From: Fibrobacterota bacterium
GTDB taxonomy: Bacteria > Fibrobacterota > Fibrobacteria > UBA11236
Assembly (NCBI GenBank): GCA_043753995.1
Contig: JAYUVP010000304.1
Span: 348-64,347 of the forward strand
Direction of reading: 5' to 3'
Length of the DNA: 64,000 bases
A program made the position numbers and the translations under genes. Below are positions 1-64,000 of this stretch, one piece after another; positions within the stretch are counted from its first letter, which is position 1; every line of letters begins with the position of its first letter. A model generated the notes under the pieces. The model worked only from the letters and a program-made list of their open reading frames with translations, was not told the origin of the DNA and did not search any database.

Positions 1-402
1 CGTGCCAACCGAAGCATTGCTGCTTTGATCACCCTTTTCCTCGCGAATTTGATCGCGCTCGCCTTTATTCGCCACGAATTCGATTTTGCCCGAATTGATC
101 AAGGCGCGCTCGATATCATTGATAAAGGTTTCGGTAGAAATATGCTCGTGGCTCTTATTGCGAATTTGCCCGACAATTACCGTGGGCGTCTTATTCGCGC
201 CGACAAACTTGTTCATCCAAGCGCCCGCGAGACAATCTTTCACCATTTCCTGGGCGGTGAGGCGAGAGTCGGTATCATTCCAGCGGCCAGATAAATCGAT
301 GGTCGAATCGTGAGTCACCCGGGTGACCTTATTATTGCTGCATCCCGTGAACGCCATCACAATGGCCAAGAGGGGCGCACAGGCCAGAGCAGCCCTACGC
401 AT
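1..402 (-). CDS. lpoB: Penicillin-binding protein activator LpoB-family lipoprotein (5' part; runs off the window start)
   Basis: Not in the ORF track. Manual translation from ATG at 402 gives MRRAALACAPLLAIVMAFTGCSNNKVTRV...DLSGRWNDTDSRLTAQEMVKDCL...IRNKSHEHISTETFINDIERALINSGKIEFVA, with a lipobox (FTGC) and LpoB-like motifs. Confidence 0.8.
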   Translation of the reverse strand, partial: MRRAALACAPLLAIVMAFTGCSNNKVTRVTHDSTIDLSGRWNDTDSRLTAQEMVKDCLAGAWMNKFVGANKTPTVIVGQIRNKSHEHISTETFINDIERALINSGKIEFVANKGERDQIREEKGDQSSNASVGT

Positions 403-562
403 TTTGGGCAAAAGACGAAAAGCCGAGAAGCTGTTTTGGGGGCGCATGAAAATCCTTTCGAGACTTGACGGCCACAAGTTACTCATTGGCGATGGCCGGG
501 AAAAGCCGGGCAATGTAGCTTGAAGGAGAATCACTTCGCGCCGAACGCGCTACGGAGGTCTC

Positions 563-1177
563 ATGAATCCTGGAAATCATATTCCGCTGGTCTCGGTCGA
601 ATCCATGCCCAAGGGGCCTCGTTTTGCCCGCCATGTGGCTTTTGCCGCCATGGCAGCGGTAGGATGGGCTTCGGCCGCTACTGCCCAAGCCGCAACGACC
701 AAGGAAGAAAAGACGGTAACCGTCATTTCCGCTGACGCCAAAATCGACGGGAGTTCGGAAATCAGCCGCGAAGTCGTCAAGGATTGCATCGCGGCCTTGC
801 CCGATGCTTCCACTCTTGAGCCGGAAATCACCTCGGAAAACCTCTATTTGCGCGAAATCAACGGGGATGCGGGTAAAAGCGAATGGACACGAGTTTACTC
901 CGCGAAACTGGAAGTCAATTACATGCAGACAAAAAAAGAAATGCTTGTGGTGACCACCAAATCGGTGCAGGCGCAAGCACCGGTATTTAAGGAAATCGAT
1001 AAATCCTTAAGGCAATCCCAGTCCTTTGTTTCCGATCCAGCAGGCGGTGACATGTTCGCGGGACGCAGCAAGCGGCAATATTATTTCACCAAGGCCGAGG
1101 GCGCCGCCAAAGACGTGCGCCAACGGGCCCAATCCTGGGTGCAGCAGCACAAATCCGTATTGTGCCCCTCCCCTTAA
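563..1177 (+). CDS. Secreted hypothetical protein
   Basis: 204-aa ORF with a signal-peptide-like stretch (AFAAMAAVGWASAATAQA). Start may be ATG 605. Family not recognised. Confidence 0.6.
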   Translation: MNPGNHIPLVSVESMPKGPRFARHVAFAAMAAVGWASAATAQAATTKEEKTVTVISADAKIDGSSEISREVVKDCIAALPDASTLEPEITSENLYLREINGDAGKSEWTRVYSAKLEVNYMQTKKEMLVVTTKSVQAQAPVFKEIDKSLRQSQSFVSDPAGGDMFAGRSKRQYYFTKAEGAAKDVRQRAQSWVQQHKSVLCPSP

Positions 1178-1191
1178 TTCTGACTCTTATT

Positions 1192-1779
1192 TCAATAGTT
1201 CAATTTCTTGACCCGTGTCGTGCGATGCGGGCTTGAGAAAAGCAAAGCGAAATCAACGCCGGCCAATTGGTCAAAATTTTGATTCGTCACCATGGTGATA
1301 GGCACTCGTAGGCGCAATTGCAAGGCATCGGTGATGTCAAAAAGAATGCCTGGATGAAGGGTTCCCGAAACGCCAAAGGCATCGCCGAATTTGAGTCCAT
1401 TGTCCAAGTATTGCAAGCCTATCCCGACACCGAAGAAAGGCCGAAAGGCGCCTTGGCCAAGGATATAATCCAAGGTGATGCCACCGCCGAAACTACTGCC
1501 GCGCAAAAGCCAATCCACATTGGCGCCTAAGGCGAAATGATCGGCGAATATCGCCGAGGTGGCCACACCTAATTCCAAAAAGGCTTCACTCTTGTCGCGC
1601 AATTCCTCGTTGAGAGCGAATAGGCCGCCCAATTCAGGACCGAAACTAAAGGGACTGAGCGCCACCGTGGTGGTTTCAGGGGTTTCTTTCAGATTGAGCT
1701 CTTCAGCCTGAACCCATTGGGGGGCGCCCAAGCTTAACACGGCCGCGAAGGCGAAGAGAGACTTTGAGGCGAAGGTCAT
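1192..1779 (-). CDS. Small outer-membrane beta-barrel protein (OmpW/OmpA-TM-like)
   Basis: Likely start ATG 1779 with GGAG RBS and signal peptide. Alternating beta-strand patterns (RPFFGVGIGLQY, LHPGILFDI, AGVDFALLF). Confidence 0.6.
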   Translation of the reverse strand: MTFASKSLFAFAAVLSLGAPQWVQAEELNLKETPETTTVALSPFSFGPELGGLFALNEELRDKSEAFLELGVATSAIFADHFALGANVDWLLRGSSFGGGITLDYILGQGAFRPFFGVGIGLQYLDNGLKFGDAFGVSGTLHPGILFDITDALQLRLRVPITMVTNQNFDQLAGVDFALLFSSPHRTTRVKKLNY

Positions 1780-1857
1780 ATTGGACTCCAGGTGAATTCG
1801 AAGAGGAATATATAAAGGGCGCCCTTCCCGGATTGTGCGCGGAAATATCTTTCCAGA

Positions 1858-2562
1858 ATGCCTAATCGACATGTCCATGCCTTTTATCACGTTGCTTTTG
1901 AAAATTTGGCCGCGATTCAACCTTGGCTACAAAACCATGGCTGGACCGTAAGTCAAACGCGATGGGATTTAGGCGATACGGCCCCAGAAACGAATGCTTA
2001 TGACTGGCTCATTGTCATGGGCGGCCCGATGGGTGTGCATGATGAAGCCGAATTGCCTTGGCTGCGCCAGGAAAAACAAGCCATTCGCGAGGCTATCACG
2101 GCGGGTAAACCGGTTTTAGGCCTATGCTTAGGAGCGCAACTCATGGCCGATGTTTTGGGTGCCAATGTCACGCGCAATCCGCATAAGGAAATCGGCTGGC
2201 ATTCCGTGGGGCTTGAGGAAAATGCTGAAGCGACATGGCTACACCAGGCCATGCCGGAGTCTTTGCTCACTTTTCATTGGCATGGCGACACTTTTGCCCT
2301 CCCGCCCAATGCCGTGCGACTTGCCCATTCTGAGGGCTGTGCGAATCAAGGCTTTATTGTTGGCGACAAGGTAGTGGGCCTACAATTTCATCCCGAGGTC
2401 ATGCCTGAAGGCATCGCAGCTTTGATTCAAAATTGTGCATCGGATTTAAAGGCGGGACCCTTTGTGCAAAGCCCCGATCAAATCGCGGGACGTCCAGATT
2501 ATTTCGCGGCCAACCGCGTATTCTTAGAGGAATTGCTATCGGGATTGGCTTCTCGGGCTTAG
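1858..2562 (+). CDS. Type 1 glutamine amidotransferase (GMP-synthase-like)
   Basis: GGPM, GLCLGAQL nucleophile and QFHPE motifs. Confidence 0.92.
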   Translation: MPNRHVHAFYHVAFENLAAIQPWLQNHGWTVSQTRWDLGDTAPETNAYDWLIVMGGPMGVHDEAELPWLRQEKQAIREAITAGKPVLGLCLGAQLMADVLGANVTRNPHKEIGWHSVGLEENAEATWLHQAMPESLLTFHWHGDTFALPPNAVRLAHSEGCANQGFIVGDKVVGLQFHPEVMPEGIAALIQNCASDLKAGPFVQSPDQIAGRPDYFAANRVFLEELLSGLASRA

Positions 2563-2575
2563 GGCTCCAACGCTT

Positions 2576-3610
2576 CTAATACCCGAAATTTGTTCCCAGG
2601 GTATCGATTTTAAGCGGCTTCATCCAAATATTTCGAAAGCGCACGTCACCGCTTTCATTCTGCATTTTAAGGCCATATAAAACCGCATTCATCTCCTCGC
2701 CGCTGTGATTGGCCAGGCCGCTGGCGACGCCCTTCACCTTGCGGTTGAGATGAATGAGCACGCCATTCCACCATACCGACATCATGGCCAGAGTATCGCC
2801 AGGGCCTTGGGTATTGCCATTTCGGTAACGGGCGGTTCGAAAGGTGATGTCATAAGCCTGCCATTGACCATTGGCACGCATGGGATTGGCGCTGGGACGG
2901 TATTCCCTGACGATTGATCCGACCGAATGATTGTCACGCTGGGCACCGCTAAGTATTTGTAATTCGTATCGACTTTGCACATAAATGCCGCTATTAAATT
3001 CACCCATTCCGATCCATTCGATATGCCATTGCACATCGCCGTGGGCCTTTTTGCTTTGAAGGTCATGATAACCCCAAAAATGGTCCTCGCTGCAACACGA
3101 TCGCATGGAGGCGCGAAGGCTATCGGTTGGAAATTTCGGATCGTTGGCGATTTTAAAAGTAATGTCGGTGACAGGAGGGCGTTGTCCACCCTTTTGGTAA
3201 GCGGTGTCGAATCGCCACCAAGGCTTCCAGTTGGCCTGCATTTCTTTTTCCGCCGCTGCGGCGCCTTGGCTTCCGTCGAAAAGTATTTCCGCACCATAGG
3301 GCGGCTTCGCGCCAATATCCAGAGCGCGCGGGGGATAGTCGAGCACGATGTCGCCGAGTTTGCTTTGGCCTTCTTCAAAGTTCACGGTTCGGCTCAGCAA
3401 TTTTTCCTTGCTGACGATTAAGCGGGCTGCGGAAGTAGGAATCTCGAAGCGGCCAGCGCTGTCGGTTTGGGTGCTACATCCACCCAAGATTTGAATTGTG
3501 GCCCCAGGCACGGGGGCATTCAGGGCTCTTTCCAAGACGCGCCCGGTAATGGCCCATGATGAGGATACACCCATCCCGATGCAAACCAGTATGCCGGTAA
3601 TAAGGTTCAT
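2576..3610 (-). CDS. DUF1080 (3-keto-disaccharide hydrolase-like) protein with N-terminal carboxypeptidase-regulatory-like domain
   Basis: Signal peptide; LFDG, NSGIYVQSRYELQI, GQWQAYDITF and LQ/NESGDVRFRNIWMKPL-type motifs. Confidence 0.8.
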   Translation of the reverse strand: MNLITGILVCIGMGVSSSWAITGRVLERALNAPVPGATIQILGGCSTQTDSAGRFEIPTSAARLIVSKEKLLSRTVNFEEGQSKLGDIVLDYPPRALDIGAKPPYGAEILFDGSQGAAAAEKEMQANWKPWWRFDTAYQKGGQRPPVTDITFKIANDPKFPTDSLRASMRSCCSEDHFWGYHDLQSKKAHGDVQWHIEWIGMGEFNSGIYVQSRYELQILSGAQRDNHSVGSIVREYRPSANPMRANGQWQAYDITFRTARYRNGNTQGPGDTLAMMSVWWNGVLIHLNRKVKGVASGLANHSGEEMNAVLYGLKMQNESGDVRFRNIWMKPLKIDTLGTNFGY

Positions 3611-5052
3611 GACCGAGGTTTCAAACTAGGGTCATGCTTGGCTTCCTGCATTACTCGCAAGGCGGCCAAGGCTCGTTCGCGGGCAGGAGCATGCTCAACC
3701 AGGGGGAAAGGGTAATCGCGGCCCAGCATGACTCCGGCCTCGGCCAAAGTCAAAGGCGCGGCAGCGAAGGGCTGGTGAATATCGCGATCGGAAAGCCGCT
3801 TCAATTCCGGCACCCAGCGGCGGATATAATCTCCCGCCTCATCGAATCGTTGGGATTGCGTGACGGGATGAAAAATTCGAAAGTAAGGCGCGGCATCGGC
3901 ACCTGAACCTGCCACCCATTGCCAGCCCATGGTATTGTTGGCGAGGTCGGCATCGACCAGAGTATCCCAAAACCACGCGGCTCCCGCCTGCCAAGGCAAA
4001 AGCAAATGCTTGACGAGAATGGAGGCCGCCACCATGCGCACGCGATTATGCATGAAGCCGGTGGCCCACAATTCGCGCATGCCCGCATCCACCAGGGGAT
4101 AGCCGGTTCGTCCCTGCTGCCAAGCTTTTAAGGCCTTGGCGTCTTTGCGCCAGGGAAAGTGCGCAAAAGCGGGGCGTAAAGGTTGTTCGGGCGTATGCGG
4201 AAAATGCCGCAGCAAGTGATGCGCAAATTCGCGCCACCACAATTGCCTTATCCATCCCGTGGCCTTGACGCTATTGGCAGCATGCCACAAAGTGCGTGGG
4301 CCGACTTCACCGAAATGCAAATGGGGGGATAGGCCTGAGATTCCCTCGCGAGCCGGAAAATCCCGGTCGCGATCATAAGCTGAGGCGCCTTCCTGAAGGA
4401 AATGCTTAAGCCTTGCCGTGGCGCCAGCTTCTCCGGGAGTCCAGGCATTACGCAGACCAGAATCCCAGTTCAGGCGCGGCAACAAATTCAATGCATCCAG
4501 CTTTAAGCCTGACAGGGGTTTATCTAAAGCTTGAACGCGCTTCGGTGTTGGATAGGGGCTATCCGGGATACCATCGGCCATACGTGATTTGTAAAATGGC
4601 GTGAAGACTTGATAAGGCTTGCCTTGGCCATTGAGCCCGCGCAGAGGATTGTGAAGCAAATGGGCATCGCCGCTGATTTCGACCTGGATGCCGCGAGTTC
4701 GCAAGATCTTGGCAAGGGTGGCATCGCGCACATCCAAACCGGGTTCGGGCAATTCATTCCAGTAAACTGAAACCACTCCACTTTCCTCAGCGAGGCTGAG
4801 CAAATGCTTCTGTGTATTTCCCTGGCGCAATACTAGGGTGACACCGTGCTTGCCGAGAGCCTTATCCAGCGCAGCAAGGCTGTGATGCAGCCACCAGCGG
4901 GAAGCTGCACCGGGTGCCCAGGGCTTTTCCTCGTCGGGGGCCCAGATAAAAACGGCGATCAGGGGTAGCTTCGATGCTACGGCGGAAAACCAGGCGGGAT
5001 TGTCTCCCAGCCGCAAATCACGGCGAAACCAAAGGAGGGCGGGGGAGGGCAT
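3607..5052 (-). CDS. phrB: Deoxyribodipyrimidine photolyase (class I CPD)
   Basis: WFRRDLRLGDN, SGLSPHLHFGE, WQQGRTGYPLVDAGMREL, MHNRVRM and DADLANNTMGWQW motifs. Confidence 0.95.
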   Translation of the reverse strand: MPSPALLWFRRDLRLGDNPAWFSAVASKLPLIAVFIWAPDEEKPWAPGAASRWWLHHSLAALDKALGKHGVTLVLRQGNTQKHLLSLAEESGVVSVYWNELPEPGLDVRDATLAKILRTRGIQVEISGDAHLLHNPLRGLNGQGKPYQVFTPFYKSRMADGIPDSPYPTPKRVQALDKPLSGLKLDALNLLPRLNWDSGLRNAWTPGEAGATARLKHFLQEGASAYDRDRDFPAREGISGLSPHLHFGEVGPRTLWHAANSVKATGWIRQLWWREFAHHLLRHFPHTPEQPLRPAFAHFPWRKDAKALKAWQQGRTGYPLVDAGMRELWATGFMHNRVRMVAASILVKHLLLPWQAGAAWFWDTLVDADLANNTMGWQWVAGSGADAAPYFRIFHPVTQSQRFDEAGDYIRRWVPELKRLSDRDIHQPFAAAPLTLAEAGVMLGRDYPFPLVEHAPARERALAALRVMQEAKHDPSLKPRS

Positions 5053-5101
5053 GTCGAAGCGGTCAATTGGGTTCGAGATGCCCGGAGCTGAAAAGGTCAG
5101 G

Positions 5102-6547
5102 CTAAAAAAGGCTTACGGTTTGCGATACCCATTCTTGGCCGCGCAACATTTTCGCGAAATACATCCCCGGCGCCAAAGTGATTTCCTTTTCAGTGGCCAA
5201 ATCGACTGCGGAGAAGGATTGCATCAGGTGTCCCGAGGTGTCGTAAATTTGCATTGCCTGGGTACCCTCGCCAAAACCGTCGCGAACCTTCCAACCCTGT
5301 GAATTTTTGTGAAAAGATTTTTGCAGGCCTTTTTGTTTGCGCAACTTTTCCAAGTTAGTGCCCGAAGGTCGCAAATCGGGGCTTTCCAAACGATAGATGA
5401 TGCCTTCGCGAGTGAGCACATAAAGCGAGCCCGCATTGTCCGTGGCGAAAGAGGTGGGATGTTGATTGACAAAGGTCGTCATTTTTAAGTTCTCGCCTAC
5501 TTTTCCACCCGCAAGCGTGATGGCATGCATTTCCCCATTGGTATAGTCCGCGTAAAAGTAGGCCCCGTAAAAAGGCGAGGCAGGATTGGCGCGAAAAACA
5601 TGACCGCCAATCACGCATTGCGCGGCTGCAATCTTATAATCCAAGATCGGTAATACTAGACCGGTTTTATTGCAGGTTTCCGCGGTATTGCCATAACAAT
5701 GAGTCCCTTCCATGGTATTCCAACCCATATTGCCGCCTTTAGGAACCACATCCACTTCTTCATAGGCGTTTTGCCCTACATCGCCGACCCACAAAGTATC
5801 GGGATGGAGTGGATCAAAGCTCCACTTCCAGGGATTTCGAAGTCCATAGGCCCAAATTTCAGGCTTGGTGCCGGTTTCGCCAACAAAGGGATTGTCCGCC
5901 GGGATGCCGTAATTGTTTCCGTTTTCAGCCTTGTTGACATCGACTCTTAATATTTTGCCGAATAGTGTGTTTTTGTTCTGGCCGTTTTTTTTCGGATCGC
6001 CGCCATCTCCTCCATCGCCGAAACCGACATACAGATATCCGTCCTTAGCATTGAAACCAATGGTACCGCCATCGTGATTCCAGAAGGGCTGGTCGAATTG
6101 AAATAGGGTTTTGGCGGGGCTGCCGGAGTCCTTGATAAAGGTGGCATCGGTGAGTCGCTCTTCGACAATGCTCTGGTAATTTCCGGTGGGATTGTAACTC
6201 ACGTAATACTTTTTATTCTCAGCGAACTTGGGATGAAAGGCAAATCCCAGCATTCCCATTTCATCGTTTTGTTGGACATTGACGTGAAACAGGGTGTCCT
6301 TGATCCAGTTTCCATTGTCTTTATGAACCACCAAGACATTGCCGCGCGCCTGCTCCAGAACGACGAAAAATCCGGGTTTATTCGGATATTCGGCCATGAA
6401 AACGGGGCTTCCGAATTTCGCCTTGCCTTCAAAAGCATCGACATAGGTCACGTTATTGGGAAGTGCACCCCAGGACAGCAGGACGGCCCCCAGTAAAGTG
6501 GCGAAGGAAAGGCGGGTTTGCCGCATGAATCGGTGTTTTGAACTCAT
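5102..6547 (-). CDS. PQQ-dependent sugar dehydrogenase (glucose/sorbosone DH beta-propeller) with T9SS-like C-terminal tail
   Basis: GMLGFAFHPKF, NHDGGTIGF, GKILRVD, EIWAYGLRNPW and GDVGQNAYEEVD motifs. Likely start ATG 6547 (ORF extends to 6613). Confidence 0.88.
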   Translation of the reverse strand: MSSKHRFMRQTRLSFATLLGAVLLSWGALPNNVTYVDAFEGKAKFGSPVFMAEYPNKPGFFVVLEQARGNVLVVHKDNGNWIKDTLFHVNVQQNDEMGMLGFAFHPKFAENKKYYVSYNPTGNYQSIVEERLTDATFIKDSGSPAKTLFQFDQPFWNHDGGTIGFNAKDGYLYVGFGDGGDGGDPKKNGQNKNTLFGKILRVDVNKAENGNNYGIPADNPFVGETGTKPEIWAYGLRNPWKWSFDPLHPDTLWVGDVGQNAYEEVDVVPKGGNMGWNTMEGTHCYGNTAETCNKTGLVLPILDYKIAAAQCVIGGHVFRANPASPFYGAYFYADYTNGEMHAITLAGGKVGENLKMTTFVNQHPTSFATDNAGSLYVLTREGIIYRLESPDLRPSGTNLEKLRKQKGLQKSFHKNSQGWKVRDGFGEGTQAMQIYDTSGHLMQSFSAVDLATEKEITLAPGMYFAKMLRGQEWVSQTVSLF

Positions 6548-6684
6548 TGTGACCTCAGGCATGGCAAAAAGGATACACCTTAGAACACAAGCAACAATAG
6601 GGAAAACAGCCAAGATTCATCTTTTGCTGAACGAAAAAATCAGTCAAAATACGGTTTCAGTCGGTTTTCATCCCTCAGAAAACC

Positions 6685-6743
6685 TTGACATTCTGTCGCA
6701 ACCGCATTAATTTCCGGAAACTTTGAGAACGAAGAAAGTTTCC
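6685..6743 (+). promoter_or_regulatory. Sigma70 promoter of the tetR-efflux operon with an adjacent inverted-repeat operator
   Basis: TTGACA (6685-6690), 17 bp, TAATTT (6708-6713), followed by GGAAACTTT-N10-AAAGTTTCC (6716-6743). Confidence 0.65.
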
Positions 6744-6808
6744 ATGGTAGCGGCAGTTTCCAAAAAGCACCCTATTTTATCGGGTTTTTCCTCATTTTAA
6801 GTCTATTT

Positions 6809-7486
6809 ATGGAGAATTTCCCCATTGACTCTGAAGCGTCGTTGCAACGATCCCCTGAGGTGGGTGAGAGCGGCGGAGATGAGAAGCTCGTTTTGCGTGA
6901 GCGGATTTTGATTACCGCTCGGGAGCAATATATGCGCTTGGGGTTTTCCCGAGTGACTATGGACGAAACGGCTTCGGCCTTGGGTATAAGCAAGAAAACG
7001 CTTTATCAGCATTTTGAAAGCAAAGAGGACTTGGTGAAGGCTGTTTGCGACCATCATCAGTTGGAAACCGATGCGGGCTTGCGAAATATTCATCAAAACC
7101 CCCATTGGTCGCCTCTAGAAAAGCTGCGTCGGCAAAGCGCCTTCATCGCTGAAATATTCGGGCGCATGAGCCCTAGCCTCATTCACGATTTACAGCGCAG
7201 CCAGCCGGAGATTTGGCGACAGGTTCAGGATTCGCGCAAGCACTGCATCGAAACCGATTTCGTGGCCTTGGTCCGCGAAGGCCAAAAACAGGGGACGTTT
7301 CGCTCCGACATCGACGAGCGGGTCTTTCTCAAGGTGTACATGGCTGCCATTGACGGCGTATTGCAGCCAGCTGTCTTGGCCGAGCTTCCTATACGGCCAG
7401 ATGAAGTCTATGAAACGGTATCGCGGATTTTGTTCGAAGGTTTTCTCACCGATACGGCGAGGATGGATTACCATGTTAAAACGTGA
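6809..7486 (+). CDS. TetR/AcrR family transcriptional regulator
   Basis: N-terminal HTH: GFSRVTMDETASALGISKKTLYQHFESKEDL. Confidence 0.93.
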   Translation: MENFPIDSEASLQRSPEVGESGGDEKLVLRERILITAREQYMRLGFSRVTMDETASALGISKKTLYQHFESKEDLVKAVCDHHQLETDAGLRNIHQNPHWSPLEKLRRQSAFIAEIFGRMSPSLIHDLQRSQPEIWRQVQDSRKHCIETDFVALVREGQKQGTFRSDIDERVFLKVYMAAIDGVLQPAVLAELPIRPDEVYETVSRILFEGFLTDTARMDYHVKT

Positions 7487-8858
7487 TTGGAATCACGATA
7501 TGAGTTCAGCAGGACTGCTAGGCCTACTGGGCCTCGTTCTAGCCGCCGCTCCGGTGCGAGCCGGCGTGACCTTGTACGATGCCATCGAGGCAGCGCAAAA
7601 GCTGAGCGAAGAGGCTTTGCTGCTCGAAGAAAAAGACACGCGGCTGCATCACCAGAAAAACGAATTATGGGCCGGCGGTCTTCCCAGCGTGCAGGGCTAT
7701 GCCAATGCGGGTCGCGGTGCTCAACCCATCAATACCTCCATGTTCGGATCCTTGGGTGGTGGAGGGGACAGTGCCGGCTCGCAAAGAATGCCACCTGCCA
7801 TTAATCTGCAACAAGACATGTTCAGCTATGGTATACAGGTAACCCAGCCGATATATGCCTTTGGCCGATTGGGCCAGGCCTTTAAGGTGGCGGAGCTGAC
7901 CATAGACGCACAAAAGCGAAACAAGACGCGTTCCTTGCAGCAAATTCAATTGCAAGCTCTGGATGCTTGGTACGGCGTGGTGACCAGCCGCGCTCGCATG
8001 CAAGTACTTGAAGCCTCGCTTAAGCGCCAAAAAGAAACCGTGGCCTTCATGCAGAGCAATTTCAATATGGGCTCGGGATTGCGCGCCCAGGTTTTGCTTG
8101 CGGTGGCTTCGCTCAAAGGTCTTGAGCCCGAACATATTCGCGCTAAACAGGGTGCTATCGCTTCCGGCATGGCCTTGAATCGCCTATTGGGCAAGGCAGT
8201 GGATGAAGCTGTCGATCCTGACACTTCGGTTCATCTCTCGGCCTTGGATCAAGCTCTAGTTCGAGATGAACAAACCGTCGCCAAATCCATCGAAGCGCGA
8301 CCCGATCTGCAAGCCTTGAGCCTGCAGCGCCAGGCCTTGGACGGCACGGCAAAGGCTTATCGCATGCTCTATCGCCCATCGCTGGGCTTTCAGGGCAAGC
8401 TGGGTATGATGGCCTATCATTTGAATCAACTGGGTGAGTTTGAGCAAAACAAGGATTGGTCGATTGGTTTGGGCTTGACCTGGAATTTGTTCGACGGACT
8501 TTCTTCCTCCTCCAAAGCGAATGAATTTCAAAGCGATGCTCGTGGTCTCGCCTTGGTCGAAAGGCAAGCCTCGAAATTCGCCAAAATTGAAATCGAGACG
8601 GCCTTTCAAGAACGCGATGCCTCGGACTCGGCATATGGCGCTGCCGTCGAGGCCGTCAAGGCTGCCACCGAAGCCGTGGAATTGCTCACCCAGGATTTTC
8701 GCGCCGGTAAAGGCAATGTCACCGACTTGCTGCAAGCCGAAGAAGGCCTGCGCAATGCCGAATTCGGCGTGCTTGCTTCACGCTATCAAATGGCCCGCAG
8801 CCGCGCGGCCCTACGTATCGCTTTAGGTTTGAATTTGATGAATCAGGAGGCCCCATGA
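7473..8858 (+). CDS. TolC-family outer-membrane efflux protein
   Basis: Likely start ATG 7473 overlapping the tetR end; signal peptide; OEP repeats (QPIYAFG, LTWNLFDG, DLLQAE). Confidence 0.88.
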   Translation: MLKRDWNHDMSSAGLLGLLGLVLAAAPVRAGVTLYDAIEAAQKLSEEALLLEEKDTRLHHQKNELWAGGLPSVQGYANAGRGAQPINTSMFGSLGGGGDSAGSQRMPPAINLQQDMFSYGIQVTQPIYAFGRLGQAFKVAELTIDAQKRNKTRSLQQIQLQALDAWYGVVTSRARMQVLEASLKRQKETVAFMQSNFNMGSGLRAQVLLAVASLKGLEPEHIRAKQGAIASGMALNRLLGKAVDEAVDPDTSVHLSALDQALVRDEQTVAKSIEARPDLQALSLQRQALDGTAKAYRMLYRPSLGFQGKLGMMAYHLNQLGEFEQNKDWSIGLGLTWNLFDGLSSSSKANEFQSDARGLALVERQASKFAKIEIETAFQERDASDSAYGAAVEAVKAATEAVELLTQDFRAGKGNVTDLLQAEEGLRNAEFGVLASRYQMARSRAALRIALGLNLMNQEAP

Positions 8859-9970
8859 CCGCCCATCGCTTCGGGAAGGAGATTTCCATGCCCGCCTTGA
8901 AAACGGCCAACCGTACCCTTTATCCCCGCTCTTTGGCGGCCTTGGCTGTGGTTTCGTTGGCCTTGGGACTTGCTTCCTGCAAGAAAGAGGAAGGCAAGGA
9001 AGACGCGCACGCTGAAAAAAGCACCAAGGTAACGGCCGACAGCAATGTCGTCGTTCGAGTGGTCGTGCAGAAAGTGCAAGCCGTCCCATTTGAGGATTGG
9101 AGCACGTACTCCGCTGATTTACGTGGCGGACGCGATGCCGTTCTCAGTGCCGGAGGTGGTGGACGCGTCAATAGCATGGCGAAAATCGGTAAGGTGGTCA
9201 AGGCTGGAGAAGCTTTGTGCGACATCGAAACCGATCGCTACGAAGCCATGCTGAAGCAAGCTCGGTCAGGAATGGATTTGGCGAAAGCCGAAGTCGATCG
9301 TATGCAAAACAATGTCGACAAAGGCTTTGTCGGCAAGACGGCTCTCGACCAAGCCAACTTTGCCTTTCAACAAGCGCGAGTCGGGTTCTTGCAAGCGCGA
9401 CGGGCCTATGAGGACAGCCGTTGCCAAGCGCCCTTTGCCGGAATTTTGGCAAGTCGTTATGTCGAAGAATTCAATACTGCTCCTCCTGGATCGCCCACCG
9501 TTCGCATTTTCTCCCTGGATCGACTCGAAGCTGTGGTTGCCATTCCCGAATCGGAGAGCTTCGGCTATCGCGAGGGACAGCCTGCCGAATTCATGGATTT
9601 AAGCTCAGGCAAAATCACCAAGGGCCACATCAAAACCATCGATCGCGCGGTGGAATCGAAAAATCGAACCGTTATGGCCCGGGTCGAATTGCCCGGAACC
9701 CAAATGCTCAAACCTGGCATGGTGGGACGCGTGCGAGTCTTGCGCCAAAAAATGGACAAGGCCCTAGTCGTACCCTCCCAAGCTGTGCTGCGTTTGCAAA
9801 ACGGCACCGCGGTCATGATTGTGAAAGACAATCATGCCTCGCAAGTGGCCGTGACCTTGGGATCGACAACGGGAGATTCTGTTCTCGTGACATCGGGTTT
9901 GCAGGAAGGCGATGCCCTCATTACCACGGGCGGCTTCCAGGTCACCGACGGCACTCGAGTGTCCTTCTAA
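8855..9970 (+). CDS. RND efflux periplasmic adaptor (membrane fusion protein)
   Basis: Lipobox LASC; lipoyl-like halves (VKAGEALCDIE, CQAPFAGI); LKPGMVGRV. Confidence 0.9.
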   Translation: MTAHRFGKEISMPALKTANRTLYPRSLAALAVVSLALGLASCKKEEGKEDAHAEKSTKVTADSNVVVRVVVQKVQAVPFEDWSTYSADLRGGRDAVLSAGGGGRVNSMAKIGKVVKAGEALCDIETDRYEAMLKQARSGMDLAKAEVDRMQNNVDKGFVGKTALDQANFAFQQARVGFLQARRAYEDSRCQAPFAGILASRYVEEFNTAPPGSPTVRIFSLDRLEAVVAIPESESFGYREGQPAEFMDLSSGKITKGHIKTIDRAVESKNRTVMARVELPGTQMLKPGMVGRVRVLRQKMDKALVVPSQAVLRLQNGTAVMIVKDNHASQVAVTLGSTTGDSVLVTSGLQEGDALITTGGFQVTDGTRVSF

Positions 9971-10075
9971 GCTCAAGTAAAAATTTTGAAGTGAAGAGTC
10001 GAAAGTGAAACTTGTAATTCTGGTGAGAAAAGCATGCGGGGGGCGGCCGAGCCGCACCGCATTTGAAAGGCGCTC

Positions 10076-13000
10076 ATGACTCGCTTTGCTGTTAAAAATC
10101 CGGTAACGGTCCTGGTGCTGGCATTCATTCTGCTGCTAGCCGGTTTCGTCAGCTATCAGGGCATGCCTCGCGAAAGCTCGCCTGAAATCAAGATCCCCCT
10201 GATCTTCATTACCACCATATATCCAGGCGCATCGCCTGAAGACATGGAAAAGCTCGTCACCGAAAAAATCGAAGACAAACTTGAAGGCCTAGATGGCTTG
10301 AAAAAAGTCTCCAGCACTTCGGGGCAGGGTTTTTCTTCCGTCACAGTTGAATTCAATCCTGACGTGGTGGTGGAAACCGCCTTGCGCAGGGTCAAGGATA
10401 AAGTCGACGAAGCCAAGCCCGACCTGCCCACCGATGCGGAAGAGCCCACGGTGCAGGAATTGAATTTCAGCAACATTCCCATTTTCGTGATATCGATGTC
10501 GGCGGAATATGAAAGCGAACGTCTCGACGCAGCCGCTGAGGATCTCAAGGATCGCATCAAATCCATACCCGGCGTGCTGGAAGCCCAATTGACAGGCAAG
10601 CAAGCCCGAGAAGTGGCCATAGACGCCGATCCTTCCAAGTTGCGTCAATACGGCCTATCGCTCAATGACATCGTGAAAGCCGTACAAACCCAACATCGCA
10701 ATATTCCCGGCGGCACCTTATTGGCCGGCGGTAATCGCTTCACTATTCAATTAACGGGGGAATTGACCCATCCTGAGGACTTCGCCGATCTCGTAGTGCG
10801 CAGTGAAGGTTCGACTCTGGTGCGCGTCCGCGATGTGGCAGCCGTTCACTTCGGATATTCCCGCGATCGCAGCACGATATTCCGATTGAATGGGCGTAAT
10901 AGCATTGCCATTTCGGTCACTAAGCGCACGGGCGCCAATATCATTAAGGTCGTGGACGAGGCGAAGGAGACCGTGAAGGCTGCCCAGGCCAAATGGCCCA
11001 AAGGCACTTCGGTCGACTATACCTTTGATCAATCGGTGCAAATTCGCCACATGGTGAATGAATTGCAAAACCACATCATCATGGGACTGATTCTCGTGGT
11101 GGGCGTGATTTCTTTTTTCCTTGGTTTCCGCAATAGCTTCTTTATCTCAACTGCCATTCCATTTTCGATGATGATGGGCTTTCTCATTTTGGATAGCGCG
11201 GGCATCACCCTTAACATGGTCGTCCTTTTCTCCCTCGTGATAGCCCTGGGCATGCTTGTCGATGACGGCATCGTGGTGGTCGAAAATATTTACCGCCATC
11301 TGCAAATGGGCAAGGACAGGGTCACGGCCGCCATCGAAGGGACTCGCGAAGTCATGATTCCCGTGGCCACCGCGACCATTACTACGGTGGTGGCCTTTTT
11401 GCCAATTCTTTTCATGCCCGGCATCATGGGCCAATTCATGAAATACTTGCCTATCACGGTGACGGTGACCTTGATGGGCTCCCTTTTCGTGGCCTTCGTC
11501 TTCAATCCCGTTTTTGCTTCCCTATTCATGAAAATAAGGGCCGGAGACAAACACGAGGGCGGTGAATTTTTCGATAAGGTGAAGGCGGTTTACCGGCGTA
11601 CCTTGAATGTGACGGTAGACCACCCCTTCTTGGTTGCTCTGGGCTGCGTGCTATTCGTTGTCTTCGGAATGATGGCATATGGCATGCTTGGCACTGGCGC
11701 GGTTTTCTTTCCCAAAATCGAACCCAAGGTGGTAGCCGCTGAAATAACGGGGCCCATCGGCATCAGCAATCAGGCCACGGATTCAGCTCTGAAAACCATC
11801 GAAGCGCGCCTATTCCAAATTCCAAAGGACAAAGGCAGTGTAGAAAGCTTTTCCAGCGTGGTCGGCTTCGGCAAGGTGGATATGCCCGGGGGCGATCGCC
11901 GTCCGGAAAGCCACTTGGCTTATATCGATGTGACCTTTGTCGACTATGACAAGCGTGACGTGGATTCCTGGACTTCCATGAAATGGATGCAGGACGAATT
12001 GCCCAAAATCCTGCCTGGCTGGAAGGTCGCGGTGAAGCAACAGCAGGAAGGCCCGCCTCAAGGCCATCCCGTGGAATACGAAATCACCGGCGAGGATTTC
12101 GAGACTTTGGCAAAAATCGGCCAACAGGTTAAGGATCGCTTGCTGAAGGTTCCGGACTTGGTCAATGTGAATTGGGACTATGATCCCGTTCAGCCGGAAT
12201 TGGGCATTACCATCGATCGCGACCAGGCCAAGGCCATGGGCGTGTCGACCATGGATGTGGCCCTCGCCGTGCGCGGTTCCATACATGGCATAGAAGCCGC
12301 CAAGTTCCGCGTAGGCAAGGACGAGCACGATGTCATGGTGCGGTTGAATCCGGAAACCCGTGAAAGCTTTAGCGGCCTGGATCAAATCGTCATCCCCCGC
12401 GAAGGCGATCTCATTCCCTTGACCTCGGTGGCCACGATTACCCAGAAGGGCAGCTTGTCGGCCATCAAGCACATCGATGGAGCTCGAACCATACAGGTCT
12501 GGGGTGAATTGGCACCGGGTGTGCAAAATGAGCAGGCCGTGAAATCTGCCGCCGCCGCCGCCATCAAGGACATTGAAACGCCTCCGGGCTATCGCCTAGG
12601 CGCCGGTAGTGGAAATCGTGAACAAGAAGAGTCGCAAGCTTTCCTGATCAAGGCCTTTTTCATCGCCGTGGCTCTCGTGGTTTTAACCATAGTCGCCCAG
12701 TTCAATTCCATCGCCCAGCCCTTCCTGGTTTTCATCGGCATTCTGCTATCCCTGGGCGGCGTATTCTGGGGTTTGCTCTTTGTTCATGTGACATTCAGCA
12801 TTATGATGACGGGCATCGGCATCATCGCCCTCGCGGGCGTGGTGGCCAAGAATGGCATCGTGCTCATCGACTTCATCAATAAGCTGCGCGAGGAAGGTAG
12901 GCCGCTTCGTGAAGCCGTCATTGAAGGCGGCGCCACCCGTTTACGACCCGTCATCCTGACTGCCATTACGGCCATGATTGGGCTGCTGCCCATGGCCACC

Positions 13001-13207
13001 GGCAAAGGTTTTGACTTCGTGCACTTAGAAGCCGTGACTAAATCAGAAACCTCGATGTGGTGGGCGCCCATGGCCTGGGGGATTTTCTGGGGCTTGCTTT
13101 TCAATACCGGTTTGACCTTGGTGGTGGTGCCAACATTCTACTACGCCTGGGAAATGTTCAAACTGCGCGTGCGCCGGTGGTTTGGAAAAGAAGCCAAGGC
13201 GGCTTGA
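10076..13207 (+). CDS. RND efflux transporter permease (AcrB/MdtB-like)
   Basis: 1043 aa; ALGMLVDDGIVVVENI, GVVAKNGIVLIDF and RLRPVILT motifs. Confidence 0.96.
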   Translation: MTRFAVKNPVTVLVLAFILLLAGFVSYQGMPRESSPEIKIPLIFITTIYPGASPEDMEKLVTEKIEDKLEGLDGLKKVSSTSGQGFSSVTVEFNPDVVVETALRRVKDKVDEAKPDLPTDAEEPTVQELNFSNIPIFVISMSAEYESERLDAAAEDLKDRIKSIPGVLEAQLTGKQAREVAIDADPSKLRQYGLSLNDIVKAVQTQHRNIPGGTLLAGGNRFTIQLTGELTHPEDFADLVVRSEGSTLVRVRDVAAVHFGYSRDRSTIFRLNGRNSIAISVTKRTGANIIKVVDEAKETVKAAQAKWPKGTSVDYTFDQSVQIRHMVNELQNHIIMGLILVVGVISFFLGFRNSFFISTAIPFSMMMGFLILDSAGITLNMVVLFSLVIALGMLVDDGIVVVENIYRHLQMGKDRVTAAIEGTREVMIPVATATITTVVAFLPILFMPGIMGQFMKYLPITVTVTLMGSLFVAFVFNPVFASLFMKIRAGDKHEGGEFFDKVKAVYRRTLNVTVDHPFLVALGCVLFVVFGMMAYGMLGTGAVFFPKIEPKVVAAEITGPIGISNQATDSALKTIEARLFQIPKDKGSVESFSSVVGFGKVDMPGGDRRPESHLAYIDVTFVDYDKRDVDSWTSMKWMQDELPKILPGWKVAVKQQQEGPPQGHPVEYEITGEDFETLAKIGQQVKDRLLKVPDLVNVNWDYDPVQPELGITIDRDQAKAMGVSTMDVALAVRGSIHGIEAAKFRVGKDEHDVMVRLNPETRESFSGLDQIVIPREGDLIPLTSVATITQKGSLSAIKHIDGARTIQVWGELAPGVQNEQAVKSAAAAAIKDIETPPGYRLGAGSGNREQEESQAFLIKAFFIAVALVVLTIVAQFNSIAQPFLVFIGILLSLGGVFWGLLFVHVTFSIMMTGIGIIALAGVVAKNGIVLIDFINKLREEGRPLREAVIEGGATRLRPVILTAITAMIGLLPMATGKGFDFVHLEAVTKSETSMWWAPMAWGIFWGLLFNTGLTLVVVPTFYYAWEMFKLRVRRWFGKEAKAA

Positions 13208-13463
13208 GTCATTTTGGCCGGTGAATGCCGGCCGAATCTGGCCTACAAAAAGAATTGGGTCGAAGACCTCCGTGAACTCGCAGGGGGTTTGTTTACCACT
13301 CCGAGAGCAAACCCGTGATTTTGAGGTTGAGACGTCCGCAGAATTAACTTGACTTAGCGCCCTGTTCCAGCGATATTGCACACAAATCGACTGCAACAGT
13401 CGAGTTTAACGGACATGGGCGCTAAACCAGGTCTTGTTCGATACACTTTTCCTGGAGTCGGTA

Positions 13464-14705
13464 ATGGTCAAAGCCAATATACGAGTTCTTATTACTGCAG
13501 CACTGTCGGTTTTTGCCGTGGCTACCTATTCTCAGCCTGCTGCTCCCACCACCCCGGATGCGGTATGCGCTGAGGTTCCTGCGGCCACAGGCTTTGATAC
13601 GGTCCAATCCGCCGCCACCAAGGACGGCTTTTATCAGCTCTTCAATGGCACAGATTTTACCGGTTGGTGGCAAAGCTGCAAGACCACGCACTCTAGCTCG
13701 AATACCCAATTGGGAGGTGTTTTTCGTGTCGACCCTACGTTGAAGGCGATTTATACAACTCAACGAGGTTCGGCGGGCGGAATCTTGATGACCAAGAAAA
13801 AATATTTGAATTACGAACTCGTCTTCGAAACCTGGCCCGACTTCGGCAATGACGCCGGTATTTTCAATCGCACCACGGCTACGGGCGCCTGCTTTCAAAC
13901 CGTGATGGATTATATCTCGGGCGCTTCGGTCGGAGGAACTTGGGGTGAGGGTAGTTTTACCGGTCGCGATAACCGTCCTTGGACTTATGGCAATGACGAC
14001 AAGACCATCAATATTGGAACAGGGACCGACCCCAATAAGAACTGGACTCTTTTCACCAAAGGCCTGAGCCCCGAGACTTATGGATGTCCTGCAACAGGTT
14101 GTGTGGCGGCCGATTACTCACGGCTTTGGGACGTTGATGGCTGGAATCAATTCCGAATTAAGTTCTATGGTGGCGTGAGCGGCAATACCCGAATTCGTAT
14201 GAAGTCCTATTTCCGCAAATCCACCAATGGCGATGCCTTGCCATGGGTGCCCGTCGAATTCGACACCACCTTACTCCAAACCGTGGCTGAAGGTTATGTC
14301 GGGCTTCAAGTGCATGGTGGTGGCCGATTCAGTGGAGCCAAGGGAACTTGGTACCGCAATATTTTTATTCGTCCGCTCACCGCCGAAGGCAAGCCTTTGG
14401 CCGGAGCTGAAGAGTTTATGGAATATCCGAAGTCGGGGGTTTCGAGTGCGCAAAATCACTTGCAGGCAAACCAGTTGACCAATGGTTTTGAAGTGTCCTT
14501 GGTCGGCCGAAAATTGTCGGGAACCGCAGCCTCGGGTCACACCATCGCCGTAAGCGATGCCAATGGAAAAGTGGTCGCCAACTACGAAGGCCAGGCTGGA
14601 AATTTCAATTACATCCTACCGGCATCCGCTAAAGGTGCGCTGTATTTGTCTTTGAAGAGCAAAGACGGCGTGCAGCGATTGACCTTGATCGCGCAAGACA
14701 AGTAA
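13464..14705 (+). CDS. Secreted DUF1080 protein with T9SS-like C-terminal tail
   Basis: ATG 13464 with GGAG RBS; signal peptide; LFNGTDFTGW, WNQFRI and GYVGLQVHGG...YRNIFIRPL motifs. Confidence 0.8.
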   Translation: MVKANIRVLITAALSVFAVATYSQPAAPTTPDAVCAEVPAATGFDTVQSAATKDGFYQLFNGTDFTGWWQSCKTTHSSSNTQLGGVFRVDPTLKAIYTTQRGSAGGILMTKKKYLNYELVFETWPDFGNDAGIFNRTTATGACFQTVMDYISGASVGGTWGEGSFTGRDNRPWTYGNDDKTINIGTGTDPNKNWTLFTKGLSPETYGCPATGCVAADYSRLWDVDGWNQFRIKFYGGVSGNTRIRMKSYFRKSTNGDALPWVPVEFDTTLLQTVAEGYVGLQVHGGGRFSGAKGTWYRNIFIRPLTAEGKPLAGAEEFMEYPKSGVSSAQNHLQANQLTNGFEVSLVGRKLSGTAASGHTIAVSDANGKVVANYEGQAGNFNYILPASAKGALYLSLKSKDGVQRLTLIAQDK

Positions 14706-14731
14706 CCAAGTCTCATTTTTAAGTCCATGTA

Positions 14732-14766
14732 AGGCGGGAATTGCCAATGCTCCCGCCTCTTGTTTC
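14732..14766 (+). terminator. Putative intrinsic terminator
   Basis: AGGCGGGA-N11-TCCCGCCT followed by CTTGTTTC, just after the DUF1080 stop. Confidence 0.5.
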
Positions 14767-14874
14767 ATTTGGAAGTTTTGTTTCTGCGGTAGAAACGGTT
14801 TCAAAAAGCCGGTACCACCGATGAAAGGCCGAGATGCTGGTTTTGGATTCATTCCATTTCAAGGATTCGTGTCC

Positions 14875-16329
14875 ATGAGTATACACCTCTCCTTTGCAGC
14901 TATTGCGGTAGCCGTATTGCCGGTCATGGCCAATGTGGCCTACAGAATTGAGGGCGGTGCATGGACCGAAATGGGGCGTATTGGTAAATCCAGCGACTCC
15001 CTACAAACCGGTATTGCCGCGCCCAATAATGTGATCAATTTCAGCAAAACTTGGATGTACAGCGCGGGAGCGCAAGCCACGGTTTTTGCCGATCTCGGTG
15101 AGCATTGGGACGGCGCCTTTGGTTATGGGGCACACCAGGTTTCACATTCCCAAGGAACATTTCACGGCTCGAATCAACCCAGCTTTCTTGCCATTTCGAT
15201 GTTTCAAAATTTCGTGACCCAGGCGCGCATCACCTACTACTCGGATCAAAAAAGCTCGGAAGGCCTAAACTTCACCATCGGAAACTTTCCCTTTCACTAC
15301 AATAGCGAGGCGCAAAATCTCGGCTCTTATTTATTGAGGGGTACGGTCTATCCGCAAATCCTTATTGGTGGCTTTGAAGATTTCTCGCTGGACACCACCA
15401 AGGCGAATTTGCTCGGAGCGAATCTGCATTATGGGCTGGGAAACCTCAATTTGGACTTGTTGCTGAACAGTGAGCGAGACATTCCACCCACTTTCGATTG
15501 GTCCATAGCCTTCCTCGCCAAATACAAGGCGCTCGAGGCCATTGAATTTGGCGGTGGCGTCAATTTTTATCGCCAGCTTCCCTCGAATCCCAGCTTGACG
15601 GAACCCGGACGCCTGAAAAATATCGGCAATATCGCGAAGTACGCTGAATTCGACACCACGGTTACCGCCGCCGGAACGACAATCGACACCTTGTATTTCA
15701 CGCATAAGGGCGTCAAGTTGATGGGCATGTTTTCCGTGGATTTCAAATCGTTGTTCGGAATTTCGAATATGTCGCCTAATGACTTGAAGCTTTACGGTGA
15801 AGCGGCCATCCTTGGTGTTGAAAATTACGGAAAAACCTACAACAAATTGAGTGAACGCATCCCGGTGATGCTTGGTTTCAATTTTCCCACATTTGGCCTG
15901 CTCGATCACATTTCCATAGAAGTCGAATATTTTAAGAATCGATACCGCAATGACATGGCGCTATTAGGTAATCAACGCAATGTCGCCGATTGGACCTTGC
16001 AGGACCATCCCATACCAAGTCCGGCTCCACCCCGGTATAGCGATTACGGGATTGAAAATGGAGCGTGGGTGAATGGGAATGGTGACACGACCCAAGTGGC
16101 GGGAACGCCGCTCGATATGGAAAACCTTCACAGTGATGATTTCAAATGGTCCTTGCATTTGGAAAAAACCATTCATTCCAGCATTCGGCTTACGGGTCAA
16201 ATTGCCAATGACCACTACCGCCCAAGGGCTATAGCCACTGGCTTTATCACTCAGGCAGGTGGTACGGCCGAGGCATTTAGCTCGAATTCCGACTGGTATT
16301 TCATGCTTCGGCTAGGGTATTTCTTCTGA
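14875..16329 (+). CDS. Putative outer-membrane beta-barrel protein, paralog 1 of 3
   Basis: Signal peptide, C-terminal YFF; shares YNxxxxNLGxYLLRGxVYP, DLxLYxExAxLG, KWS and ANDH motifs with the two following genes. Confidence 0.7.
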   Translation: MSIHLSFAAIAVAVLPVMANVAYRIEGGAWTEMGRIGKSSDSLQTGIAAPNNVINFSKTWMYSAGAQATVFADLGEHWDGAFGYGAHQVSHSQGTFHGSNQPSFLAISMFQNFVTQARITYYSDQKSSEGLNFTIGNFPFHYNSEAQNLGSYLLRGTVYPQILIGGFEDFSLDTTKANLLGANLHYGLGNLNLDLLLNSERDIPPTFDWSIAFLAKYKALEAIEFGGGVNFYRQLPSNPSLTEPGRLKNIGNIAKYAEFDTTVTAAGTTIDTLYFTHKGVKLMGMFSVDFKSLFGISNMSPNDLKLYGEAAILGVENYGKTYNKLSERIPVMLGFNFPTFGLLDHISIEVEYFKNRYRNDMALLGNQRNVADWTLQDHPIPSPAPPRYSDYGIENGAWVNGNGDTTQVAGTPLDMENLHSDDFKWSLHLEKTIHSSIRLTGQIANDHYRPRAIATGFITQAGGTAEAFSSNSDWYFMLRLGYFF

Positions 16330-16349
16330 TGCGTAAATCGGAGGATAGG

Positions 16350-17699
16350 GTGACCAAGTTTTTCAGTGCGATCCGGACCGCAAGTTTTTTGGGCTTAGCC
16401 TTGGCTGCTGCATTGGCATCGGCGGAAGGCAATTCCCAGACCAAGTTCACCGGAATCGGATTCATACAAATGGGTAAAATCGGGAATAGCTCCGATACCC
16501 TGAATAACAACCTCGACAACAATTACAACGGAACTTGGCAACAAGGCACGGGTGCAATGATTGTCGGCAATACCACCATCAATGAGAACTGGTCCGGTGC
16601 CTTCGGGTTGGGCATAGTGCAAGCTCACATTTCGCGCGGCAATCGTGACAAAGCGAGTTTGTGGTACCCCTTCTGGGTTCCATTTGTTTCCGAGGCCGAT
16701 ATTAAATACACATCGTCCTTGGGTTCCAGCGACGCCAAATGGTATTTCACCCTCGGGGCCTTTCCCTACAATTACAATCCCGACGTGAAAAATCTCGGCT
16801 TGTATTTGCTGCGCGGCTATGTCTATCCGGGCTTGCCGGTTTCGGGATTTGAAACCAAGCCTATTTCCGGGGGTGCATCGCAAACCGGTGGTATGGTCGG
16901 CTTCGCGAATGGCACCTTGAGCAATGATTTGATCGTGAATGTTGAAACCGAAGACAAGCCGCTCTATGACATTTCGGTCGCCGATGTCGCCACCTGGAAA
17001 GTTGCCAATGGTTTGGAATTGGGAGCTGGTTTCAACTTGTATCGAATTCTAGCGAATGATCCCAAAATCACCTCGCCGGGAAAAGACTGTATCGAATCAC
17101 GCGATTTCGGCATTTACTCCCTTGAAGATCCGCATTGCTTCGTGGTGGAAGAGGATACAGCGACTAAGCTCATGGACACCGTCCTTGTTTCTCTGTCGGG
17201 AACCAAATTGATGGGGCGTGTTCACTTTGATCCTAAGGCCTTTTTTGGTCTTGGCGGTGGACTCGGTCCGAATGACTTGATCCTCTATAGCGAAATCGCC
17301 GTGCTTGGTCTGACGGACTACAAGACAAAAACCAAAAGCATCTATGGCGACCTCGTTCACCGCATGCCGGTGATGTTCGGCTTCAACCTGCCCGCCTTCG
17401 GTTATCTCGACTACTTAAATGTCGAGGTTGAATATTATGCGTCCAAGCTCTATCCCGATCAGGGCATGGCCCAAGCGGGATCGGCTGTACCGCGAATTGT
17501 CCCCTATGGCAATGGCCGCAACGATTGGAAATGGTCCGTCTATGCCTCGCGAGTGTTGGCCAACCATATCAAGCTTTCAGCGCAAATCGCGAATGACCAT
17601 TTGCGCCTCGGCGGCTTCCACAATCTGGGAACGGGAGCCGAAGCCTTGTCGACCCCGAAGGACTGGTATTGGATGACCAAGCTCGCCTTTTTCTTTTGA
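16350..17699 (+). CDS. Putative outer-membrane beta-barrel protein, paralog 2 of 3
   Basis: GTG 16350 with GGAGGA RBS; same motif set; ends DWYWMTKLAFFF. Confidence 0.7.
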   Translation: MTKFFSAIRTASFLGLALAAALASAEGNSQTKFTGIGFIQMGKIGNSSDTLNNNLDNNYNGTWQQGTGAMIVGNTTINENWSGAFGLGIVQAHISRGNRDKASLWYPFWVPFVSEADIKYTSSLGSSDAKWYFTLGAFPYNYNPDVKNLGLYLLRGYVYPGLPVSGFETKPISGGASQTGGMVGFANGTLSNDLIVNVETEDKPLYDISVADVATWKVANGLELGAGFNLYRILANDPKITSPGKDCIESRDFGIYSLEDPHCFVVEEDTATKLMDTVLVSLSGTKLMGRVHFDPKAFFGLGGGLGPNDLILYSEIAVLGLTDYKTKTKSIYGDLVHRMPVMFGFNLPAFGYLDYLNVEVEYYASKLYPDQGMAQAGSAVPRIVPYGNGRNDWKWSVYASRVLANHIKLSAQIANDHLRLGGFHNLGTGAEALSTPKDWYWMTKLAFFF

Positions 17700-17718
17700 T
17701 ATGTACGGGGAAAGCAAA

Positions 17719-19164
17719 ATGAACCGCATTGCAAAAATTGTCGGCTTCTCCGCCATCTTGCCCATTCTTGCTGTGTGCATGATTTCAGGTGCATTGGCCC
17801 AAGAGGATAGTGTCGAATTTTCACCAAGGCTGGCTAAAGAAAATCTCCCGGAGACAAAGCCTTCGGTCTTAGCTGGAAACCTGGAAATTAAGGCCGGCGG
17901 GTGGATCAGCTGGGGAATGGTAGGGCATAGTAGCGACACCACCTTGGGCCTTCGTCTTACGAATAAGCCGGTGCAGAATTATGTCGCGGCCATAACCTTG
18001 TCGAGCGCGGTGTCCGAAGATTTGCGTCTGATCGCTGGAGGTGGCGTCGGCGCAGGGCATACCGTCAATGGACAGATCACCAATAATGGCGGATATGCCC
18101 CGATGCAATTCGGTCCATTCCTGACGGAGGCTTCGGTCGATTATACGATTTCCAAATCAGAGGGTTCGGAAATGCGTTTGAAGGCTGGGTATTTTCCATA
18201 CACTTACAATACAGAGTCGCATAATTTGGGCTCCTATTTATTGCGTGGTTCCGTCTATCCCGGGTTTGTGATTTCAGGATTTGAAATGAAACCAGCCTAT
18301 GTCGCTGGCTTGCAATTTCATCATGGCATCGGTGGGTTTTATTATGACCTCATGATCAATAGCGAAACCGAACTCTATCCCTATTTCGACATGTCACCCG
18401 CTGCGATGGTGGGTTATAGCGACGGCAAGGCATTTCGATTGAGCGCGGGTATCAACCTTTACCATTACATCTCTATCGACAACCAATTGACCTCCCACTC
18501 CGATAATAAATGGGAAGAACAGGGAAATCGACCTTTCGATCGAAACTGGATTTATGTGGACTCGGTCGCGAAAATCAATGATACGACTTGGAAAGTGGAT
18601 ACCACCTATTTGACCTTCAAGGGCATCAAGCTAAACCTCAATGCCATGTTCGACTTCAAATCGCTGTTCGGGGAGAGCTCACTTTTTGGCCCAGAAGACT
18701 TAAAGCTTTATGGCGAAGTCGCCATCTTGGGTTTGGATCAGAGCAAGCCCTACAATGCCCTTTATGGAAAGCTTTCGAATCGAATGCCTATGATGATAGG
18801 CTTGAATCTTCCGGCCTTCGGGTTTTTGGACAGGCTCAGCATTGAAATCGAATCGTACAAAGCAAAATTCCGCGACGATCTCACACGACTCATGCCGACC
18901 ACGGGGAAAAAGCAATCGCCTATACCACGAGCTTGGCCTACGGATCCCGACCCCAATGCCATTGCAGGCGACGACTTGAAATGGTCGGTTTATGCCGCCA
19001 GAACCATAGCCGATCACCTAAAGATTTCTGTGCAATTGGCAAATGATCATTTCAGACCTGGCGTGTTTGCAGGCTATGGCGATAACAATTGGCCGAAAAT
19101 GGAGGCCATTCTAATCGATAAAAAAGATTGGTATTTCATGAGCAAGGTCGCTTACTTCTTCTAA
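17719..19164 (+). CDS. Putative outer-membrane beta-barrel protein, paralog 3 of 3
   Basis: Same motif set; ends DWYFMSKVAYFF. Confidence 0.7.
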   Translation: MNRIAKIVGFSAILPILAVCMISGALAQEDSVEFSPRLAKENLPETKPSVLAGNLEIKAGGWISWGMVGHSSDTTLGLRLTNKPVQNYVAAITLSSAVSEDLRLIAGGGVGAGHTVNGQITNNGGYAPMQFGPFLTEASVDYTISKSEGSEMRLKAGYFPYTYNTESHNLGSYLLRGSVYPGFVISGFEMKPAYVAGLQFHHGIGGFYYDLMINSETELYPYFDMSPAAMVGYSDGKAFRLSAGINLYHYISIDNQLTSHSDNKWEEQGNRPFDRNWIYVDSVAKINDTTWKVDTTYLTFKGIKLNLNAMFDFKSLFGESSLFGPEDLKLYGEVAILGLDQSKPYNALYGKLSNRMPMMIGLNLPAFGFLDRLSIEIESYKAKFRDDLTRLMPTTGKKQSPIPRAWPTDPDPNAIAGDDLKWSVYAARTIADHLKISVQLANDHFRPGVFAGYGDNNWPKMEAILIDKKDWYFMSKVAYFF

Positions 19165-19273
19165 TTCCCCATCGCCGGTGGGGAGCCGGATGCCGACCAG
19201 GCTTTCATAGCTTGGCGGGCTGACGGCGGGGGAGGCGGAGCCACCCCCGAAATAAGTCAAAAGTTGCAGAACA

Positions 19274-19852
19274 CTAGCGCCAATTTCCTTCAAAAGCGAT
19301 TTCGTTTAGGGTTTTTCTTGGGCTGGGAATTTCACGCGCTTGAAGTGGTTCGGGTAAGGTTTCTTTCGGCGCGGGATAGCCGACGGCAATCATGACCTCT
19401 ATGGCCATGGTCTCGGGGAGGGCGAGTTCACTGCGGGCGCGGTCATGATCGAAGCCACCCATGCCATGCACTACGAGTCCGAGCAAACTTCCTTGCAGAG
19501 ATAAGCTCATCCATGCTGCACCGGCGTCAAAGCTGTGGGACTCATAGGGTTTGCCATTGTTTTCTTGAAAGCGCGTGGAGACGAGAAGTAAAAGTGCGCC
19601 GGCCTGCTTAGCCCAGATTTGATTGTTGGGGACAAGCCAATTCAGATAGCGCGGGAAATATTCAGAATCACGCGTAGCATAAAGAAAGCGCCAGGGCTGC
19701 CCATTGCCGCCGGAGGGTGCCCATCGGGCGGATTCCAGCAAGGTGAACAAGGTGGGCTTTTCCAAGGTCTTGCCGCTCATGGCACGTGGCGACCAACGTT
19801 GTAAAAATTGCGGATGAACTTGGTTTTCCAGGGCTCGACTGGGTGAGGTCAT
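19274..19852 (-). CDS. Nitroreductase family protein
   Basis: RWSPRAM, ARWAPSGGNGQPWRF, FDAGAAW and GMGGFD motifs. ATG 19852 has a GGAG RBS. Confidence 0.9.
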   Translation of the reverse strand: MTSPSRALENQVHPQFLQRWSPRAMSGKTLEKPTLFTLLESARWAPSGGNGQPWRFLYATRDSEYFPRYLNWLVPNNQIWAKQAGALLLLVSTRFQENNGKPYESHSFDAGAAWMSLSLQGSLLGLVVHGMGGFDHDRARSELALPETMAIEVMIAVGYPAPKETLPEPLQAREIPSPRKTLNEIAFEGNWR

Positions 19853-20048
19853 GGGTGTCTCCGTTGTATGTGGAGAAGATATATGTATAGACATTAAAAA
19901 GCGAGGGCTTGAGATCCTTTGCCTGTATGCGTTGTATGAGGCACCTCATCCTCTAGTCTCTAGAAAACCGCTGAAAGCAAGGGCTTGACTTTGAGTCCAA
20001 TTTGAGTTCTCCACCCGGGATAATGAAATCAAGGGTCAGGAGGGACCA

Positions 20049-22631
20049 GTGAATCGCAGTCAATCATGGGGCAATCGGAATGGCATGAAATGGTGGTCGG
20101 CACTTTGTCTTGCTGCAGCGGTGACCGCAGGGGCAGATGGATTGTTGACGCCGCTTTTTCCGGTCTATGACGGAGTGAATGATCGGCATCCCGAATGGGG
20201 TTGGCAACGTAACTTGGAGATTCAGCATCATCAAAAATATCCAGTGCTTACCTATATCACATTTGCGACGGAAGGCTATGAATTGGCCAAGGCGCAAAGT
20301 GGGCTTTTGCATGTCTATGCGCAAAATGTCCGCCGGTCCGGTCGTTTGACGGTTTATCGATTGACCAAGGCGATTCCCAGGGTGCCGGATCGTTGCGTGC
20401 GTTCGCAGCAGATTTTTATCGACGGCAGTCGCCCGCTCGCCAAGGTGGAAATTTCGGTGGCCGATGAAGGCCGGCAATTTGTGATTGATTTGGGCAAGGT
20501 CTTCAGCGAGGGTCAACCATTTTACGGCCTTTGCCTAATGGGTGAAAACGGCCTTTGGGCGACGGTCGGATCCATGGAGACGGATCATCCCCCGGTGATC
20601 ATGCTTCGCTATGCTTTGCCATCCCTCGATTCCTTGGACTTCACCGAAAAGCTGAAGCAAATCAATAGCGCGACGGCCCGAGCGGATTCCGCGGCCTTGA
20701 TGGCATGGAATGCTTCGGCTTTGTCTCAGCAAGCTTCGGGCGATGCTTTCACGGCTTTGAGGCTGGCTCGCGATGCGGCGGATTCAGCGCGTATTTCCGC
20801 GGCGAAAGCGGCGGCATCGGCCTTGGCTTCCCAAGTGAGCGAAAGGGCGGCAGGGGTGTCGGCGAAGGCTTCGCAAGCGTCGGCGGACTTGGCGGAATTG
20901 GCGGCGACTAGGGCTCAGGCTTCAGCTACCTCGGCGGAAGTTTCGGCGCAGCAAGCCAATACTTCGGCGGTAGCAGCGGCGGCATCGGCGAACAATGCGG
21001 CGACATCAGCGAAAGAATCCATGAAATCGTCACAAGTATCCCAAGTGGCGGCAGAGTTATCGGCTCAATCGGCGGAGGCCTCGGCCAATTCGGCTAATTC
21101 GGCGGAGGCGTCGGCTGCCACTGCATCGGCATCGGCGACGGCGGCCACGGCTGCGGCGGAGACGGCATCGCGATCGGCCTTGGCCTCTGAGGAATCGGCC
21201 TTAAAGGCTGAAAATGCGGCCAATGCGGCGCAAGGATCCGCGAATACCGCGATACAGTCGGCGACGGAAGCCAAGGGATGGGCGTCGGCTGCGGGAGCCT
21301 CGGCAAACCTTTCTGAAAGTTCGGCGCAGGCATCCCAGGGATCAGCGGGTGAGGCGGCAAGGTCAGCGCAGGAGGCTTCTCTAGCGGCATCGCAAATTCA
21401 TGCTGATGTGGCTGCCGTGCAGGCCGCCGCTGTTTCGGCGCAAACGGCGGCAACTTCTTCGCAGTCCTCGGCCCTACAGGCGCAAAGCGCGGCCACCTCC
21501 GCGGAAGTTACCGTCACTCAGGCGTTAACCTCGGCGAATGCGATTTTGGCGCAAACCCAAGCCGCGGCCAATGGCGCGCAAGGTTCGGCTTCGCAGGCTT
21601 CGGGCTCGGCCACATCGGCGGCGAGCTCTGCCTCGCAAGCGGCAGCGGCTTTGCTGGCTATGGGTCAAATCGCGATTCAAGGGGTCATACCCAAAGGCTT
21701 TTCCTTATTGAGTGACACACGTGATACCCTGGGAGGATTTGAATGGACGGGTGGCATGCTGAGCTTCGACAGCCCCTGGCAAGATCGAACGGTGATGCCG
21801 GCCGTGCGAGGATTTGGCGCGGCGGTGACCATGGAGAATAAAGTCCATTACCTCGGCGGCTATACGGGTACGGCGCAAAAAACGCATTTTGCCTACGATA
21901 CCTTGAGTAAAACCTGGGAAACTTGGGAGCCACTGGCCACCGCTCGTTACCAGCATGTCGCGGAAGCAGTGAGCAATCAAATCATTGTGATCGGTGGAAC
22001 AATTAGTTCGGTAGCGACCCGATCGGTTGTGGCTTACGATATGGGATCGAATACGTGGAGCAGTCGCACCTCCATGCCAACGGGAAGACGGCTATGTGCT
22101 TCGGTGGTGCTGAATGATGAAATCCATGTGATCGGCGGCCTGGCTTCGGCCGTGGTGGCGACGCATGAGGCTTATAATCCGATTCTCGACACCTGGACAA
22201 CTCTGGCCCCCATGCCCACAGCTCGTCAGCAAGCCGTCGCAGGTGTGGTGGATGGCAAGATTTATGTCATTGGCGGACGCAGTAGCGTGGATTTGAGCGT
22301 GGTGGAGGTTTATGATCCGACTTCCAATTCATGGAGTACAGTCGCGGATTTGCCTTCGGCGCGGCGCGCCATGGCGATTGCCGTGGTGGGGAGAAAAATT
22401 CACGTGATGGGAGGTCTGGCAACCAAGGCACAAAGCCTGCATCAAGTGTATGACGTAGACAATGACATTTGGACCACCTTGCAGTCGGTGAATCAGGCCC
22501 GGTCTTCGGGTTCGGCTGCGGTATTTGGGAAGACGATTCTCATGATCGGTGGATATGACGGCTCAAATTATTCTAATCGCGTGGAAGAGTATTTACCAGC
22601 CTCTACTCTATATGTGATGCGAAAAAAATAG
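20049..22631 (+). CDS. Secreted Kelch-repeat protein with a long Ala/Ser-rich stalk
   Basis: Signal peptide, ~160-aa globular N-domain, ~340-aa A/S/Q-rich region, then six GG-containing Kelch repeats (YLGGY, VIGG, VIGGL, VIGGR, VMGGL, MIGGY). Confidence 0.8.
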   Translation: MNRSQSWGNRNGMKWWSALCLAAAVTAGADGLLTPLFPVYDGVNDRHPEWGWQRNLEIQHHQKYPVLTYITFATEGYELAKAQSGLLHVYAQNVRRSGRLTVYRLTKAIPRVPDRCVRSQQIFIDGSRPLAKVEISVADEGRQFVIDLGKVFSEGQPFYGLCLMGENGLWATVGSMETDHPPVIMLRYALPSLDSLDFTEKLKQINSATARADSAALMAWNASALSQQASGDAFTALRLARDAADSARISAAKAAASALASQVSERAAGVSAKASQASADLAELAATRAQASATSAEVSAQQANTSAVAAAASANNAATSAKESMKSSQVSQVAAELSAQSAEASANSANSAEASAATASASATAATAAAETASRSALASEESALKAENAANAAQGSANTAIQSATEAKGWASAAGASANLSESSAQASQGSAGEAARSAQEASLAASQIHADVAAVQAAAVSAQTAATSSQSSALQAQSAATSAEVTVTQALTSANAILAQTQAAANGAQGSASQASGSATSAASSASQAAAALLAMGQIAIQGVIPKGFSLLSDTRDTLGGFEWTGGMLSFDSPWQDRTVMPAVRGFGAAVTMENKVHYLGGYTGTAQKTHFAYDTLSKTWETWEPLATARYQHVAEAVSNQIIVIGGTISSVATRSVVAYDMGSNTWSSRTSMPTGRRLCASVVLNDEIHVIGGLASAVVATHEAYNPILDTWTTLAPMPTARQQAVAGVVDGKIYVIGGRSSVDLSVVEVYDPTSNSWSTVADLPSARRAMAIAVVGRKIHVMGGLATKAQSLHQVYDVDNDIWTTLQSVNQARSSGSAAVFGKTILMIGGYDGSNYSNRVEEYLPASTLYVMRKK

Positions 22632-22677
22632 GCTGCAAATCTTGGGGCTGGCGGGCGCCGGGGCTTAGAATAGTCGG

Positions 22678-24699
22678 GTGCCTAGCGCCAATCGCGCTCT
22701 ATTGCGCTTATTTCCAGGACCCGAAAGGGATTTCGCCGTCGGCCATGACTTGGAGGTCCGGCCCCTAGCGTCGCTATCCTCTTGGCCGGCGCGTTTTGCG
22801 GGCGCCGTTTTGGTGCTTGTGAATGCCGCCTTTGCCTGCCTTGGAACACTTTCTGTCATCAGGGGTGGGCAATTCTTATGGGACGCTCTGCCATCCCCCA
22901 ATCGATTTTGGATGGCGGAATTTTGGCTCGGCTTGGCCTTTGTCGCGGTGGGTCTTTTTTTGTTTATCGAGGCTTTTTGGCCTTGGCTATTGCGTGTGCC
23001 CGAGGAAACAAATTGGATTTCGGATGCCGATGAGGGGCCGGAAGGCCCAACTTTTTGGGTGACGCAATGGTGCCAGGAATTGGATTTTCCAGAACCCATA
23101 GCTGTAGAAACCACTTGGGACGTCAATGCCGGGCTGGATTTGATGGCTGCGGTGAATGGCAAAATACGCATCCGGGTAGGACTGCCCCTTTGGCTCGGTT
23201 TGGATGCGAACCAATTGCGCGCTGTCCTTTTTCATGAGCTGGGGCATTATACCCAGCGCAGGCGCCTTGCGGCCGTCATGCGGCACCAGGAATTGGGACG
23301 GCGAATTGAACTCGGCGCCTTATGGCCTGGCCATGCAACGTGGAAATTGTTTTTTAAATCGTGGCCTATGGTACAGGGATTGGCTCAACCCTGGTTGCGG
23401 GGACTAGAAGCGGAAGCGGATCAGTTTTCCTTGCGCCATGGCGGTGACGGCGCCTTGGCTTCGGCGATGATGCAATTGAAGGTTTTGGAACAAGCCGCGG
23501 CCCAAACCATGAGAACCGTGCAATCGTCCATGGCTTCGGGCATCGTCCCTGAGGACCTTTGCGCCTTGTTTCGTCAGGAGGCAGCGGCCTTGCTCCGTCC
23601 ATTAGCGGGAAGCCTGGATCGCAGGACTCAGGAAAGTCCGGCCAGTTTTACTCATCCCCCGATGCGCGAGCGACTAGAACGCCTTGGCGCGGTAACCCAG
23701 CAAAGTCAAAAGGACCCGACCGGACCTAGGGCGGTCTTTACCGAAAAACCCGCTTGGCAACCCGATGAAACTTTGTCTCGAACCTTAACCGAGTCTTATT
23801 ACCGACACGAACTCGGTGAGGACGCGGCCATGCTTCGTCGCGTGAGTGTGGGGGATGCGCGCTGCCGTCTCAGCCGATCGCAAGATACGCAATCCGCCCT
23901 GGAGCATTATTTCCTGGGCCTGGTACGTGACGCCGCGCCGATTCGCCCCTTGCCGCAAACTCTCGATGCCAACCGCGAATGGCTAGGGGCCATGAATGCG
24001 ATGGCGCGCTTGCCGGTGATGCGTAAAACATTATTGCTCAGGCGCGAGGATTGGGCGCTTCAACGCGATCGATGGGAAGATGCCCAACAGGCCTGCCGAT
24101 CGGTAGCTGCAGGAAACGTAACGAATGGTAAAATAGCCATGGATTCCCAGGCGCTTTTGCTCGATTTCATGGTTAAACGCGAAACGGCTTCGGCGGAATT
24201 GCGTAATGCCACCGAGCAATTGTCGGAGAGGCTGACCCTCGGGCTTTTACTTTTGGAGCATCCCGATGTCGCCAAGACTTGGCCGGAAGCCAGGCTTTGG
24301 CGCAAGGTCGCCGCAGCTTGGCGCGAAGAATTGCCTTTGATTTCCCGCTTGCTCGGCTTCCTGGAAGAAACGGCCTTTGACGTGGCACGCCTGAATGGCC
24401 TCGACGACATGGCTGCGGGTCGCAGACGGGTATGCGAAAGCGAATCGCGCCGGCAGCTTTGGCAGGCGCTTTCGCGAGCCATGAATACCCTGGAGAGAAA
24501 AACATTGAGTGACACGGATTTGCAAAAATCCATAGCCGAAGTTTTTGAACGCATGGGGTCCATGGCTTCGAATGTCCTGGTAGAGCGCATGGAGAATCTG
24601 TATACGCGGCTGTCCCAGTCTTATTTACAGGCCTTAGGCGATTTAGCCTATGCGGCGGGCAAGGCCGAACTTGCCGCCGGCCTCAAGCCCTGGGAGTAA
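22678..24699 (+). CDS. M48-family (HtpX-like) membrane zinc metallopeptidase with long helical C-terminus
   Basis: Two N-terminal TM helices, HELGH zinc motif, EAEAD and THPPMRER motifs. Confidence 0.8.
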   Translation: MPSANRALLRLFPGPERDFAVGHDLEVRPLASLSSWPARFAGAVLVLVNAAFACLGTLSVIRGGQFLWDALPSPNRFWMAEFWLGLAFVAVGLFLFIEAFWPWLLRVPEETNWISDADEGPEGPTFWVTQWCQELDFPEPIAVETTWDVNAGLDLMAAVNGKIRIRVGLPLWLGLDANQLRAVLFHELGHYTQRRRLAAVMRHQELGRRIELGALWPGHATWKLFFKSWPMVQGLAQPWLRGLEAEADQFSLRHGGDGALASAMMQLKVLEQAAAQTMRTVQSSMASGIVPEDLCALFRQEAAALLRPLAGSLDRRTQESPASFTHPPMRERLERLGAVTQQSQKDPTGPRAVFTEKPAWQPDETLSRTLTESYYRHELGEDAAMLRRVSVGDARCRLSRSQDTQSALEHYFLGLVRDAAPIRPLPQTLDANREWLGAMNAMARLPVMRKTLLLRREDWALQRDRWEDAQQACRSVAAGNVTNGKIAMDSQALLLDFMVKRETASAELRNATEQLSERLTLGLLLLEHPDVAKTWPEARLWRKVAAAWREELPLISRLLGFLEETAFDVARLNGLDDMAAGRRRVCESESRRQLWQALSRAMNTLERKTLSDTDLQKSIAEVFERMGSMASNVLVERMENLYTRLSQSYLQALGDLAYAAGKAELAAGLKPWE

Positions 24700-24738
24700 C
24701 CTTTAAGTGACGTAGCTCTGAGATTACTTCGCGGGCGT

Positions 24739-25839
24739 TTAGCGCTGCACGCGGGCGGAGCCGCCATCGACCAGGGCCTTGACTTCGGCGAGAGAGGCCA
24801 TGGAAGTGTCTCCCGGCGTGGTCATGGCGAGGGCGCCATGGGCCGCACCATATTCGATGGCAGACTGGCCATCGCCGATTTCCATGAGGCCATAGATGAA
24901 GCCCGAGGCGAAACTGTCGCCACCTCCAACCCGGTCATAGATTTCCATGTCTTGGCGCCACGTGGCTTCGTGGAATTGCCCTTTCACCCAGGCAATGGCG
25001 CCCCAGTCATTGCGCGTGGCACTGCGTACGGCGCGCAAGGTGGTAGCGACGGCCTGGAGATGGGGGAAGGCGCGCGTCACCTCACCGATCAAGGCGCGAA
25101 AGCTCGCGGTTTCAAGGTGGGATAAATCGGACGGGGTATTGGGCGGAGAAAAGCCGAGACAAGCCGTGAAATCTTCTTCATTGCCTATCAAGACATCAAT
25201 GAGAGGTGCCAGCTGGCGATTGATGGCTTGGCATTTGGCTTGGCCACCGAAACCTTGCCAAAGGCTGGGGCGATAATTGAGATCATAGCTGATAAGGGTG
25301 CCATGCCTACGTGCTGCCAGCATGGCTTCTTCGATGACGGCGGAAGTCGATTCAGATAGGCCCGCGAAGATGCCGCCGGTATGAAACCAGCGCACACCTT
25401 GTTTGCCGAAAAGATTTTCCCAATCGAAATCACCCGGTTTTAGCTGAGAGGCCGCCGTGAGTCCGCGATCCGAAACGCCGAGGGCGCCGCGCACCCCAAA
25501 ACCTCGCTCGGTGAAATTGAGGCCATTGCGTACGGTTCGGCCTATGCCGTCAAAGGGAACCCAGCGGATAAAGGAGGTATCGACACCGCCCTGCAAAATG
25601 AAATCTTCGACCAATCGCCCAATGTCATTATCGGCAAAAGACGTGGCTATCGCCGTGCGCATGCCGAAGCACCGGCGAAGGCCGCGCGCGACATTGTATT
25701 CGCCGCCGCCTTCCCAAGCCGTGAAATGCCGGGCCGTGCGCACGCGCATGTCCCCGGGATCGAGACGCAACATCACTTCGCCGAGACTTACTTGGTCGTA
25801 GCGACAGGCGCTTTTGGGTTTGATCACCAAGGCTGGCAT
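24739..25839 (-). CDS. kdgK: 2-keto-3-deoxygluconate kinase (PfkB family)
   Basis: GEVMLRL, GGGEYNVA, DLNYRPSLW, GNEED and DRVGGGDSFASG motifs. Confidence 0.85.
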   Translation of the reverse strand: MPALVIKPKSACRYDQVSLGEVMLRLDPGDMRVRTARHFTAWEGGGEYNVARGLRRCFGMRTAIATSFADNDIGRLVEDFILQGGVDTSFIRWVPFDGIGRTVRNGLNFTERGFGVRGALGVSDRGLTAASQLKPGDFDWENLFGKQGVRWFHTGGIFAGLSESTSAVIEEAMLAARRHGTLISYDLNYRPSLWQGFGGQAKCQAINRQLAPLIDVLIGNEEDFTACLGFSPPNTPSDLSHLETASFRALIGEVTRAFPHLQAVATTLRAVRSATRNDWGAIAWVKGQFHEATWRQDMEIYDRVGGGDSFASGFIYGLMEIGDGQSAIEYGAAHGALAMTTPGDTSMASLAEVKALVDGGSARVQR

Positions 25840-25881
25840 GCTTCTCTCCGTAACCGTTTATGATATACGTGTCAATTAAAA

Positions 25882-26679
25882 TTATAATCGAGGTAGGGTG
25901 AGGCCGCCGTCGACGGGTATCACCGCGCCGGTGCCATAAGGCAGACCGCCATTTGCCAAGAAGGCCGAGACTTTGCCAATATCTTCGGCCTGGCCCCAAC
26001 GCGGAGTCACCAGCAATCCGGATTCGATGAGATTGTCATATTTCTCCTTCACGCCCGCCGTCATATCGGTGGCAATTATGCCGGGCCGCACATCATAAAC
26101 GGGTATGCCGTATTCGCCTAGCCGGGCGGCAAAGAGCTGGGCCGCCATGGCTGCACCCGCCTTGCTCAAGCAATACGCGCCGCGCGCGGTGGAGACCACG
26201 GTGGCGGAAATGGAGGTGATGAAAAGTATGGAGCCTTCCCACCTTGGGTCTGCCTTTTTCTGTTCGACCATCCAGCGCGCGGCATCGCGGGTAAGAAAAA
26301 ATGGGCCCTGCAAATTGGTTTTCAGCAGTCTTTCGGCATCCGCTTCGTCCGCGTCGAGCAAGTCACCCCGTACCGTGGGCGCTACCCCGGCATTGTTCAC
26401 TAGCACGTGCAAGACCCCGAAGCGATCGCGCGCGGCGGCCAAAAGAGCCGCTCGTCCTTCCGGGGAGGCCACATCCCCGCGGCCATAGGCCACCTGGGCT
26501 CCTAGCCCGCGTAGGCTGGCAAGCACGTTGGCAATTTCGTCTTCAGGGCGTTGCCCGCCAAGCACTAAATCGAATCCTGCTTCGGCCAGGGCTTTGGCAA
26601 TGCCGAGGCCGATGCCACGCGTACCGCCAGTGATCAAGGCCACGCGACGCGTCGCCGAATTTGCCTTAGGCTTATCCAT
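25882..26679 (-). CDS. SDR-family oxidoreductase (annotated elsewhere as 3-ketoacyl-ACP reductase-like)
   Basis: TGGTRGIG, NNAG, YCLSK and VDGG motifs. Confidence 0.88.
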   Translation of the reverse strand: MDKPKANSATRRVALITGGTRGIGLGIAKALAEAGFDLVLGGQRPEDEIANVLASLRGLGAQVAYGRGDVASPEGRAALLAAARDRFGVLHVLVNNAGVAPTVRGDLLDADEADAERLLKTNLQGPFFLTRDAARWMVEQKKADPRWEGSILFITSISATVVSTARGAYCLSKAGAAMAAQLFAARLGEYGIPVYDVRPGIIATDMTAGVKEKYDNLIESGLLVTPRWGQAEDIGKVSAFLANGGLPYGTGAVIPVDGGLTLPRL

Positions 26680-28057
26680 GCGGTGTGCCCTTGCCGAAAA
26701 AGGTCAATTCGCGGCCCTCGGCCAAACGTTGCACTAGAAGGGCAAGTTCGCGCAAATGATAGTCGCCCCATTGGCAAGCTTCGCCACATGGCACGCTTTG
26801 CCCCACGGGAACATCATCCCAGCCATTGGGTCGGTGATAAACCGAATGCATAAGCAAGCCTTGATGGTTTGTATCCTCGGAGAGATAAAGCGGATCAAGC
26901 AAGCGGGCCAGTACGGTCAAGCCAGCTTGGTAAAAGCGGCTGCCTTCGGCCTGGCCTTGCCTTTGCAAGCGCCGGCCATAACGGAGTAGTCCCTGAGCGC
27001 CGATGGCGGCGGCCGAACTGTCCACGGGCTCGTGGGCATTGAATGGTTCGGCGTCGCTGCCTTGCCAATTACCTAAGGCGGTCAAACCCGGAGCGCCAGT
27101 ATCCCAATAGGGAATTCCGTCCCGCGCCGTGGCTTTTTCGAGATAAAAAGCACAGGTCACTTGTGCGGCACGTTCCAGCGGCGTGACGCAGGCGGCCTTG
27201 CCGCCAAAGGGCGCGAAGCCTTCTTCGGGCAAAACATCGAACCATTCCAGCAATTCGCTGAAACCTAACATGGCCCAAGCCAAGCCACGGGTCCAGGTGG
27301 AGAAAGGCGAATAGCCTTGCTGCGAGGAGGGGCAGCGATAACTGCCATCGACCACGTCGAAAAGGCTTTCATGGGCAGTGCGGCCAGCTACGTCATAAAT
27401 GTCCCGGCCTTCGCCGTAATAAATATTGTGATTGGCCGTGGCATGGGCATGCTGAATCACTCGCTCTAGCAAATTGTGCCTAGCGTCGCGCTCGCCCATA
27501 AGCACATGGCCTAATTGATGCGAGAGAGCCAAGGCGCGTAGCGAACGCACCGTATCGACAAAAAGCGAATGCGGACCATTGAAGCTATGAATGAAGCCGC
27601 CTTGCGGCGTGCGCGTCCAGCGTGCGGCCTGTACTGCCCCGGAGCATTTGAGGGCCAATGCATAGGCCTCACGTTCGCCGCGATCGGTCGCGAAGCGACC
27701 TTCTCCTATGAGGCGCCATAGGCCGCCATAGGTGCTGACATTATTGAAACCGTGATCGTGCACGCCAATATGGGTGACATGGGGGGCCATCACCTCAAGC
27801 GTGCGCGAGCGGCCGAGTTCCAAAAAAGATTTGTCGCCTGTAGCGTCAAATTGCAAAACGGCGGCGCCATATTGAAAGCCTTGCGTCCACTCGGTCCAGC
27901 CGCGCGCCGTGTAGCGGCCCTTGACCGTGAAAACGGGGGAGGCCGTTCCCGGGGGGCAGGTTTCTTCGAGGCTGATGATTTTAGCGCCGGAAAGCGCCCA
28001 CATTTCGGCGATACGTGGAAGCAAGTCTTTGGGCTGAAGATTGTCGCGAATTTGCAT
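26672..28057 (-). CDS. GH88/unsaturated glucuronyl hydrolase-like (alpha/alpha)6 protein
   Basis: EWTQGF, HDHGF, STWTRGLAWA, DSSAAAI and WGDY motifs. Confidence 0.75.
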   Translation of the reverse strand: MQIRDNLQPKDLLPRIAEMWALSGAKIISLEETCPPGTASPVFTVKGRYTARGWTEWTQGFQYGAAVLQFDATGDKSFLELGRSRTLEVMAPHVTHIGVHDHGFNNVSTYGGLWRLIGEGRFATDRGEREAYALALKCSGAVQAARWTRTPQGGFIHSFNGPHSLFVDTVRSLRALALSHQLGHVLMGERDARHNLLERVIQHAHATANHNIYYGEGRDIYDVAGRTAHESLFDVVDGSYRCPSSQQGYSPFSTWTRGLAWAMLGFSELLEWFDVLPEEGFAPFGGKAACVTPLERAAQVTCAFYLEKATARDGIPYWDTGAPGLTALGNWQGSDAEPFNAHEPVDSSAAAIGAQGLLRYGRRLQRQGQAEGSRFYQAGLTVLARLLDPLYLSEDTNHQGLLMHSVYHRPNGWDDVPVGQSVPCGEACQWGDYHLRELALLVQRLAEGRELTFFGKGTPHG

Positions 28058-28620
28058 CAGGCGTGACGACCTTTACGGATATGCACGATGACGATTCGGC
28101 AATCCTGCACGGCGCGATACTCATGGCTTAGCACAGCGTCGAACTCGACCGCTTCGCCTTCGCGCAAAAGGCGGCGAGATCCATTACAGGTGAATTCCAA
28201 GGTGCCTTGCAAGACCCAACAGATTTCCAAATCATTGTGATGCACTTCGGGTCGATTGACCTTGGAACCTGCGAGGGCCGATCCCACGAAGCATTGCGCA
28301 TTGGGAAAGGACACATTGTTGAATTGAAAGCCGCCCGAGGTGTATTGCTGGGCTTGGGCATGCAAAAGGCTGCGGCTTTCGGCCATGCCCAGAAGATCGG
28401 CGGCCGTCATCCCGAAGGCACGCGCCAGGCGCGCCAGAGTTTCGAGTTCGGGCAAGGCCTGATTACGTTCCAAGCGCGAGATCACGGCAGTGGAAATACC
28501 CGAGGCTTCGGCCAATTCGGTGATGGTGAGGCCCTGGGTCTTACGCAATTGCCTGAGAAGGGTAAAGTCATAAATCGGTGCAGCCGAAGTTTTGACATTG
28601 GGGGTAGGTGCAGTCGACAT
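28057..28620 (-). CDS. XRE-family regulator with C-terminal cupin
   Basis: HTH LRQLRKTQGLTITELAEASGISTAVISRLERN plus cupin (EICWVLQG, FDAVLSHEY). ATG 28620 has a GGAG RBS. Confidence 0.88.
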   Translation of the reverse strand: MSTAPTPNVKTSAAPIYDFTLLRQLRKTQGLTITELAEASGISTAVISRLERNQALPELETLARLARAFGMTAADLLGMAESRSLLHAQAQQYTSGGFQFNNVSFPNAQCFVGSALAGSKVNRPEVHHNDLEICWVLQGTLEFTCNGSRRLLREGEAVEFDAVLSHEYRAVQDCRIVIVHIRKGRHA

Positions 28621-28651
28621 GGAGGTCTCCTGTTTTAACATAGTGTGGCTT

Positions 28652-30004
28652 TCAATCGGGGAGTGGTTTGCCCTTGGTCTCAGGTGCAAACCAGATCAGC
28701 ACCAGTCCGAAAACATAGACGAGGCTCATCACGGCGCACATGCGGGCAAAATCTTCATGGAAAGAAGTGAGCAAGGCGCCGCTGGCCAGAGTGCCCATGG
28801 CGGCGAGTATGCGGCCTGCATTGAAGGCAAAGCCTGATCCCGTGGCGCGCAGCCGGGTGGGAAAAAGTTCGGGCAAATAAAGGGGGAGCCAACCATAAAA
28901 CGATGCCGTCAATCCGCCTACCAGGAAAGTCCAAAACAACATGCCCGCGCCATATTGCATGGGGATGCGGAAAAGAATGGCGCAGGCGGCTAAGGAAAGC
29001 AGAGACATGCTGAAATACAGTCCGCGACGATTGAAACGATCTGCTAGTAAACCCATAAGGAGGGTAAAGACGATGGCACCACAAGCCGAGGCTATTTGCA
29101 GAGACTCGCGGACACCGTGGGCGCCTTGAGTAAGCTTATGTCCCCAGGAGGGAATCGATTGCACCGAAGCCCAGGTGCCAAGCAAGGCCACGGCCCCAAG
29201 TAAGGCTCCGAGCAAGGTATGCTTCAGGAGGCCGCCGCGAAAGATGTCGCCGATTTTGGCTTTGACCTCGGCCTTCTCGTGCGCGCTTTTCCAGGCTTCG
29301 GATTCGGGTACGAAAATGCGGATAAAAAAGGTGAGCAAGGCAGGAAAGGCACCCAGTAAAAAAAGCAGACGCCATGCGCCATTGGCTACCAGGGCATTGG
29401 CCCACGCGCTCGGCAAAAGGGCAGAGAAAAAATCGGTCAATCCCGAAACGATACTGTTCAGACCTAGGGAAAGCAAGGCGATGAGGAGAAAGCCCACGTT
29501 GGCGGCGGCGCCAATCAAGCCAGCCATGAAGGGCCGCGATTTATTGGGAAAAACTTCCGACACCAAGGCCACGCCGAGAGCCCATTCGCCGCCCATGCCC
29601 AGGGCCGCAAGGAAACGCAAGCCACCGATTTGCCATGGGGCATTGGCGAAGGCGCAAAGTCCTGAGAAAAGCGAGTAAGCAAGTACGCTCCACATCATGG
29701 CCTTGGTACGTCCAATGCGATCGCCTAGCCAGCCGAAGACGACGCCCCCCAGGGCCGCGCCAACGAGAAAAAGAGCCGTGATGCCGGCAATCCAGGCGGG
29801 CCAACTCGCCTTGGTGGATTCCGCGCCCATCAATTCCATCATGGCGGGGCGGGCGACCAGGGGAAAGAGCCCCATTTCTAGGCCGTCGAACATCCAACCG
29901 AGTATGGCGGCAGTCAAGGCGAGGTAACGTCCCTGCGACGGTAACCGGCCGGATTCGGTGGTCGACGCAGTCGTCTTCATGGCGGGGGCTGCTTTCACGG
30001 TCAT
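28652..30004 (-). CDS. MFS transporter (MucK/aromatic- or sugar-acid-like)
   Basis: 12-TM pattern; GWLGDRIGR, GMGGEW and PELFPTRLRATG motifs. Confidence 0.9.
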   Translation of the reverse strand: MTVKAAPAMKTTASTTESGRLPSQGRYLALTAAILGWMFDGLEMGLFPLVARPAMMELMGAESTKASWPAWIAGITALFLVGAALGGVVFGWLGDRIGRTKAMMWSVLAYSLFSGLCAFANAPWQIGGLRFLAALGMGGEWALGVALVSEVFPNKSRPFMAGLIGAAANVGFLLIALLSLGLNSIVSGLTDFFSALLPSAWANALVANGAWRLLFLLGAFPALLTFFIRIFVPESEAWKSAHEKAEVKAKIGDIFRGGLLKHTLLGALLGAVALLGTWASVQSIPSWGHKLTQGAHGVRESLQIASACGAIVFTLLMGLLADRFNRRGLYFSMSLLSLAACAILFRIPMQYGAGMLFWTFLVGGLTASFYGWLPLYLPELFPTRLRATGSGFAFNAGRILAAMGTLASGALLTSFHEDFARMCAVMSLVYVFGLVLIWFAPETKGKPLPD

Positions 30005-30023
30005 GGTCTCTCCTTTTTCAGCC

Positions 30024-31466
30024 TTAAGCCGGCAAGTGGAAAATGATTTGCTGATGAAAAGTATCGGGAATCAAAGATCCGCCGAAGCCAACGGCATTGA
30101 TGTCGGACAAATCGATGGAGCCATCGGCGATGCGCAAGGTGGGTTCGCCTTCGAGCCCTGGGGCATAAAAAGTGGGGAGACCCCGCAATGCCTCTGACGC
30201 CTCGCGTCCCGTCAAATGCCTTCCTCCGCGGGCGAAGTGATGGCCATTGCGTTCGCTATGCGTCAGTCCAAGGGCCGCGGCCAGGGCCAAATCCTGTTGC
30301 ACCGGTAAGGTCGGCACCGTAGTCAAATCTTCGCTGGAGAGAAAGCCGGGCAAGCCCTGCTTGCGACGTGCGGCTACGAGCTTGGCATGATGCAGAGCGC
30401 GAAACAATCCCTTGCAGGCCTTCACCGAAACGCCGCTATAGCCGAGGGCGAAAGCAGCCTCTGCAATTCCGGGCTCGCCGTCGCTTTCGTCGATGAGCAA
30501 GGGCACCTGGGTGGCCACGGCTTTCACCGCTTCGGCCGCATCGGCGGCGGTGGAGCATTCTCGACGCACCGGCTGTTCCACATAGAGAATGCGCTTCAGA
30601 AAACTTTTCAGGCGATTTTCGCTTTCGAGGTTTTGCCACAGAGAGAAAAAACCCGTCATATTTTCCCACTGCTCATTGCCATCGAGAGAGAGTCGATAAT
30701 CTCCCGCGGTGGAATCTAAAAGATGGGCCAAGGTGATGAGACGTTTTACCGTGGCCTCATCACCGCCACCGATTTTGACCTTGAAGTAACGCGGACGATA
30801 CGTGGATATCACTTCGGCGAGGGTTTGGGGCAAACCGTCCCTGAGACGATCCATAGGTCCAAGGTCGGCATCAGTCAGTGGATCGGCCATGCCCACGGTA
30901 TGTCGCAAATGCATATGTGACGTAGGCGAGGTAGGCAGGTAGGAGGTTGGGTCGCCCATGCCGAGCCCGTCATTTTGCAATAAGGAGAAAAAGGTGCGGC
31001 CCTGATGGCGGCAAAGACCATCGACCATGGCCAATTCAAATAAGGCGGGACCGAAACCGGCTGCGAGCGATGGCATGGGATCGGCGCTTTTCGCCAACTT
31101 CGCCCGCGTTCCTGAATCTACGGCCTGATGCAATTCCCAAGGCGATCCCATGGGAGTGGAGAGGGCGGTCGCACAAGCCTCGCGAATCGAAGCGAGTAAA
31201 TCCGCGACATTGCCATCCAAAGTGCGGCCCTCGCGTTTGTCAAACCACATAGGCGGTAATCCGGAAGCGGCCCAGCCCTCGAATAGGCAGCCCGAGGCAT
31301 TTTCGAGGGATAACTTAAGGGTTGCGACCGGCAATTCCGTCATCACGGCTTTGCCAAATCGAAAGGAAATGCGCAGGGGAATTTGGCGAAACCAAGCCTT
31401 TGCGGCTCGGACGCGTAAAGAAACGCTCTTTGACGCAAGGGATGAGATGACAAACTGGTTGTTCAC
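30024..31466 (-). CDS. Enolase-superfamily (mandelate racemase-like) protein
   Basis: FKVKIGG, LDGNEQ, YVEQP, IDESD, VKACKG and ERNGHH motifs. GTG start with AGAGG RBS. Confidence 0.75.
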   Translation of the reverse strand: MNNQFVISSLASKSVSLRVRAAKAWFRQIPLRISFRFGKAVMTELPVATLKLSLENASGCLFEGWAASGLPPMWFDKREGRTLDGNVADLLASIREACATALSTPMGSPWELHQAVDSGTRAKLAKSADPMPSLAAGFGPALFELAMVDGLCRHQGRTFFSLLQNDGLGMGDPTSYLPTSPTSHMHLRHTVGMADPLTDADLGPMDRLRDGLPQTLAEVISTYRPRYFKVKIGGGDEATVKRLITLAHLLDSTAGDYRLSLDGNEQWENMTGFFSLWQNLESENRLKSFLKRILYVEQPVRRECSTAADAAEAVKAVATQVPLLIDESDGEPGIAEAAFALGYSGVSVKACKGLFRALHHAKLVAARRKQGLPGFLSSEDLTTVPTLPVQQDLALAAALGLTHSERNGHHFARGGRHLTGREASEALRGLPTFYAPGLEGEPTLRIADGSIDLSDINAVGFGGSLIPDTFHQQIIFHLPA

Positions 31467-31493
31467 GAAATTTCCTCTGCCCTTAATTTACTT

Positions 31494-31519
31494 CAGTAAT
31501 ATATTTGTGCCAGTAATAT
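31494..31519. promoter_or_regulatory. Direct-repeat operator candidate in divergent promoter
   Basis: CAGTAATAT at 31494-31502 and 31511-31519, inside the 70-bp gap between the two divergent starts. Confidence 0.45.
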
Positions 31520-31536
31520 CTTGTCGAGGAAAATTG

Positions 31537-32991
31537 ATGGACTTCAAAAAAATCCCGACCCTCAAAAATCCCCAGGGTTTTGCCCAGCGGCTTAACGACT
31601 TGGGGGTCAACCTACCCGTGGATGAGTCCATTCTTTTGGCCGCCGACTCCCCTTTAGGCAAGCCTTTGTCTATTGGCGGTTTTATAGCCGGCAATCGCTG
31701 GGCGGTGCATCCCATGGAGGGTTGGGATGCCACTTCCGACGGCAAACCCACGCCCGAACTCGAACGTCGCTGGCATCGTTTCGCCATTTCAGGTGCCAAA
31801 ATCATTTGGGGTTTCGAAGCCATGGCGGTGCGCCAGGATGGCCGCGCCAATCCTAACCAACTTGTGATCAATGCCACCAATGCCCCTTTGATTCGTGATG
31901 CCGCCTTGCGCGCCGTGGAGGCGCATGCCAAGCGCTTCGGCACTGCCGACGATTTGTTCTGGGGATTTCAACTCACGCATTCGGGCCGCTTCAGCCGCCC
32001 CAACCGACGTGATTTGTTGGAGCCCATGCTGGCTTATCATCATCCCATACTCGATAAGCGCTATAAGATTTCGCCTGACTCTCCCTTAGCCAGCGATCAG
32101 GATATACAGGACTTACGCGATGCCTTCATCGAAGCTGCGGTATTGTCTGAGCGTTGCGGTGCTCGCTTTATCGACTTCAAGCAATGTCATGGCTATTTCG
32201 GTCATGAATTGCTGGGTGGTTTTACCCGTCAGGGTGAGTATGGCGGCGAATCCTTGGCAGCGCGCACTCGTTTTGTCCGGGAGACCCTAGCCGGCATTCG
32301 CGCCGCTGCTCCTAAGCTCATCCTCGGGGTGCGCTTGTCGGCATTCGACATCTTGCCCTACCGGCCTGGATCCGATGCGGGTACCGGCATTCCCGAAGAA
32401 TACGAGCAGGGCAAGCCTTATCGGTATGGTTTCGGCATCAATCGTCACAATCCAAATGAATTCGATCTCACCGAGCCCATTGCTTTATTGAAATTGCTGA
32501 AGGAATGGGGCGTGGCCATCGTGAACGTCTCTTGTGGATCTCCCTATTACAATCCTCACATTCAGCGGCCGGCTTTGTATCCGCCCTCCGATGGTTATCA
32601 GCCCCCCGAGGATCCCTTGGTCGGCGTGGCACGGCAAGCCCAGGTGGTGAAGACTTTGCGGGCCGCGGTGCCGGACTTGCCGCTCATCGGTTCCGGCCTC
32701 ACCTATTTGCAAGAGTTCACTGCGCATGTGTCTCAAGCCCTGGTGCGTGAAGGTTGGATGGACGCGGTGGGTCTCGGGCGCATGATGCTCAGCTATCCCA
32801 CCTTGCCCGCCGATACTCTGGAGAAAGGCAAAATGGAGGCCAAGCTGATTTGCCGCACCTTCTCAGACTGCACAACGGCGCCGCGCAATGGCATGCCTTC
32901 TGGATGCTATCCGCTCGATCCCGAGTACAAGAAATTACCGGAGGCGGCCATGCTCAAGGAAACCAAGAGGGCGCTGAAAACTGCGGTTTGA
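31537..32991 (+). CDS. NADH:flavin oxidoreductase (old yellow enzyme family)
   Basis: ATG 31537 with GAGG RBS; HPMEGWD, QLTHSGR, KQCHGY and DAVGLGR motifs. Confidence 0.85.
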   Translation: MDFKKIPTLKNPQGFAQRLNDLGVNLPVDESILLAADSPLGKPLSIGGFIAGNRWAVHPMEGWDATSDGKPTPELERRWHRFAISGAKIIWGFEAMAVRQDGRANPNQLVINATNAPLIRDAALRAVEAHAKRFGTADDLFWGFQLTHSGRFSRPNRRDLLEPMLAYHHPILDKRYKISPDSPLASDQDIQDLRDAFIEAAVLSERCGARFIDFKQCHGYFGHELLGGFTRQGEYGGESLAARTRFVRETLAGIRAAAPKLILGVRLSAFDILPYRPGSDAGTGIPEEYEQGKPYRYGFGINRHNPNEFDLTEPIALLKLLKEWGVAIVNVSCGSPYYNPHIQRPALYPPSDGYQPPEDPLVGVARQAQVVKTLRAAVPDLPLIGSGLTYLQEFTAHVSQALVREGWMDAVGLGRMMLSYPTLPADTLEKGKMEAKLICRTFSDCTTAPRNGMPSGCYPLDPEYKKLPEAAMLKETKRALKTAV

Positions 32992-33166
32992 TTTTGGCCT
33001 TCGGATAAAACCTGAGACCAAGTCCATTTCATGTCAGAAATTTTTTTGTCTAGTCGGGTAATTCCTGAAATTCCTGGGGTTAATTGGGCTTTCCGCGAGA
33101 GATGACCCCACAAGATTGCGCGTTTTTCCTCTTGTTTACGGGCCAAGATTCAAATAACTAAAGACC

Positions 33167-33646
33167 ATGTCTTCTAGCCTTCAAGCCGAACTTAAGCAGA
33201 ACAAGCCTTTTGCCCTTCCCGAAGAAGAGCTTTTCATCGGCTTATTTCGAACCATTGATTTGTTGGGGCGAGCCACAAGCCAGCTCCTCAAGCAATACGA
33301 TTTGTCTTCAGCGCAATACAATGTTCTCCGCATTCTCCGTGGAGCCGAACCTGATGGCATGCCTTGCGGTGAGGTGGGATCGCGTATGGTGACTCGTGAT
33401 CCTGATATCACTCGCTTGCTGGATCGCATGGAAAAAAGGCAATGGGTGATTCGCATTCGCGTTTCTACGGATCGACGCGTCATCACCGCCCGTATCACTG
33501 AGAATGGCATGAAATTGCTTGAAGTCCTCGATACACCCATGCTTGAATTGCACCGTCAGCAATTGGGTTTTCTCAGCCGACCCGAAATCCAGTCTTTGAT
33601 GGATTCTCTCGATCGAATTCGCCAAAACCTTGCCGTGAAGGAATAG
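33167..33646 (+). CDS. MarR-family regulator
   Basis: LSSAQYNVLRIL, DITRLLDRME and DRRV motifs. Confidence 0.92.
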   Translation: MSSSLQAELKQNKPFALPEEELFIGLFRTIDLLGRATSQLLKQYDLSSAQYNVLRILRGAEPDGMPCGEVGSRMVTRDPDITRLLDRMEKRQWVIRIRVSTDRRVITARITENGMKLLEVLDTPMLELHRQQLGFLSRPEIQSLMDSLDRIRQNLAVKE

Positions 33647-33662
33647 CTATTCCGGGAAAGGC

Positions 33663-33703
33663 TTGACTTTGAGAGGGCGCCGGACTATTATATGTTATAA
33701 CGA
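33663..33703 (+). promoter_or_regulatory. Sigma70 promoter of pirin with a palindrome at the start site
   Basis: TTGACT (33663-33668), 17 bp, TATTAT (33686-33691); GTTATAAC palindrome just downstream. Confidence 0.6.
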
Positions 33704-33733
33704 TTAATGTTTAGACGTTTATGAGGGGGCGGC

Positions 33734-34471
33734 ATGATCACGGTAAGAAAATCAAATGAACGCGGACATTTCGACCATGGTTGGCTGAAAACCTGGCACA
33801 CTTTCAGTTTTTCTGAATATGTGGACCCCGCGCATATGGGATTTCAATCCCTGCGTGTCATCAACGAGGACGTGGTTGCCCCCGGCAAGGGCTTCGGCAC
33901 GCATGGCCATCGCGATATGGAAATCATCACCTATGTGCTTTCGGGATCGCTGGAGCATCGCGACTCGCTAGGCAATGGTGGACTCCTGAAACGCGACACG
34001 GTGCAGCGCATGCGCGCGGGGACGGGCATACGCCATAGCGAAGCCAATCCCGATCCCGAAAAGCCCCTGCATCTGTTTCAAATCTGGATTTTGCCCAAGG
34101 TCAAGAATCTAGCGCCGGCCTATGAAGATCGGTATTTCGATCCCCAGGGCGCGCTGGGCAAGTGGCAATTGCTGGTGTCTCCCGACGGTGCCGAAGGTTC
34201 GCTGGATATTGCACAAGACGCCCATTTCTGGCGGGTATTCTTGCAGGCCGGCGAAGAGGTAGCGCTCCAGTTACCAGAAGGCGAGAGAAATGCCTGGCTG
34301 CAATTGGCCGAAGGCGAGGTCGAGGTCAGCGCGGCGGGTGGGGGAGAGGCAGCGGCGTCCACCGAATCGGCGACGCTAAGTGCGAGCGACGGGACGGCTT
34401 TAAGTCATGTTCGAACCGTGAAGGTCAAGGCCCTGCAAGCCACCGAAGCTTTGTTGTTTGGGTTGGCGTGA
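33734..34471 (+). CDS. Pirin family protein (YhhW-like); intact but probably chimeric (host 5' part plus element-borne 3' part)
   Basis: RGHFDHGWL, HTFSF, LRVINED, HGHRDMEIITYV, HSE and QIW motifs. From codon 62 it aligns to the fragment at 52605. Confidence 0.92.
   Translation: MITVRKSNERGHFDHGWLKTWHTFSFSEYVDPAHMGFQSLRVINEDVVAPGKGFGTHGHRDMEIITYVLSGSLEHRDSLGNGGLLKRDTVQRMRAGTGIRHSEANPDPEKPLHLFQIWILPKVKNLAPAYEDRYFDPQGALGKWQLLVSPDGAEGSLDIAQDAHFWRVFLQAGEEVALQLPEGERNAWLQLAEGEVEVSAAGGGEAAASTESATLSASDGTALSHVRTVKVKALQATEALLFGLA
33917..33946 (+). repeat. attL: 30-bp direct repeat
   Basis: ATGGAAATCATCACCTATGTGCTTTCGGGA, identical to 52605-52634. Confidence 0.9.
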
Positions 34472-34647
34472 AGAATGCGAAGGGTGTTAAGGCTTGTCGT
34501 CTGTAAACCAGGCATCGCGATACGCACCTTTTGGAGGCGGCATTTGCTGTGGCCGGTCCGTGGTAGAAAGGAGTCCGGTCCTCTTATCGATTTCCAAGTG
34601 CGGCCGTCTGCAGACCAAGCGGCAATCGCGCTCGTGCTGTCGGCCAA

Positions 34648-35544
34648 TCAACGCTCTCTCCCACGGGCATCCTTCTCAGATTTAGGGCCGAAACGGCGCA
34701 GAGCCGACTTGATGGTCGAATGGTCCCACGAATTTTTTCGTCTGTGTTTCGACGCTGGTAACTGAAGTGTGGAAGTTGGTTCTTGAATATTCAATAAGTA
34801 AACCATACCTCCCCAGAGATGGTTTAAAAATGTCGAATCCGGTGCCCCGCGGTATGGAGGGGTAATATGGCCCATGGCAGTAGTCCAAGCCTTTCCGCCC
34901 AGGTAGCTGCAAGACCAAGTCATGGGGTGATCAGTTCCAGGCTTGCCTTTGGGAAAGCTCGACTCGTCTACCGTCGTCAGAATTCGCATGCTGGGATTGC
35001 TTGCCGAACGGGGATTAGCTCGAAACCCATAAATCTCATCTATACGGGACCATCGTTTCGGCATACCCTTGGTTGAAGGATCCGTCGAATCCTCAACAAC
35101 TATCGTATGGGTCGTATTGGAATCTCCAGGCAGGCTTTGAAAATAAGCACCGCCGATCAGCTTTCCGTAAAAGACCCAATTCGTTTCCGCATCTAAGGCG
35201 GCATGGATAAATTGAGCGCTTCCACCCTTTTTAAACCAGGATTCAAAGGCATCTTGCTGGGAGTTGTTGAGAAAATCCCCGGTTGTCTTCAAGAAAATCA
35301 CGGACTTATAGTGGGCTAATCCGGTATCTGATATCAAGGCGGCATTTTCCGATGTGTCAACCAGTAAACCCTTGGTTTCGTAAAATTTTTTCAGAGCTGA
35401 TCGAGTGTCGGCAATATTGTTTTCACGAGTTGAGGATGTCTTGGTGAAAATCAAGACCCGATCGGCGGCCAAAGCTACGCCGGAAGCTAGGAGGGTCACA
35501 ATCCACCCGTGGCACCGAAACCGAGGACTCCTGTTTTCCATCAT
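34648..35544 (-). CDS. ThuA-like (class I GAT-fold) secreted protein
   Basis: VLIFTKT, FLKTTGDFLN, DEIYGF, DHPMTW and TAMGH motifs; basic tail ending DARGRER. Confidence 0.82.
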   Translation of the reverse strand: MMENRSPRFRCHGWIVTLLASGVALAADRVLIFTKTSSTRENNIADTRSALKKFYETKGLLVDTSENAALISDTGLAHYKSVIFLKTTGDFLNNSQQDAFESWFKKGGSAQFIHAALDAETNWVFYGKLIGGAYFQSLPGDSNTTHTIVVEDSTDPSTKGMPKRWSRIDEIYGFRANPRSASNPSMRILTTVDESSFPKGKPGTDHPMTWSCSYLGGKAWTTAMGHITPPYRGAPDSTFLNHLWGGMVYLLNIQEPTSTLQLPASKHRRKNSWDHSTIKSALRRFGPKSEKDARGRER

Positions 35545-35553
35545 TTCTCCAAT

Positions 35554-38500
35554 TCAGTTCGGTTCTGGGTCAAAGGATATCTGATAAACCGACGCGGCTT
35601 TTGCCTTGGCCTCATCGGAAAAGCCGACATAGGGAACGCCGGTCGAGCTTATGGCCATTGAAATGTAGGATGCGCCCTTGGTGGTTAGACCGGGTTCTCC
35701 CGCATATTCCCAGGTTAAATGATGCCATCTCATAACGGAGAGGTTGCTGTTAACACCCTCACCAAAGGCAAAATACGGGATTCCATTTTTGTCGATCGCA
35801 ATCGCGTTAGACTGTGCGATGTCGTCTGAAAATCCAGGCTCGCCAACGTATTCCCAGGAGCTTTTCTGAAGGCGCATTACCGTCGCTCTATTGCCGTTTG
35901 CAAAGTCTTGAAATCCCACATAGGGAATGTCTTTGTCATCCGCAGCGATAACGGGCTGACTGATATAACCCGGCGTGAATCCCGCATTACCTAGAACGAC
36001 CCACGATGTGCCATCGAACTTCATTGCCGTGAGTCGGTTCGTTTGTGTCTCGTCTTCAAATAAAACGATGAGGGTACCTGATGGGCTGACGGTGTGCTTT
36101 ACGGCACCGACCTTACCCGGTGAAAAGCCGGGAGGGCCTAGGTCAACCCAATTGGTCCCATTGAATCGCATGGCGGAAGCTTTAGCGGAAGTGTCGCGGT
36201 AGGTCACAATGGGTGAGCCATCTTTTAAGATGCCCAGTTGAAGATCGCCTGCCATACCAGGAGTAAAACCTGGGGAGCCAATCACGGCCCACGTTGAACC
36301 TGTATACTTCATCACAGTAGCCCGAAATTCAAGATCACCATCCAGGTAGGCCACCAAGGGCGAGCCTTGATTGTCGATTTGCAAGGTAGTGCCGAATACT
36401 CGGCCAGAAGAAAACCCAGCTGTGCCCACGAATTGCCACGAGAGACCGTTTAAGCGCATCACGGTCGCTTTCTCCTCGTTCATCGCATCTCGGAATGCAA
36501 CATGGATCACGTTTTCTTTGTTTAAAGAAAGAGACAGATCGTAAACATTAGCGGGGGAAAAGCCGGTATTGCTTACCGGCCCTCGGATCGCGAGGGTTAA
36601 TTCCCGAGAACCTGACGCGGACCAATTCCCCGCAGAATCTCGCTCTTGAACAAAAAGGGTGTGCGGGCCTTCCGAAAGTTGAGGGGAGGCGGTAAAGCGG
36701 GTGGCAATGGTTTCTGCCGCACCGGAGAGATCGGCATTATCCAGCTTGAATCTATAACTCGCAATTCCATCTCCTCCCGAAATCCAGCCCCAAGTTGGAG
36801 TGAGGCTATTCAACGGTGATTTGGGTAAGGCAAACAACATGGGTGTGCCTGGGGGCGTTCGGTCGATCTTAATTGAAGACGCACTGACCTTTGACCAGTT
36901 TCCGGCGGAATCCCGCTCCCGCACATAGAGAACGTGAGCGCCGTCTTTCAGGCCCAATGGCGACACAAATGATTTTGCCTTTGTGGTCGAATCGCTTGAG
37001 GTGAAATCAGGGCTATCCAGTTTGGCCTGGAAAACTCCTAAATCTCCTTGGCCACCAGTGAGCCACGACCATGAGGGTTGGGCGTTATTCGTTAGGCTGC
37101 CGGTGGTGCTTGAAACAAGCGGTGGGTTCGGCGGTGTCGTGTCTATTCGTACGGCCGCAGAACCGCTAGAAGACCAGTTGCCAGCCAAGTCTTTTTCCTG
37201 CACAAAGAGGGTATGGGTTCCGATGCTGAGATCGGTGGCGGCTGTGAATGCCGTGTCCCTGGTTGCGATGGCATCGGAAAAATTTGCTGAGTCGAGCCGA
37301 ATCCTAAACCGGCCGGAACCGCCGCCACTTCCGATCCACTTCCATTTAGGAGTGCGGGTATTCACCGGAGATTCGGCAAATACCATTGGTCTTTCTGGGG
37401 CGGTTGTATCCAATTCAATGGTGATGGTGTCAAAGGCTGTTCGCCCTAAAACCGTTGTATCCACAAAAAGCCTGTTCTTGCCTTCGGATAGCCTGAATGT
37501 TTTTTGTCTCGGCGTTCCATTCACCGTGAATTGCACGGTTACGGGCGTGTAATTGATCAACGTGTCTTGGGTGGGAGATGTGATTTCGATAGTCAAGGGC
37601 GGCGGCGGCTCAATGTCGCCGACTGAAATAAGGACAGCGACTAAATCGGAGTCTTGCCCATCAAATGCACGGAACGTAACTGAACGGTTACCTGTCTGGT
37701 TGCCGCTGGGTGTCCACGAGAATGATTTGCCCAAGAAGGTCGCCCCATCGGGAAGTTCGCGAGCAGTAAAGGAAATTGTGTCGCCGTCGGCGTCGGTTGC
37801 TGCGATTTCGAAAGAAAGAGTTGCACCCGCATTGACCGTCTTGTTTCCTATTTCCGCCAGCTTAGGAGCGCGATTCTGATTTCGGATCGAGATCGAAAGT
37901 GTTTTTTCGACCTGGGTAGTTTCATCCTTGGCCCGAATGACGAGACGGTAAGGGTCCTTGCGGCTTTGGTCAAAGCCCGGTCGCCATGTGATCGTCCCTT
38001 GGCCGGGGCCGGGTTTATCAACCGTGACTATACAGCCCTTAGGCAATTCAGGGTTCCCTGAAATGAAAAGCTTGGGTGTTGTGCCATCGGGATCGGATGT
38101 GCTGATTAGGAGTGTCAGGGAGTCGTTTTCAAAAATTGTCGTGTCGGCGGTAAAGGAAAGAGTCGGCGGCCTGTTCACATTTCCGATGGATAGAATCACG
38201 GTCAGGGAGTCGGAGTCTTTTCCGTCATTGGCGCGAAACTTGATTGGATAGTTTCCTGTCTGTGTGGCATTGGGCGTCCAGTTGAACGCGCCTTGGATGA
38301 AAGTGGCCGTCTGGGGAAGTGTTGTTGTATCTACCGAAACGATAAGCCCGTCCGGGCCATCTGGATCGGTGGCGGTAACCTGGAAGGTAACGGGGCTCTC
38401 CGGTTGCCCCGTCTTGTTTTCAATGGGCGAGAGCTTCGGCGGGCGGTTCACGTTGATCACCTTCACACGGGTGATCTTTTCCACCTTCTGGGTCGCCGAG

Positions 38501-39144
38501 GAATACACGAAGGTTACGGCATAGGGTTCGGCGCGGCCTTGCTCGAAGCCGGGCCGCCAAGTGAAATAGCCATCACCCGCATCGCGACCCGCCGTTTCAA
38601 GCACGGCACCGGAAATGGAATCCTTGAGAGTCAAGGTCGTGCTGCCAGCCCAGGGATTCCGAACGCTAACGCGGAAGTGGAGAATGTCGTCTTCGTTGAT
38701 GGCCGTGTCGGTGGGTGCTTGTATTTCGGGGATGCTTGGTGCGACCACAACCGTTTCCGGCGTGTCTCTCTTGATCGGTAAATCCTTCGATTGAGAGCCG
38801 GATTCAAGAAAGGTCACTTCCTTGTTAACCCCTACTTTTCCATCCTTGTAGCCAATGATTGTGATCGTGTACTCGCGTCCTACCCGAGGATCGAGAGGTA
38901 GCCCCTTGACTTGGTTGGAGTCCCGCAAAATGCCGTGGAAAACCTCCTGCGAGAATTTCCCATCCTTGCTGTGTACGGTCACGATAAGAGAATCGAAGCG
39001 CAAAAGGCTGTCATTACTCTTGTCGATCTGCATGCTTAGCACATGCGCATTTTCCTCCGAGGTCGGACAGGCGACAAGGAAGAGACCGACGACGAGGGAA
39101 AGCCCTAAAAGGATTCGGCTAAGTAGGTTGTGATTCATTCGCAT
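35554..39144 (-). CDS. Large surface lipoprotein with cadherin-like/Ig-like repeats and a C-terminal beta-propeller
   Basis: Lipobox LVAC; three NRxPxL cadherin-like repeats; three DxTxP...GxHxLxVxExDxAGNWS Big-type repeats; repeated GxxGF blades. Confidence 0.75.
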   Translation of the reverse strand: MRMNHNLLSRILLGLSLVVGLFLVACPTSEENAHVLSMQIDKSNDSLLRFDSLIVTVHSKDGKFSQEVFHGILRDSNQVKGLPLDPRVGREYTITIIGYKDGKVGVNKEVTFLESGSQSKDLPIKRDTPETVVVAPSIPEIQAPTDTAINEDDILHFRVSVRNPWAGSTTLTLKDSISGAVLETAGRDAGDGYFTWRPGFEQGRAEPYAVTFVYSSATQKVEKITRVKVINVNRPPKLSPIENKTGQPESPVTFQVTATDPDGPDGLIVSVDTTTLPQTATFIQGAFNWTPNATQTGNYPIKFRANDGKDSDSLTVILSIGNVNRPPTLSFTADTTIFENDSLTLLISTSDPDGTTPKLFISGNPELPKGCIVTVDKPGPGQGTITWRPGFDQSRKDPYRLVIRAKDETTQVEKTLSISIRNQNRAPKLAEIGNKTVNAGATLSFEIAATDADGDTISFTARELPDGATFLGKSFSWTPSGNQTGNRSVTFRAFDGQDSDLVAVLISVGDIEPPPPLTIEITSPTQDTLINYTPVTVQFTVNGTPRQKTFRLSEGKNRLFVDTTVLGRTAFDTITIELDTTAPERPMVFAESPVNTRTPKWKWIGSGGGSGRFRIRLDSANFSDAIATRDTAFTAATDLSIGTHTLFVQEKDLAGNWSSSGSAAVRIDTTPPNPPLVSSTTGSLTNNAQPSWSWLTGGQGDLGVFQAKLDSPDFTSSDSTTKAKSFVSPLGLKDGAHVLYVRERDSAGNWSKVSASSIKIDRTPPGTPMLFALPKSPLNSLTPTWGWISGGDGIASYRFKLDNADLSGAAETIATRFTASPQLSEGPHTLFVQERDSAGNWSASGSRELTLAIRGPVSNTGFSPANVYDLSLSLNKENVIHVAFRDAMNEEKATVMRLNGLSWQFVGTAGFSSGRVFGTTLQIDNQGSPLVAYLDGDLEFRATVMKYTGSTWAVIGSPGFTPGMAGDLQLGILKDGSPIVTYRDTSAKASAMRFNGTNWVDLGPPGFSPGKVGAVKHTVSPSGTLIVLFEDETQTNRLTAMKFDGTSWVVLGNAGFTPGYISQPVIAADDKDIPYVGFQDFANGNRATVMRLQKSSWEYVGEPGFSDDIAQSNAIAIDKNGIPYFAFGEGVNSNLSVMRWHHLTWEYAGEPGLTTKGASYISMAISSTGVPYVGFSDEAKAKAASVYQISFDPEPN

Positions 39145-39743
39145 TAGGGTTTTATCCGGTCATCATGGGTGACGGGTTCGTCGGATTCATTCATCAAGAC
39201 ATACAAGGTGGTTCCGACGGCGGCGCTAAGGCCAATACCACCCGCCGTCCACCAAATCCAATTCGAAGACTTCTTCTTTGTTCCTTTTGCGGTCTTGGTT
39301 CCTGCGGCTGTTTCATTGCCCACGACATCATGGCCCTGAACATATTCCTGGTGCTTCAGGTGGTTTAGTTTCACGCTCTTGAAAATGGCGTCAACATTGT
39401 CGCTAATATAGAGATCGACCAATTCAATGGACGGTTTCAACTTCAAGAGTTGAATCATGTAGCTCTCAGCTTTCAGCCTTGTGGCTGAATCTGAGGCATA
39501 TATCACGCTGAGGTATTTGAAAACGAAGATGCTGTCTTCGCGGGTTTTCGGGGCGAATCTTGCCCGCCATTCCTCCAAGGCAAGCGTTGCTTGCTGGAAA
39601 TCGCCTTCAAAGAATGCGCTGTTGATTGTGTCTCTATCCAGCGATCCATTGGATTTGAACCCGAATTCCGCATTTGCGGCGGGAGCGAGTAGGCAAAAGC
39701 CAACTAGCAGGGCGAGCTTGAAAAATGGGGCCATCAGGGGCAA
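39144..39743 (-). CDS. Hypothetical secreted/membrane protein coupled to the Ig-like gene
   Basis: Signal peptide, helical TPR-like core and C-terminal TM (WIWWTAGGIGLSAAVG). Its stop overlaps the next start. Confidence 0.65.
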   Translation of the reverse strand: MPLMAPFFKLALLVGFCLLAPAANAEFGFKSNGSLDRDTINSAFFEGDFQQATLALEEWRARFAPKTREDSIFVFKYLSVIYASDSATRLKAESYMIQLLKLKPSIELVDLYISDNVDAIFKSVKLNHLKHQEYVQGHDVVGNETAAGTKTAKGTKKKSSNWIWWTAGGIGLSAAVGTTLYVLMNESDEPVTHDDRIKP

Positions 39744-39906
39744 AAGCTACTTTTTCCATGGTTCGCCCTATGGCGGGGAAGCGGCTGGATGGCATTGCGA
39801 ATGCCGGTTACACTTCACCGATTTGAATCGTCCAAGCGCGTACTTTTATGGTTCTAATGTGATTTACTGGCCTTTCAAGTAGACCGATGAACAAAAACAA
39901 ACTTCG

Positions 39907-42354
39907 ATGACCTCATACCTCAAACCCAGTGATCTATCCGGCGGTGACCTCTTGGGTTTGGGGAAACCCGATTTCCCATCAGGGCAAGCGCCTTCTGATA
40001 TTTTCACCAAGCCGAAGAGCGGCGGCGGCCTAGGTGGTGGTGGCAGTCTAGCCGGTCAACGTGCCCGCGACGATGCGAAGAAAACGCAAGAAGCGAAAGA
40101 TTGGAATGAAGCGACGGCGGGTATCGACCCGCCTCCTCAGCAAGCGACGCGGTCTTCAGGTATAAAGCCTCGCCTAGCCCGCGTGCGCTTTCTCGGCAAA
40201 GATCATCGAGTCGGCGATATGGTAGGGGTAGCCTGCGATACCTTAGACGGAGCAACGGCCCAAGGCGTCGTGTTCACCGTACTTGGCAAAGACGCCAAGG
40301 GTGAGTGGGCCGACCGTGATAGGGTGACCGGCCAAAAGGCATCCCAAGGCAGCGGGGCCGAAATGCTGCTCAATAAGCCCTATGACCAAGGCGATAATAC
40401 TCCCATCACCTTCAAGGTGAAAGCCACCCACCAGGGGGCCGAAACCGTTGAAAGCGCACCCATCACCGCCGAACCCGAAGAAGATTTCGACGGCATTCTG
40501 TATTACTCGCCAAAGCGTGAGGCCTATCTCTTGCTCGAATCGCAAGACGAGGCGTTGCCCTTTCTCGAAAAGATGCAGCAAATGCACGACTTGAATGAGG
40601 CTCGCCTTTCGGCCTGGCGGGAACCTGACTTGCAAAAGCGCAATGTATGGCTTGAAGAGGTAGAGAAGAAAACCGATGCCATGTTCGGCGGCAAGGCCAA
40701 TGTCAAAGCCGACAAGGCCTTTGAAGAATTGATTCAGGTTCAGGGTAATAAGGCTTGGGGCAAGAGCCATGAATGGGCTTATCTACCTGACGAACAAAGT
40801 CAAAAAGGGCGCTGGGTCGAGAAGAAGGCCCCTGAGGTCGTCAAGAAGCTTGAGAAGGTGCGTCAGAAGGTCATCAAGCAAAGCAATAAGCGAAGCCAGG
40901 CGCGATATGCCGAGCAAAAGCAAAAGGGGCAACAACAAAGTCAGAATCAAGCCAAGAAAAACGAATCCGATGACAGCAAGGCTCCTATCTGGAAAGGCAG
41001 CCTCAAAGCTCAACTCTTCGAAAAAGAGATCGAACCTTACAAGTACTGGGAATGGGCGGCGTATCACAAGAAGAAAGATTTTCTGAAAAAGGCCGACGGC
41101 AGCGATAACCCGTATTTCGATTTCAGTGGCGAAGCCGCCGTCATGCGTTTTATTGCGGGTTGGAGCGGCCCCGAAATTGATTTCAAGCCGCATAAGGGCA
41201 CCCTCACCCTTGGGGCATCGGGTGCTGTTTCATTCGCGGTTCGTGAGGGCAAGCTCTCGGGCAGCGTGAGTTGGCCTTCTGAAAAAGGCGTGAATATGCT
41301 GGGCTTTCTCGGTGAGATCAAGCATAAAGAAAGCTTCATCGAAAAAGGGCGTGGCGTTTTCATGCGCCTGCATTTGTCGGGTGTGGCCTCTTATTTCGAA
41401 GGCGTGTCGATCAAGGGCGCATTGGCTTTTCCCAAGATCGACTTCTCAAAGGCGAACGTGAAGAAAGAGGACAAGGGAAGCGATGCTACGGCCAGCAAGC
41501 GCAAGAACGAAGTGGGCGCGAAGGCCAGTATCCACGGGCTGGTAGGCGCTCAAGCCAAGGTCGAGGGGTCTTTGGCCGTGCAATGGCACATGGCAGGTGC
41601 AAGCAAGTTCGATACCTTGGCGGAGGTGAAAGGCGAGGCCGCAGGTACCTCCGGATTTGCAGCCAAGTTTGAAATGGAGATCGCTTACTCGAATGGCAAG
41701 TTCATTTTCAAGGCTTCGGCTGGTTTGGCCAAGGGTCTGGGTGGTGAGGGCGGCTATTCCTATGAAGTGGGTTTTGACGAAGGGGTTGTGCTCATTGGCT
41801 ATTTGCTTGATAGCGTGAATTGGCATTACATCAAGGCCATTCAGATAGAGGCATTCAACGCCTACACCGATTACACTTTTGCCATGATGGTCGAGGGTGT
41901 GGATGCGGTGAAAGAGAATGCCACGGATGCTGTCGCCAGAGTCGAGAATTTTACCGGGTGGTTTAGTAAGGAAGCTACTCGAAAAATGACATCGATCAAG
42001 TCGTACATACGCAGTTTTGCCGACAAGGTGCACCTTATGCGCCGTTCATCACCCGAGGCCTTAGGACGTGCCTTGAATGTGCTCATGCGCACCCGCGAGG
42101 ATGATGACTTCGAACACATCCTGTATATCCTCAAGTTTGCCCAAAGTGATCACAAGCTGCGGTGGATCGTGCGCGAGATACCCCAGGTGGCATTGCCGCC
42201 GGAAACGGCTCCGAACTATGAGTCAGAGAAAGAGCGGTTGTATCAGGAGGGGAAGAAGATGTTGTTTGTGTTCGGTATGGGTGACGGAACCCCGAAGGCA
42301 AAACCAAATGAAAACTACCTGTCAAAGCTACAAGTGATTCTGGGGGCTCCATGA
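39907..42354 (+). CDS. Putative antibacterial toxin/effector (815 aa)
   Basis: No signal peptide; Gly/Ala-rich beta region (GASGAVSF, GLVGAQAKVEG, AGLAKGLGGEG); ATGA overlap with a MORN/YwqK-type gene. The toxin call is inference. Confidence 0.45.
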   Translation: MTSYLKPSDLSGGDLLGLGKPDFPSGQAPSDIFTKPKSGGGLGGGGSLAGQRARDDAKKTQEAKDWNEATAGIDPPPQQATRSSGIKPRLARVRFLGKDHRVGDMVGVACDTLDGATAQGVVFTVLGKDAKGEWADRDRVTGQKASQGSGAEMLLNKPYDQGDNTPITFKVKATHQGAETVESAPITAEPEEDFDGILYYSPKREAYLLLESQDEALPFLEKMQQMHDLNEARLSAWREPDLQKRNVWLEEVEKKTDAMFGGKANVKADKAFEELIQVQGNKAWGKSHEWAYLPDEQSQKGRWVEKKAPEVVKKLEKVRQKVIKQSNKRSQARYAEQKQKGQQQSQNQAKKNESDDSKAPIWKGSLKAQLFEKEIEPYKYWEWAAYHKKKDFLKKADGSDNPYFDFSGEAAVMRFIAGWSGPEIDFKPHKGTLTLGASGAVSFAVREGKLSGSVSWPSEKGVNMLGFLGEIKHKESFIEKGRGVFMRLHLSGVASYFEGVSIKGALAFPKIDFSKANVKKEDKGSDATASKRKNEVGAKASIHGLVGAQAKVEGSLAVQWHMAGASKFDTLAEVKGEAAGTSGFAAKFEMEIAYSNGKFIFKASAGLAKGLGGEGGYSYEVGFDEGVVLIGYLLDSVNWHYIKAIQIEAFNAYTDYTFAMMVEGVDAVKENATDAVARVENFTGWFSKEATRKMTSIKSYIRSFADKVHLMRRSSPEALGRALNVLMRTREDDDFEHILYILKFAQSDHKLRWIVREIPQVALPPETAPNYESEKERLYQEGKKMLFVFGMGDGTPKAKPNENYLSKLQVILGAP

Positions 42355-43106
42355 AATGGGTAGGACTCATACTGGCGATGACGGCCATAAGCTGTTTCCC
42401 TGCTGGAAAGAAATATCCGAACGAATGCGAGAAGCGCAGGTTTTCTCGGCACAATGGAAAACCGACGGAAATTGTGACCACCTGCATTTACGAAGCCAAA
42501 TTTGTGACGGAATACTATAAGGGCAAGAAAAACGGCAACCAGGTTGCCTTTGTCAACGGCGTGAAACGGTCAGAGACCCATTTTTTAAACGACAAAGAGC
42601 ACGGTCTAGTTCAAATCTTCGACAGCCTCGGCAATGTGACCGGCATCGAGCATTTTCACAACGGCAAGCAGGTGGGCGAAATACGACGATGGCACCGCCC
42701 CGATCAGTTGAGCGAGGTTATTCAATACGACAGCTTGGGCCGCAAAAATGGCTTGTGGCAGGCCTGGTGGCCAGATGGCAAACTGATCCAGGAGTCGCAC
42801 TATGTCGCCAACATTTGCACCCTAACCACTGAGTACTACCGCAATGGAAGAAAGCGCTATTACGAGCGCTTGCCACTAAAGGAATCAACAGGGATTATGT
42901 CTGAAAAGCTCATCGATGCCGAAAGCTGGTCTTGGTCGGGTAAGTCGATTGCGAAAGTGGTTTCTGGCACCGGCGTCCTCATTACCTTGCCTCAAAACTT
43001 TGAGGATAGCGCAACCCCGTGGGTGGCCTATCGTGCCGACTATAAAGACAGCATCGTCATTAAACTCACCGAACTCGACTCGGTCACCATTCAGAAATAC
43101 AAGTAA
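42351..43106 (+). CDS. MORN-variant repeat (YwqK antitoxin-like) lipoprotein, putative immunity protein
   Basis: Lipobox-like AISC; repeats KKNG, KEHG, KQVG and RKNGLWQAWWPDGKL. Confidence 0.75.
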   Translation: MKWVGLILAMTAISCFPAGKKYPNECEKRRFSRHNGKPTEIVTTCIYEAKFVTEYYKGKKNGNQVAFVNGVKRSETHFLNDKEHGLVQIFDSLGNVTGIEHFHNGKQVGEIRRWHRPDQLSEVIQYDSLGRKNGLWQAWWPDGKLIQESHYVANICTLTTEYYRNGRKRYYERLPLKESTGIMSEKLIDAESWSWSGKSIAKVVSGTGVLITLPQNFEDSATPWVAYRADYKDSIVIKLTELDSVTIQKYK

Positions 43107-43288
43107 CTCATGCGAAATCTTCTATTCATCCTCTCCCCGTTGCGCGGGGACGGCACCCGGTAGGCGCTTCATTACGTTTGCCGGGTGCCAACAAATTGAA
43201 GCGAACCTAAAGCCGCCTTATCGCCGTGATCAGTCGTTGACTATGTCTTGATGGTTCTGCGTAGAACCCCGTTTTCGTCCGGTGAAGG

Positions 43289-44083
43289 TCAGCGGATGGC
43301 AATAATCGTATCTAAAACAGTATCGATTTTTCCTTCGTCCGTCAGGCGGTTGCCCGTTCCTCTGAGCTTCAAAGTATCGGGTAACGTCTCGCCTTCATTA
43401 AGGATTTCATATTTGAAGCCGTAGCAAGTATTCGCGGTGGAATCACAACTCCCAGCATTGTCTCCATAAAGATCAATGAGTGTTGTTTGTGGCGGCGACT
43501 CCAAGGACGTGAGCTTAATACCCGAAATAATTTCTCCAAAGTGTAGGCTGTTGAATTCCGTGCGCAGGAAAATCCTGCCCTTGGTATCATGGGTGATTCG
43601 GATGCCCTCGGGTGATTTGCCATACTCCCCAAACTCGCCCAGATCAGGAATGAAGCGAATATCCGCGCGCTTGCTTCCTACGATAGCAGCGCTCAGCGTC
43701 GGCGAGCAAGCGTGGCACTCACTCCGATCTGAATTTTCGATGATAAATACGGTGCTAGAATCACTCAGCTTTTGTTCCAGCAAGATCCGTGAATAAACCG
43801 TACCCTCGATCCTTTTCAAAGGATTGTCCGCCGCCGGAGTCCAGGCTGTATGCGGTGAACCGCAACCTGAATAAGCCGTATCGCTTCCGATGCAAACATG
43901 AAGCGGTGCGCCATGGGAGTGTTTAATCAGCACATCGACGGCGAGCGGCACTGATGGCGAGTTGGGTGGTACCGGCTTCGGCTCCCGGCATTGGGTCACC
44001 GCCATGAAAAGGGCCAGTGAAAACGCTAGGCCAAGGATCGCAGGTTTCGACTTTTGCCGATTGAATATCATCTGATTGTCCAT
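43289..44083 (-). CDS. Hypothetical exported protein/lipoprotein
   Basis: 264-aa ORF; hydrophobic N-terminus ending VTQC; several Cys pairs (CHAC). Family not recognised. Confidence 0.6.
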   Translation of the reverse strand: MDNQMIFNRQKSKPAILGLAFSLALFMAVTQCREPKPVPPNSPSVPLAVDVLIKHSHGAPLHVCIGSDTAYSGCGSPHTAWTPAADNPLKRIEGTVYSRILLEQKLSDSSTVFIIENSDRSECHACSPTLSAAIVGSKRADIRFIPDLGEFGEYGKSPEGIRITHDTKGRIFLRTEFNSLHFGEIISGIKLTSLESPPQTTLIDLYGDNAGSCDSTANTCYGFKYEILNEGETLPDTLKLRGTGNRLTDEGKIDTVLDTIIAIR

Positions 44084-44097
44084 TGCCGAGAGTCGCC

Positions 44098-44496
44098 CTA
44101 CCGGGCGGCTTTTTTATTTGCGGGCTTTTTGCTGGGTGCTTTCGCCTCGCGTCTGCCCTGGCCCGTATGAGCCGTATAGCCTTCGATCAGCTTGAGAAAG
44201 GCCCGCTGTTCGTTCGACGGCAGCTTGGCAAAAATTTCCTGTATCCTCGCCATGCGGCTATTGCCGTGAAAGAGCCGATTCGGTTCGGTCTTTAGAGGTT
44301 CACCTATGCCGAGCAATTGATTGGGGGTAACGCCAAGGATCTTGCCGATCTCAATGAGCTTTTGAATCGAAGGGTAAGCTACTCCTTGCTCATAGCGGGT
44401 TATGAGTTGTTGAACCACGCCCAAGGCCTCGGCCATTTGGACTTGGGTTAAGCCCTTGGCTTGCCGTAGCTTGCGAATGTTTGCTCCGAGTTCCAC
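44098..44496 (-). CDS. XRE-family HTH repressor of the element
   Basis: IRKLRQAKGLTQVQMAEALGVVQQLITRYEQG; divergent from the primase operon. Confidence 0.9.
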   Translation of the reverse strand: MELGANIRKLRQAKGLTQVQMAEALGVVQQLITRYEQGVAYPSIQKLIEIGKILGVTPNQLLGIGEPLKTEPNRLFHGNSRMARIQEIFAKLPSNEQRAFLKLIEGYTAHTGQGRREAKAPSKKPANKKAAR

Positions 44497-44535
44497 GAAG
44501 CAAAAGGTAGGGTGGGGTTTCGTGGGGCCTTCCGA

Positions 44536-44556
44536 AATACTATCCTAAGTAGTATT
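44536..44556. promoter_or_regulatory. Inverted-repeat operator between xre and the primase operon
   Basis: AATACTA-N7-TAGTATT in the AT-rich intergenic gap. Confidence 0.55.
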
Positions 44557-44603
44557 ATGATCTATCTTAAAAAACTTACGATCACCCCTTGACACCCCTC
44601 CCG

Positions 44604-44969
44604 ATGAACCCACCCACAGGCACCCCCCAGACCCCCGGCGAGCCCCGCCCCAAGGACGACCTGCTGGTCTTGATTGCCGATCTCCACTTGGGGGCCTTCC
44701 TCATGTGCAAGGGCGTGCCCTTCAAAGGCCTGCAATTCGACGTGCGGGGCCGCGCAACCCTCATGTTCGAGGGCCGCGAAGCCATCCGGCTTCGAGCGGC
44801 CTATCACCAGGATGAAGTCAGCGTTCACCTTCCCAAGTTCAAAGGGGCCTACAACGCCCTGCGTGACTTGCTCTGTGCAAAACCCGAAGATACCCGTAAC
44901 CCCGAAGGTACCCATGCCCATACCCGAAGCCCTCTTGCAGAAGGTCAAGGCCGAAACCAATCTGCTTGA
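44604..44969 (+). CDS. Small hypothetical protein, possibly DUF5659-like DNA-binding protein
   Basis: DLHLGAFLMCKG...LMFEG...YHQDEVSV...YNALRDLL pattern; first gene of the primase operon (ORF from TTG 44589). Confidence 0.5.
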   Translation: MNPPTGTPQTPGEPRPKDDLLVLIADLHLGAFLMCKGVPFKGLQFDVRGRATLMFEGREAIRLRAAYHQDEVSVHLPKFKGAYNALRDLLCAKPEDTRNPEGTHAHTRSPLAEGQGRNQSA

Positions 44970-47643
44970 AATCGCCCGCTCTTTCGGTCTTAGCTTAACC
45001 CCCAAGGGCGATGACCACTTCACCCGCTGCCCCTTCCATCACGACGACACGCCGTCACTCTCGCTCAATGCCAAAAAGGGACTCTTCCATTGCTTCGGCT
45101 GCGGGGCCAAGGGCAATGCCATACAGTTCGTGCAGAAAATGGAAGGGCTGACTTTCCCCGAGGCTTTCAAGAAGGTGGCGGGTAATCGTGCCACACCCGA
45201 AGCCGCCACACTCGTGAGCCCAATGCCCGCAAGTCCCCTAGCCGCATCTGCCTCAAGGCTCATCACCCAAGCCCTCTCCCGCATGCGTCTTTGCCTCGAA
45301 GAAACGCCCAAGGTGCTCGAATACCTCACGCAAACGAGGGGCCTTGCCTTCTTGCTCAACCGGCAAAGCCGTGAGGCTGTCGGCGCGGGCTTTTGCCCCG
45401 AAGATTTCGGCATACGGCTGGATGCCAGGGCCAAGAAAGAATTGACCGCCGCCGGGCTTCTGACGCCCGAAGGCTTTCCGCATTTCGCGGGCTGCGTGGT
45501 CTTTCCGCTTCGCGATGTTAACGGGGAGGTTACCGGCCTTTACGGCCGCAAGATTGCGGGCGACGGCCACTTCTACCAGAAGGGCGAGCGGCGGGGCTTG
45601 TTTGCCTTGCATGGCGGCGGAGGCAGTGACAGCAACGGCAGCAATGGCGGGCTCTTCATCGCCGAATCGGTGATCGATGCGCTCAGCTTGCATCAAATGG
45701 GCGCTTCATCGGTGTTGGCCTTGCATGGTGTTAACGGCTTCACGCCCGCGCATGAGGCTTATATCAAGGCTCGCGCTCAAGATGGCCTTGGCTTATACCT
45801 CGTGCTCGATGGCGACCGGGCGGGCCGTGAAGCCTCGGTCAAACTCGCCGAGCGCATCAAGGCCATGGGACTTTTGGCGCATATCCTCGAAATGCCCGAA
45901 GGAAAAGATCCCAACAGTTTTCTTTTAGCCGCACAAGCCGCCAGCCCACGCACTTTGAAAGACTTGCAGTCCCTTACAGGTTACCCCAAGCCGCACGCGC
46001 CCGCCATAAGCCTGCGCCGCGACGGTGATAGCTTCATCGCCCTTACGCCCCTGCGCCGCTATGTCATCACCGGCCTTACCGCCCATGGTTTCGACCGCCT
46101 CCGGGTCACCCTCAAATGCATTTGCCTCAAGAGCCCCGGCATATTCCATATCGACAGTCTCGATCTCTATGCGGCCCGTGCCCGCGCCTCTTTTGCCGAA
46201 GACGCCGCCGCCGAGTTGAAGCATAAAGAAGCCGACATCGCCGCCGAACTCAAGACCTTAATTCCCTTGCTCGAAGAAGCCCGCTTAAGCCTTGCGAACA
46301 GCACGCAAGAGGCGGCAGTGCCCACCATGAGCGAAGCGGAAAAGGCCGAGGCCTTGGCGGCCTTGAAGTCGCCGACCTTGATAGCCGATCTCATCAAGAA
46401 TTTCGAGGCTATGGGGCTTGTGAGCGATGAGAAAGCCAAGCTCCTCGGCTATCTCGGCACGGTGTCGCGCCTGCTCGAAATGCCCTTGGGCATGCTCATC
46501 ATTTCACGTTCGGGCGCGGGCAAGACGGCTTTGCAAGATGCCATTTGCGCCTTGGTGCCCGGCGAGCACGTGATCAAATACACCCGCCTCACGGGCCAAG
46601 CCCTCTTCTATAAGGAGCGCGACGGACTCAAGTACAAAGTCTTAGCCATCGAAGAAGAAGACGGCATGAGCGCCGCGAAATATTCGATACGCACCCTCGC
46701 CAGCTCGCAGCGGCTCACCGTGGCCACCACCCGAAGCGATCCCAAAACCGGCAAGCTCAAGACCGATGAATACTTGGTCGAAGGCCCGGTCTTCATCCTC
46801 ATCGCCACCACCAACCCCGACGCGCTGGACGCCGAGACGCGCAGCCGCTTCATCATCTTGACCATAGACGAGAGCCCCGAGCAGACGCGGCGCATCATGG
46901 AATCGCGCAAGCTGAGCTACACCTTGGAAGGCAGGCGCAAGCATCGGGCGGGAAGAAAAACGCTGTCGCATTACCACAACATGCAGCGCTTGCTTAAGCC
47001 CATCGAGGTGGTGAACCCTTTTACGCCTTATATCGATTACCCCTTCGACCGCCTGCAAATGCGCCGCGAGTTCGGCAAGTACATGGCCCTCATCAATGCG
47101 ATAACCCTTTTGCATCAGCATCAGCGCGAGGTGAAGCATGATCTTGATGACGGCAGCAATACGCCCTATATCGAAACCACGGTCGAAGACATCGCCTTGG
47201 CCAATGAGCTTGTGCTTGAGTTCTTTCCTAATTCGCTCGATGAATTAGCCCCGCATACCCGCAATCTCGCAGCCGAGGTGATGAAGCTCATCGAGAAGAG
47301 CGGCGGCGACACTCGCTTCACCCGCAAGGCCTTGCGTGACTTCTGCGGCTGGACGGATTGGAGCATACGCCAAGGGTTAGAACAGCTTGTGATCCTTGGT
47401 TATATCATCAAGACCATGGCGCAAAACGGCCTTTGCAATACTTATGAACTGGTGATAGACCCTTGCGGAGAAGACCGCAGCTCACTCTTTCTCACTTCAC
47501 CCGACGAATTGCGCAAACGCCTGGAAGCGGCTAGGGCTGAGGCCAGGACGGCGGGGAAGGTGGCCACTCTATCGCCGAACCTTGTGCCGATGAAAAACGG
47601 CGGCGAGGCGGCTAAAAGAAAAACCACTGGGGGCCGGTCATGA
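44914..47643 (+). CDS. CHC2 zinc-finger/TOPRIM DNA primase fused to a P-loop ATPase (putative primase-helicase)
   Basis: CPFHHDDTPS...CFGC zinc finger; TOPRIM (AESVIDAL, LDGDRAG); Walker A SRSGAGKT; Walker B-like LAIEE. ATG 44914 has a GAAGG RBS. Confidence 0.88.
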   Translation: MPIPEALLQKVKAETNLLEIARSFGLSLTPKGDDHFTRCPFHHDDTPSLSLNAKKGLFHCFGCGAKGNAIQFVQKMEGLTFPEAFKKVAGNRATPEAATLVSPMPASPLAASASRLITQALSRMRLCLEETPKVLEYLTQTRGLAFLLNRQSREAVGAGFCPEDFGIRLDARAKKELTAAGLLTPEGFPHFAGCVVFPLRDVNGEVTGLYGRKIAGDGHFYQKGERRGLFALHGGGGSDSNGSNGGLFIAESVIDALSLHQMGASSVLALHGVNGFTPAHEAYIKARAQDGLGLYLVLDGDRAGREASVKLAERIKAMGLLAHILEMPEGKDPNSFLLAAQAASPRTLKDLQSLTGYPKPHAPAISLRRDGDSFIALTPLRRYVITGLTAHGFDRLRVTLKCICLKSPGIFHIDSLDLYAARARASFAEDAAAELKHKEADIAAELKTLIPLLEEARLSLANSTQEAAVPTMSEAEKAEALAALKSPTLIADLIKNFEAMGLVSDEKAKLLGYLGTVSRLLEMPLGMLIISRSGAGKTALQDAICALVPGEHVIKYTRLTGQALFYKERDGLKYKVLAIEEEDGMSAAKYSIRTLASSQRLTVATTRSDPKTGKLKTDEYLVEGPVFILIATTNPDALDAETRSRFIILTIDESPEQTRRIMESRKLSYTLEGRRKHRAGRKTLSHYHNMQRLLKPIEVVNPFTPYIDYPFDRLQMRREFGKYMALINAITLLHQHQREVKHDLDDGSNTPYIETTVEDIALANELVLEFFPNSLDELAPHTRNLAAEVMKLIEKSGGDTRFTRKALRDFCGWTDWSIRQGLEQLVILGYIIKTMAQNGLCNTYELVIDPCGEDRSSLFLTSPDELRKRLEAARAEARTAGKVATLSPNLVPMKNGGEAAKRKTTGGRS

Positions 47644-47661
47644 CGGCGGCAGGCTTGGCCC

Positions 47662-47767
47662 ACCCTGTGAACCCTGAGGCACCCTGTGAGACCCTGTGTG
47701 AAAAGAAGTCACAGGGTTTAAACCCTTTTGTTTCCGGGCCTTACGGTCGCTTTTACACCACCCTGCG
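47662..47767 (+). repeat. Iteron-like ACCCTG(TG) array downstream of the primase
   Basis: ACCCTG at 47662, 47671, 47681 and 47691; inverted CACAGGGT at 47710-47717; further ACCCTG at 47760. Confidence 0.7.
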
Positions 47768-47817
47768 GGCTTTTCGGTAAAAGGTGGGTGGGGGTGCGAA
47801 AAACGAGGGTAAAGCCG

Positions 47818-48819
47818 ATGCAAAGCGGCATGAATGCGACCCTGCCCCCGGCTTTTACCGGCCTTTCGCTTCGCTTTCGTCTCTGCCTTGAGCGCTATCG
47901 TGAGCACTTGGAGGCCAAGGGTCATTCATCGCATACCGTGCGCAGCTACACCCACACGGCCAAAGACGTACTAGGGTATTTGGCTGGCTTTCATATCGAG
48001 ACCTTACGAGAGGTCTTGCCGCAACACCTGCACGCCTATCAAAACAGCCTCATGGAAACAAGGTCAAGCGGCAAGCCCCGCAGCCTACGCACCGTAACCT
48101 TGCGGTTAACCGAGGTGCGGGCCTTCTTCGCCTACCTGCATGCCCAAGGCGAAATCCTGCTCAACTCGTCTTTAAGCCTGGTCCTGCCCAAGGCGCAAAA
48201 ACGCTTGCCGCGTTTCGTGCCGCCGGTTAACGACATGGCAAGCCTCATCGAAGCGCCGATTTTGGACGGGCCTTTGGGCCTAAGAGATCGGGCCATATTG
48301 GAATTGCTTTACTCATGCGGATTAAGAAGCAGTGAGGCCCGCGCCATGGAGGTCGCCGATCTCGACATGCGGAGCCGGGTTCTCTTCGTGAGAGGCAAGG
48401 GCGGCAAAGATGCCCTGGTGCCTTTCGGCAAGACGGCGGCCAAGGCCTTGGTCAATTACTTGCACCATGGCCGCCCCAAGCTCACTGGCAAAGGCGGTGA
48501 TGCACAGCCTTACCTCTTTCTCAGCAAGAGTGGCCGCAGCATCACTTCACAAAATTTGCTCGACATGGTGCGGCGTCATGCGAAGGCTTTGAACCTGCAA
48601 GGCAATATTTCGCCGCATGGTTTGCGGCATGCGTGCGCCACCCACCTTTTGCAAAACGGCGCCGATATACGGCACATTCAAAAGCTCTTGCGGCATAGCA
48701 GTCTCAACACCACTCAGATTTACACCCGCCTTTGCATCGACGATTTGAAAACAGCGCAAGAGCGCTACCACCCGCGTGAAAAAATCGCTGCAAAAACCGA
48801 TGCCGAAATCAGCGCATGA
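47818..48819 (+). CDS. Tyrosine recombinase 1 (XerC/XerD-like)
   Basis: RDRAILELLYSCGLRSSE, RGKGGK, HGLRH and LLRHSSLNTTQIY give a complete R-K-H-R-H-Y set (ORF from 47728). Confidence 0.93.
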   Translation: MQSGMNATLPPAFTGLSLRFRLCLERYREHLEAKGHSSHTVRSYTHTAKDVLGYLAGFHIETLREVLPQHLHAYQNSLMETRSSGKPRSLRTVTLRLTEVRAFFAYLHAQGEILLNSSLSLVLPKAQKRLPRFVPPVNDMASLIEAPILDGPLGLRDRAILELLYSCGLRSSEARAMEVADLDMRSRVLFVRGKGGKDALVPFGKTAAKALVNYLHHGRPKLTGKGGDAQPYLFLSKSGRSITSQNLLDMVRRHAKALNLQGNISPHGLRHACATHLLQNGADIRHIQKLLRHSSLNTTQIYTRLCIDDLKTAQERYHPREKIAAKTDAEISA

Positions 48820-49831
48820 GAATGCCCGCCTTGGTGAACTCGGCGGTTTTTTAGAAGGCTATCTCTTTTCTTTTAGCCGCGAAAGCCGCCAAGGTTTTTC
48901 GCTTTTGTCGCACCCGTCTTCGTCACAATCGTCTGCTAGGCTATCGCATGCGAAGAGCACGGCTTTGCACCTGCATTACACCTTGGGGCTCTTTCTTAAA
49001 AACATGCGGGCCATGGGCTGCGAAGCGCCGTCAGACATGCAGGCCGAGCACATCACGCGGTATTTCGCGGGCATGCGGAATAGGCGACCCGCCACCTTGG
49101 CTTATCATCGCTGGGCCATACAGGATTTCTTCGCGTGGCTTATTGAGCGGGGTTATTTGCTCATCAGCCCATGGCCGGAAAGTCTTGCACTCAAAACCCC
49201 GCCGCCGTATCCGCGCCTCATTTTACCGCCGCAAGAAATTCTCGGGCGGTTTGCGGCCGTCACGGGGGCCGCTGGTGATGACGATAGGAAGAGCGGCACG
49301 CCGCTGGCCCTAAGAGACCGCGCAATTCTGGAAATCGCCTACGGCCTGGGACTACGCATGAGCGAATTGTGCCGCTTGAATGTGGGCGATATTCGCGGCG
49401 ACCTGCTTTTCGTGCGGGGCAAGTTCGGCAAAGAGCGCATGATGCCGCTAGGGCTTTCGGCGTCTGAGTCACTTGCGCGTTACCTCGCCTTATCTCGCCC
49501 TATACTCAAGGCCCGTCAAAAAGCCGAGACGCAAGCCGCCGGGTATCCGTTGGAATCAAGCGACCCGCTTTTCCTTTCACGCTGCGGAACGCGGCTATTG
49601 CCCGGCGGTTATGAATGGCTCATGAAGCGGTGTCGCAAGGCCATGCCGGGGCGTTTCTCAATGCACGGTTTGCGGCACGCTTTCGCAACCCACATGCTTG
49701 AAGGCGGCGCACCCTTGCCGGTGATACAAGCCTTGCTCGGACACGAGAAAATGGAAACGACCTCACGCTATGCCCATGTAAGCGTGAAAGCGCTTCGAGA
49801 AGTTCTAGACCGGTGCCACCCAAGAGCGTAG
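48776..49831 (+). CDS. Tyrosine recombinase 2 (XerC/XerD-like)
   Basis: RDRAILEIAYGLGLRMSE, RGKFGK, HGLRH and LLGHEKMETTSRY give a complete catalytic set; overlaps the end of recombinase 1. Confidence 0.93.
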   Translation: MKKSLQKPMPKSAHENARLGELGGFLEGYLFSFSRESRQGFSLLSHPSSSQSSARLSHAKSTALHLHYTLGLFLKNMRAMGCEAPSDMQAEHITRYFAGMRNRRPATLAYHRWAIQDFFAWLIERGYLLISPWPESLALKTPPPYPRLILPPQEILGRFAAVTGAAGDDDRKSGTPLALRDRAILEIAYGLGLRMSELCRLNVGDIRGDLLFVRGKFGKERMMPLGLSASESLARYLALSRPILKARQKAETQAAGYPLESSDPLFLSRCGTRLLPGGYEWLMKRCRKAMPGRFSMHGLRHAFATHMLEGGAPLPVIQALLGHEKMETTSRYAHVSVKALREVLDRCHPRA

Positions 49832-50429
49832 GCGACCCGAGCGCGGGAATCATCACGTAAAATTCAGATTGACGCTGAATGCGTATCTGAGGGCGACGGT
49901 TTGCCACCTATTCCGAATATCTGAGCCAATGGTTGATGGGTTTCCGTTGCCCACTGGTTTTTTGAGGGTGAACACATACATACCGCTCAAGTGTTCGCGC
50001 AGATCTACCGCAATGCCAATTTCACCCATGCTGGTTTTGATGTTTTTGACAATTTCATGGATGCATGCCTTGTTTATCGCGATTATATCTGTCGTACACG
50101 TCACCATAAGTAGATCCTTTGTGACTTATCGTTACCATGCTTGCATTATGTTTCGAGCCAATCAAGTTGGCGGGGTCTTTCGCGCCTTTGCGGTGCTGTT
50201 AGGTTTCTCTTTGTCCTGACAGGCCAAGGCTTTGCATTTGATGCGAGGCCACGGCCAAACGGAGTTTGTCCCGCCGCCGCCTCGCTTGACATTCTTTGCG
50301 CCATCGCCTGCCATGGGTTCACATCACCGCAAGCACGCTTTGGCGGCTTTCATCAAATCCGCCAAAGCGTGCGCGTCATTGCCGGCGGGCCGCTCGCCCT
50401 TCCTGTTCGCTTCTGCTTCGAGGCGAGCT

Positions 50430-50506
50430 TTTACATAATGACGTTTACGCAAACCCTGTCGGGTGCGGCCGCACGGCGGCCTTCGCGTAAAGCGGCATTA
50501 TGCAAA
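50430..50506 (+). other. Composite recombination site A: two inverted dif-like sites (6-bp and 7-bp spacers)
   Basis: TTTACATAA-TGACGT-TTACGCAAA (50430-50453) ... TTCGCGTAA-AGCGGCA-TTATGCAAA (50482-50506). The function is inferred. Confidence 0.7.
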
Positions 50507-50616
50507 CCAGCCGGTTCCACATACGCCCGCTAGGGCGGGCTATGCCATGTCGCGGCGCGAAAGCCCCCTTTGCGCACCCCTGGTGGTTAGATTTCATCCA
50601 CTGTCACTCATCAAGG

Positions 50617-51279
50617 ATGAATTCGGATATGCTTCGATTTGGAAAATTTGTCGTGTTCTCAGGAATGATTTGCTTGCTTGCATTATCAGGTTGCAATGAC
50701 CCGAAATCAGCTTCAAAAGAAAATTTCAAAAAGGCTCTTCAAGTCTATTACGATGCCCACCCTTTGATTGTCACTCAAATTTGGCTGACGCTGCCGGTGA
50801 TTGAGGGCAGTTCGGCGTATAAAACGAATGAAGAATTTGTGACGTTTTTCGCCTCGGTCGGCTACTTGGAAGGCCGTGACACGGTTGCCGAAATTGATTC
50901 TGTCGGATATTTGGAAGGACACTTTGCGCGTGTCAATATCAAAATCAAGCGCCCCACAAAAGTTTGGCAATTGACCGAAGAGGGAAAAAAGAATTTCATA
51001 ACCACGTCAAACCCTTTGGTTGGTTCGGTAGGTGGTTTCAGATGGGCCGATGTTCAGGTTAAGGACGTGGAGTCGTTCACCGAACCGGCGGACATGATGG
51101 GCAAGCGTGTAAGCGAGGCAACCTATTCGATCACCCTTGTGAATGAAAAACCTTGGGTCAACCAAATCAAGGGGAAAAGGGGGTTCGCTGCCAACTTTAT
51201 GTACCTCGACCAAATTGGCGCTGCAAGAAAATCGAGTTTGGTTCTGACTTCGGACGGATGGGTTGACGCAAGGCAGTAA
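50617..51279 (+). CDS. Hypothetical lipoprotein
   Basis: Start ATG 50617 or 50629; lipobox LSGC followed by NDPKSASKENFKKAL. Lies between composite sites A and B. Confidence 0.7.
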   Translation: MNSDMLRFGKFVVFSGMICLLALSGCNDPKSASKENFKKALQVYYDAHPLIVTQIWLTLPVIEGSSAYKTNEEFVTFFASVGYLEGRDTVAEIDSVGYLEGHFARVNIKIKRPTKVWQLTEEGKKNFITTSNPLVGSVGGFRWADVQVKDVESFTEPADMMGKRVSEATYSITLVNEKPWVNQIKGKRGFAANFMYLDQIGAARKSSLVLTSDGWVDARQ

Positions 51280-51287
51280 ATCCAGGA

Positions 51288-51912
51288 CTTGGGCGTCCGC
51301 GTAGCGGAAACCCATTTCGGTACTCTTTTCCGCTGCCACCATCATTTTCAAATGGCTTCCCAAGCATTGAAATTCTGTGTTCATCGACCTTGGGCTTCCG
51401 CGCAGCGGAAGACCAAGGCCACAAGCAAGCACTAGGCCGCTACAGCGTGGCGGCGTCTCATGCGCGTGCGGGGTACGGCTCCACACGCGCCAGCCCGCAC
51501 CGCCGCCGTCATATACGGGTTACCCTCTCGTTTGGCCTTCCTCTCCCGCTGTCTCATGACTCGCCCGTGCCTCGACATTTGGTCCTTGCTTGCGACAGGA
51601 CTCGGGGATTAGGCCGCTCGCTTCGCGAGACGTCCTAACCCCCGAGTTCGTCGGAACGCCTCGTAGCATTGTCCACTCTCCAGGGAATAGGGTGGGTGGC
51701 GCGCTAGGCGACCCTAAGCCCCTTGGCGGCTTAATGCCCACAGGGCCGCCAAGGGGATTGCGGCAAGTTTGCATAATCACGACTTAAACGAACCCCGTCA
51801 ACCGGGGTTTGAGTAAGTCGGATTATGTAAAGCCGCCCGCGAAGCGTGCGGCGGACTTGGCGTTGGGTCGCCAGCCCTTGGGGTGCGGGGAGCGCGGAGC
51901 ACACCAAGGGCT
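51288..51912. other. Hairpin-dense non-coding region
   Basis: Stems at 51388-51418, 51600-51647, ~51720-51756 and 51873-51912; a 22-bp direct repeat at 51288 and 51389; no convincing ORF. Confidence 0.65.
51768..51831 (-). other. Composite recombination site B: inverted copy of site A architecture
   Basis: Minus strand reads TTTACATAA-TCCGAC-TTACTCAAA-CCCC...GGGG-TTCGTTTAA-GTCGTGA-TTATGCAAA. Confidence 0.7.
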
Positions 51913-52096
51913 TGACGCAGTATGCGCGGTGCCGTCATGAATGCCAAAGTGGCGGACGGTCGCCGGGCTTGCCCGGCGGTGGTCTGCCACCATGCTAGGC
52001 ACGGCGCAGGATGCGGCAAAGCGCGGGGGGATGGGAGGAGGACAGGGAATCTCCTGGTTATCTTTCGTGTTACCTCGTTATACCCGGAGTCTTTAC

Positions 52097-52549
52097 ATGG
52101 ATTGGCGCAGCGTCATGCGTATTGTCTATGCTGCATCGCTGGCTTTCGTTGGCTTGTTCTTCCTTGCCGTCATGCTGGCGCAAATCGAGGTGGCTAAACA
52201 AATTGCGAAGCTCCCGGTACTCTCATTCAGCATGATGTCCTTGCTTTGGCTATCGCCGGGCGTGTTGGCCGTGCTGTCGGCTTGGCGTCTATGGTCCGCT
52301 AAAGGGGCGGCGCTCGTCTTTTGGGCTTCGGTGAGTCCGGCTTATGTCCTTGCACGCTTTTGGGCGCATCAGCGCCCCGCATGGCTTGGCGGCATGGTTC
52401 ACGGCGAATGGGGGTTGGCTTCGGCCATGAGCGGCGGCCCCGACAAGATGCTGGCGGCAGTGATATGGCTTGCCATGCTCATCCTAGGGCTTGGGGGCTT
52501 ATTCGCCGTTGCCGCCTTCTTTTTCCCTAAAGGCAATCCTAAGCCCTAG
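52097..52549 (+). CDS. Hypothetical integral membrane protein (~4 TM)
   Basis: ATG 52097 with GGAG RBS (ORF from 51941); hydrophobic helices. Confidence 0.6.
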   Translation: MDWRSVMRIVYAASLAFVGLFFLAVMLAQIEVAKQIAKLPVLSFSMMSLLWLSPGVLAVLSAWRLWSAKGAALVFWASVSPAYVLARFWAHQRPAWLGGMVHGEWGLASAMSGGPDKMLAAVIWLAMLILGLGGLFAVAAFFFPKGNPKP

Positions 52550-52595
52550 AGTGGGGGGTCAAAAAAAGAGCCTTATACGATTTTTTGGACCTCTG

Positions 52596-52634
52596 TAGGT
52601 GATAATGGAAATCATCACCTATGTGCTTTCGGGA
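52596..52634 (+). repeat. attR: symmetric tyrosine-recombinase core plus the 30-bp direct repeat
   Basis: TAGGTGATAA-TGGAAA-TCATCACCTA (9/10 inverted arms); 52605-52634 is identical to 33917-33946. Confidence 0.85.
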
Positions 52635-53144
52635 GCTCTGGAGCATCGCGACTCGCTGGGCAATGGCGGTCTCCTGAAACGCGATACCGTGCAACGCATG
52701 CGCGCGGGCACGGGCATACGCCATAGCGAAGCCAATCCCGATTCCAATAAGCCCTTGCATCTGTTTCAAATCTGGATTTTGCCCCAGGTCAAGAATCTTT
52801 CGCCGGCCTATGAAGATCGGTATTTCGATCCGCAGGGCGCGCTTGGCAAGTGGCAATTGCTGGCTTCGAAGGATGGCCGCGAAGGCAGTTTAGATATCGC
52901 TCAGGATGCGAGCTTATGGCGGGTGTTTTTGCGGCCAGGCGAAGAGGTATCGCTCACGTTACCTGAGGGCGAAGGCCACGCCTTTCTACAATTGGCGAGC
53001 GGCGAAGCCGAGGTCAGCACGGTGGGCGAAGGAGAGGCGGCGGCTACACTCAAGGGGAGTGATGCCGCCGCGATGAGCCAAGTGAGGAGCGTGAAGGTGA
53101 AAGCACTGCAAGCCACCGAGGCCTTATTATTCGGGTTGAGATAG
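52605..53144 (+). pseudogene. Displaced 3' fragment of the pirin gene (lacks codons 1-61)
   Basis: Begins MEIITYVLSG and is highly similar to residues 62-245 of 33734-34471; upstream sequence is unrelated to pirin. Confidence 0.88.
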
Positions 53145-53154
53145 GCCTTGCAAA

Positions 53155-53496
53155 TTATTCCTTAGAAGGAAACTGCGACGCGATCCAACCCACTACGGTG
53201 ACAACGAGCCAACCCAATACAGCGGGCCATAGTCCGTCTATGGTAAATCCCGGTAATAGCCAGGCCACCAAGCCCAACATGGCCGCATTGATCACGATTA
53301 AGAAAAGTCCCAAAGTGATCACGGTGATAGGAAAGGTGAGTAAGATGAGCACCGGTTTCACCACCGCGCTTACCACGCCAAAGAGGATTGAGGCTAGGAT
53401 TAAGGTCCCCCATCCCTCGACTCGGAATCCTGGTATCAGATAGGCCGCGAGCCACAAGCTCAGGGCGACGACTAAAAAACGGATGAGTATGGACAT
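53155..53496 (-). CDS. Phage-holin-family (YvlD-like) membrane protein
   Basis: PGFRVEGW, VKPVLILLTFPITVITLGLFLIVINA and PGFTIDG motifs. Confidence 0.88.
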   Translation of the reverse strand: MSILIRFLVVALSLWLAAYLIPGFRVEGWGTLILASILFGVVSAVVKPVLILLTFPITVITLGLFLIVINAAMLGLVAWLLPGFTIDGLWPAVLGWLVVTVVGWIASQFPSKE

Positions 53497-53526
53497 GTTA
53501 CCTACTTCCGAAGCTGTAGTTGCCGA

Positions 53527-54039
53527 TTAGGCGAGTTTGGTGCCGCTGAAAGAGGGAGTTGCGAGAGAAGGCAGCCCTTCTGCCTCGTATTGCGCGGTCA
53601 AATTCTCCTTCGCTTCGGCAATCTGATTACCAAGCTCCTCAAAGTCGACACCAGCCTCTTTGGCTTGGGCGAACATTCCGTCCTCTCTTTTTTCTTCTTC
53701 TTTGACATGGTGTTTGATTAATTCCGATAGGACTTTGACCTTGGCGTCGAAAAAATCGTCCTCTGGAGAACCGGTCTCGATTTCCGCGAGCATCACCTTT
53801 GCGCCGTCATGCTCCACAAAGGCCTCGTGCCACAATTCCTCTTCCACCTTACCCTTGCAGGCGGGGTAAAAAATGTCCTCTTCTATTTTGGTATGGATGG
53901 CCAGTTCCATGCAGATTTGCGCGGCGATGGTTTTTTTCTTGGCCTTGGAATTAGTGGCGTCGTATTGCTCAAAAAGGCTTTCCACCTTACGATGGTCGGC
54001 TTTGAGTAAGGCCACGGCGTCGATGTTGGAATTTTTCAT
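53527..54039 (-). CDS. Hemerythrin/HHE cation-binding domain protein
   Basis: LLKADHRKV, HTKIEEDIFYP, EHDGAK and HHVKEEE motifs. ATG 54039 has a GGGAG RBS. Confidence 0.88.
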   Translation of the reverse strand: MKNSNIDAVALLKADHRKVESLFEQYDATNSKAKKKTIAAQICMELAIHTKIEEDIFYPACKGKVEEELWHEAFVEHDGAKVMLAEIETGSPEDDFFDAKVKVLSELIKHHVKEEEKREDGMFAQAKEAGVDFEELGNQIAEAKENLTAQYEAEGLPSLATPSFSGTKLA

Positions 54040-54331
54040 GGATATCTCCCTGTTATGGACATTTTTGAACATATACGAAGCTAGCCAGTCGGACTATGGG
54101 GTGTTTCCATAAGTCGCCGGAATATTCTTGGCTGTAATTGATATGTGTAAAACGATACAAAAGTTATAATACGAAATATTGCGTAGTGCCGTTATTGAGA
54201 AATAAAGTCGGTTCTGTCAATGGAGTGAAATGCGCTCAGGATATGGTATTGATATATAAAGGCGGGCCTTTTATGACGATATTGTTTGTAAGTAGCTCCG
54301 TGGCGATTCCGCCAATGTGATCGGAGATAAA

Positions 54332-54535
54332 ATGTTTAAAGGACTCTTTGCAGCGCTAATGCTCGTGGGACTCGTTTTGCTTGGGTGGGGATTGCAGGCC
54401 TACCGGAGCGTAGGTTCAGAAATGACGGAGACCTTCACGGGAGCGCCGTCCGACAAGGCTATTTGGTTGCTTGCGGGTGGGGCCATTGCCGCACTAGCGG
54501 GAGGCTTTGGGCTTATCCGGGGTGGACGCGCTTGA
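54332..54535 (+). CDS. DUF3185-family small membrane protein
   Basis: GLVLLGWG...SVGSEMTETFTGAPSDKAIWLLAGG. Confidence 0.8.
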   Translation: MFKGLFAALMLVGLVLLGWGLQAYRSVGSEMTETFTGAPSDKAIWLLAGGAIAALAGGFGLIRGGRA

Positions 54536-54586
54536 AGCCTTTCGAAAAGGTTTAGCTGCTTTCGCCCGTGGCGAAGGCCTTGGCTT

Positions 54587-55699
54587 TCACTCTAGCGTCG
54601 AGGCCGTCACGGTATGACGCGTATCTTCATGCATGGAAATGCCCGGCAGGGCATACCATGTACCACCCAAGTTACCCCGTATCACGGAGCGATCAATGAC
54701 AATGTCGCCGGAATGATCATTGGTGACGAAGAAAATTCCTGCCCCATGAGCGATGACTTCGTTCTTTTCGATGGCGACACCGCAAAGCGAAAGTGTCATG
54801 GTATTGCCGTCATTATATATGGCTCCGCCGCTACCGCCTCCAGGCGTGCCCGATTGCGCGGGGTTTCCGCCCCGACCCACGGCGCGATTGTGCGAAAACA
54901 AGCTATTGATGATTTTCCAGGAGACGCCGATGCTGCTGACGCCGCCACCATTGGAGCCGATATTGCCGTAACCTGGAGCTCCGCCGAAAGTGGAATTCAC
55001 GACATAAACGGGCTGGCCCTTGTATTGGCTGAAAACGCGCAAGGCAGCTCCACCCACATCGGGGCCTTCCAGGGCGCAGGCATTGTTGAAGAAACGGCAA
55101 TTCACCACCTTGAGCCGTCCGCCGCGCACCCAAACGGCACCGCCGCCGTCATACTCGGTTTCGCTGCGTGAATCCCCGTTGATAAAGGTGAGGTTTTGCA
55201 AGGTCAGGCGGGGATGATCTTGATCCTGGCAATGCGATGTCGTCCATTTTTGATTCGAGTCGCAGGTATTCATATACAGGATGCGGGTCTTGTTTTCACC
55301 GCTCAAGGTGATGAGGCCGCGACCATCGAGTACGATTTCGGGCGAGGCGTCATTGAAAACCTTGGCCGGACGCGAAAGCCGGATGAGGGTCGGCTCTTTG
55401 CCGCAATCGAAAGCAATGCGGCCGCCTAAAGCAACGGCTTGGAGAACAGCCGCTTCGGTGCAAGATTCCGCCGTACCGGACCCAATGACGCGATCGGGAG
55501 AGTCCATGTCGACCAGGCCCCCCTCGGCGGGAATGGAGCACGTACCGTCTGGGTTACCGGCGGCAGGGCCATGGGCGGGATTCTTGAGGGGATTGTCCAC
55601 GGACACCGTGGGGCTAACGGATTCGCGGCAGGCCACAAGGCAAAAAAAGACTAGGCAGGCCCAAGCCCTTGGTTTATTCACGGCAAAACTGCAAAACAT
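54587..55699 (-). CDS. Right-handed parallel beta-helix (pectin-lyase-fold) lipoprotein
   Basis: Lipobox LVAC; GGGAVW, GGAAL, GGGVS and GGAIY repeats with N-x-A/FxxN. Likely start ATG 55699. Confidence 0.7.
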   Translation of the reverse strand: MFCSFAVNKPRAWACLVFFCLVACRESVSPTVSVDNPLKNPAHGPAAGNPDGTCSIPAEGGLVDMDSPDRVIGSGTAESCTEAAVLQAVALGGRIAFDCGKEPTLIRLSRPAKVFNDASPEIVLDGRGLITLSGENKTRILYMNTCDSNQKWTTSHCQDQDHPRLTLQNLTFINGDSRSETEYDGGGAVWVRGGRLKVVNCRFFNNACALEGPDVGGAALRVFSQYKGQPVYVVNSTFGGAPGYGNIGSNGGGVSSIGVSWKIINSLFSHNRAVGRGGNPAQSGTPGGGSGGAIYNDGNTMTLSLCGVAIEKNEVIAHGAGIFFVTNDHSGDIVIDRSVIRGNLGGTWYALPGISMHEDTRHTVTASTLE

Positions 55700-55741
55700 T
55701 GATATTTCACCCCTTAATTTCTCCCTTGTGTGTCCTCTCCC

Positions 55742-57226
55742 ATGGCCGCTCCCGACGCTTCGCATCATCATTTTATCAATCGAGCGCTGAGTTTTGCCTT
55801 ATGGGAAAATTTATTCAAGCCCATAGCCCCCTTACTGGAACTGGTTTGCGCCGGCCTTTTCGTAGGTGGAGCCTGGGGCAAGTACAAGTTTTATGAATCA
55901 TTGATTTATTTCCTGTTCCGCATCAGCCTCATGGGCATGGATCGGGGCATTATTTGGTATTACTCCCAAGTCGACGAAAAGGCTTACCTGAAAGCCGTTT
56001 TCCGCAGCTTGAATTGGTGCTTGCTGGCTTTTTTGGTGCTTGCGGTTTTCGCCACGGGTAGCCATTATGGCTGGCTGCCCTTTTCATCCATGCTGGGCAA
56101 AAATGAGGCGGCCTTTAGCACTACTGCGCCCGAATTTTTCCTTTATCTGCTCAGCGTGCCGCTCATGGTGATTATCGAGCTATGCGTCCTAGCCAATGTG
56201 AATAAGCGCAATTTGAAATACCGCATCCTGGTGCAAAGCCTGGCCGTACCCTTATTCACCTTCGGCGCAGCCTTGGCCGGGCGTCTGGTTGCGCCCCATT
56301 TTTTCACCTTGCCCTTTTGTCTACTGCTCGGAAATACCGTTGGCGCAGCCTTGGCTGTATTCGGCTTTTTACGTACCCATCGGCCTACCTGGAGCGATGT
56401 CAGTTTCGGTGCGCCTCCCGCCCTAGCCATGATTCGCTATTCCTTGCCGCTGGCCGGAGCCAATCTATTTTCAGCCATGGCCGTGCGCGTCGACATCTTC
56501 ATGTTGGCAGGACTTTCGGGTGTGCACGGTCTTGAGGTGTATTCCGTGGTGAGCATGGTGGGGAAGGCCTTAACCTCCATTCGGCAATCCTTTGAGAACA
56601 TTATTTTGTCGGCTTTTTCTTCTTCGGGGAAAGGCGAATTGACCCTAAAGCTCAAACACTATTTTAATTATGCGATTTGGCTTGTCATGAACATACAGGG
56701 TGCTCTTTTAGCTTTGGCGGTGGTATTCGGAGCCGAAATGCTCGGCTTGGTAAACCCCCAATATTCGTCGGGAGGCACGGTGCTGGCCGTGACCGCTTTC
56801 TTCATTTACATCAATACCGCTTCTGACTTTTCAGCTCTCTTGTCCTTGGGTCTGGGCCGCACCGCTATCGTACCCATAAGCCAAGCGGTTTTTTTCGCAG
56901 TCAACCTAGGTCTAAACATCTTACTCATCCCGCGATGGGATGTCTTAGGTGCAGCGGTGGCTTTGGGGTTAGCCAATATGACGGCAGGAATATTGTATTA
57001 CGGGTACTTGGCTATAAGGAATCGCAGCACCTTACTCTTGCCCGAATATTGGTTTTCGATCTTTGCGAGCATACTGCTTTGGCTTTTGCCTTCGGGTGTA
57101 GTCCTTTATTGGGGAGGCAAATATGAATTCAAGATTCTGGCTTTGCTTGTGAGCGCGATTTTGGTTTTCTCCATCCAAAGAACTTGGTATAAAAGATTCA
57201 ATCGTATTCTCCATGGCCTTATCTAA
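55742..57226 (+). CDS. Oligosaccharide flippase (Wzx/MOP superfamily)
   Basis: Multi-TM; YSLPL, RVDIFML and NILLIPRWDVLGAAVA motifs. Confidence 0.8.
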   Translation: MAAPDASHHHFINRALSFALWENLFKPIAPLLELVCAGLFVGGAWGKYKFYESLIYFLFRISLMGMDRGIIWYYSQVDEKAYLKAVFRSLNWCLLAFLVLAVFATGSHYGWLPFSSMLGKNEAAFSTTAPEFFLYLLSVPLMVIIELCVLANVNKRNLKYRILVQSLAVPLFTFGAALAGRLVAPHFFTLPFCLLLGNTVGAALAVFGFLRTHRPTWSDVSFGAPPALAMIRYSLPLAGANLFSAMAVRVDIFMLAGLSGVHGLEVYSVVSMVGKALTSIRQSFENIILSAFSSSGKGELTLKLKHYFNYAIWLVMNIQGALLALAVVFGAEMLGLVNPQYSSGGTVLAVTAFFIYINTASDFSALLSLGLGRTAIVPISQAVFFAVNLGLNILLIPRWDVLGAAVALGLANMTAGILYYGYLAIRNRSTLLLPEYWFSIFASILLWLLPSGVVLYWGGKYEFKILALLVSAILVFSIQRTWYKRFNRILHGLI

Positions 57227-58496
57227 ACAAGAATCTTTTTTAGCGGCTATTGATATTTCCGTTTTGGGAACGGCTTTGATTTATCGCGCTCACCAAACCG
57301 GAGTGCATCGAGCTACAGTGGAATTGTTGCGAGAGTTTTCTTTGCGACCGGAATTGTGCCTTGAATTCGTCAGTGTTGGGCGTGCGCCTTGGCTCGAATT
57401 CGCCACCTACATCGCCTTTGAGCGCCAATTGAAAAAAACCGGATGGGTATTTCGCAAGCGCTCGACCTGGCTGCCGTTTTGCTATTCCATCTCGCTCGCT
57501 CTCGTCAAAGTCGCCCTGGTCGCCAAGAATAAGGGCTGGATGTCCGAGTCGATTCTGGCTGGTTTCATGCAATGCCTAGGCAAAGGCTTGAAACCCCAAG
57601 TCGCGGCTTTTTCCGCTATCACTTATTATTCGCCTGCGCATGCTTTGCCGAATTTGCCTAAAGGGGTGAATCGCTGCATCACCATCAACGATATGATTCC
57701 GGTGAAATTCCCGAATTGGTATACCGAAGTCAGCAGTTTTCAGAAAATCGTGAAAAGCATTGATGTCGATCAAGATTGGGTCATAGCCATCAGTGAATCG
57801 AGTCGTCGAGATTGGCTCGATTATTCCAAAGGCAATACGGAACGGTCCAAGGTCATACTATGCGGTGTCGCGGAGTATTTCTATCCACGTCGTGATTCGC
57901 ATGCCTTGAGCACGATTCGATTGAAATACGGAGTTGGACAATCGCGTTTTATTTTGGCCGTGGGAACTCTTGAGCCGCGAAAAAATCTTGAGGTCTTGAT
58001 TCAATCGTTTATCAACCTCAAAAAGAAAAAGCCGTTTCACGATGTTCAATTGTTGGTGGTTGGCCCCAAAGGGTGGAAAAACGATGGCATTTTCCAACTT
58101 TTGCAAAGCAACCGTGATTTGAAAGATTCTATTCGGCTCGCGGGTTTCGTACCAGATGAAGACTTGCCCTTTCTTTATTCGGCTTGCGAGTTTTTTGTTT
58201 TTCCAAGTCTCTATGAAGGATTTGGCCTGCCGGTTGCGGAAGCTCTGCGATGCGGTGCCGCGGTCATTTGTGGGCATCACTCGTCCTTGCCTGAGGTTGC
58301 CGCCGATGCCGCGGAATACGTGGATGTGACCAAGCCCGAAGAAATAGAAGCGGCCATGGCTGGACTATTGTCAAATCCAGAACGATTACTCGAATTGCGC
58401 GAAAAATCACCGAAGTCTTGCGAACGGCTAACTTGGAAAAAAACAGCCGATGAATATCTCCATTTATTTCAGTCTTTTTTCCGTTCCATCGACTGA
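57213..58496 (+). CDS. GT4 glycosyltransferase
   Basis: VGTLEPRKN and FVFPSLYEGFGLPVAEA motifs. Confidence 0.92.
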   Translation: MALSKQESFLAAIDISVLGTALIYRAHQTGVHRATVELLREFSLRPELCLEFVSVGRAPWLEFATYIAFERQLKKTGWVFRKRSTWLPFCYSISLALVKVALVAKNKGWMSESILAGFMQCLGKGLKPQVAAFSAITYYSPAHALPNLPKGVNRCITINDMIPVKFPNWYTEVSSFQKIVKSIDVDQDWVIAISESSRRDWLDYSKGNTERSKVILCGVAEYFYPRRDSHALSTIRLKYGVGQSRFILAVGTLEPRKNLEVLIQSFINLKKKKPFHDVQLLVVGPKGWKNDGIFQLLQSNRDLKDSIRLAGFVPDEDLPFLYSACEFFVFPSLYEGFGLPVAEALRCGAAVICGHHSSLPEVAADAAEYVDVTKPEEIEAAMAGLLSNPERLLELREKSPKSCERLTWKKTADEYLHLFQSFFRSID

Positions 58497-59281
58497 AATT
58501 GAAAGCGTAATTTCTCTTCTAATTTTTCCCTATCGCGGCTAATAAAGGGAATCGAGTCCGGTAAAAAAGTCTTTTGCCAGATAAAAGGCATCTTAGCCCA
58601 TAGATTCCAAGGCGTGGATATTCTTTCCTTGGAGAAAATCAAAAGTCGATTTCTGGTGGAAAAGTGATAGGAGAATCGCTGAGCTATGTATTCACAAGTC
58701 ACCGTGGAATAGAATGCAATGTGCTGTCCTGTTTCATGGGCATAGTATTTCCAGCTTGTAGGCGGCACGGATCTCTTAGGGCGGAGGGTGGTTTCAAACA
58801 GAAAAAATTTCGGTGCCCATTGGTCAAGTATTTCGCCGAGCTGAATGTGCGGCTCATTGAAATGTTCTAATACTTCAAAGGCCGTGATAAGATCGTATTT
58901 CAGTTCTGGATTCGCCTCAAAACCGCGTGCAACTAGATTCGAACCATATTTATCGGCCCAAAAAAAATCCAATCCGCGATCGCGGAGCATGCGCACAAGA
59001 ATTCCATAACCACCCGCGAAATCCATTCCTTGAGTTTTATCGAGCCCATGTTCGAAACAAAACTTGGCCACCCTTCCAGCCGTCATTTGGTTTCGGTGTA
59101 TCAAACCGGTATCTAAAATGGAAATGGAGCTTTGATAAGCTTCTTCAAGCCAATAGGGCGTTTCGGTTTGCAAAAGGTCGCAAGTGGGGCAGAGGAAATA
59201 ATTCACCGAATACTTGCCCAATAAAACGGAGGTATGGGTTTTCGGGGCTTTGGATTGGCAGAGTCGGCACGTGATTTCCAT
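58469..59281 (-). CDS. Class I SAM-dependent methyltransferase (glycan-locus type)
   Basis: N-terminal CxxC...CxxC; MDFAGGYGILV, ITAFEVLEH and HIAFYS motifs. Confidence 0.85.
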   Translation of the reverse strand: MEITCRLCQSKAPKTHTSVLLGKYSVNYFLCPTCDLLQTETPYWLEEAYQSSISILDTGLIHRNQMTAGRVAKFCFEHGLDKTQGMDFAGGYGILVRMLRDRGLDFFWADKYGSNLVARGFEANPELKYDLITAFEVLEHFNEPHIQLGEILDQWAPKFFLFETTLRPKRSVPPTSWKYYAHETGQHIAFYSTVTCEYIAQRFSYHFSTRNRLLIFSKERISTPWNLWAKMPFIWQKTFLPDSIPFISRDREKLEEKLRFQFQSMERKKD

Positions 59282-60421
59282 TTATCGATTTCCCCAATTC
59301 AATTCCTGCCCCAACCACGCCGCTTCTTTTTCCGCAATCGCATCCCAACTGAAGCCCCGGGCCCACTCTCGCCCCTGCCGGCCCAGCTTCGTTCGCAATT
59401 CCCCGTCGCTTACCATGCGATGCATGGCCAAGCTCAATGCTTGCTCATCCTCTAAGGAAATCCGAAGACCGGAATATCCCTGGCTGACACTCACCTGAAA
59501 ACCGGAGGCCTCGGAAACGAGTACGGCCTTGCCAGCCGCACTGGCCTCCAGAACAGCAATACCAAAGCCTTCAAACCGCGAAGGACTGCAAAAGAAAAGA
59601 CATTGAGAAAGTAAGTCCTGCTTCTCTTTGTCGCTCACGTCCTTGCGAAGGGTGATGCGGTTTTCCAATCCGAATTGACGGGCTAAGGTCAGGATTTCAT
59701 TCTCGGAAGCGGGATCACCATGTCCGGCCAAAACCAAATTCAGTTTGGGAAAATCGGCCGCCACTTTTGCAAAGGCTTTGACCAGCAGATCGAGCCCTTT
59801 CATGAAAGGGTCGAGGCGGCCCAAAAAAAGCACGAAGGGCGCGCAGCCCGCGGACCTATCCGGCAAGGTCAATAAGGTGGGATCGAAAGCGTTCGAGGAA
59901 CGCAGCACCCGTGCCCGTGGTGATTCCCTCAATAAGGCATCGCCGACATCGGGATTGGACACGACAAAAAACTTCGGCAGGCGACAGTAAATCGTCTCTA
60001 AGCGCCAAAGTATTTGTCCGAGCCAACCCAGCTTTTGCACCCAACGTGACCCGATGATGTGATGCGAAACGGCAAAGCCTTGATTGCGATGCGGCAGAGC
60101 AAGAATAAAGGGCGAGTAAATGGAAAGAACTATTCCGAAGGGTTCTCGTCCGCGAAAAAGCAGACTCCAATTCGCCCGGAGTACATAGGCGATGCGCGAT
60201 ACCCATTCTTTCCGTCCCAAGCCCAAGGGGATGACTTCTATACCCCGAAGCCTATGCCGCTTCGCTCCCGGGTAGGAGCCGACATAAAGGCGCACTTGGT
60301 CAAAATGCTTGGCCATGCGGCTGAGAACCTCGATGTCGCGATAGGCTCCACCGCCTCCCAGCCACGGATTGGCCACAAAGTCATAGGAATAGAAGTGGAG
60401 GACGCGGCGAGAAGGTTGCAA
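59282..60421 (-). CDS. GT4 glycosyltransferase
   Basis: FLGRLDPFMKG and PSRFEGFGIAVLEA motifs. Confidence 0.9.
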   Translation of the reverse strand: MQPSRRVLHFYSYDFVANPWLGGGGAYRDIEVLSRMAKHFDQVRLYVGSYPGAKRHRLRGIEVIPLGLGRKEWVSRIAYVLRANWSLLFRGREPFGIVLSIYSPFILALPHRNQGFAVSHHIIGSRWVQKLGWLGQILWRLETIYCRLPKFFVVSNPDVGDALLRESPRARVLRSSNAFDPTLLTLPDRSAGCAPFVLFLGRLDPFMKGLDLLVKAFAKVAADFPKLNLVLAGHGDPASENEILTLARQFGLENRITLRKDVSDKEKQDLLSQCLFFCSPSRFEGFGIAVLEASAAGKAVLVSEASGFQVSVSQGYSGLRISLEDEQALSLAMHRMVSDGELRTKLGRQGREWARGFSWDAIAEKEAAWLGQELNWGNR

Positions 60422-60546
60422 GGGCTAATGAAATTAAAAAAGACGTCCCACGCCACCACCTAATCCCACCCTCCGCCTTTATAGCCTCACCGGGTCTTGT
60501 TACCTTGGGCCCTTAAAATTCAGGAACCTTCAGGAATCCACATTAG

Positions 60547-61152
60547 GTGACCTCCCCGAATCTCGACTCCATCCCCTTCGCCACCGATTTGATCTTCATC
60601 GTTTGTGCCGGGGTCATTTTAGCGGCCTCCATAGCCGTGGTGACCTTGCGCAATCCGGTGCGCGCGACCCTCATGCTCATCCTGAGCTTTTTGCCCACCA
60701 GCCTCCTCTATGTGATGCTGCACGCCTCCTTCGTGGGCGTGCTGCAAATCTTGGTCTATGCTGGCGCTATCATGATGCTATTCACCTTCGTCATCATGAT
60801 GATCAATCCGGCTCCCAAGGGCGGAGAAACTCCCGAAGATGGCCCCCAGGCCGTGGGAGGCCGCAATCCGCCCTCCTTGACCGTAACACTCGGAACTCTG
60901 GGCTTGCTCATTGCCATCGCCGCCTTGTTTTTGCCCGTGCTTCGCCAGGCCGCCGCCGGTGTGGGACCGGGACAGCCTCTCAAGGAAGGCTTCGGCGGTT
61001 TGCAAAGCATCGGAGCCTTGCTTTTTACCCATCCGGGCGAAAATCCCCTGACGATTTCCTTTGAACTGATCTCCTTTCTGATTCTAGTGGGCATTATCGC
61101 CGCACTTAACTTTTCGCGACGCAAGCAAAATTCCTCTCCCAATGAGCCCTGA
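60547..61152 (+). CDS. nuoJ: NADH-quinone oxidoreductase subunit J
   Basis: NPVRATL, QILVYAGAIMMLFTFVIMM and FELISFLILVGII motifs. Confidence 0.9.
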   Translation: MTSPNLDSIPFATDLIFIVCAGVILAASIAVVTLRNPVRATLMLILSFLPTSLLYVMLHASFVGVLQILVYAGAIMMLFTFVIMMINPAPKGGETPEDGPQAVGGRNPPSLTVTLGTLGLLIAIAALFLPVLRQAAAGVGPGQPLKEGFGGLQSIGALLFTHPGENPLTISFELISFLILVGIIAALNFSRRKQNSSPNEP

Positions 61153-61167
61153 GGCGCAGACCGCATC

Positions 61168-61497
61168 ATGACCGCTTCGCCGCTTTTCAATCTGACGAAT
61201 TGCCTGACCTTGGCCGTAATATTGGTCCTCATTGGTTGCTACGGTGTTTTTCGCCGCCGCAGCCTCATCATGGTTTTGCTGTCCGTGGAAGTCATGCTCA
61301 ATGGCGTGAATTTGACCTTGGTGGCCTTCAATTATTTCCGCTGGGGCAGTAACGAAAACAGCCACTACCTCTATATGCTTTCCATCGGGGTCGCAGCGGT
61401 GGAGGCGGCGGTGGGCTTGGGCATGGTCATTGTGCTCTTCCGCAATTTCAGCGATATCACACGCGATCGCATTGCCAAGCTCGGAGAGAAATTCTGA
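61168..61497 (+). CDS. nuoK: NADH-quinone oxidoreductase subunit K
   Basis: LLSVEVMLNGVNL and VAAVEAAVGL motifs. Confidence 0.93.
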   Translation: MTASPLFNLTNCLTLAVILVLIGCYGVFRRRSLIMVLLSVEVMLNGVNLTLVAFNYFRWGSNENSHYLYMLSIGVAAVEAAVGLGMVIVLFRNFSDITRDRIAKLGEKF

Positions 61498-63467
61498 TGG
61501 CTCCCGAACTCCTTTTGGCCATCCCTGCCATACCGGCGGGCATGGCTGTGCTCTTGGCCTTATTCGGCACACGCCTGCCTTACAATGCCCTGGGGATTTT
61601 GGCGACCTTGGCGGCAGGAGCGGCCTTTGCCCTTGGCCTATCCTTTATCTCCAGCGGTGTGCTGGGGAGCGGCGCTCCCATTCAGGTCGACTTTGGTCCC
61701 TGGCTGCGCACCGAGGCCTTTCAAGCCGGCATCACCTTTCGCCTCGACTCCGTGGCTTTATGCATGGTCTTGCTGGTTTCGGGCTTTGGCACCTTAATCA
61801 CCCTGTATTCCGTGGGCTATATGCGCCACGATCAAGAGCAACATCGCTTTTTCGCCAGTCTCAATCTCTTTGTCGCCTCCATGCTCACTCTGGTCTTGGC
61901 CGACAACTTGGTCTTGATTTTCCTCGGTTGGGAAGGCGTTGGGCTTTGCTCTTATTTACTGGTCGGCCATTACTGGGAACAAGACGGCGTGCCCTTGGCG
62001 GCCTTTCGCGCTTTTTTCGTCAATCGCATTGGCGACATCTTTTTCCTACTCGGCGTCTTCACGCTTTTCGCCACCTTCGGCACGGTTTCGCTTTCCCAAT
62101 TGGCCGAACATGGTCCGGATTTCACCTCGACCTATCCCTGGGCGACCAAGGCTGCGGCCTTTTTGCTCTTGGGTGGGGCTTTTGCTAAGTCGGCCCAAGC
62201 GCCCCTGCATATTTGGCTGCCCGATGCCATGGCCGGGCCCACCCCGGTTTCGGCCCTGATTCATGCCGCCACCATGGTGACGGCGGGTATTTATCTCGTG
62301 ATGCGTTTGGATTGGCTTTACGCGGCGGCGCCCGAGGCGCGCGTGATTTTGCTTCTCTGCGGCTTGGTGACTCTGGTGGTGGGTGCGACCTTGGCTTGCG
62401 TGCAAACCGATGTCAAAAAAATCCTCGCCTATTCGACGCTCAGCAATTTGGCTTTAATGTTTCTCGCCTTGTCGGCAGGGGCGAGTGATGCGGCTATGCT
62501 GCATCTCTTTGGTCATGCCTTTTTCAAAGCCTTACTCTTTTTGGCGGCCGGTTCGGTGATTTTCGCCGCCCATCACGAGCAAGATGTCCGTCGTCTCACG
62601 GGTTCGCTGAAAACCTTGCCCTTCACCCGATTGGCATTTATCGTCGGCGTCATCGGCGGCGCGGGACTGATTCCCTATGTGGCCGCGGGTTTTTTCACCA
62701 AGGAAGCCGTGCTTTTTGGCATTGAGGAGGGCGAATTCAGCGGCTTCGGCCTTTTGCTCTCGGGCAAGGTCATGCATTGGGTGGTGCTTGCCGTCGAATC
62801 GCTTTCGGCGGTTTATTTGGGTCGCATGCTAGGCTATTTAATGGGTGAGGCCGAACCGGCTTATGCCCATGCCAAGGAGCACGATAAAAAGCATGACAAA
62901 GGGCATGATTCGCATGCTTCCCATGGCGAGGCACATGAAACCAGCTGGACCATACGCGGCGTTCTATTAGTCTTGGCCATCGCGGCTCCAATTTTTGGAT
63001 TCTTCAGCGCTTTGCCGTCTTTCGGCGGTCACGGATCGATTTATGGCCTCTTGACCAATGGCCGCGAAATGCATCATGGGCCTTCCATAGGTGCCTTGGT
63101 ACCGGTGATGATTTTCAATTTATTGCTCTTTGTTGGAGTTTTCTGGGCTTATCGCTCCAGCAAAAACCGTCAGGCCGTGCTGGCATTCACTGCCAAGTTC
63201 CGCTTGGGCAAGGTCGGACCTCTTACGCGCCTTTGGTATTTCGATGACCTTTATGCCGCGGTGGTGATTGCCCCCCTCAAAGGCATTTCCTGGATGCTTC
63301 GCCTGGTCTTGGAAACCGTATTCATGGGAATAATCGGCTTGGTGGGCTTTGCCGCCGAAGGCCTTTCCTGGAGCTTGCGCCGCTTTCAAACCGGCAAGGC
63401 TCATCAATACGCCATGGCTGTCCTTGTTTTTGCCGTCGTTTTCGCCTTAGTCCTTTTTAAACGGTGA
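61497..63467 (+). CDS. nuoL: NADH-quinone oxidoreductase subunit L
   Basis: GWEGVGLCSYLL, KSAQAPLHIWLPDAMAGPTPVSALIHAATMV and HAFFKALLFL motifs. Confidence 0.95.
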   Translation: MAPELLLAIPAIPAGMAVLLALFGTRLPYNALGILATLAAGAAFALGLSFISSGVLGSGAPIQVDFGPWLRTEAFQAGITFRLDSVALCMVLLVSGFGTLITLYSVGYMRHDQEQHRFFASLNLFVASMLTLVLADNLVLIFLGWEGVGLCSYLLVGHYWEQDGVPLAAFRAFFVNRIGDIFFLLGVFTLFATFGTVSLSQLAEHGPDFTSTYPWATKAAAFLLLGGAFAKSAQAPLHIWLPDAMAGPTPVSALIHAATMVTAGIYLVMRLDWLYAAAPEARVILLLCGLVTLVVGATLACVQTDVKKILAYSTLSNLALMFLALSAGASDAAMLHLFGHAFFKALLFLAAGSVIFAAHHEQDVRRLTGSLKTLPFTRLAFIVGVIGGAGLIPYVAAGFFTKEAVLFGIEEGEFSGFGLLLSGKVMHWVVLAVESLSAVYLGRMLGYLMGEAEPAYAHAKEHDKKHDKGHDSHASHGEAHETSWTIRGVLLVLAIAAPIFGFFSALPSFGGHGSIYGLLTNGREMHHGPSIGALVPVMIFNLLLFVGVFWAYRSSKNRQAVLAFTAKFRLGKVGPLTRLWYFDDLYAAVVIAPLKGISWMLRLVLETVFMGIIGLVGFAAEGLSWSLRRFQTGKAHQYAMAVLVFAVVFALVLFKR

Positions 63468-63482
63468 ACGGAAGGTGACCCC

Positions 63483-64000
63483 GTGCTGACCGTACCTAGT
63501 GACATGCTACTTCTGGTTATTCTGATTCCTTTCTTGGCCATTTTGGTGCAAGCCTTCGCACCGAATCAAGCGCGATTGCAAGGCGGCATTCATACCGCCA
63601 TCACTTGGGCTTGGGGCGCATTTGCCGCAGCCGTGGCCTGCATGGCGCTCTGCCAGCAACAAGTATTGACCTTGGAGTGGCCACATATCGCCTTATTCGG
63701 CGGTAGCATCGATTTGGCTCCGCGCCTGATGCTCAATGCCAGCAATGCTGTTTTTCTCTTGCTGCTGGGCTTGGCGCAAATCATCGTCTTCGGTCTTTTG
63801 CGCGACAAGGAAGGCCGCTATGGCCGCTCCTATTACATCTCCGCGCATCTTATGGCGGGTAGCCTGGCCGGGCTCTTTCTTTGCGACAGCCTGCTGCTGT
63901 TTTACCTGTTCTGGGAATTGGCCTTGGTCGCAGCGTATTTCTGGATAGGCATGCATGGCCGGCCAAGCTTTTTTTCAGGCTCGGTTTACAACACCTTAAT
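63483..64000 (+). CDS. nuoM: NADH-quinone oxidoreductase subunit M (partial, runs off the window end)
   Basis: Not in the ORF track. Manual translation from GTG 63483 (GGAAGG RBS) is open to the window end and contains DSLLLFYLFWELALVAAYFWIG. Confidence 0.85.
   Translation, partial: MLTVPSDMLLLVILIPFLAILVQAFAPNQARLQGGIHTAITWAWGAFAAAVACMALCQQQVLTLEWPHIALFGGSIDLAPRLMLNASNAVFLLLLGLAQIIVFGLLRDKEGRYGRSYYISAHLMAGSLAGLFLCDSLLLFYLFWELALVAAYFWIGMHGRPSFFSGSVYNTL

Follow-up and report, generated by a model that had tools for sequence, protein, structure and literature searches.

That an integrative element can repair the gene it interrupts is already known, so this principle is not new. In Escherichia coli, e14 and phage 21 occupy the icd gene, where attP carries a diverged 3′ end of the target and the gene stays intact. 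Elements of this type, which include other islands and ICEs that enter the 3′ part of protein-coding genes with a replacement end of their own, integrate by means of a tyrosine recombinase, and the displaced host end stays behind as a pseudo-fragment at the far junction. Here we describe a stretch of 18,688 bp from a Fibrobacterota contig that is very likely a site-specific integrative element, probably self-replicating, which splits a pirin gene and restores it with a 3′ segment of its own. Like the icd elements, it has its own recombinases, an identical core at both junctions, an element-borne 3′ copy of the target, and an unoccupied attB in relatives. Unlike them, it replaces a far longer segment (184 of 245 pirin codons, and about 171 codons of the Hydantoinase_B gene in sister elements), uses two tandem Xer-like recombinases rather than one lambda-type Int with Xis, encodes its own primase/NTPase, and is not a prophage.

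An earlier note on this DNA knew of no described element with pirin as its target. A precedent exists, since the attB of phiC31 is located in SCO3798, a pirin homologue of Streptomyces (PMC5937489), making the same gene family a known chromosomal attachment site (PMC7890619). However, phiC31 is a temperate phage with a large serine integrase that inactivates the gene and repairs nothing, whereas the element repairs pirin. IMEX elements such as CTXphi and TLCphi have no recombinase of their own and exploit host Xer at dif (PMC5357621, PMC9226527); in contrast, the present element encodes two recombinases and targets a protein-coding gene, not dif. It nonetheless resembles the XerC/XerD-dif system in its two paralogous Xer-like recombinases side by side and in a centre of 6-7 bp flanked by inverted arms whose inner bases are like those of dif (ATAA-N6-TnAT). 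It also recalls CTXphi, in that the best NCBIfam match of its regulator, below the cut-off, is the RstR-family repressor of that phage.

Elements of the Tn554, SE, GInt and RIT groups combine one ordinary and one large (>600 aa) recombinase with accessory TnpC/Srap (and Tfp), or carry three recombinases; they have terminal inverted repeats and 6-bp footprints, and the target gene is not restored (PMC10214605). Tandem tyrosine recombinases, target-site specificity, circular intermediates and the lack of conjugation genes are shared features (PMC10214605), but published descriptions set these groups apart from an element that has two ordinary-sized recombinases (~290-335 aa), a primase and a long replacement segment but lacks accessory genes of this kind. 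Tycheposons have a single lineage-specific tyrosine recombinase and partial tRNA attachment sites (bioRxiv 10.1101/2020.12.28.424599). With these and with P4- and PICI-type islands, the element shares a tyrosine recombinase, a small primase/helicase module, a regulator, variable cargo and a partial target copy at the attachment site. It differs from tycheposons in its two recombinases and protein-coding targets, with no tRNA gene in the window, and from P4/PICI-type islands in that no capsid-interference or packaging genes were found. Finally, islands with generic annotations only, which occur in Ralstonia solanacearum, Caballeronia and Janthinobacterium megaplasmids, encode a primase/NTPase 34-38% identical over ~90% and show the same order of HTH regulator (minus strand), toprim primase/NTPase fusion, small ORF and Xer-like recombinase, but they carry a single recombinase and have proteobacterial hosts. 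Because these single-recombinase relatives occur in cultured Ralstonia and Janthinobacterium, the biochemistry is testable. Restoration of a split target gene (e14 in icd) and pirin as an attB gene (phiC31) are thus known; what is new is an apparently undescribed family that pairs two recombinases with a primase, replaces very long gene segments and switches targets.

The window, meaning the whole 64,000-nt stretch that was analysed, is part of a 79-kb contig that runs through both junctions. The pirin copies, junction cores and host flanks are arranged as follows.

33167-33646, plus strand: MarR-family regulator, host flank (Pfam MarR)
33734-34471, plus strand: intact pirin ORF, 245 aa (full-length Pfam Pirin and Pirin_C_2 matches)
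33734-33916, plus strand: host-encoded pirin 5′ part, 61 codons, with the HGHRD metal-binding motif at its end
33917-34471, plus strand: element-borne pirin 3′ replacement segment (left copy), 184 codons plus stop
33917-33946, plus strand: attL core, exact 30-mer ATGGAAATCATCACCTATGTGCTTTCGGGA (repeat comparison)
52605-52634, plus strand: attR core, second exact copy of the 30-mer (repeat comparison)
52605-53144, plus strand: second pirin copy, 3′ part only (Pfam Pirin positions 51-108 and Pirin_C_2); displaced original host 3′ part, 179 codons, frame still open, contiguous with the host right flank
53155-53496, minus strand: Phage_holin_4_2/YvlD-type membrane protein, host flank (Pfam)
53527-54072, minus strand: hemerythrin-domain protein, host flank (Pfam)

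The earlier note had reported an intact pirin, a second copy of its 3′ part only, an exact 30-bp repeat at both junctions, and recombinases and a primase between the copies, and we recovered each of these. The two 30-mers lie 18,688 bp apart, and the ORF of the 3′ copy is readable from a GTG at 52599. Divergence beyond the repeat was likewise borne out: identity between the copies is 88% over 300 nt and about 70% thereafter, with one 15-nt indel, and their differences are mostly synonymous (dS 0.75, dN 0.116, dN/dS 0.155; 149 of 184 residues identical). Chance cannot account for a coding repeat that stays in frame for 540 nt. In a three-way comparison, the left copy is equidistant from the host (right) copy and from the pirin of a relative, L090.

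This relative and a second one (L091) provide the empty site that the note had proposed to look for, with the order MarR, a single 243-aa pirin, YvlD (minus strand) and hemerythrin (minus strand). Synteny between L090 and the window extends to both flanks, and at ~80% nucleotide identity L090 represents a related species, not the same strain. Of the 30 core bases, 29 are found in its attB, and 150 of 183 nt are identical in the pirin 5′ part. The MarR gene of the window is also syntenic with the MarR gene adjoining uninterrupted pirin in L090 and L092-L094. The “YvlD holin” gene of the earlier note does adjoin pirin, but the holin label reflects just a Pfam Phage_holin_4_2 membrane-protein match. 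It was an 80% match to the reconstructed uninterrupted pirin that led to this related-species site; the same query found no protein at 90% identity or above, and no empty site of the same strain. A genome scan with pirin among species representatives gave a best match of 54% identity, with no close host genome and no empty site, and an exact look-up of the YvlD protein returned no record. Runs with weak host-flank matches (X3-X5, X13) held low-depth element fragments only and no attB contig.

Sequencing depth assigns the pirin copies to their owners. In two samples, an SNP-free single unitig of 18,521 nt that ends exactly at 52634 has depths of 15.4x and 14.7x, compared with 6.5-9.1x for long host unitigs, so that the element stands at ~1.9x host depth in a ratio that is near-constant between samples. 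The left pirin 3′ copy is at 18.9x and the right copy at 8.8-9.8x. Since these values match the element body (~15x) and the host (~7-9x), respectively, the left copy is the element's and the right copy is the host's; the pirin 5′ part is continuous with the host flank on a 7.3x unitig. Together with the empty site and a junction that recurs in relatives, these depths uphold the proposal of an 18.7-kb element with attB in pirin, and its replacement fragment, put at ~185 codons, measures 184 codons plus stop. The ~1.9x depth also means that extra element copies exist in the source samples. These may be circles, for which the excess depth is indirect evidence in the window element, closed forms being seen in relatives; tandem copies or a second host fit the depth as well.

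These depth data come from k=31 unitigs. Such unitigs are unable to span a repeat of 30 nt and break at every junction, and no read or contig across attP or attB was obtained for the element of the window. A 42-nt unitig of host-left sequence plus core reaches 19.5x, indicating that other pirins of the community share it. Junction flow estimated from unitig depths is therefore confounded by shared community pirins and by the reading of only ~45% of the contigs, and for this reason we withdrew a value of at least 6x for the attP junction. Element fragments and close relatives also occur without the host flank in wastewater and sludge runs of other studies, and fragments at 98-100% identity are found in unrelated studies.

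A survey for split pirins flanking tandem recombinases, suggested by the earlier note, yielded four further divergent elements (L084, L095, L175, L176). Each ends at a pirin fragment that starts at the same codon, M62, and all share the tandem recombinases and the primase, with recombinase A ~51-54% identical. In a metagenome scan with a recombinase A alignment, whose patterns are generic, 79 of 80 loci were ordinary Xer-like genes, L095 was the sole close family member, and three distant primase-bearing loci were also found. The window element belongs to a family in which other members, its sister elements, target a Hydantoinase_B gene. Among these sister elements, one contig (L087) carries both attL and attR, and two others, L088 (12,080 nt) and L089 (12,137 nt), are circular permutations of a 12,082-bp unit with the closed junction internal. 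The copy adjoining attL does not differ from that of the closed attP form, and attL, attP and attR have only TGAACAA (7 bp) in common. Host genes lie beyond attR in L081, L083 and L086, the attR fragment of L086 has a ~100-codon deletion in the displaced host segment, and L081 and L082 share the same element end and diverge right after TTGAACAA.

The candidate recombination machinery comprises two overlapping genes and a compact site at the right end of the element.

47728-48819, plus strand: tyrosine recombinase A, Xer-like (Pfam Phage_integrase and SAM_1)
48776-49831, plus strand: tyrosine recombinase B, Xer-like, overlapping A (Pfam Phage_integrase)
52553-52604, plus strand: element right end, with a G-run, an A/T-run inverted repeat (GGTCAAAAAAA...TTTTTTGGACC) and the element-side core arm AGGTGATA
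52595-52622, plus strand: dif-like core as in attP/attR, GTAGGTGATAA / TGGAAA / TCATCACCTAT, with 9-bp arms symmetric at 8 of 9 positions

Recombinase B (351 aa) is a paralogue of A at 32% identity. The 363-aa ORF of A probably starts at M31 (position 47818), giving ~333 aa, and the proteins measure ~290-334 aa in relatives. The catalytic R-K-H-R-H-Y residues of A are conserved, as are the catalytic residues of B. Recombinase A scores 240 bits against the NCBIfam XerC/XerD models (TIGR02224/TIGR02225) and recombinase B 160 bits against the XerD model, where the equivalog cut-offs are 335 and 330. Both proteins have the fold and length of Xer recombinases but are not XerC/XerD orthologues. The tandem A-B arrangement is conserved in all close relatives, and no conserved ORF lies between or directly after the two genes across the family. 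By analogy with Xer systems, A and B may act together as a heteromer.

The right end is conserved in six relatives (L081, L084, L086, L095, L175, L176) despite ~50% protein identity. The core dyad has a 9-6-9 (11-6-11) geometry, and the junction dyad scores 8/9 or 7/9 in six elements in the same register, where the background symmetry per position is 1.25e-4 for at least 8/9 and 1.8e-3 for at least 7/9. Furthermore, the element-side arm co-varies with the gene-side arm (GTGAT/ATCAC, GTGAC/GTCAC, ACAGT/ACTGT). We had considered AGGTGA at the fragment as a Shine-Dalgarno sequence or as an in-frame GTG start, and rejected both, as L095 and L175 carry AGTACAGT there and the arm mirrors the gene-side arm. 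The pirin and Hydantoinase_B cores are similar, TGGAAA-TCATCACCT and TGAACA-ATATCACGT. Based on the dyad centre and on the 7-bp core common to the sister elements, the strand-exchange overlap in pirin is predicted to be TGGAAAT at 33918-33924. The host-side left arm of the pirin attB has no symmetry (2/9), unlike that of the Hydantoinase_B attB, which scores 7/9 as read by hand and not computed.

These features suggest the following route. The attachment site would lie inside pirin, three codons past the HxH metal-binding motif. From the conserved ~50-bp right end, attP would run through the dif-like core, in which two inverted arms of 9-11 bp enclose an overlap of 6-7 bp (TGGAAA(T)), straight into the last 184 pirin codons. 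The two Xer-like recombinases of the element would catalyse recombination between attP and the chromosomal pirin, joining the first 61 codons of the host in frame to the 184 codons of the element and so keeping pirin intact at attL. The host's own 3′ part would end up at attR, 18.7 kb further downstream, as a fragment lacking a promoter.

The remaining genes of the element form a cargo block on the left, a replication module, and a group of element-specific genes on the right.

34648-35544, minus strand: ThuA-like gene, cargo/accessory (Pfam)
35554-39144, minus strand: 1196-aa Ig-like surface protein, cargo/accessory (Pfam)
39144-39743, minus strand: 199-aa protein, cargo/accessory, recurring in relatives
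39907-42354, plus strand: 815-aa protein, cargo/accessory
42351-43106, plus strand: MORN-repeat protein, cargo/accessory (Pfam)
43289-44083, minus strand: 264-aa protein, cargo/accessory
44098-44496, minus strand: XRE/Cro-type HTH regulator (Pfam HTH_3), divergent from the replication/recombination operon
44589-44969, plus strand: small conserved ORF, about 113 aa in relatives
44674-47643, plus strand: DnaG-type primase (zf-CHC2 and Toprim) fused to a C-terminal P-loop NTPase region (Pfam)
50430-50513 and 51761-51831: imperfect inverted repeats with TTTRCATAAT motifs that bracket the 259-aa gene
50500-51279, plus strand: 259-aa protein, element-specific (ORF)
51941-52549, plus strand: 202-aa membrane protein, element-specific (ORF)

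The XRE regulator keeps its position across all family loci, and together with the primase/NTPase fusion it would control and replicate the excised circle. The primase, whose true start is probably near 44914, is supported by the NCBIfam dnaG domain and by PHROG primase families. It is 57-61% identical across the family and has a GAGKT motif and a Walker-B-like VLAIEE, while its phage matches cover the N-terminal ~38% only at <30% identity. The small ORF at 44589-44969 gave no match in family searches and is 45-46% identical to an ORF upstream of the primase in L081, L084, L086 and L088. Within the cargo block, the Ig-like and 199-aa proteins recur in L081, L084, L177 and L178; the 199-aa protein of L084 itself, sought in the left 7.5 kb of its contig, was not among the homologue matches listed. 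Some family members lack this pair and have restriction-modification systems instead, the ThuA/Ig segment is missing from a ~93% relative in run X7, and in a Fibrobacteria MAG the genes for the pair form an ordinary cassette of the chromosome.

Rfam, tRNA, PADLOC, PHROGs and IMG/VR searches returned nothing beyond the primase, save one weak PHROG match of a family of unknown function to the Ig domain. The block at 34648-44083 has no PADLOC match and no other PHROG match, the right-hand genes at 50430-52549 match no Pfam, PHROG or PADLOC family, and IMG/VR holds no relatives of the element. Among the element proteins, several of which have no annotation and might include a novel mobilisation function, Pfam identified no relaxase, type IV secretion, coupling or transfer families, and Pfam and PHROG identified no capsid, terminase, portal, packaging-redirection or capsid-interference genes. 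No excisionase-like gene was identified in the element; a ~70-aa ORF upstream of recombinase A in relatives, considered as a conserved directionality factor, is absent from the window.

The same evidence bears on other explanations of the locus. The combination of an XRE regulator with a primase/NTPase and one or more integrases is reminiscent of P4-like and PICI satellites, and the element might be such a helper-dependent phage satellite or a cryptic virus-like element, with the Ig-like and peptidoglycan-binding proteins as particle or adsorption parts and not cargo. The recurrence of the Ig-like and 199-aa proteins in several relatives and the weak PHROG match of the Ig domain agree with this idea, which concerns the nature of the element and not its mechanism of integration. 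We judge it unlikely, given the missing capsid, terminase, portal and packaging-redirection genes, the lack of IMG/VR relatives, and a protein pair that is a chromosomal cassette elsewhere and absent from family members with restriction-modification systems. A chimeric contig appears quite improbable. Under that explanation, the host pirin is uninterrupted (5′ part plus right copy), and the element is only a free circle at about two copies per cell, with the left copy at attP, which the assembler threaded in via the shared 30-mer and other shared k-mers. The depths fit equally well (element ~15x, host ~7.5x, core+G 8.8x), and the independent k=31 unitigs break at every junction, yet the 79-kb contig passes both junctions, the sister elements are truly integrated, as judged from L087 and from the host genes beyond attR in three others, and the near-constant ratio suggests a fixed stoichiometry rather than a free copy number. 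Even if the contig were chimeric, the element would still be a pirin-targeting integrative element, and only its state in the sample would change.

The age of the pirin copies relative to each other (dS 0.75), the lack of an identified excisionase and a depth compatible with a second host could also describe a fixed, immobile island, that is, an old integration with dead recombination that is present a second time in an unrelated genome. Against this very improbable scenario, the catalytic residues of both recombinases are complete, the two 30-mers do not differ, sister elements occur as closed circles, and fragments at 98-100% identity appear in unrelated studies. Because the 18.5-kb body is one SNP-free unitig at 2x, a second context would itself imply very recent movement, and the three-way equidistance with L090 means that the copies diverge because they come from different lineages, not because the insertion is old. 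Formally, a direct repeat flanking foreign DNA could also arise by segmental duplication of the 3′ half of pirin, followed by insertion of an unrelated island through some other mechanism and with no targeting of pirin. But with a dS of 0.75 and equal distances to L090 the copies are no recent duplicates, and the empty-site relative has one copy. The pirin codon at the junction is also where four other divergent elements end, and the junction itself has a dyad core whose arms co-vary. Since the same junction recurs in independent elements, this last explanation is effectively refuted.

For an integrative element that restores pirin, as we favor, each integration can swap three quarters of a gene for a foreign version, in effect a mobile-element-driven allele replacement of pirin or of a hydantoinase/oxoprolinase subunit. 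The toolkit of the family is unusual in combining a dif-like core and a pair of Xer-like recombinases encoded by the element itself with a DnaG-type primase/NTPase that presumably replicates excised circles. Where metagenome bins of these lineages, probably Fibrobacteria, contain pirin or hydantoinase genes that are split or duplicated, these should be read as element junctions and not as pseudogenes or misassemblies. More speculatively, the recombinase pair may be retargetable to new protein-coding genes. An unrecognised self-replicating family might capture a long 3′ segment with a half-site like (T)ATCACNT and then evolve its terminal arm to mirror that half-site, a mirroring seen in the co-variation across pirin and Hydantoinase_B targets. 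Since the displaced host segment can decay, as in the attR deletion of L086, the host might come to depend on the element copy. We advance this scheme tentatively and consider it possible but doubtful; if true, such dependence would be addiction by gene replacement. The arm co-variation represents a natural experiment in how tyrosine recombinases gain new targets, and is relevant to engineered site-specific integration.

Comparison of the two pirin copies also bears on their later history. Private amino-acid changes number seven in the displaced right copy and two in the left copy, an excess that is not significant (p=0.18) and that we dropped. Derived states common to both copies are more frequent near the core (20:15 in the core-proximal 210 nt, versus 29:75 in the distal part; Fisher p=0.004), suggesting past exchange between the element and host copies of pirin.

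The 18,688 bp that separate two copies of a pirin 3' region in the window are organized as an integrative element that targets pirin and repairs it, as the earlier note had proposed. The pirin copies, repeats, recombinases and primase that it described were borne out as written by open reading frames, Pfam matches and repeat positions, and the layout is as follows.

Left flank, MarR gene
33734-34471, intact pirin gene of 245 aa, matched full-length by Pfam Pirin and Pirin_C_2
33917-33946, first copy of the exact 30-mer ATGGAAATCATCACCTATGTGCTTTCGGGA
Left part of the element, a ThuA-like gene, a gene for a 1196-aa Ig-like surface protein and four unannotated genes
44098-44496, minus strand, XRE regulator
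44674-47643, zf-CHC2/Toprim primase fused to a P-loop region
47728-48819, tyrosine recombinase A
48776-49831, tyrosine recombinase B, overlapping the gene for A
Between the pirin copies, two further unannotated genes
52605-52634, second copy of the 30-mer, spaced 18,688 bp from the first
52605-53144, second pirin copy, last ~180 codons only
Right flank, Phage_holin_4_2 (YvlD-type) gene and hemerythrin gene

Downstream of the 30-mer, identity between the pirin copies is 88% for the first 300 nt and ~70% beyond, with a single 15-nt indel, and their differences are largely synonymous (dS 0.75, dN/dS 0.155). The element is not distinct by G+C content (0.544 vs 0.537).

A search by pirin among 185,579 species representatives yielded no close genome (best match 54%). 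A second query represented the predicted uninterrupted pirin, composed of the host's 61 codons and the right-hand fragment. This query has no protein match at 90% identity or more, and an 80% match (P0122) that resides on a 33.7-kb contig (L090) with the gene order MarR, a single 243-aa pirin, YvlD (minus strand) and hemerythrin (minus strand). L090 aligns to 32375-34465 and then, from the same pirin position (L090 base 1564), to 52605-54050, continuing along 54323-58481; identity is 78-82% throughout all segments, and its attB matches the window core at 29 of 30 bases. Thus the single pirin beside YvlD that the earlier note had suggested seeking exists in a relative, with synteny on both sides. 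A relative without recombinases that keeps both pirin copies, which the note had named as grounds for rejecting its reading, is the opposite of what L090 presents, namely one pirin and no island. The pirin-YvlD adjacency recurs in another contig (L091), and three more (L092-L094, 72% pirin identity) exhibit left-hand synteny with the window.

The left copy, the right copy and the L090 pirin are pairwise equidistant (dS 0.72-0.75), and thus the element segment was captured from the pirin of a related lineage rather than duplicated from this host's gene. Derived bases shared by the two window copies are more frequent near the core (20:15) than further on (29:75; Fisher p=0.004), which suggests that the element and host copies later exchanged sequence there.

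Ownership of the two copies could be assigned from sequencing depth. The window is present at 100% identity in two sediment metagenome runs from one study (X1 and X2; one is SRR23617192), whose depths we took from k=31 unitigs, broken at the 30-mer repeat, after reading ~45% of each run's contigs. An 18,521-nt unitig covering 34114-52634, with its terminus exactly at the right-hand core, has a depth of 15.4x in X1 and 14.7x in X2, whereas long host unitigs on either side lie at 6.5-9.1x over more than 25 kb. Because the left pirin copy has a 118-nt unitig of its own at 18.9x and the corresponding right-hand unitig is at 9.4-9.8x, the left 3' copy belongs to the element and the right copy to the chromosome, in agreement with the earlier assignment of the left copy.

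The element is therefore present at ~1.9 copies per host chromosome in both runs. Circles, a tandem array or a second host could each account for the additional copies, and any of these implies recent mobility. A chimeric contig, in which the host site is empty and the element is a two-copy episome, would account for the same ratio, and we judge it improbable. The excess depth does not by itself establish a closed right end-core-left end junction, since a 42-nt unitig joining host-left sequence to the core is at 19.5x, indicating that other community pirin genes share it, and since the depths come from ~45% of each run's contigs. The pirin stretch encoding HGHRDMEIITYV (33890-33946) is likewise common at k=31 to many community members, with unitigs at 30-130x, and assemblies break at this position because it is so widely shared. 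Such strong conservation would offer the element a wide possible host range.

Related elements reveal how the junctions are built. In sister elements that target a Hydantoinase_B gene, attL, attP and attR are all represented.

attL (L087): host ...CAGGGGACGA / TGAACAA / TATCACG... element fragment
attP (L088, L089, start of L086): ...AGGTGATAT / TGAACAA / TATCACG...
attR (L086, L087): ...AGGTGATAT / TGAACAA / CGTCACC... host fragment

The 7 bp TGAACAA are the sole sequence shared by all of these, and are predicted to be a typical tyrosine-recombinase overlap. L088 (12,080 nt) and L089 (12,137 nt), from separate assemblies, are circular permutations of a 12,082-bp unit; each is opened at a different point and contains the closed junction within it, a pattern that circular molecules would be expected to produce. 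Two further contigs (L081 and L082) have the same element end and diverge directly after TTGAACAA. In the window and its relatives, the overlap forms the centre of a dyad.

Dyads at the crossover site (arm / centre / arm; symmetric positions)
Window: AGGTGATAA / TGGAAA / TCATCACCT; 8/9
L086 attP: AGGTGATAT / TGAACA / ATATCACGT; 8/9
L081: AGGTGACAT / TGAACA / ACGTCACGT; 7/9
L084: AGGTGAGTA / TGGAAA / TACTGTCCT; 7/9
L095, L175: AGTACAGTA / TGGAAA / TACTGTCCT; 8/9

The background rate of such dyads in the window is 1.25e-4 per position for at least 8/9 and 1.8e-3 for at least 7/9. Moreover, the element-side arm co-varies with the gene-side arm (GTGAT/ATCAC, GTGAC/GTCAC, ACAGT/ACTGT), which points to two binding sites in inverted orientation and excludes a ribosome-binding site as the role of the element-side arm. 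By analogy, the pirin overlap would be TGGAAAT (33918-33924 and 52606-52612). In the pirin attB the host-side arm has no symmetry (2/9), and that of the Hydantoinase_B attB, read by hand, is 7/9 symmetric. The two target cores are similar, [A/T]TG[G/A]A[A/C]A..ATCAC[C/G]T, a likeness that may explain the family's shift between target genes. A G-run and an A/T-run inverted repeat lie ~50 bp upstream of the core family-wide (52553-52604 in the window; right-end motif GGGGTCRAAAAAAGGCCYTATAGGAAA), and these conserved features may serve as accessory binding sites. Some relatives have iteron-like repeats immediately upstream of this conserved end, namely L084 (~14440-14680; CACTTTCATACATCCG four times in tandem, plus several TGTACAAA/TTTGTACA motifs), L081 (~14560-14620) and L176 (~13790-13860). 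The window, L095, L175 and L086 lack them at this place. Such repeats could represent an origin or accessory recombinase sites.

A survey for split pirins with tandem recombinases, which the earlier note had recommended, identified four further elements that terminate in a pirin fragment starting at the same codon, M62 (L084, from an NCBI MAG, L095, L175 and L176). The contigs L175 and L176 each span a whole element, running from within the pirin fragment to the right end and core. A Hydantoinase_B fragment of ~165-171 codons occupies the same position in two other elements (L081-L083; L086-L089). On the attR side of L086, the displaced host Hydantoinase_B fragment (12083-12330) comprises 68 codons only, without ~100 codons, including the HTHMTNT motif, of the element's 171-codon copy, and excision would leave this host with a broken gene.

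The relatives' contigs carry a common module composed of an XRE regulator (minus strand), a ~113-aa ORF, the primase/NTPase (866-918 aa, 57-61% identical to that of the window), usually a ~70-aa ORF, and recombinases A (~330 aa) and B (~290 aa). Beyond its own 90% cluster, recombinase A has its nearest relatives at 49-54% identity. Both recombinases retain the catalytic set R, K, H, R, H, Y, apart from two B proteins with Q in place of the first H. Cargo is variable: an Ig-like, 199-aa and PG-binding protein set in L081, L084, L177 and L178, and elsewhere restriction-modification systems (Vsr/MTase/Eco29kI; Eco57I/BsuBI), RadC, or lipase and CBM proteins. Complete restriction-modification cassettes (Vsr, C5 methylase and Eco29kI-type endonuclease, or Eco57I-type methylase and BsuBI/PstI-type endonuclease) lie between recombinase B and the right end in L086 (9495-11772), L175 (11643-13890) and L178 (9747-12184). 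Named homologues of the 199-aa protein, whose family exceeds 100 homologues, are exclusively from Fibrobacteria MAGs, which weakly suggests that Fibrobacteria are the hosts. In one such MAG (GCA_035275285.1, DATENA010000132.1, 10001-13776; L180), the 199-aa and large Ig-like proteins form a two-gene cassette adjoining a Ser/Thr kinase in an apparently ordinary chromosomal setting.

Ralstonia, Caballeronia and Janthinobacterium megaplasmids encode proteins related to the primase fusion over its full length (34-38% identity), in loci with the same order and an HTH regulator but a single Xer-like recombinase. Two loci from cultured Betaproteobacteria, Ralstonia solanacearum Po82 megaplasmid 145611-172352 (L181, with the single-recombinase relative at ~157.6-161.7 kb) and a Janthinobacterium lividum HAMBI_1919 plasmid (L182), encode an HTH regulator, toprim primase/NTPase, small ORF and one Xer-like recombinase, with toxin-antitoxin and immunity genes among the neighbours.

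Element-borne ends that restore a split target are familiar from icd, where e14 and phage 21 insert, and from many islands; the finding is real, but its principle is not new. A full-text literature search returned no account of this element family or of any pirin-repairing element. The earlier statement that no described element is known to target pirin does not hold, since the attB of phiC31 lies in pirin gene SCO3798, where its serine integrase inserts the phage and pirin is inactivated (PMC5937489, PMC7890619). Tn554, SEs, GInts and RITs employ either a large recombinase or a set of three, together with accessory proteins, and, compared by description, leave their targets unrepaired, unlike the element in the window (PMC10214605). 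Both window recombinases align full-length with XerC/XerD models at 240 and 160 bits (cut-offs ~330), and judged by these scores are Xer-like proteins rather than the housekeeping XerC/XerD pair. We found no phage structural or satellite genes or defence systems in the element (PHROG, PADLOC), no relatives of it in IMG/VR, and no tRNA or Rfam features in the window. We infer that the element has a route between cells; no relaxase or secretion genes are among its proteins (Pfam).

Very probably, then, an excised circle is integrated into pirin via TGGAAAT by two recombinases, with gene replacement. The attP of such a circle would consist of the conserved right end, a dif-like core and the 184-codon pirin segment. 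Both recombinases, presumably acting together, would swap strands within TGGAAAT between attP and chromosomal pirin, joining host codons 1-61 to element codons 62-245 and displacing the host 3' part. The XRE regulator and primase/NTPase could control maintenance or replication of the circle.

Traces of the element also appear in other metagenomes. A ~93% identical relative in four wastewater runs from another study (X7-X10) extends over 38981-52881, so that the right junction and pirin fragment are represented, whereas 34067-38900 (ThuA and the greater part of the Ig-like gene) and the host flank are missing; local replacements show as skips at 41891-42006, 42772-43044 and 49832-50169. The ThuA/Ig-like cargo region 34581-37591 is found at 98-100% identity on short low-depth contigs in sludge, wastewater and freshwater runs from unrelated studies (X4, X5, X13), where the host flank is at best faintly represented, by a single ~93% identical contig of 200 nt in X4.

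Within the window, imperfect inverted repeats in two nested pairs (one of 37 nt at 73%, the other of 27 nt at 78%) flank a 259-aa ORF (50430-50513 and 51761-51831). Each arm includes a TTTRCATAAT motif, and four of the five near-matches window-wide lie there; the repeats could delimit a small nested insertion or a segment able to invert, or could be binding sites of regulator, iteron or arm type. Finally, in both X1 and X2 a contig at ~40x, fivefold the host depth, connects 21164 with 32909 and omits 11,744 bp; its shorter side is 21 nt only, and the join probably reflects a short conserved motif common to an abundant unrelated organism.

Follow-up and report, generated by a model that had tools for sequence, protein, structure and literature searches.

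In phage P4 (alpha protein) and the PICI/SaPI islands (Pri-Rep), primase and hexameric helicase are joined in one protein, iterons lie near the gene and the integrative element is controlled by a repressor. P4 alpha uses an SF3 helicase and the PICIs other Rep helicases, and both are packaged by helper phages. More than one tandem tyrosine recombinase gene on a mobile element is known from Tn554 (TnpA/TnpB/TnpC), the RIT trios and GInt. The 'Prim-Hel' architecture was named in the legend of Fig. 7 of Kawano, Aravind & Storz 2007 (PMC1891008), beside a Cro/cI-type HTH regulator, SymE, and Rhs or haemagglutinin genes; the paper offers a neighbourhood cartoon only and says nothing of a recombinase, of att sites, or of the boundaries and life cycle of an element. 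The tycheposons of Prochlorococcus target tRNA genes and use one integrase of their own lineage, and their excision and enrichment in vesicles have been shown (Hackl et al., bioRxiv 10.1101/2020.12.28.424599). 'C-terminal displacement' of Rhs proteins was described by Jackson et al. 2009 (PMC2935791), and in the recombinase-linked immunity arrays of Zhang et al. 2012 (PMC3482391) XerC/D genes were merely noted beside polyimmunity loci.

Here we describe an 18,688-bp element inserted within the pirin gene of an uncultured Fibrobacterota bacterium, in a window (the whole stretch of DNA analysed) of 64,000 nt. As a whole, positions 33917-52634 are best explained as a mobile element, neither conjugative nor viral, in its integrated state, a reading that we consider probable. 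The anatomy of the insertion, with a 30-bp direct repeat at both ends, is directly visible:

33917-33946, plus strand: attL core ATGGAAATCATCACCTATGTGCTTTCGGGA, the 30-nt exact repeat, pirin codons 62-71
33918-33923: proposed 6-bp attL overlap TGGAAA, within the 30-nt repeat
33924-33933: attL right arm TCATCACCTA, within the 30-nt repeat
33947-34471, plus strand: replacement 3' part of pirin, element-borne
52557-52591, no strand: second palindrome GGTCAAAAAAA-N13-TTTTTTGGACC, 4 bp left of the left arm of the core
52596-52634, plus strand: attR
52596-52605: attR left arm TAGGTGATAA, element-borne
52606-52611: attR overlap TGGAAA
52612-52621: attR right arm TCATCACCTA
52635-53144, plus strand: original 3' part of pirin, pushed downstream and in frame with the core

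The two exact copies of the repeat (33917-33946 and 52605-52634) open a pirin duplication with an abrupt onset at 33917/52605, which after the identical 30-nt core continues at 88% identity across 300 nt. An intact 245-aa pirin ORF (33734-34471) is formed by the host 5' part and the element-borne 3' part; the displaced 3' part is in frame with the core, so that excision would rebuild the pirin gene. The window is a metagenome assembly in which the path through the pirin repeat depends on the assembler, and the contigs, which at k=31 are blind to a 30-bp core, held neither an attP nor an empty attB for this element. No tRNA genes occur in the window.

The same insertion point is observed in a distant relative, an element of another Fibrobacterota MAG (L001), whose primase and pirin are 62% and 51% identical to those of the window and whose truncated pirin copy, as in the window, has aa 62 as its first residue (three independent assemblies). 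A further contig (L087) begins exactly at the att core. The direct repeats at a specific target, with the same target in relatives, are those expected of an IME or genomic island. The sites themselves are also conserved: the sequence just left of attR is conserved between the window element and L001 and forms an inverted repeat with pirin codons, and the element-side arm tracks the host codons (TAGGTGATAA/TCATCACCTA in the window, ATAGGTGAGTA/TACTGTCCTAT in L001). Rebuilt from the two ends, attP would be an inverted-repeat core of 10+6+10 bp adjoining the second conserved palindrome, which L001 keeps and which is a candidate accessory site. Identifiable att and accessory-looking sites had been announced by an earlier sequence-only reading of this DNA.

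The interior of the element holds a replication and recombination module with its regulator:

44098-44496, minus strand: Xre/cI-type HTH regulator, divergent from the primase operon
44536-44556, no strand: perfect palindrome AATACTA-N7-TAGTATT in the xre/primase intergenic region, read from the sequence, a candidate operator
44604-44969, plus strand: small ORF, 121 aa from ATG, overlapping the primase start
44914-47643, plus strand: primase-helicase, 909 aa (Pfam, Foldseek, AlphaFold, family alignment)
45918-45932, plus strand: 15-nt motif TTTTCTTTTAGCCGC, copy 1, within the primase gene, at the same relative place in relatives
47608-47622, minus strand: the same motif, copy 2, inverted, in the last codons of the primase gene
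47662-47716, no strand: iteron cluster, direct repeats CCCTGTGA, CCCTGAGG, CCCTGTGA, CCCTGTGT and inverted TCACAGGG
47818-48819, plus strand: YR1 (YR-a), Xer-like tyrosine recombinase with SAM-like and catalytic domains, ORF open from 47728
48776-49831, plus strand: YR2 (YR-b), second Xer-like tyrosine recombinase, alternative start ATG 48800
48866-48880, plus strand: the same motif, copy 3, in the 5' part of YR2

The earlier reading had placed the primase and recombinase ORFs exactly (44914-49831) and had recognised in the first a CHC2-TOPRIM-P-loop fusion, which the searches bear out and sharpen. Pfam found Zn_ribbon_DnaG (9e-25) and Toprim_2 (3.5e-16) in the 909-aa protein, its Walker A motif is SRSGAGKT, and its primase half matched structure 2au3 in Foldseek (7e-16). 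The AlphaFold model (pLDDT 88.5) matched MCM helicases at 3e-8 to 6e-8. The product is confidently predicted from these models to fold as a DnaG-type primase (CHC2 zinc ribbon and TOPRIM) fused to an MCM-like AAA+ helicase, the latter being the P-loop part; at the C-terminus, a domain of helices and strands resembles a winged helix. In a 15-sequence alignment C39, H42, C60, C63, E251, D255 and D301 of the primase are invariant and D299 nearly so; G536-K537 of Walker A and E581 are invariant across the primase-helicase family. PF27228 is precomputed on the C-terminal half of the protein and on nearly all its homologues; this helicase domain takes its name from an ORF of a Methanothermobacter plasmid. 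With a CHC2 and TOPRIM N-terminus, a PF27228 C-terminus and a divergent Cro/cI-type HTH gene upstream, the locus shares the protein and neighbour of Prim-Hel, and enterobacterial relatives of the element match the PMC1891008 picture gene for gene; unlike it, the window element has no SymE, sits in pirin and carries two recombinases. Like P4 alpha and the PICI proteins, the window protein combines primase and helicase, is probably origin-binding and has iterons near its gene, but its helicase is of the MCM-like type, and nothing points to a helper.

The surrounding short features are likewise conserved. Homologues of xre are present in 118 related loci, and the small ORF is 44-46% identical to ORFs at the equivalent place in 11 of them. 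Eight of nine relatives inspected have iterons in the interval from the primase gene to YR-a, and the window cluster is a candidate replication origin. L001 and another relative (L007) have the motif TTTTCTTTTAGCCGC at +29 of their own YR2.

Both recombinases matched Phage_integrase (YR1 3e-43, YR2 6e-32) and, aligned to XerD (1a0p/5dcf), retain R, K, H-x-x-R, H and Y, the full catalytic sets that had been claimed for two overlapping genes; the ORFs overlap by 44 nt from GTG 48776 or by 20 nt from ATG 48800. YR2 is the more divergent, with 31% identity to YR1, and YR1 clusters with the single recombinase of one-recombinase relatives. Every catalytic position of YR-a is invariant in 40 distinct sequences, and those of YR-b are invariant in 41 sequences except the first His (39/41). 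Neither protein reached the XerC or XerD equivalog cut-offs (335/330 bits), YR1 scoring 240 bits and YR2 159-161, and both fall short of the 265 bits required by the integron integrase (IntI) model, at 95 and 63 bits. A third recombinase, as in a RIT trio, is lacking: the window has two ORFs and each of 168 related modules at most two. The GmtY and GmtZ models matched weakly, no TnpC-like gene was recognised in the element with the models run, none of which is TnpC-specific, and no excisionase or directionality factor was recognised there. The element resembles Tn554, RIT, GInt and the gamma-mobile-trio in its tandem tyrosine recombinase genes and differs in having only two of them, together with a replication module and a gene-restoring att design.

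Two catalytically complete Xer-type paralogues and a core site of arms of about 10-11 bp with a 6-bp overlap recall XerC/XerD, and the pair is kept in 45 related modules, in support of the Xer-like pair first proposed. However, YR1 and YR2 score far below the equivalog cut-offs, their genes lie side by side on a mobile element, and pirin rather than dif provides the site. The two arms of attP, TAGGTGATAA and TAGGTGATGA (reverse complement), differ very little and are not XerC- or XerD-specific; the proposal that the pair acts on an asymmetric site in the manner of XerC/D finds no support here. Judged from such near-symmetric arms, nothing in the site would seem to call for two different proteins, and one-recombinase relatives manage with a single enzyme, so that a need for YR2 is not apparent. 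Control by FtsK is not expected.

From these parts we infer a life cycle. The recombinases would join a circular form to host pirin at a simple attP of two 10-bp inverted arms and a 6-bp overlap, with the crossover in the conserved pirin motif HGHRD-MEI(I/L)(T/S)Y; pirin would stay intact because the element carries its own codons 62-245, the old 3' part being left as a fragment at the other end. A putative Xre-type repressor faces the presumed operon, in which the small ORF is followed by the genes of the primase::MCM-like helicase, YR1 and YR2. Upon expression of this operon, recombinase-driven exchange between the two 30-bp cores would release the element as a circle, which the primase-helicase would replicate from the iterons directly downstream of its own gene. 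Self-replication is suggested by the primase::MCM fusion, the family-wide iterons, the twofold depth and the 28 circular or tandem contigs described below. YR1 would be the ancestral integrase of the family and YR2 a catalytically intact paralogue, probably coupled to it in translation; most likely YR2 joins YR1 in a mixed complex, where it may serve the left half of attB, which matches poorly, or else the palindrome beside the core.

About 170 related loci were found, in which the link between primase and recombinase is near universal (two recombinases in 45, one in 86). Unit sizes range from 6.5 to 18.7 kb, and near-identical tandem arrays of units occur in isolate genomes. Most units are inserted in Rhs or CdiA toxin genes, to which they bring a new tip and an immunity gene; the link to Rhs and polymorphic toxin loci that the sequence-only reading named is real. 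Insertions in toxin genes also occur in 60 complete E. coli genomes. The Rhs relatives sit at the core/tip boundary with displaced tips left downstream, as in Rhs C-terminal displacement, whereas the window element lies in pirin and has no toxin gene as target. The family is very large and essentially undescribed, and its toxin-gene members swap toxic tips. As had been supposed of the sites and life cycle of such modules, the literature yielded no description of the element class or of its sites, only the architecture having been named (PMC1891008).

Could such an element be basically a small plasmid, its recombinases resolving multimers in the style of Xer/cer or Cre/lox and its chromosomal copy an occasional co-integrate? 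The name of the helicase domain and the Leptospira plasmids, where the module adjoins parAB, speak for it, as do 28 of 164 related contigs, 6.8-10 kb long, that close on themselves, although tandem arrays predict closed contigs equally well. The depth of the element contig (15.4 and 14.7 against 6.9-9.1 over flanks of more than 25 kb, in two runs) agrees with it too; this roughly twofold depth could come from a collapsed tandem copy, from a free circle or from a second host, between which k=31 contigs do not distinguish. Against it, precise integration within a gene, with the matching 3' part of that gene carried along, is seen in every long-context case and bespeaks a dedicated integration design, and all 206 E. 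coli matches are chromosomal, with none on a plasmid. We hold the plasmid reading unlikely.

The rest of the element consists of cargo and a variable right end:

34648-35544, minus strand: ThuA-family protein (Pfam)
35554-39144, minus strand: 1196-aa Ig-like protein (Big_13, Big_9, He_PIG)
39144-39743, minus strand: 199-aa protein, no family match
39907-42354, plus strand: 815-aa orphan protein
42351-43106, plus strand: 251-aa protein, its start overlapping the stop of the 815-aa gene
43289-44083, minus strand: 264-aa ORF, no match in any library
49832-52556, no strand: variable right-end region with ORFs of 84 aa (minus), 259 aa (plus) and 202 aa (plus)

The Ig-like protein is 40% identical to a 1103-aa protein of L001, and the 199-aa protein 51% identical to 203-aa proteins of L001 and of a further relative (L088). 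A search of 5.8 billion proteins gave one homologue (46% identity) of the 815-aa protein. The 251-aa protein has a weak MORN-repeat match (29.1 bits), just below the cut-off of 29.6. None of the three right-end ORFs was matched; the 202-aa one appears hydrophobic by eye. No relaxase, T4SS, capsid or terminase was recognisable between the att sites in the larger ORFs (Pfam, NCBIfam, PHROGs, PADLOC; the ThuA and Ig-like proteins with Pfam only), in agreement with the earlier claim; seven ORFs there are matchless, so that a hidden transfer function is possible. As regards a mobilisable element, no relaxase family was found (Pfam, NCBIfam, PHROGs), and an oriT is not recognisable from sequence alone.

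An element without transfer genes of its own, laid out as repressor, primase-helicase and integrase, resembles PICIs and P4, and might be a phage satellite that is silenced by Xre, induced by a helper phage, replicated by its primase-helicase and packaged in helper capsids; spread as a satellite had indeed been suggested. PHROGs matches, however, were limited to primase, integrase and regulator families, with no capsid, terminase, size-redirection or interference genes (terS, capsid, sid/psu/delta, ppi). No full-length homologue of the primase-helicase occurs in 50,697 phage records, and its helicase domain was found in only 3 of 2.9 million IMG/VR contigs against at least 345 genome-collection and at least 316 metagenome-collection stretches. 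The range of unit sizes and the toxin tips that are the usual cargo of the family likewise count against a satellite, which we regard as quite improbable. Of the earlier interpretation, the integrative element with att sites, the Xer-like pair and the Rhs link remain, the asymmetric-site pair and the satellite route find no support, and spread by transformation or in vesicles would be speculative.

The mobile element preferred here has a parallel in the tycheposons, which are likewise small, carry cargo, use a site-specific tyrosine recombinase, duplicate part of their target gene and give tandem-repeat junctions; a primase/helicase module is optional in them, and their cargo type lacks conjugation and capsid genes. 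The window element differs in its protein-coding target, its DnaG::MCM fusion and its two recombinases, and is known only as a sequence; at most, by analogy, it might work like a tycheposon.

Has the island stopped moving, its recombinases serving, for example, the local rearrangement of cargo? In comparison with L001 the genes of the Ig-like and the 199-aa protein are inverted together, decayed E. coli copies exist, including a primase gene with an internal stop, and no excision junction was seen in the k=31 contigs, blind as they are to the 30-bp core. Yet the core genes are all intact, the att cores are identical across 30 nt and the element forms an unbranched 18.5-kb contig at twofold depth. 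Moreover, the host flank is confined to the two runs mentioned, whereas the element core is partly present in 14 other runs from wastewater, sludge, soil and fresh water, and unrelated samples without that flank contain close variants whose cargo differs; the wastewater variant lacks the ThuA-family gene and has positions 49832-50169 replaced. We give an immobilised remnant very little weight.

Paralogous pirin genes are common, but an ordinary pirin duplication unrelated to the module, with illusory att sites, is scarcely credible, since codons 1-61 are missing from the right copy, whose start coincides exactly with the onset of homology, and is contradicted by the truncation point shared with a relative whose pirin is only 51% identical and by the sequence left of attR, conserved in both elements, that forms an inverted repeat with the pirin codons. 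The 10-11 + 6 + 10-11 site design, with homology from the spacer on, recurs in a further relative (L142) and in an acidobacterial attP consensus. By eye, another relative (L081) has this design too.

The element occupies positions 33917-52634 of the window and lies inside a pirin gene, a truncated copy of which follows at its right-hand end. The two pirin copies share 30 identical nt (33917-33946 and 52605-52634), after which they stay 88% identical for 300 nt; left of this repeat they are not similar. Because the alignment begins so abruptly at the 30-nt repeat, we read the duplication as the signature of an element integrated within the gene and supplying a replacement 3' part. A tRNA gene as target was ruled out, as there is none in the window. 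The sequence-only reading had proposed an integrative element with identifiable att sites; this is well supported by the repeat pair, the pirin duplication and the same insertion point in a relative. We regard the finding of an integrated element with a defined att pair as real, and the element as probably self-replicating.

Features of the element and its pirin flanks in the window
33734-34471, intact pirin gene, beside a MarR gene
33917-33946, attL repeat; the interval between the att repeats is 18,688 bp
first genes of the interval, minus strand, ThuA, a 1196-aa Ig-like protein and a 199-aa protein
39907-43106, 815-aa orphan and overlapping 251-aa protein (weak MORN-repeat match), then a 264-aa ORF
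next, xre and a small ORF
44914-47643, primase-helicase, 909 aa
47662-47716, iteron cluster
47818-48819, tyrosine recombinase YR1
48776-49831, tyrosine recombinase YR2, then three unmatched ORFs
52557-52591, second palindrome
52596-52634, attR
52599-53144, pirin fragment lacking about the first 60 codons (Pfam)

As had been claimed, no transfer or packaging genes were recognisable within the att boundaries: conjugation, capsid and terminase families were absent from the larger ORFs between the att sites in Pfam, NCBIfam, PHROGs and PADLOC, with ThuA and the Ig-like protein scanned against Pfam only and some ORFs left unmatched. In PADLOC the cargo gave nothing except DnaG-like similarity, Rfam found no family in 33000-53500, and a promoter and terminator scan gave no excess over the shuffled expectation. 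For the 815-aa orphan, 5.8 billion proteins yielded a single homologue; its stop codon is overlapped by the start of the 251-aa gene, and the two may be a toxin and its immunity gene. A pair formed by a 199/203-aa protein and then an 1100-1200-aa Ig-like protein is inverted in the window (35554-39743) relative to L001:5103-9035, L001 being a pirin-targeting relative in another Fibrobacterota genome.

The same target is used at the locus of primase P0003, which is 62% identical to the window primase and is found on a Fibrobacterota MAG contig and also on ENA and JGI contigs. The gene order there is MarR, pirin, cargo (including a 1103-aa Ig-like protein and a 203-aa protein), xre, small ORF, primase, two recombinases and truncated pirin. 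As in the window, the truncated pirin begins at residue 62; the pirins themselves are only 51% identical. The element host is probably a Fibrobacterota bacterium, because every named AcrB homologue, at 59-71% identity, comes from that phylum. The idea that the pirin-targeting lineage had jumped between phyla was rejected, both hosts being apparently Fibrobacterota.

The circle site attP was rebuilt by joining the left side of attR to the right side of attL. This gave TAGGTGATAA-TGGAAA-TCATCACCTA for the window and ATAGGTGAGTA-TGGAAA-TACTGTCCTAT for L001, in both cases inverted arms flanking a 6-bp spacer, and the element-borne arm varies between the two in step with the host pirin codons. The layout recurs in the acidobacterial consensus of about 20 elements, GCGCGTTCATA-ACCTCG-TATGAACGCGA. 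Locus L142 has arms CCCGTTCTTA/AAGGAACGGG around ACGTCA, and its attL-attR homology again begins at the spacer; another related contig (L087) starts exactly at the att core. The left half of the empty site attB (GGCCATCGCGAT) is unlike the arms. About 65 nt left of attR are conserved between the window element and L001, the remainder of that region being unconserved. The second palindrome, GGTC-A7...T6-GGACC, stands 4 bp left of the left arm of the core and is conserved in L001; it was rejected as a terminator on account of this conservation, its A/T-rich stem and the lack of any called gene ending there. L001 additionally carries four tandem 16-bp repeats (CACTTTCATACATCCG; L001:17575-17640) and then further short repeats, located between a 13-nt motif and the attR core and with no counterpart in the window.

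Both recombinases have XerC/XerD as best models, with scores of 240 (YR1) and 160 bits (YR2) against cut-offs of about 330. Alignment to XerD bore out the claim of two Xer-like enzymes with full catalytic sets, as Arg, Lys, His-x-x-Arg, His and Tyr are kept in both. Across the family, 168 modules could be scored: two tandem recombinases are present in 45 and a single one in 86; in the other 37 none was called, in most cases owing to the end of the contig. By identity clustering, which is cruder than a true phylogeny, the first recombinase of the pairs (YR-a) clusters with the single recombinases, and the second (YR-b) forms separate groups. All catalytic positions are invariant in 40 distinct YR-a sequences, and likewise in 41 YR-b sequences save the first His (39 of 41). 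The YR-a and YR-b genes abut or overlap, which suggests coupled translation. From the grouping, the invariant catalytic residues and the gene abutment together, we conclude that the pair is an old, maintained set of two active enzymes rather than a decaying duplicate. It is plausible that YR1 and YR2 act jointly; the near-symmetric site gives no explanation for this, and a conserved pair of intact recombinases on such a site is a mechanistic puzzle.

The three ORFs of the module (primase-helicase, YR1 and YR2) lie at the positions originally reported. A fusion of CHC2, TOPRIM and P-loop domains had been read from the sequence, and Pfam confirmed a CHC2 zinc ribbon (9e-25) and a TOPRIM domain (3.5e-16) of DnaG type in the 909-aa protein, with the NCBIfam dnaG model covering residues 3-344. 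The C-terminal 500 residues had no match in the Pfam profile search; precomputed annotation of homologues lists PF27228, 'MTBMA_p00010_2nd'. Fold search was needed because a sequence search of the helicase half against PDB was empty. The AlphaFold model, built from 79 homologues, was confident (pLDDT 88.5). Its N half matches DnaG primases in PDB (2au3, 7e-16); outside the DnaG entries, MCM helicases score best (9gjw_4 at 3e-8, M. acidophilum MCM at 6e-8), ahead of other AAA+ motors, RuvB and ORC/Cdc6 among them. By exclusion, the MCM/AAA+ matches would belong to the C-terminal half, which we read in the model as a beta-rich domain, an AAA+ core and a winged-helix-like end. In the AAA+ core, Walker A (residues G536-K537) is invariant in homologue alignments, as is E581. 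The 'P-loop ATPase' is thus sharpened by the fold match to an MCM-like helicase.

Four direct copies and one inverted copy of CCCTG(T/A)G(A/G/T) occur between the primase stop codon and YR1. The same layout, with the unit (A/C)CCTTG(T/C)G, is found at the same place in L001, two further related loci and acidobacterial elements.

Iteron clusters (3-5 direct copies and one inverted)
47662-47716, window
L001:12904-12957
L007:9866-9940
L090:12624-12668

In P4 and SaPIs, origins are placed next to rep genes, and by this analogy the cluster is a likely candidate for the replication origin; replication of the element is a strong inference. Separately, the 15-nt motif TTTTCTTTTAGCCGC has three exact copies within 3 kb, in different reading frames and with no other exact copy in the window.

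Copies of the 15-nt motif
45918-45932, plus strand
47608-47622, minus strand
48866-48880, plus strand

A related motif, TTCTTT(T)AG(C/T)(C/T)GC, stands at corresponding positions in distant relatives; acidobacterial elements have it in addition behind a TATAAT box, some 120 nt upstream of the attP core, and directly ahead of the ribosome-binding site of the first recombinase. The 15-nt motif could serve in RNA pairing or as a protein-binding site.

In Logan contigs (k = 31 assemblies) of the two source runs, the element is one unbranched contig of 18,521 bp (34114-52634) with a depth of 15.4 and 14.7, and more than 25 kb of flanks have a depth of 6.9-9.1. A collapsed tandem copy, a free circle and a second host context would each be compatible with this doubling of depth; attP and attB are invisible in these contigs because the 30-bp core is shorter than k. 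A search for runs with the host but not the element found the host flank in the two source runs only, and parts of the element core are present in 14 others (wastewater, sludge, soil and fresh water). Wastewater runs X3-X6 contain a core variant, about 89-97% identical by contig, that runs into pirin at attR; the ThuA and Ig-like region is missing from it, and a 336-bp segment takes the place of the sequence directly after YR2 (window parts compared: 34164-38100, 42800-43460 and 49832-50169). These differences indicate that cargo turns over fast around a stable core.

Identical ends of 29-209 nt, marking circular or tandem-derived molecules, were present on 28 of 164 fetched contigs (6.8-10 kb), one of them from an isolate, Photorhabdus caribbeanensis.

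Contigs with identical ends
L024, L031, L035, L041, L063, L067, L093, L094, L104, L106, L107, L111-L114
L116, L117, L119, L121, L123, L130, L134, L137, L144, L145, L153, L159, L164

Tandem units 99.6-99.99% identical occur in isolate chromosomes of Photorhabdus asymbiotica, Xenorhabdus bakwenae, Pectobacterium and Fluviicoccus, and two- and three-unit arrays are found on metagenome contigs. Arrays of two-recombinase units are seen in L090:2821-22631 and in L127, whose three modules lie at 3031, 9980 and 16907; one array repeats every 11.9 kb and contains stretches of 100% and 95% identity, and the other consists of three 6.9-kb units that are 81-90% identical.

The engine of the element is the conserved module of a large uncharacterised family. 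A protein search with the primase-helicase returned 491 homologues; for the helicase half, 1.84 billion cluster representatives include 6,677 relatives at E <= 0.001, of which 1,343 reach E <= 1e-30. Scans found at least 345 stretches in genome collections and at least 316 in metagenome collections. The family is present in dozens of bacterial groups, among them Acidobacteriota, Desulfobacterota, Beta- and Gammaproteobacteria (including Xenorhabdus, Photorhabdus, Pectobacterium and Serratia), Planctomycetota, Verrucomicrobiota, Actinomycetota and Leptospira.

A link to Rhs and polymorphic toxin loci, proposed earlier, was borne out by units in Rhs genes of Xenorhabdus, Pectobacterium and acidobacteria and in Rhs arrays of E. 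coli. The Xenorhabdus unit begins inside a PAAR-Rhs gene, exactly at the DPLGL codons, and comprises an endonuclease tip, a SUKH immunity gene, SymE, xre, the primase-helicase and one recombinase, with an identical second unit after it; Pectobacterium has the same junction.

One-recombinase tandem units at Rhs DPxGL codons
L030:7604-15570, Xenorhabdus bakwenae
L081:8342-14881, Pectobacterium sp. PL152

At both loci the units are near-identical and bring a toxin tip and an immunity gene besides SymE, xre, the primase-helicase and the recombinase; they look like a site-specific route to Rhs tip replacement. Acidobacterial two-recombinase units of 7-7.5 kb have an attP core that overlaps the YERD codons of Rhs, and it is at this core that the coding sequence of their Rhs tip starts. 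A TpsA2/CdiA-like gene precedes the module on a P. aeruginosa megaplasmid, and on Leptospira plasmids of 63-70 kb (for example L. interrogans p6, NZ_CP043900.1, locus L086) the module lies between two genes annotated peptidase M23, the first of more than 1,700 codons, and directly before parA and parB. In E. coli the module is carried by 60 of 5,426 complete genomes, strain MP1 among them, with a median of four sites per genome; all lie on the chromosome, in vgrG-Rhs orphan arrays. A crude regular expression found the Rhs core-end motif in about 45% of loci.

We give an even chance to the reading that small integrative-replicative elements with this module form a very large class, as yet unnamed, which normally inserts at polymorphic-toxin core/tip boundaries and of which the window contains a two-recombinase form retargeted to pirin. 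Insertion points would then be Rhs DPxGL or YERD motifs and CdiA/TpsA, and probably other giant secreted proteins; each element would deliver a new tip and immunity gene and displace the old tip downstream, and this would supply the site-specific mechanism so far lacking for orphan toxin arrays and for the 'C-terminal displacement' of Rhs (Jackson et al. 2009, PMC2935791). The window machine would have a housekeeping-type target and other cargo, and the second recombinase may permit retargeting or control direction. If true, this class would explain the exchange and stacking of Rhs/CdiA tips and immunity genes, a question since 2009, and would add to bacteria a class of self-replicating elements, neither conjugative nor viral, that use an MCM-like helicase.

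A 'Prim-Hel' protein (DnaG primase and MCM-like helicase) beside cHTH and SymE, near Rhs/haemagglutinin genes, appears in a figure legend of Kawano, Aravind and Storz (2007, PMC1891008), and XerC/D genes beside polyimmunity loci were noted by Zhang et al. (2012, PMC3482391). In the literature searched we found no described class with known sites to which the module belongs, and no account of the sites or life cycle; coverage was incomplete, and the negative therefore amounts only to an absence of evidence. Papers on Bryopsidales chloroplasts and on TreX/Trx proved to be false leads. We rate the window element as a site-specific integrative element with a replication module, which falls outside XerCD/dif, RIT, integrons and the known satellites; Tycheposons and PICI/P4 are nearest to it in mode of working. 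Spread as a satellite, one of the routes initially suggested, is disfavoured by PHROGs, phage-record and IMG/VR scans. The window thus offers a clean, fully bounded example of an abundant family without name, defined sites or experiments, for which a minimal attP, attB, a candidate origin and two candidate accessory motifs are now defined, turning vague 'XerC next to Rhs' annotations into testable biochemistry.

One E. coli locus, L172 (QA-1986 630, NZ_CP101920.1 2527360-2567463), has the module inside a vgrG-Rhs orphan array, with short Rhs fragments at every unit boundary, ISEc1 insertions, one primase pseudogene and a recombinase named 'XerC' by PGAP.

Follow-up and report, generated by a model that had tools for sequence, protein, structure and literature searches.

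To our knowledge, only two kinds of sites are used by tyrosine recombinases as folded single strands, namely, the attC sites of integrons and the attP sites of CTX-type phages. Both play a central part in the dissemination of resistance and toxin genes. An attC site is recombined as a folded single strand, and its sequence conservation is confined to the boxes bound by the recombinase (PMC5027507, PMC4792948). The attP(+) site of CTXφ, a CTX-type IMEX of Vibrio cholerae, forms a hairpin of about 150 nt, the stem of which is a Xer core whose central region is imperfect, and it is carried by a rolling-circle ssDNA replicon whose Rep is of the G2P type (PMC5357621). Here, we describe a unit found in islands and small circular replicons that resembles CTXφ attP(+) in that two inverted dif-like sites on one strand anneal into a hairpin. 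With a probability of about one half, we consider each unit to be a recombination site of an undescribed kind that works as a folded single strand.

Two inverted units in an island inserted in a pirin gene

The window, by which we mean the whole 64-kb stretch of Fibrobacterota DNA analyzed, contains a mobile island of 18.7 kb (33917-52634) that is inserted in a pirin gene, as are the other islands of its family (Table 1). The intact pirin gene (33734-34471) contains the attL core and receives its 3' part from the island. A displaced, truncated copy of the pirin 3' part follows attR (52605-53144), with similarity to the intact copy as far as 53138 (approximately 88% identical nucleotides). The island-side arm of attR mirrors the pirin-side arm, and both change together in the related islands L003 and L004. 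Apart from any role at the units, the tandem recombinases have an ordinary task that the initial annotation had missed, which is the integration of the island at pirin via a core site unrelated to the units; the attP junction of the island is predicted to read ...GTAGGTGATA/ATGGAAATC...GGGA/TCGCTGG. As the core measures 30 bp and k was 31, the assembly is unable to connect the two flanks, and the contigs of the two sediment metagenomes that contain the window gave no indication of an empty site or of a circle junction. At 52605, a loose end of 12 nt was considered as an empty-site (attB) junction and rejected, because it is part of a 42-nt contig that represents attL.

Table 1. Features of the island and positions in the window
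Feature	Position	Strand	Basis or content
attL core	33917..33946	+	30 bp identical to attR
XRE-type HTH regulator	44098..44496	-	Pfam HTH_3 1.5e-13; divergent from the replication/recombination operon
Primase-helicase	44674..47643	+	CHC2 zinc ribbon, Toprim, C-terminal NTPase region (Pfam); dnaG domain
Iterons, about four, 10 bp	47662..47698	+	TRF; directly 3' of the primase-helicase gene
Rec1, Xer-like tyrosine recombinase	47728..48819	+	PF00589 4e-43; XerD structure 1a0p 2e-43
Rec2, second, more divergent Xer-like tyrosine recombinase	48776..49831	+	PF00589 6e-32
Unit A (A-type)	50382..50524	+	outer stem P1, 5' hairpin P2, then dif-like hairpin 50430-50506
Cargo lipoprotein gene between units A and B	50629..51279	+	ORF and translation, 216 aa
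GC-rich non-coding stretch, cargo gene to unit B	51280..51749		470 bp; several hairpins
Unit B (inverted copy)	51750..51866	-	dif-like hairpin 51831-51768
attR	52594..52634	+	core-type site GTAGGTGATAA-TGGAAA-TCATCACCTAT and 30-bp identical core (52605-52634)

Rec1 reached about 240 bits on the XerC/XerD models, which is under their equivalog cut-offs. On TIGR02249 (cut-off 265), a model of the IntI family, whose members have an extra domain, Rec1 and Rec2 obtained 94.9 and 63.3 bits, respectively, over partial stretches only, and both score better on the XerC/XerD models; they are Xer-like and not integron integrases. The homologues of Rec2 (P0002-P0009 family) preserve the gene order, and since they are about 290 aa long, the true start of Rec2 is probably located some 180 nt further downstream. 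Orthologs of the primase-helicase in L001-L003 and L012 are 57-61% identical, a like iteron array is present at the corresponding place in L003 and L012, and the position of the XRE regulator is conserved in L001, L002, L012, and L013. The iterons are likely to serve as the double-strand replication origin of the island, and the sequencing depth of the island, about 2-fold that of its flanks, is compatible with autonomous replication.

The initial annotation had described two inverted composite sites, A (50430-50506, plus strand) and B (51831-51768, minus strand), and reading of the sequence confirmed both as the sole copies in 64 kb, with 0 occurrences of the half-site pattern expected from 100 shuffles. 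On the plus strand, site A comprises half-site a1 (50430-50453), which reads TTTACATAA (50430-50438)-TGACGT-TTACGCAAA (50445-50453), a 28-nt loop with two small hairpins (50454-50481), and half-site a2 (50482-50506), which reads TTCGCGTAA (50482-50490)-AGCGGCA-TTATGCAAA (50498-50506). On the minus strand, site B consists of a1 (51831-51808), TTTACATAA (51831-51823)-TCCGAC-TTACTCAAA, a 15-nt loop hairpin (51807-51793), and a2 (51792-51768), TTCGTTTAA-GTCGTGA-TTATGCAAA (51776-51768). The ssDNA folding of both sites beats that of shuffled sequences (z = -4.0 for A, -5.6 and -8.1 for B), and covariance model R1 matches unit A with 88.9 bits (E 8e-19) and unit B with 68.9 bits (E 4.5e-14). According to the covariance-model matches, the dif-like hairpin forms the center of a conserved unit that is longer, at approximately 140-200 bases, and that also comprises an 8-bp outer stem, a 5' hairpin, and a pair of hairpins within the "loop," resulting in a T shape.

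The cargo protein contains a signal peptide and the lipobox LLALSGC, and no family match was obtained in Pfam and NCBIfam. Its gene has a GC content of 0.467, versus 0.58 for the backbone. The non-coding stretch that follows it contains the inverted repeats I5, I7, and I12 and is without an Rfam match. In the same way, a search of both strands of 40000-64000 against Rfam returned nothing at E ≤ 1, a scan of the window for tRNAs found none, and a promoter/terminator search at the units gave nothing convincing. The 5' hairpin is followed by TTTACA and is weakly terminator-like, and cargo genes bearing a ribosome-binding site often begin directly past a unit. There are also flanking GTAC-type motifs and extra conserved hairpins, for which a recombinase core alone gives no explanation.

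The folding of the unit is under selection

Unbiased DNA-pattern scans retrieved 12 further loci, with 1 match in genomes (596 Gb) and 11 in metagenomes. These matches were confined to this element family, and every match with enough flank adjoins a family tyrosine recombinase gene or the pirin attR, in agreement with the initially proposed linkage of the motif to recombinases in other genomes. Pattern scans of the IMG/VR viral contigs gave zero matches, and the unit had no blastn match among GenBank phages and PLSDB plasmids. Where the flank sufficed, the module contained the XRE regulator, the primase-helicase, and one or two Xer-like tyrosine recombinases. A-type homologues occupy the same position in L001-L004, L007, L008, L010, L012, and L013, and inverted B-type units were found in L003, L004/L006/L009, L010, L012, and L013. 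Each island long enough to judge had exactly two units, always inverted and never in an array, and the A-type unit was always the one adjoining the recombinase gene. The paired units are 1.2-2 kb apart around cargo, which in L001 and L013 includes toxin-antitoxin pairs, and approximately 2.7 kb from the iterons. The unit is kept in the single-recombinase relatives L008 and L013, and its linkage to tyrosine recombinase genes holds for three different element backbones. Identical 9-bp arms are found beside recombinases that are 33% identical or without detectable similarity, a constancy that a common host factor would explain better than would the enzymes of the element. The host dif is predicted to share the TTATGTAAA arm.

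Rolling-circle replicons of approximately 2.6 kb (L011 and L015-L022, all with a PF23343 Rep) carry one copy of the unit, directly past rep and on the rep-sense strand. The 2,618-nt circles encode the rolling-circle Rep and a mini tyrosine recombinase of approximately 200 aa that retains the R-K-HxxR-H-Y catalytic set with XerD-like spacing. This protein, which consists of the catalytic domain only, may be one of the smallest tyrosine recombinases and is interesting per se. The presence of the unit in such replicons strengthens the link to single-stranded DNA drawn in the initial annotation, and the idea that the sites are fed by the primase-helicase is not required, as the circles have the unit and no primase-helicase. 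Circle L021 has the opposite polarity: its C-like arm is at the base, and its D-like arm is close to the loop. The unit of L021 still forms the dif-like stem, the T-shaped cap, and the position-3 mismatch, so that the folded core site is what is conserved. Relatives of the L011 Rep were absent from viral contigs, and homologues of the Rep and of DUF6266 were all on contigs of ≤3.7 kb.

The four 9-bp arms, TTTACATAA/TTATGCAAA and TTACGCAAA/TTCGCGTAA, are near-invariant among 18 units, in which the 6-7-nt spacers, the two loop hairpins, the 5' hairpin, and the 8-bp outer stem covary. There were 95 double-change cells, versus 30.2 ± 4.2 in shuffles (0/500), distributed over 23 pairs, and slid controls collapse. 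This is illustrated by a compensatory path with its intermediate, from GGGTTT/AAACCC (L004) via GGGTTT/AAAGCC (L010) to GGCTTT/AAAGCC (L008). Intrastrand folding of the unit is under selection, and the covariation that the initial annotation had read from two sites is pronounced in the spacers as well as in four further helices. Two of the wobble positions are invariantly G·U on one strand, and outside these there is no strand bias (G·T 16 versus A·C 10).

Spacer lengths were tallied in 22 homologous units. The 6-then-7 order taken from the two sites of the window recurs (8/22) and is not universal, since 13 units are 6/6 and one is 7/7; none is 7/6. The A/G asymmetry of the outer arms, also proposed initially, is invariant in the islands and missing from the outer arms of most small circles. 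Twelve of the 15 spacer irregularities, among them G·G, C·C, and bulges, are at spacer position 3, and a bulge, where present, is always on the 3' side. The spacers of units A and B differ inside each island. The half-sites of one unit are 15-49 bp apart, and the loop between them forms two hairpins.

The stem is a 9-6/7-9 dyad of the dif/Xer type, that is, two inverted 9-bp arms around a spacer; dif/Xer cores in general have two arms of partial dyad symmetry around a central region of 6-8 bp. Its description as dif-like was borne out by this dyad and by the outer arm plus 2 nt, TTATGTAAAGC, which is identical (11/11) to the XerD arm of Chlorobi dif sites that are themselves predictions (PMC3025954 supplement). 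The likeness to Escherichia coli dif is only modest, with 15-17 of 22 arm positions in the four half-sites versus 15-16 in shuffles.

Candidate functions of the unit

The function that we favor is recombination of the folded strand. When the strand bearing it is unpaired, the unit would fold into a T-shaped hairpin, and its main stem would recreate a Xer/dif-type core, in which inverted 9-bp arms enclose a 6-7-nt spacer. We infer that this core is bound by a pair of Xer-family tyrosine recombinases, which may be Rec1/Rec2 or the mini recombinase of the circles, and/or the host XerC/XerD. The mismatch or bulge at position 3 would restrict the reaction with a partner site to one strand exchange and replication would resolve the product, as for CTXφ attP(+) (PMC5357621) and attC (PMC5027507, PMC4792948); possible outcomes are the exchange of cargo, integration, and resolution. 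A rolling-circle replicon, of which there is one single-stranded form, carries one unit. In a double-stranded island, two inverted units would supply one correctly folded copy per strand, and the pair would bracket a variable cargo bay. Several arguments can be made against this function: an integron-type reaction can neither produce two inverted copies nor excise a cassette by means of them, units A and B of an island have unlike spacers, the constancy of the arms speaks for a common host factor, the extra hairpins and GTAC-type motifs exceed what a recombinase core accounts for, the island integrates at pirin via a different core, and recombination products were not seen in the assembled contigs.

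The capture, excision, or inversion of the cassette proposed in the initial annotation found no support in assembled contigs, in which rare forms are invisible: no inversion, excision, capture junction, integrated circle, or hybrid site was seen. Likewise, there were no joints at units A and B in the Logan contigs of the two window-bearing samples, where rare forms are possible. Frequent A/B inversion was rejected on three grounds: the A-type unit is always beside the recombinase gene, the outer stems pair with their own flank, and the spacers differ.

An unlikely alternative is that the units are single-strand initiation signals (sso/ssi), folded DNA on which a primase of the host or the element, or RNA polymerase, starts the complementary strand; a rolling-circle replicon would need one copy and an island one for each strand. 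The single copy past rep in the circles and the opposite-strand pair in islands that encode a primase-helicase would suit such signals, as would a large, multi-hairpin structure with conserved unpaired motifs that is shared by unrelated replicons, like sso cassettes. The 2-fold depth of the island, which fits autonomous replication, is also in line with it, and precedents exist in ssiA/ssiB (PMC8567376) and in an sso of an integrative element (PMC4595007). However, initiation leaves without reason the internal 9-6-9 dyad with its invariant arms and free spacer, and it leaves unexplained the dif likeness, the irregularity at position 3, and the reversed-polarity dif-like stem of L021. A signal specific to the primase-helicase is excluded by the circles that lack this enzyme, and an island with its own primase-helicase and iteron origin does not obviously need special priming sites.

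Quite improbable, in our view, is that the units are double-stranded Xer sites, in which case each island would contain four dif-like sites in alternating orientation (D/C, C/D ... D/C, C/D), acting as pdif-like brackets or in cer/psi-like multimer resolution via the host XerCD or Rec1/Rec2. The outer stem, the 5' hairpin, and the loop hairpins covary, and they would have no role in duplex DNA. The half-sites are indeed dif-like and, as in dif modules, inverted sites bracket cargo that includes toxin-antitoxin pairs (PMC6449649, PMC13141974), but within a unit they are very close to each other, and the spacers of those flanking the cargo differ, which blocks a classical two-strand exchange. 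A recombinase gene beside its site recalls xerS/difSL (PMC5357621), yet single-stranded circles bear the same doublet.

It is very doubtful that the units are genes for structured non-coding RNAs, or leader or 3' UTR elements, with transcription of the strand on which both mismatches of the arms turn into G·U pairs. The fold with many helices and compensatory changes, the two invariant G·U positions, the weakly terminator-like 5' hairpin, and the cargo genes with ribosome-binding sites just past a unit would be expected of an RNA. In contrast, Rfam gave no match at E ≤ 1, strand bias is absent beyond the two invariant positions, and the G·G, C·C, and bulge irregularities gather at one spacer position. 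The invariant dyad arms point to a dimer that binds duplex, a transcript of the G·U strand would need to start within variable cargo, and neither a convincing promoter nor a convincing terminator was found.

Three further candidates were rejected: a telomere-resolution site, because the centre of the unit is a non-palindromic loop of 15-49 nt; a guide or bridge RNA for integration, because the pirin target is constant while spacers and loops vary, and no complementarity to the pirin core was seen; and an origin of the cargo from integrated circles, because circle genes were undetectable in any island.

Returning to recombination of the folded strand, a broader proposal is possible and is made here tentatively. 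The units may represent a third independent family of folded-single-strand recombination sites after attC and CTXφ attP, built on a dif mimic that is capped by a T shape and in which the unpaired position of the spacer is fixed. The family would be portable between 2.6-kb rolling-circle ssDNA replicons with a minimal tyrosine recombinase and double-stranded replicative islands with Xer-like recombinases, where the two copies, one per strand, would frame the cargo bay of a Xer-based gene-exchange platform in Fibrobacterota-like bacteria. If true, the family would reveal how many times Xer/dif gave rise to such a solution, and it would be informative since it comes from environmental bacteria that have been little studied and is present on two replicon types unrelated to each other. 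The architecture of the unit is clear and testable: the arms are invariant, the spacer is free, the unpaired position is fixed, and the cap is T-shaped. As recombination sites, the units would be small, well-defined substrates for biochemistry. If they were priming signals instead, they would form a new sso/ssi class common to phage-like circles and genomic islands.

Comparison with known systems

The unit-bearing circles resemble the carrier of CTXφ attP(+) in being rolling-circle replicons, whereas the island of the window has a primase-helicase and iterons instead. Unlike CTXφ, all carriers of the unit encode their own tyrosine recombinases. Furthermore, the unit is also present, in two inverted copies, in an 18.7-kb dsDNA island, which replicates with a primase-helicase and integrates at pirin via another site. 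The loop of the unit measures 15-49 nt and forms the two hairpins of the T shape, as compared to approximately 90 nt in CTXφ, and integration at dif was not observed for unit carriers.

The likeness to attC is an analogy of architecture: an imperfect palindrome with a free central spacer, unpaired bases at specific positions on one side, and a variable terminal structure. The neighbors, a Xer-related recombinase gene and variable cargo, are also similar. However, the units have no RYYYAAC/GTTRRRY boxes, all four of their arms are conserved in sequence, and the recombinases are without integron-integrase signatures. Integrons have arrays of direct repeats and an attI and Pc platform, whereas the islands have two inverted sites and no such platform. 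The integron-like cassette system of the initial annotation is contradicted by the two inverted units per island and no array, by the TIGR02249 scores (95 and 63 versus 265), and by the absence of attC R/L boxes.

The pdif modules of Acinetobacter plasmids also place cargo, often toxin-antitoxin pairs, between inverted XerC/XerD-type sites of alternating orientation (PMC6449649, PMC13141974). In contrast to pdif sites, which are single 28-bp duplex sites without known folding, the units are palindromic doublets within a covarying multi-hairpin structure beside recombinases encoded by the element. There is only one module, located off-plasmid, whereas pdif plasmids carry several.

Among replication signals, ssiA/ssiB of the RSF1010 oriV, two 40-nt inverted repeats, are hairpin signals that work only as single strands, one per strand, and are recognized by the primase of the replicon itself (PMC8567376). 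The sso of rolling-circle plasmids and ICEBs1 is likewise a hairpin signal that works only as a single strand, with one after rep in rolling-circle replicons (PMC4595007). These ssi and sso signals differ from the units in having neither a recombinase-type dyad core nor dif likeness. The two signals of RSF1010 are adjacent, whereas the units of the islands are 1.2-2 kb apart around cargo.

We know of no paired folded dif-like units in Tycheposons or PICI/P4-like islands. These elements resemble the island in their tyrosine recombinase(s), primase-helicase, and regulator (10.1101/2020.12.28.424599), and in their insertion into a gene, the 3' end of which they replace. The pirin target and the tandem Xer-like pair are distinctive of the island described here.

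Anatomy and covariation of the folding unit

The sequences that the initial annotation had given for the dif-like hairpins A and B match the window exactly, and a half-site pattern retrieved these two sites as its sole matches in 64 kb (0 expected from shuffles). In single-stranded form, the folding of both exceeds that of dinucleotide shuffles by a wide margin (z -4.0 to -8.1). They are separated by the lipoprotein gene and by 470 bp of non-coding GC-rich DNA. Each hairpin forms the core of a conserved unit that spans ~140-200 nt in all, namely, unit A, beside the recombinase genes, and unit B, its inverted counterpart. The unit comprises an 8-bp outer stem (P1; A-type CCGGCACG...CGTGCCGG, B-type CCGGGCCG...CGGCCCGG), a small 5' hairpin (P2), the outer arms (P3), the spacer (P4), the inner arms (P5), and two small hairpins (P6 and P7) that fill the "loop" and create a T-shaped three-way junction; another hairpin on the 3' side and a conserved tail complete it. 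A 9-6-9 dyad forms the stem (consensus TTYRCRTAA). Its likeness to Escherichia coli dif is statistically marginal (15-17/22 versus 15-16 in shuffles); the XerD arm of the predicted Chlorobi dif has exactly the sequence of the outer arm plus its two flanking bases (TTATGTAAAGC), and those of Bacillus and Gemmatimonas dif are near to it (PMC3025954 and its supplement).

In an alignment of 18 units, 88.5% of the cells were paired, and 23 pairs showed changes on both sides. Double changes occurred in 95 cells, versus 30.2±4.2 in shuffles (0/500), and this signal was lost when the partners were slid by one to three columns. The arms are almost constant, and their rare changes are compensated, as in L011 (TTATGCAAA/TTCGCATAA) and in L002 and L014 (TTT.../...AAA); the spacer follows a stepwise compensatory path from GGGTTT/AAACCC over GGGTTT/AAAGCC to GGCTTT/AAAGCC. 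A mismatch or bulge interrupts the spacer in 13 of 22 units, with 12 of the 15 irregular positions at spacer position 3, and spacer lengths were 6/7 in eight units and 7/6 in none. At two positions, one per arm pair, nearly all island units have A/C on the written strand and G/T on the opposite strand. Wobble pairs elsewhere show no strand bias, and the folded strand is thus not identifiable from them alone.

Related sequences were also present among the sequencing runs. A low-depth variant from the same sample as the window's island, a 151-nt contig of run X2 (depth 2) corresponding to window positions 50479-50525, retains the 3' half-site of unit A and its flank with a different loop sequence, which indicates a second, related island within the community. 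Versions of 51195-52700 that are ~92% identical occur in runs X3 and X7 (wastewater, activated sludge).

The pirin island and its relatives

Sites A and B lie within an 18.7-kb island (33917-52634) inserted in a pirin gene, a context absent from the initial annotation. An intact and a truncated pirin copy share a 30-bp core; the island thus supplies a pirin 3' end, and the native 3' fragment (the truncated copy) is displaced, in the manner of tRNA-targeting islands. At the right junction, attR, the island-side arm is an inverted repeat of the pirin-side arm about TGGAAA (GTAGGTGATAA-TGGAAA-TCATCACCTAT) and co-varies with the local pirin sequence in the related islands L003 and L004; the attR core bears no relation to the site A/B arms. 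Pirin is cut at the identical codon in L003, L004, L006, and L009. From left to right, the island contains surface-protein cargo, the XRE regulator, the primase-helicase, 10-bp repeats that are probably its iteron origin, Rec1, Rec2, unit A, the lipoprotein gene, unit B, a 202-aa ORF, and attR.

Features of the island and of related loci (window coordinates unless a locus is named)
Feature	Position	Strand	Details
Intact pirin gene	33734-34471		3' end supplied by island
Identical 30-bp core	33917-33946 and 52605-52634		At both island junctions
XRE regulator	44098-44496	-	
Primase-helicase	44674-47643		
Probable iterons	47662-47698		About four 10-bp direct repeats, directly after primase-helicase gene
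Counterparts of probable iterons	L003 5178-5219; L012 4044-4081		Directly after primase-helicase gene
Rec1 and Rec2	47728-48819 and 48776-49831		Xer-like tyrosine recombinases
Site A	50430-50506	+	TTTACATAA-TGACGT-TTACGCAAA, 28 nt, TTCGCGTAA-AGCGGCA-TTATGCAAA; read directly
Lipoprotein gene	50629-51279		216 aa; lipobox LSGC; GC 0.467
Site B	51831-51768	-	TTTACATAA-TCCGAC-TTACTCAAA, 15 nt, TTCGTTTAA-GTCGTGA-TTATGCAAA; read directly
202-aa ORF	51941-52549		Predicted membrane helices; no family match
Truncated pirin copy	52605-53144		Begins at codon MEIITYV; nucleotide similarity to intact copy up to 53138, ~88% identical
A-B intervals of 1225-1274 bp	50525-51749; L004 2228-3478; L012 6400-7673; L013 6036-7291		
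13-bp palindrome	L001 7205-7245; L002 7753-7795; L003 2666-2625; L012 ~6690-6730		

The island was present in two sediment metagenomes as a single 18,521-bp contig, at depths of 15.4 and 14.7; in both, the chromosome on either side (24000-33900 and 52700-64000) has depths of 6.9-9.1, as compared with island positions 34114-52634. This corresponds to about two copies per chromosome and could reflect extra-chromosomal replication (free circles), a tandem copy, or a second carrier or host; the 30-bp core defeats assembly at k=31.

Close homologs of Rec2 (42-45% identity) are surrounded by the same gene order, and in L001 and L002 a site A homolog follows Rec2. Two DNA-pattern scans, independent of proteins, retrieved one locus from 596 Gb of species-representative genomes (L003, a Fibrobacterota MAG), 11 from metagenomes, and none from viral contigs. 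All loci with sufficient flank have the same primase-helicase and recombinase genes and/or pirin truncated at the same codon, in a constant layout: recombinase gene(s), A-type unit, 1.2-2 kb, inverted B-type unit, 0.5-1.35 kb, and attR. The distant relatives L008 and L013, with one recombinase each and a primase-helicase 35-40% identical, retain the unit, and L013 has a second, inverted copy. A covariance model built from the 18 units revealed exactly two units per island in contigs long enough (window, L003, L004/L006/L009, L010, L012, and L013) and, in the whole window, nothing beyond units A and B.

The cargo between the units varies among islands: a lipoprotein in the window, an HTH and a membrane protein in L003, a RelE-like/HTH pair in L013, small ORFs in L004 and L012, and a PhD/PIN pair and more in L001. 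Despite different genes, the inner edges of the units are 1225-1274 bp apart in four of six islands, and 1893 and 1978 bp apart in L003 and L010; the near-constant distance may be coincidental or reflect a constraint on spacing. In the main island clade, although not in the window, this interval contains a perfect 13-bp palindrome (GGGGCTTTGATTTTCC-N4-GGAAAATCAAAGG) adjoined by a conserved 83-99-aa ORF (motif FD(F/L)xxFxxxxREARG); the two are possibly an operator and a small regulator. The interval between unit B and attR is a second variable bay: where the window has the 202-aa ORF, L004 encodes a helicase-associated-domain protein and L012 a RelE/HTH pair. In L003 it holds four exact 16-bp direct repeats (486-551; GTGCGGATGTATGAAA), absent from the window, and a second 16-bp repeat pair beside them. 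The right end is conserved across distant islands (window 52540-52604; L003 ~425-355; L004 4856-4925) as GGGGGGTC(A/G)AAAAAAG...CCTTATA...TTTTGAC..., possibly an attP site of the arm or accessory type.

Occurrence in small rolling-circle replicons

One metagenome match, L011, represents a complete circle, which measures 2,618 nt once a 127-nt assembly overlap is trimmed. The rolling-circle Rep that it encodes belongs to the inovirus/plectrovirus G2P type, by PF23343 (above threshold) and by PHROG ('rolling circle DNA replication initiation'). Also encoded are a DUF6266 protein and a ~200-aa protein, and the circle carries a σ70-like promoter and one unit, which starts 15 nt past the rep stop. 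All homologs of its Rep and DUF6266 proteins are on contigs of ≤3.7 kb, several demonstrably circular. Pfam integrase matches of the ~200-aa protein were sub-threshold only; in its alignment, R65, K89, H148, R151, H173, and Y182 are invariant and have the spacing of the XerD catalytic residues, and we infer that it retains only the catalytic domain of a tyrosine recombinase. This family of tiny circular replicons (2.6-3.7 kb) includes the 2,618-nt circles L011, L015, L016, and L018, as well as L020-L024; its members encode the G2P-type Rep, the DUF6266 protein, possibly structural, and the ~200-aa recombinase with the full R-K-HxxR-H-Y set, and were found only as free small contigs.

According to the covariance model, each circle has one unit, directly 3' of rep on the rep-sense strand, and all fold (z -5.8 to -9.3). 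Pairing of the outer arms is perfect in L015 and L018 (TTTACATAA/TTATGTAAA), whose inner arms are different; their spacers again show the 6/7 bulge at position 3. The polarity is reversed in L021 and L022 (TTCGCCTAA-TAACGTA-ATATGTAAA, two hairpins, TTTACATAT-TACGGTA-TTAGGCGAA), with a C-like arm at the base, a D-like arm beside the T-cap, and a mismatch at spacer position 3.

A candidate single-strand recombination site

Three backbones carry the unit, namely, islands with two recombinases, islands with one, and rolling-circle replicons that encode a mini recombinase. Across them and in both polarities, the Xer/dif-type core stem, the T-shaped cap, and a weak point at a fixed place in the spacer are kept, always next to a tyrosine recombinase gene. 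On these grounds, the unit may well be a site at which recombination acts on a folded single strand, and the initial proposal of single-stranded substrates for the recombinases or host Xer stands as the leading hypothesis. One unit per single-stranded replicon, and one per strand in the double-stranded islands, would fit such use. We set the probability at about 0.5; no reaction product was seen. That highly different recombinases adjoin identical arms suggests that the arms may be bound by a factor common to the hosts, plausibly their XerC/XerD.

Ranked first among the alternatives, and unlikely, are complementary-strand priming signals. They would explain how many copies there are and why the fold is so elaborate, but not the dyad core, the likeness to dif, the irregularity at position 3, or the variant of reversed polarity. 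Rather less probable are duplex sites of the dif-module or multimer-resolution kind: inverted sites around toxin-antitoxin-type cargo would suit them, as in Acinetobacter dif modules (PMC6449649, PMC13141974), yet the covariation of helices without a role in duplex DNA contradicts this reading. A structured RNA, ranked last, is improbable given the lack of an Rfam match and of strand bias beyond the two invariant positions.

The initial annotation had also envisaged an integron-like cassette system fed by the primase-helicase. This view found no support, as there are always two inverted units and never an array, hairpin-by-hairpin exchange of the integron type would yield direct rather than inverted repeats, Rec1 and Rec2 are not of the IntI type, and the unit also exists without a primase-helicase. 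Because the cargo between the units varies and that of the window is compositionally foreign, the units possibly have some role in cargo turnover.

The unit had no match in Rfam, GenBank phages, or PLSDB plasmids, and a full-text literature search retrieved no description of it, returning only known systems (CTXφ attP, attC, dif modules, etc.). Its nearest precedents are integron attC (PMC5027507, PMC4792948) and CTXφ attP(+), where the single strand of the phage folds two inverted dif-like sites into a hairpin of ~150 nt (PMC5357621). There is a fair chance that the units constitute a distinct third family of folded single-strand tyrosine-recombinase sites.
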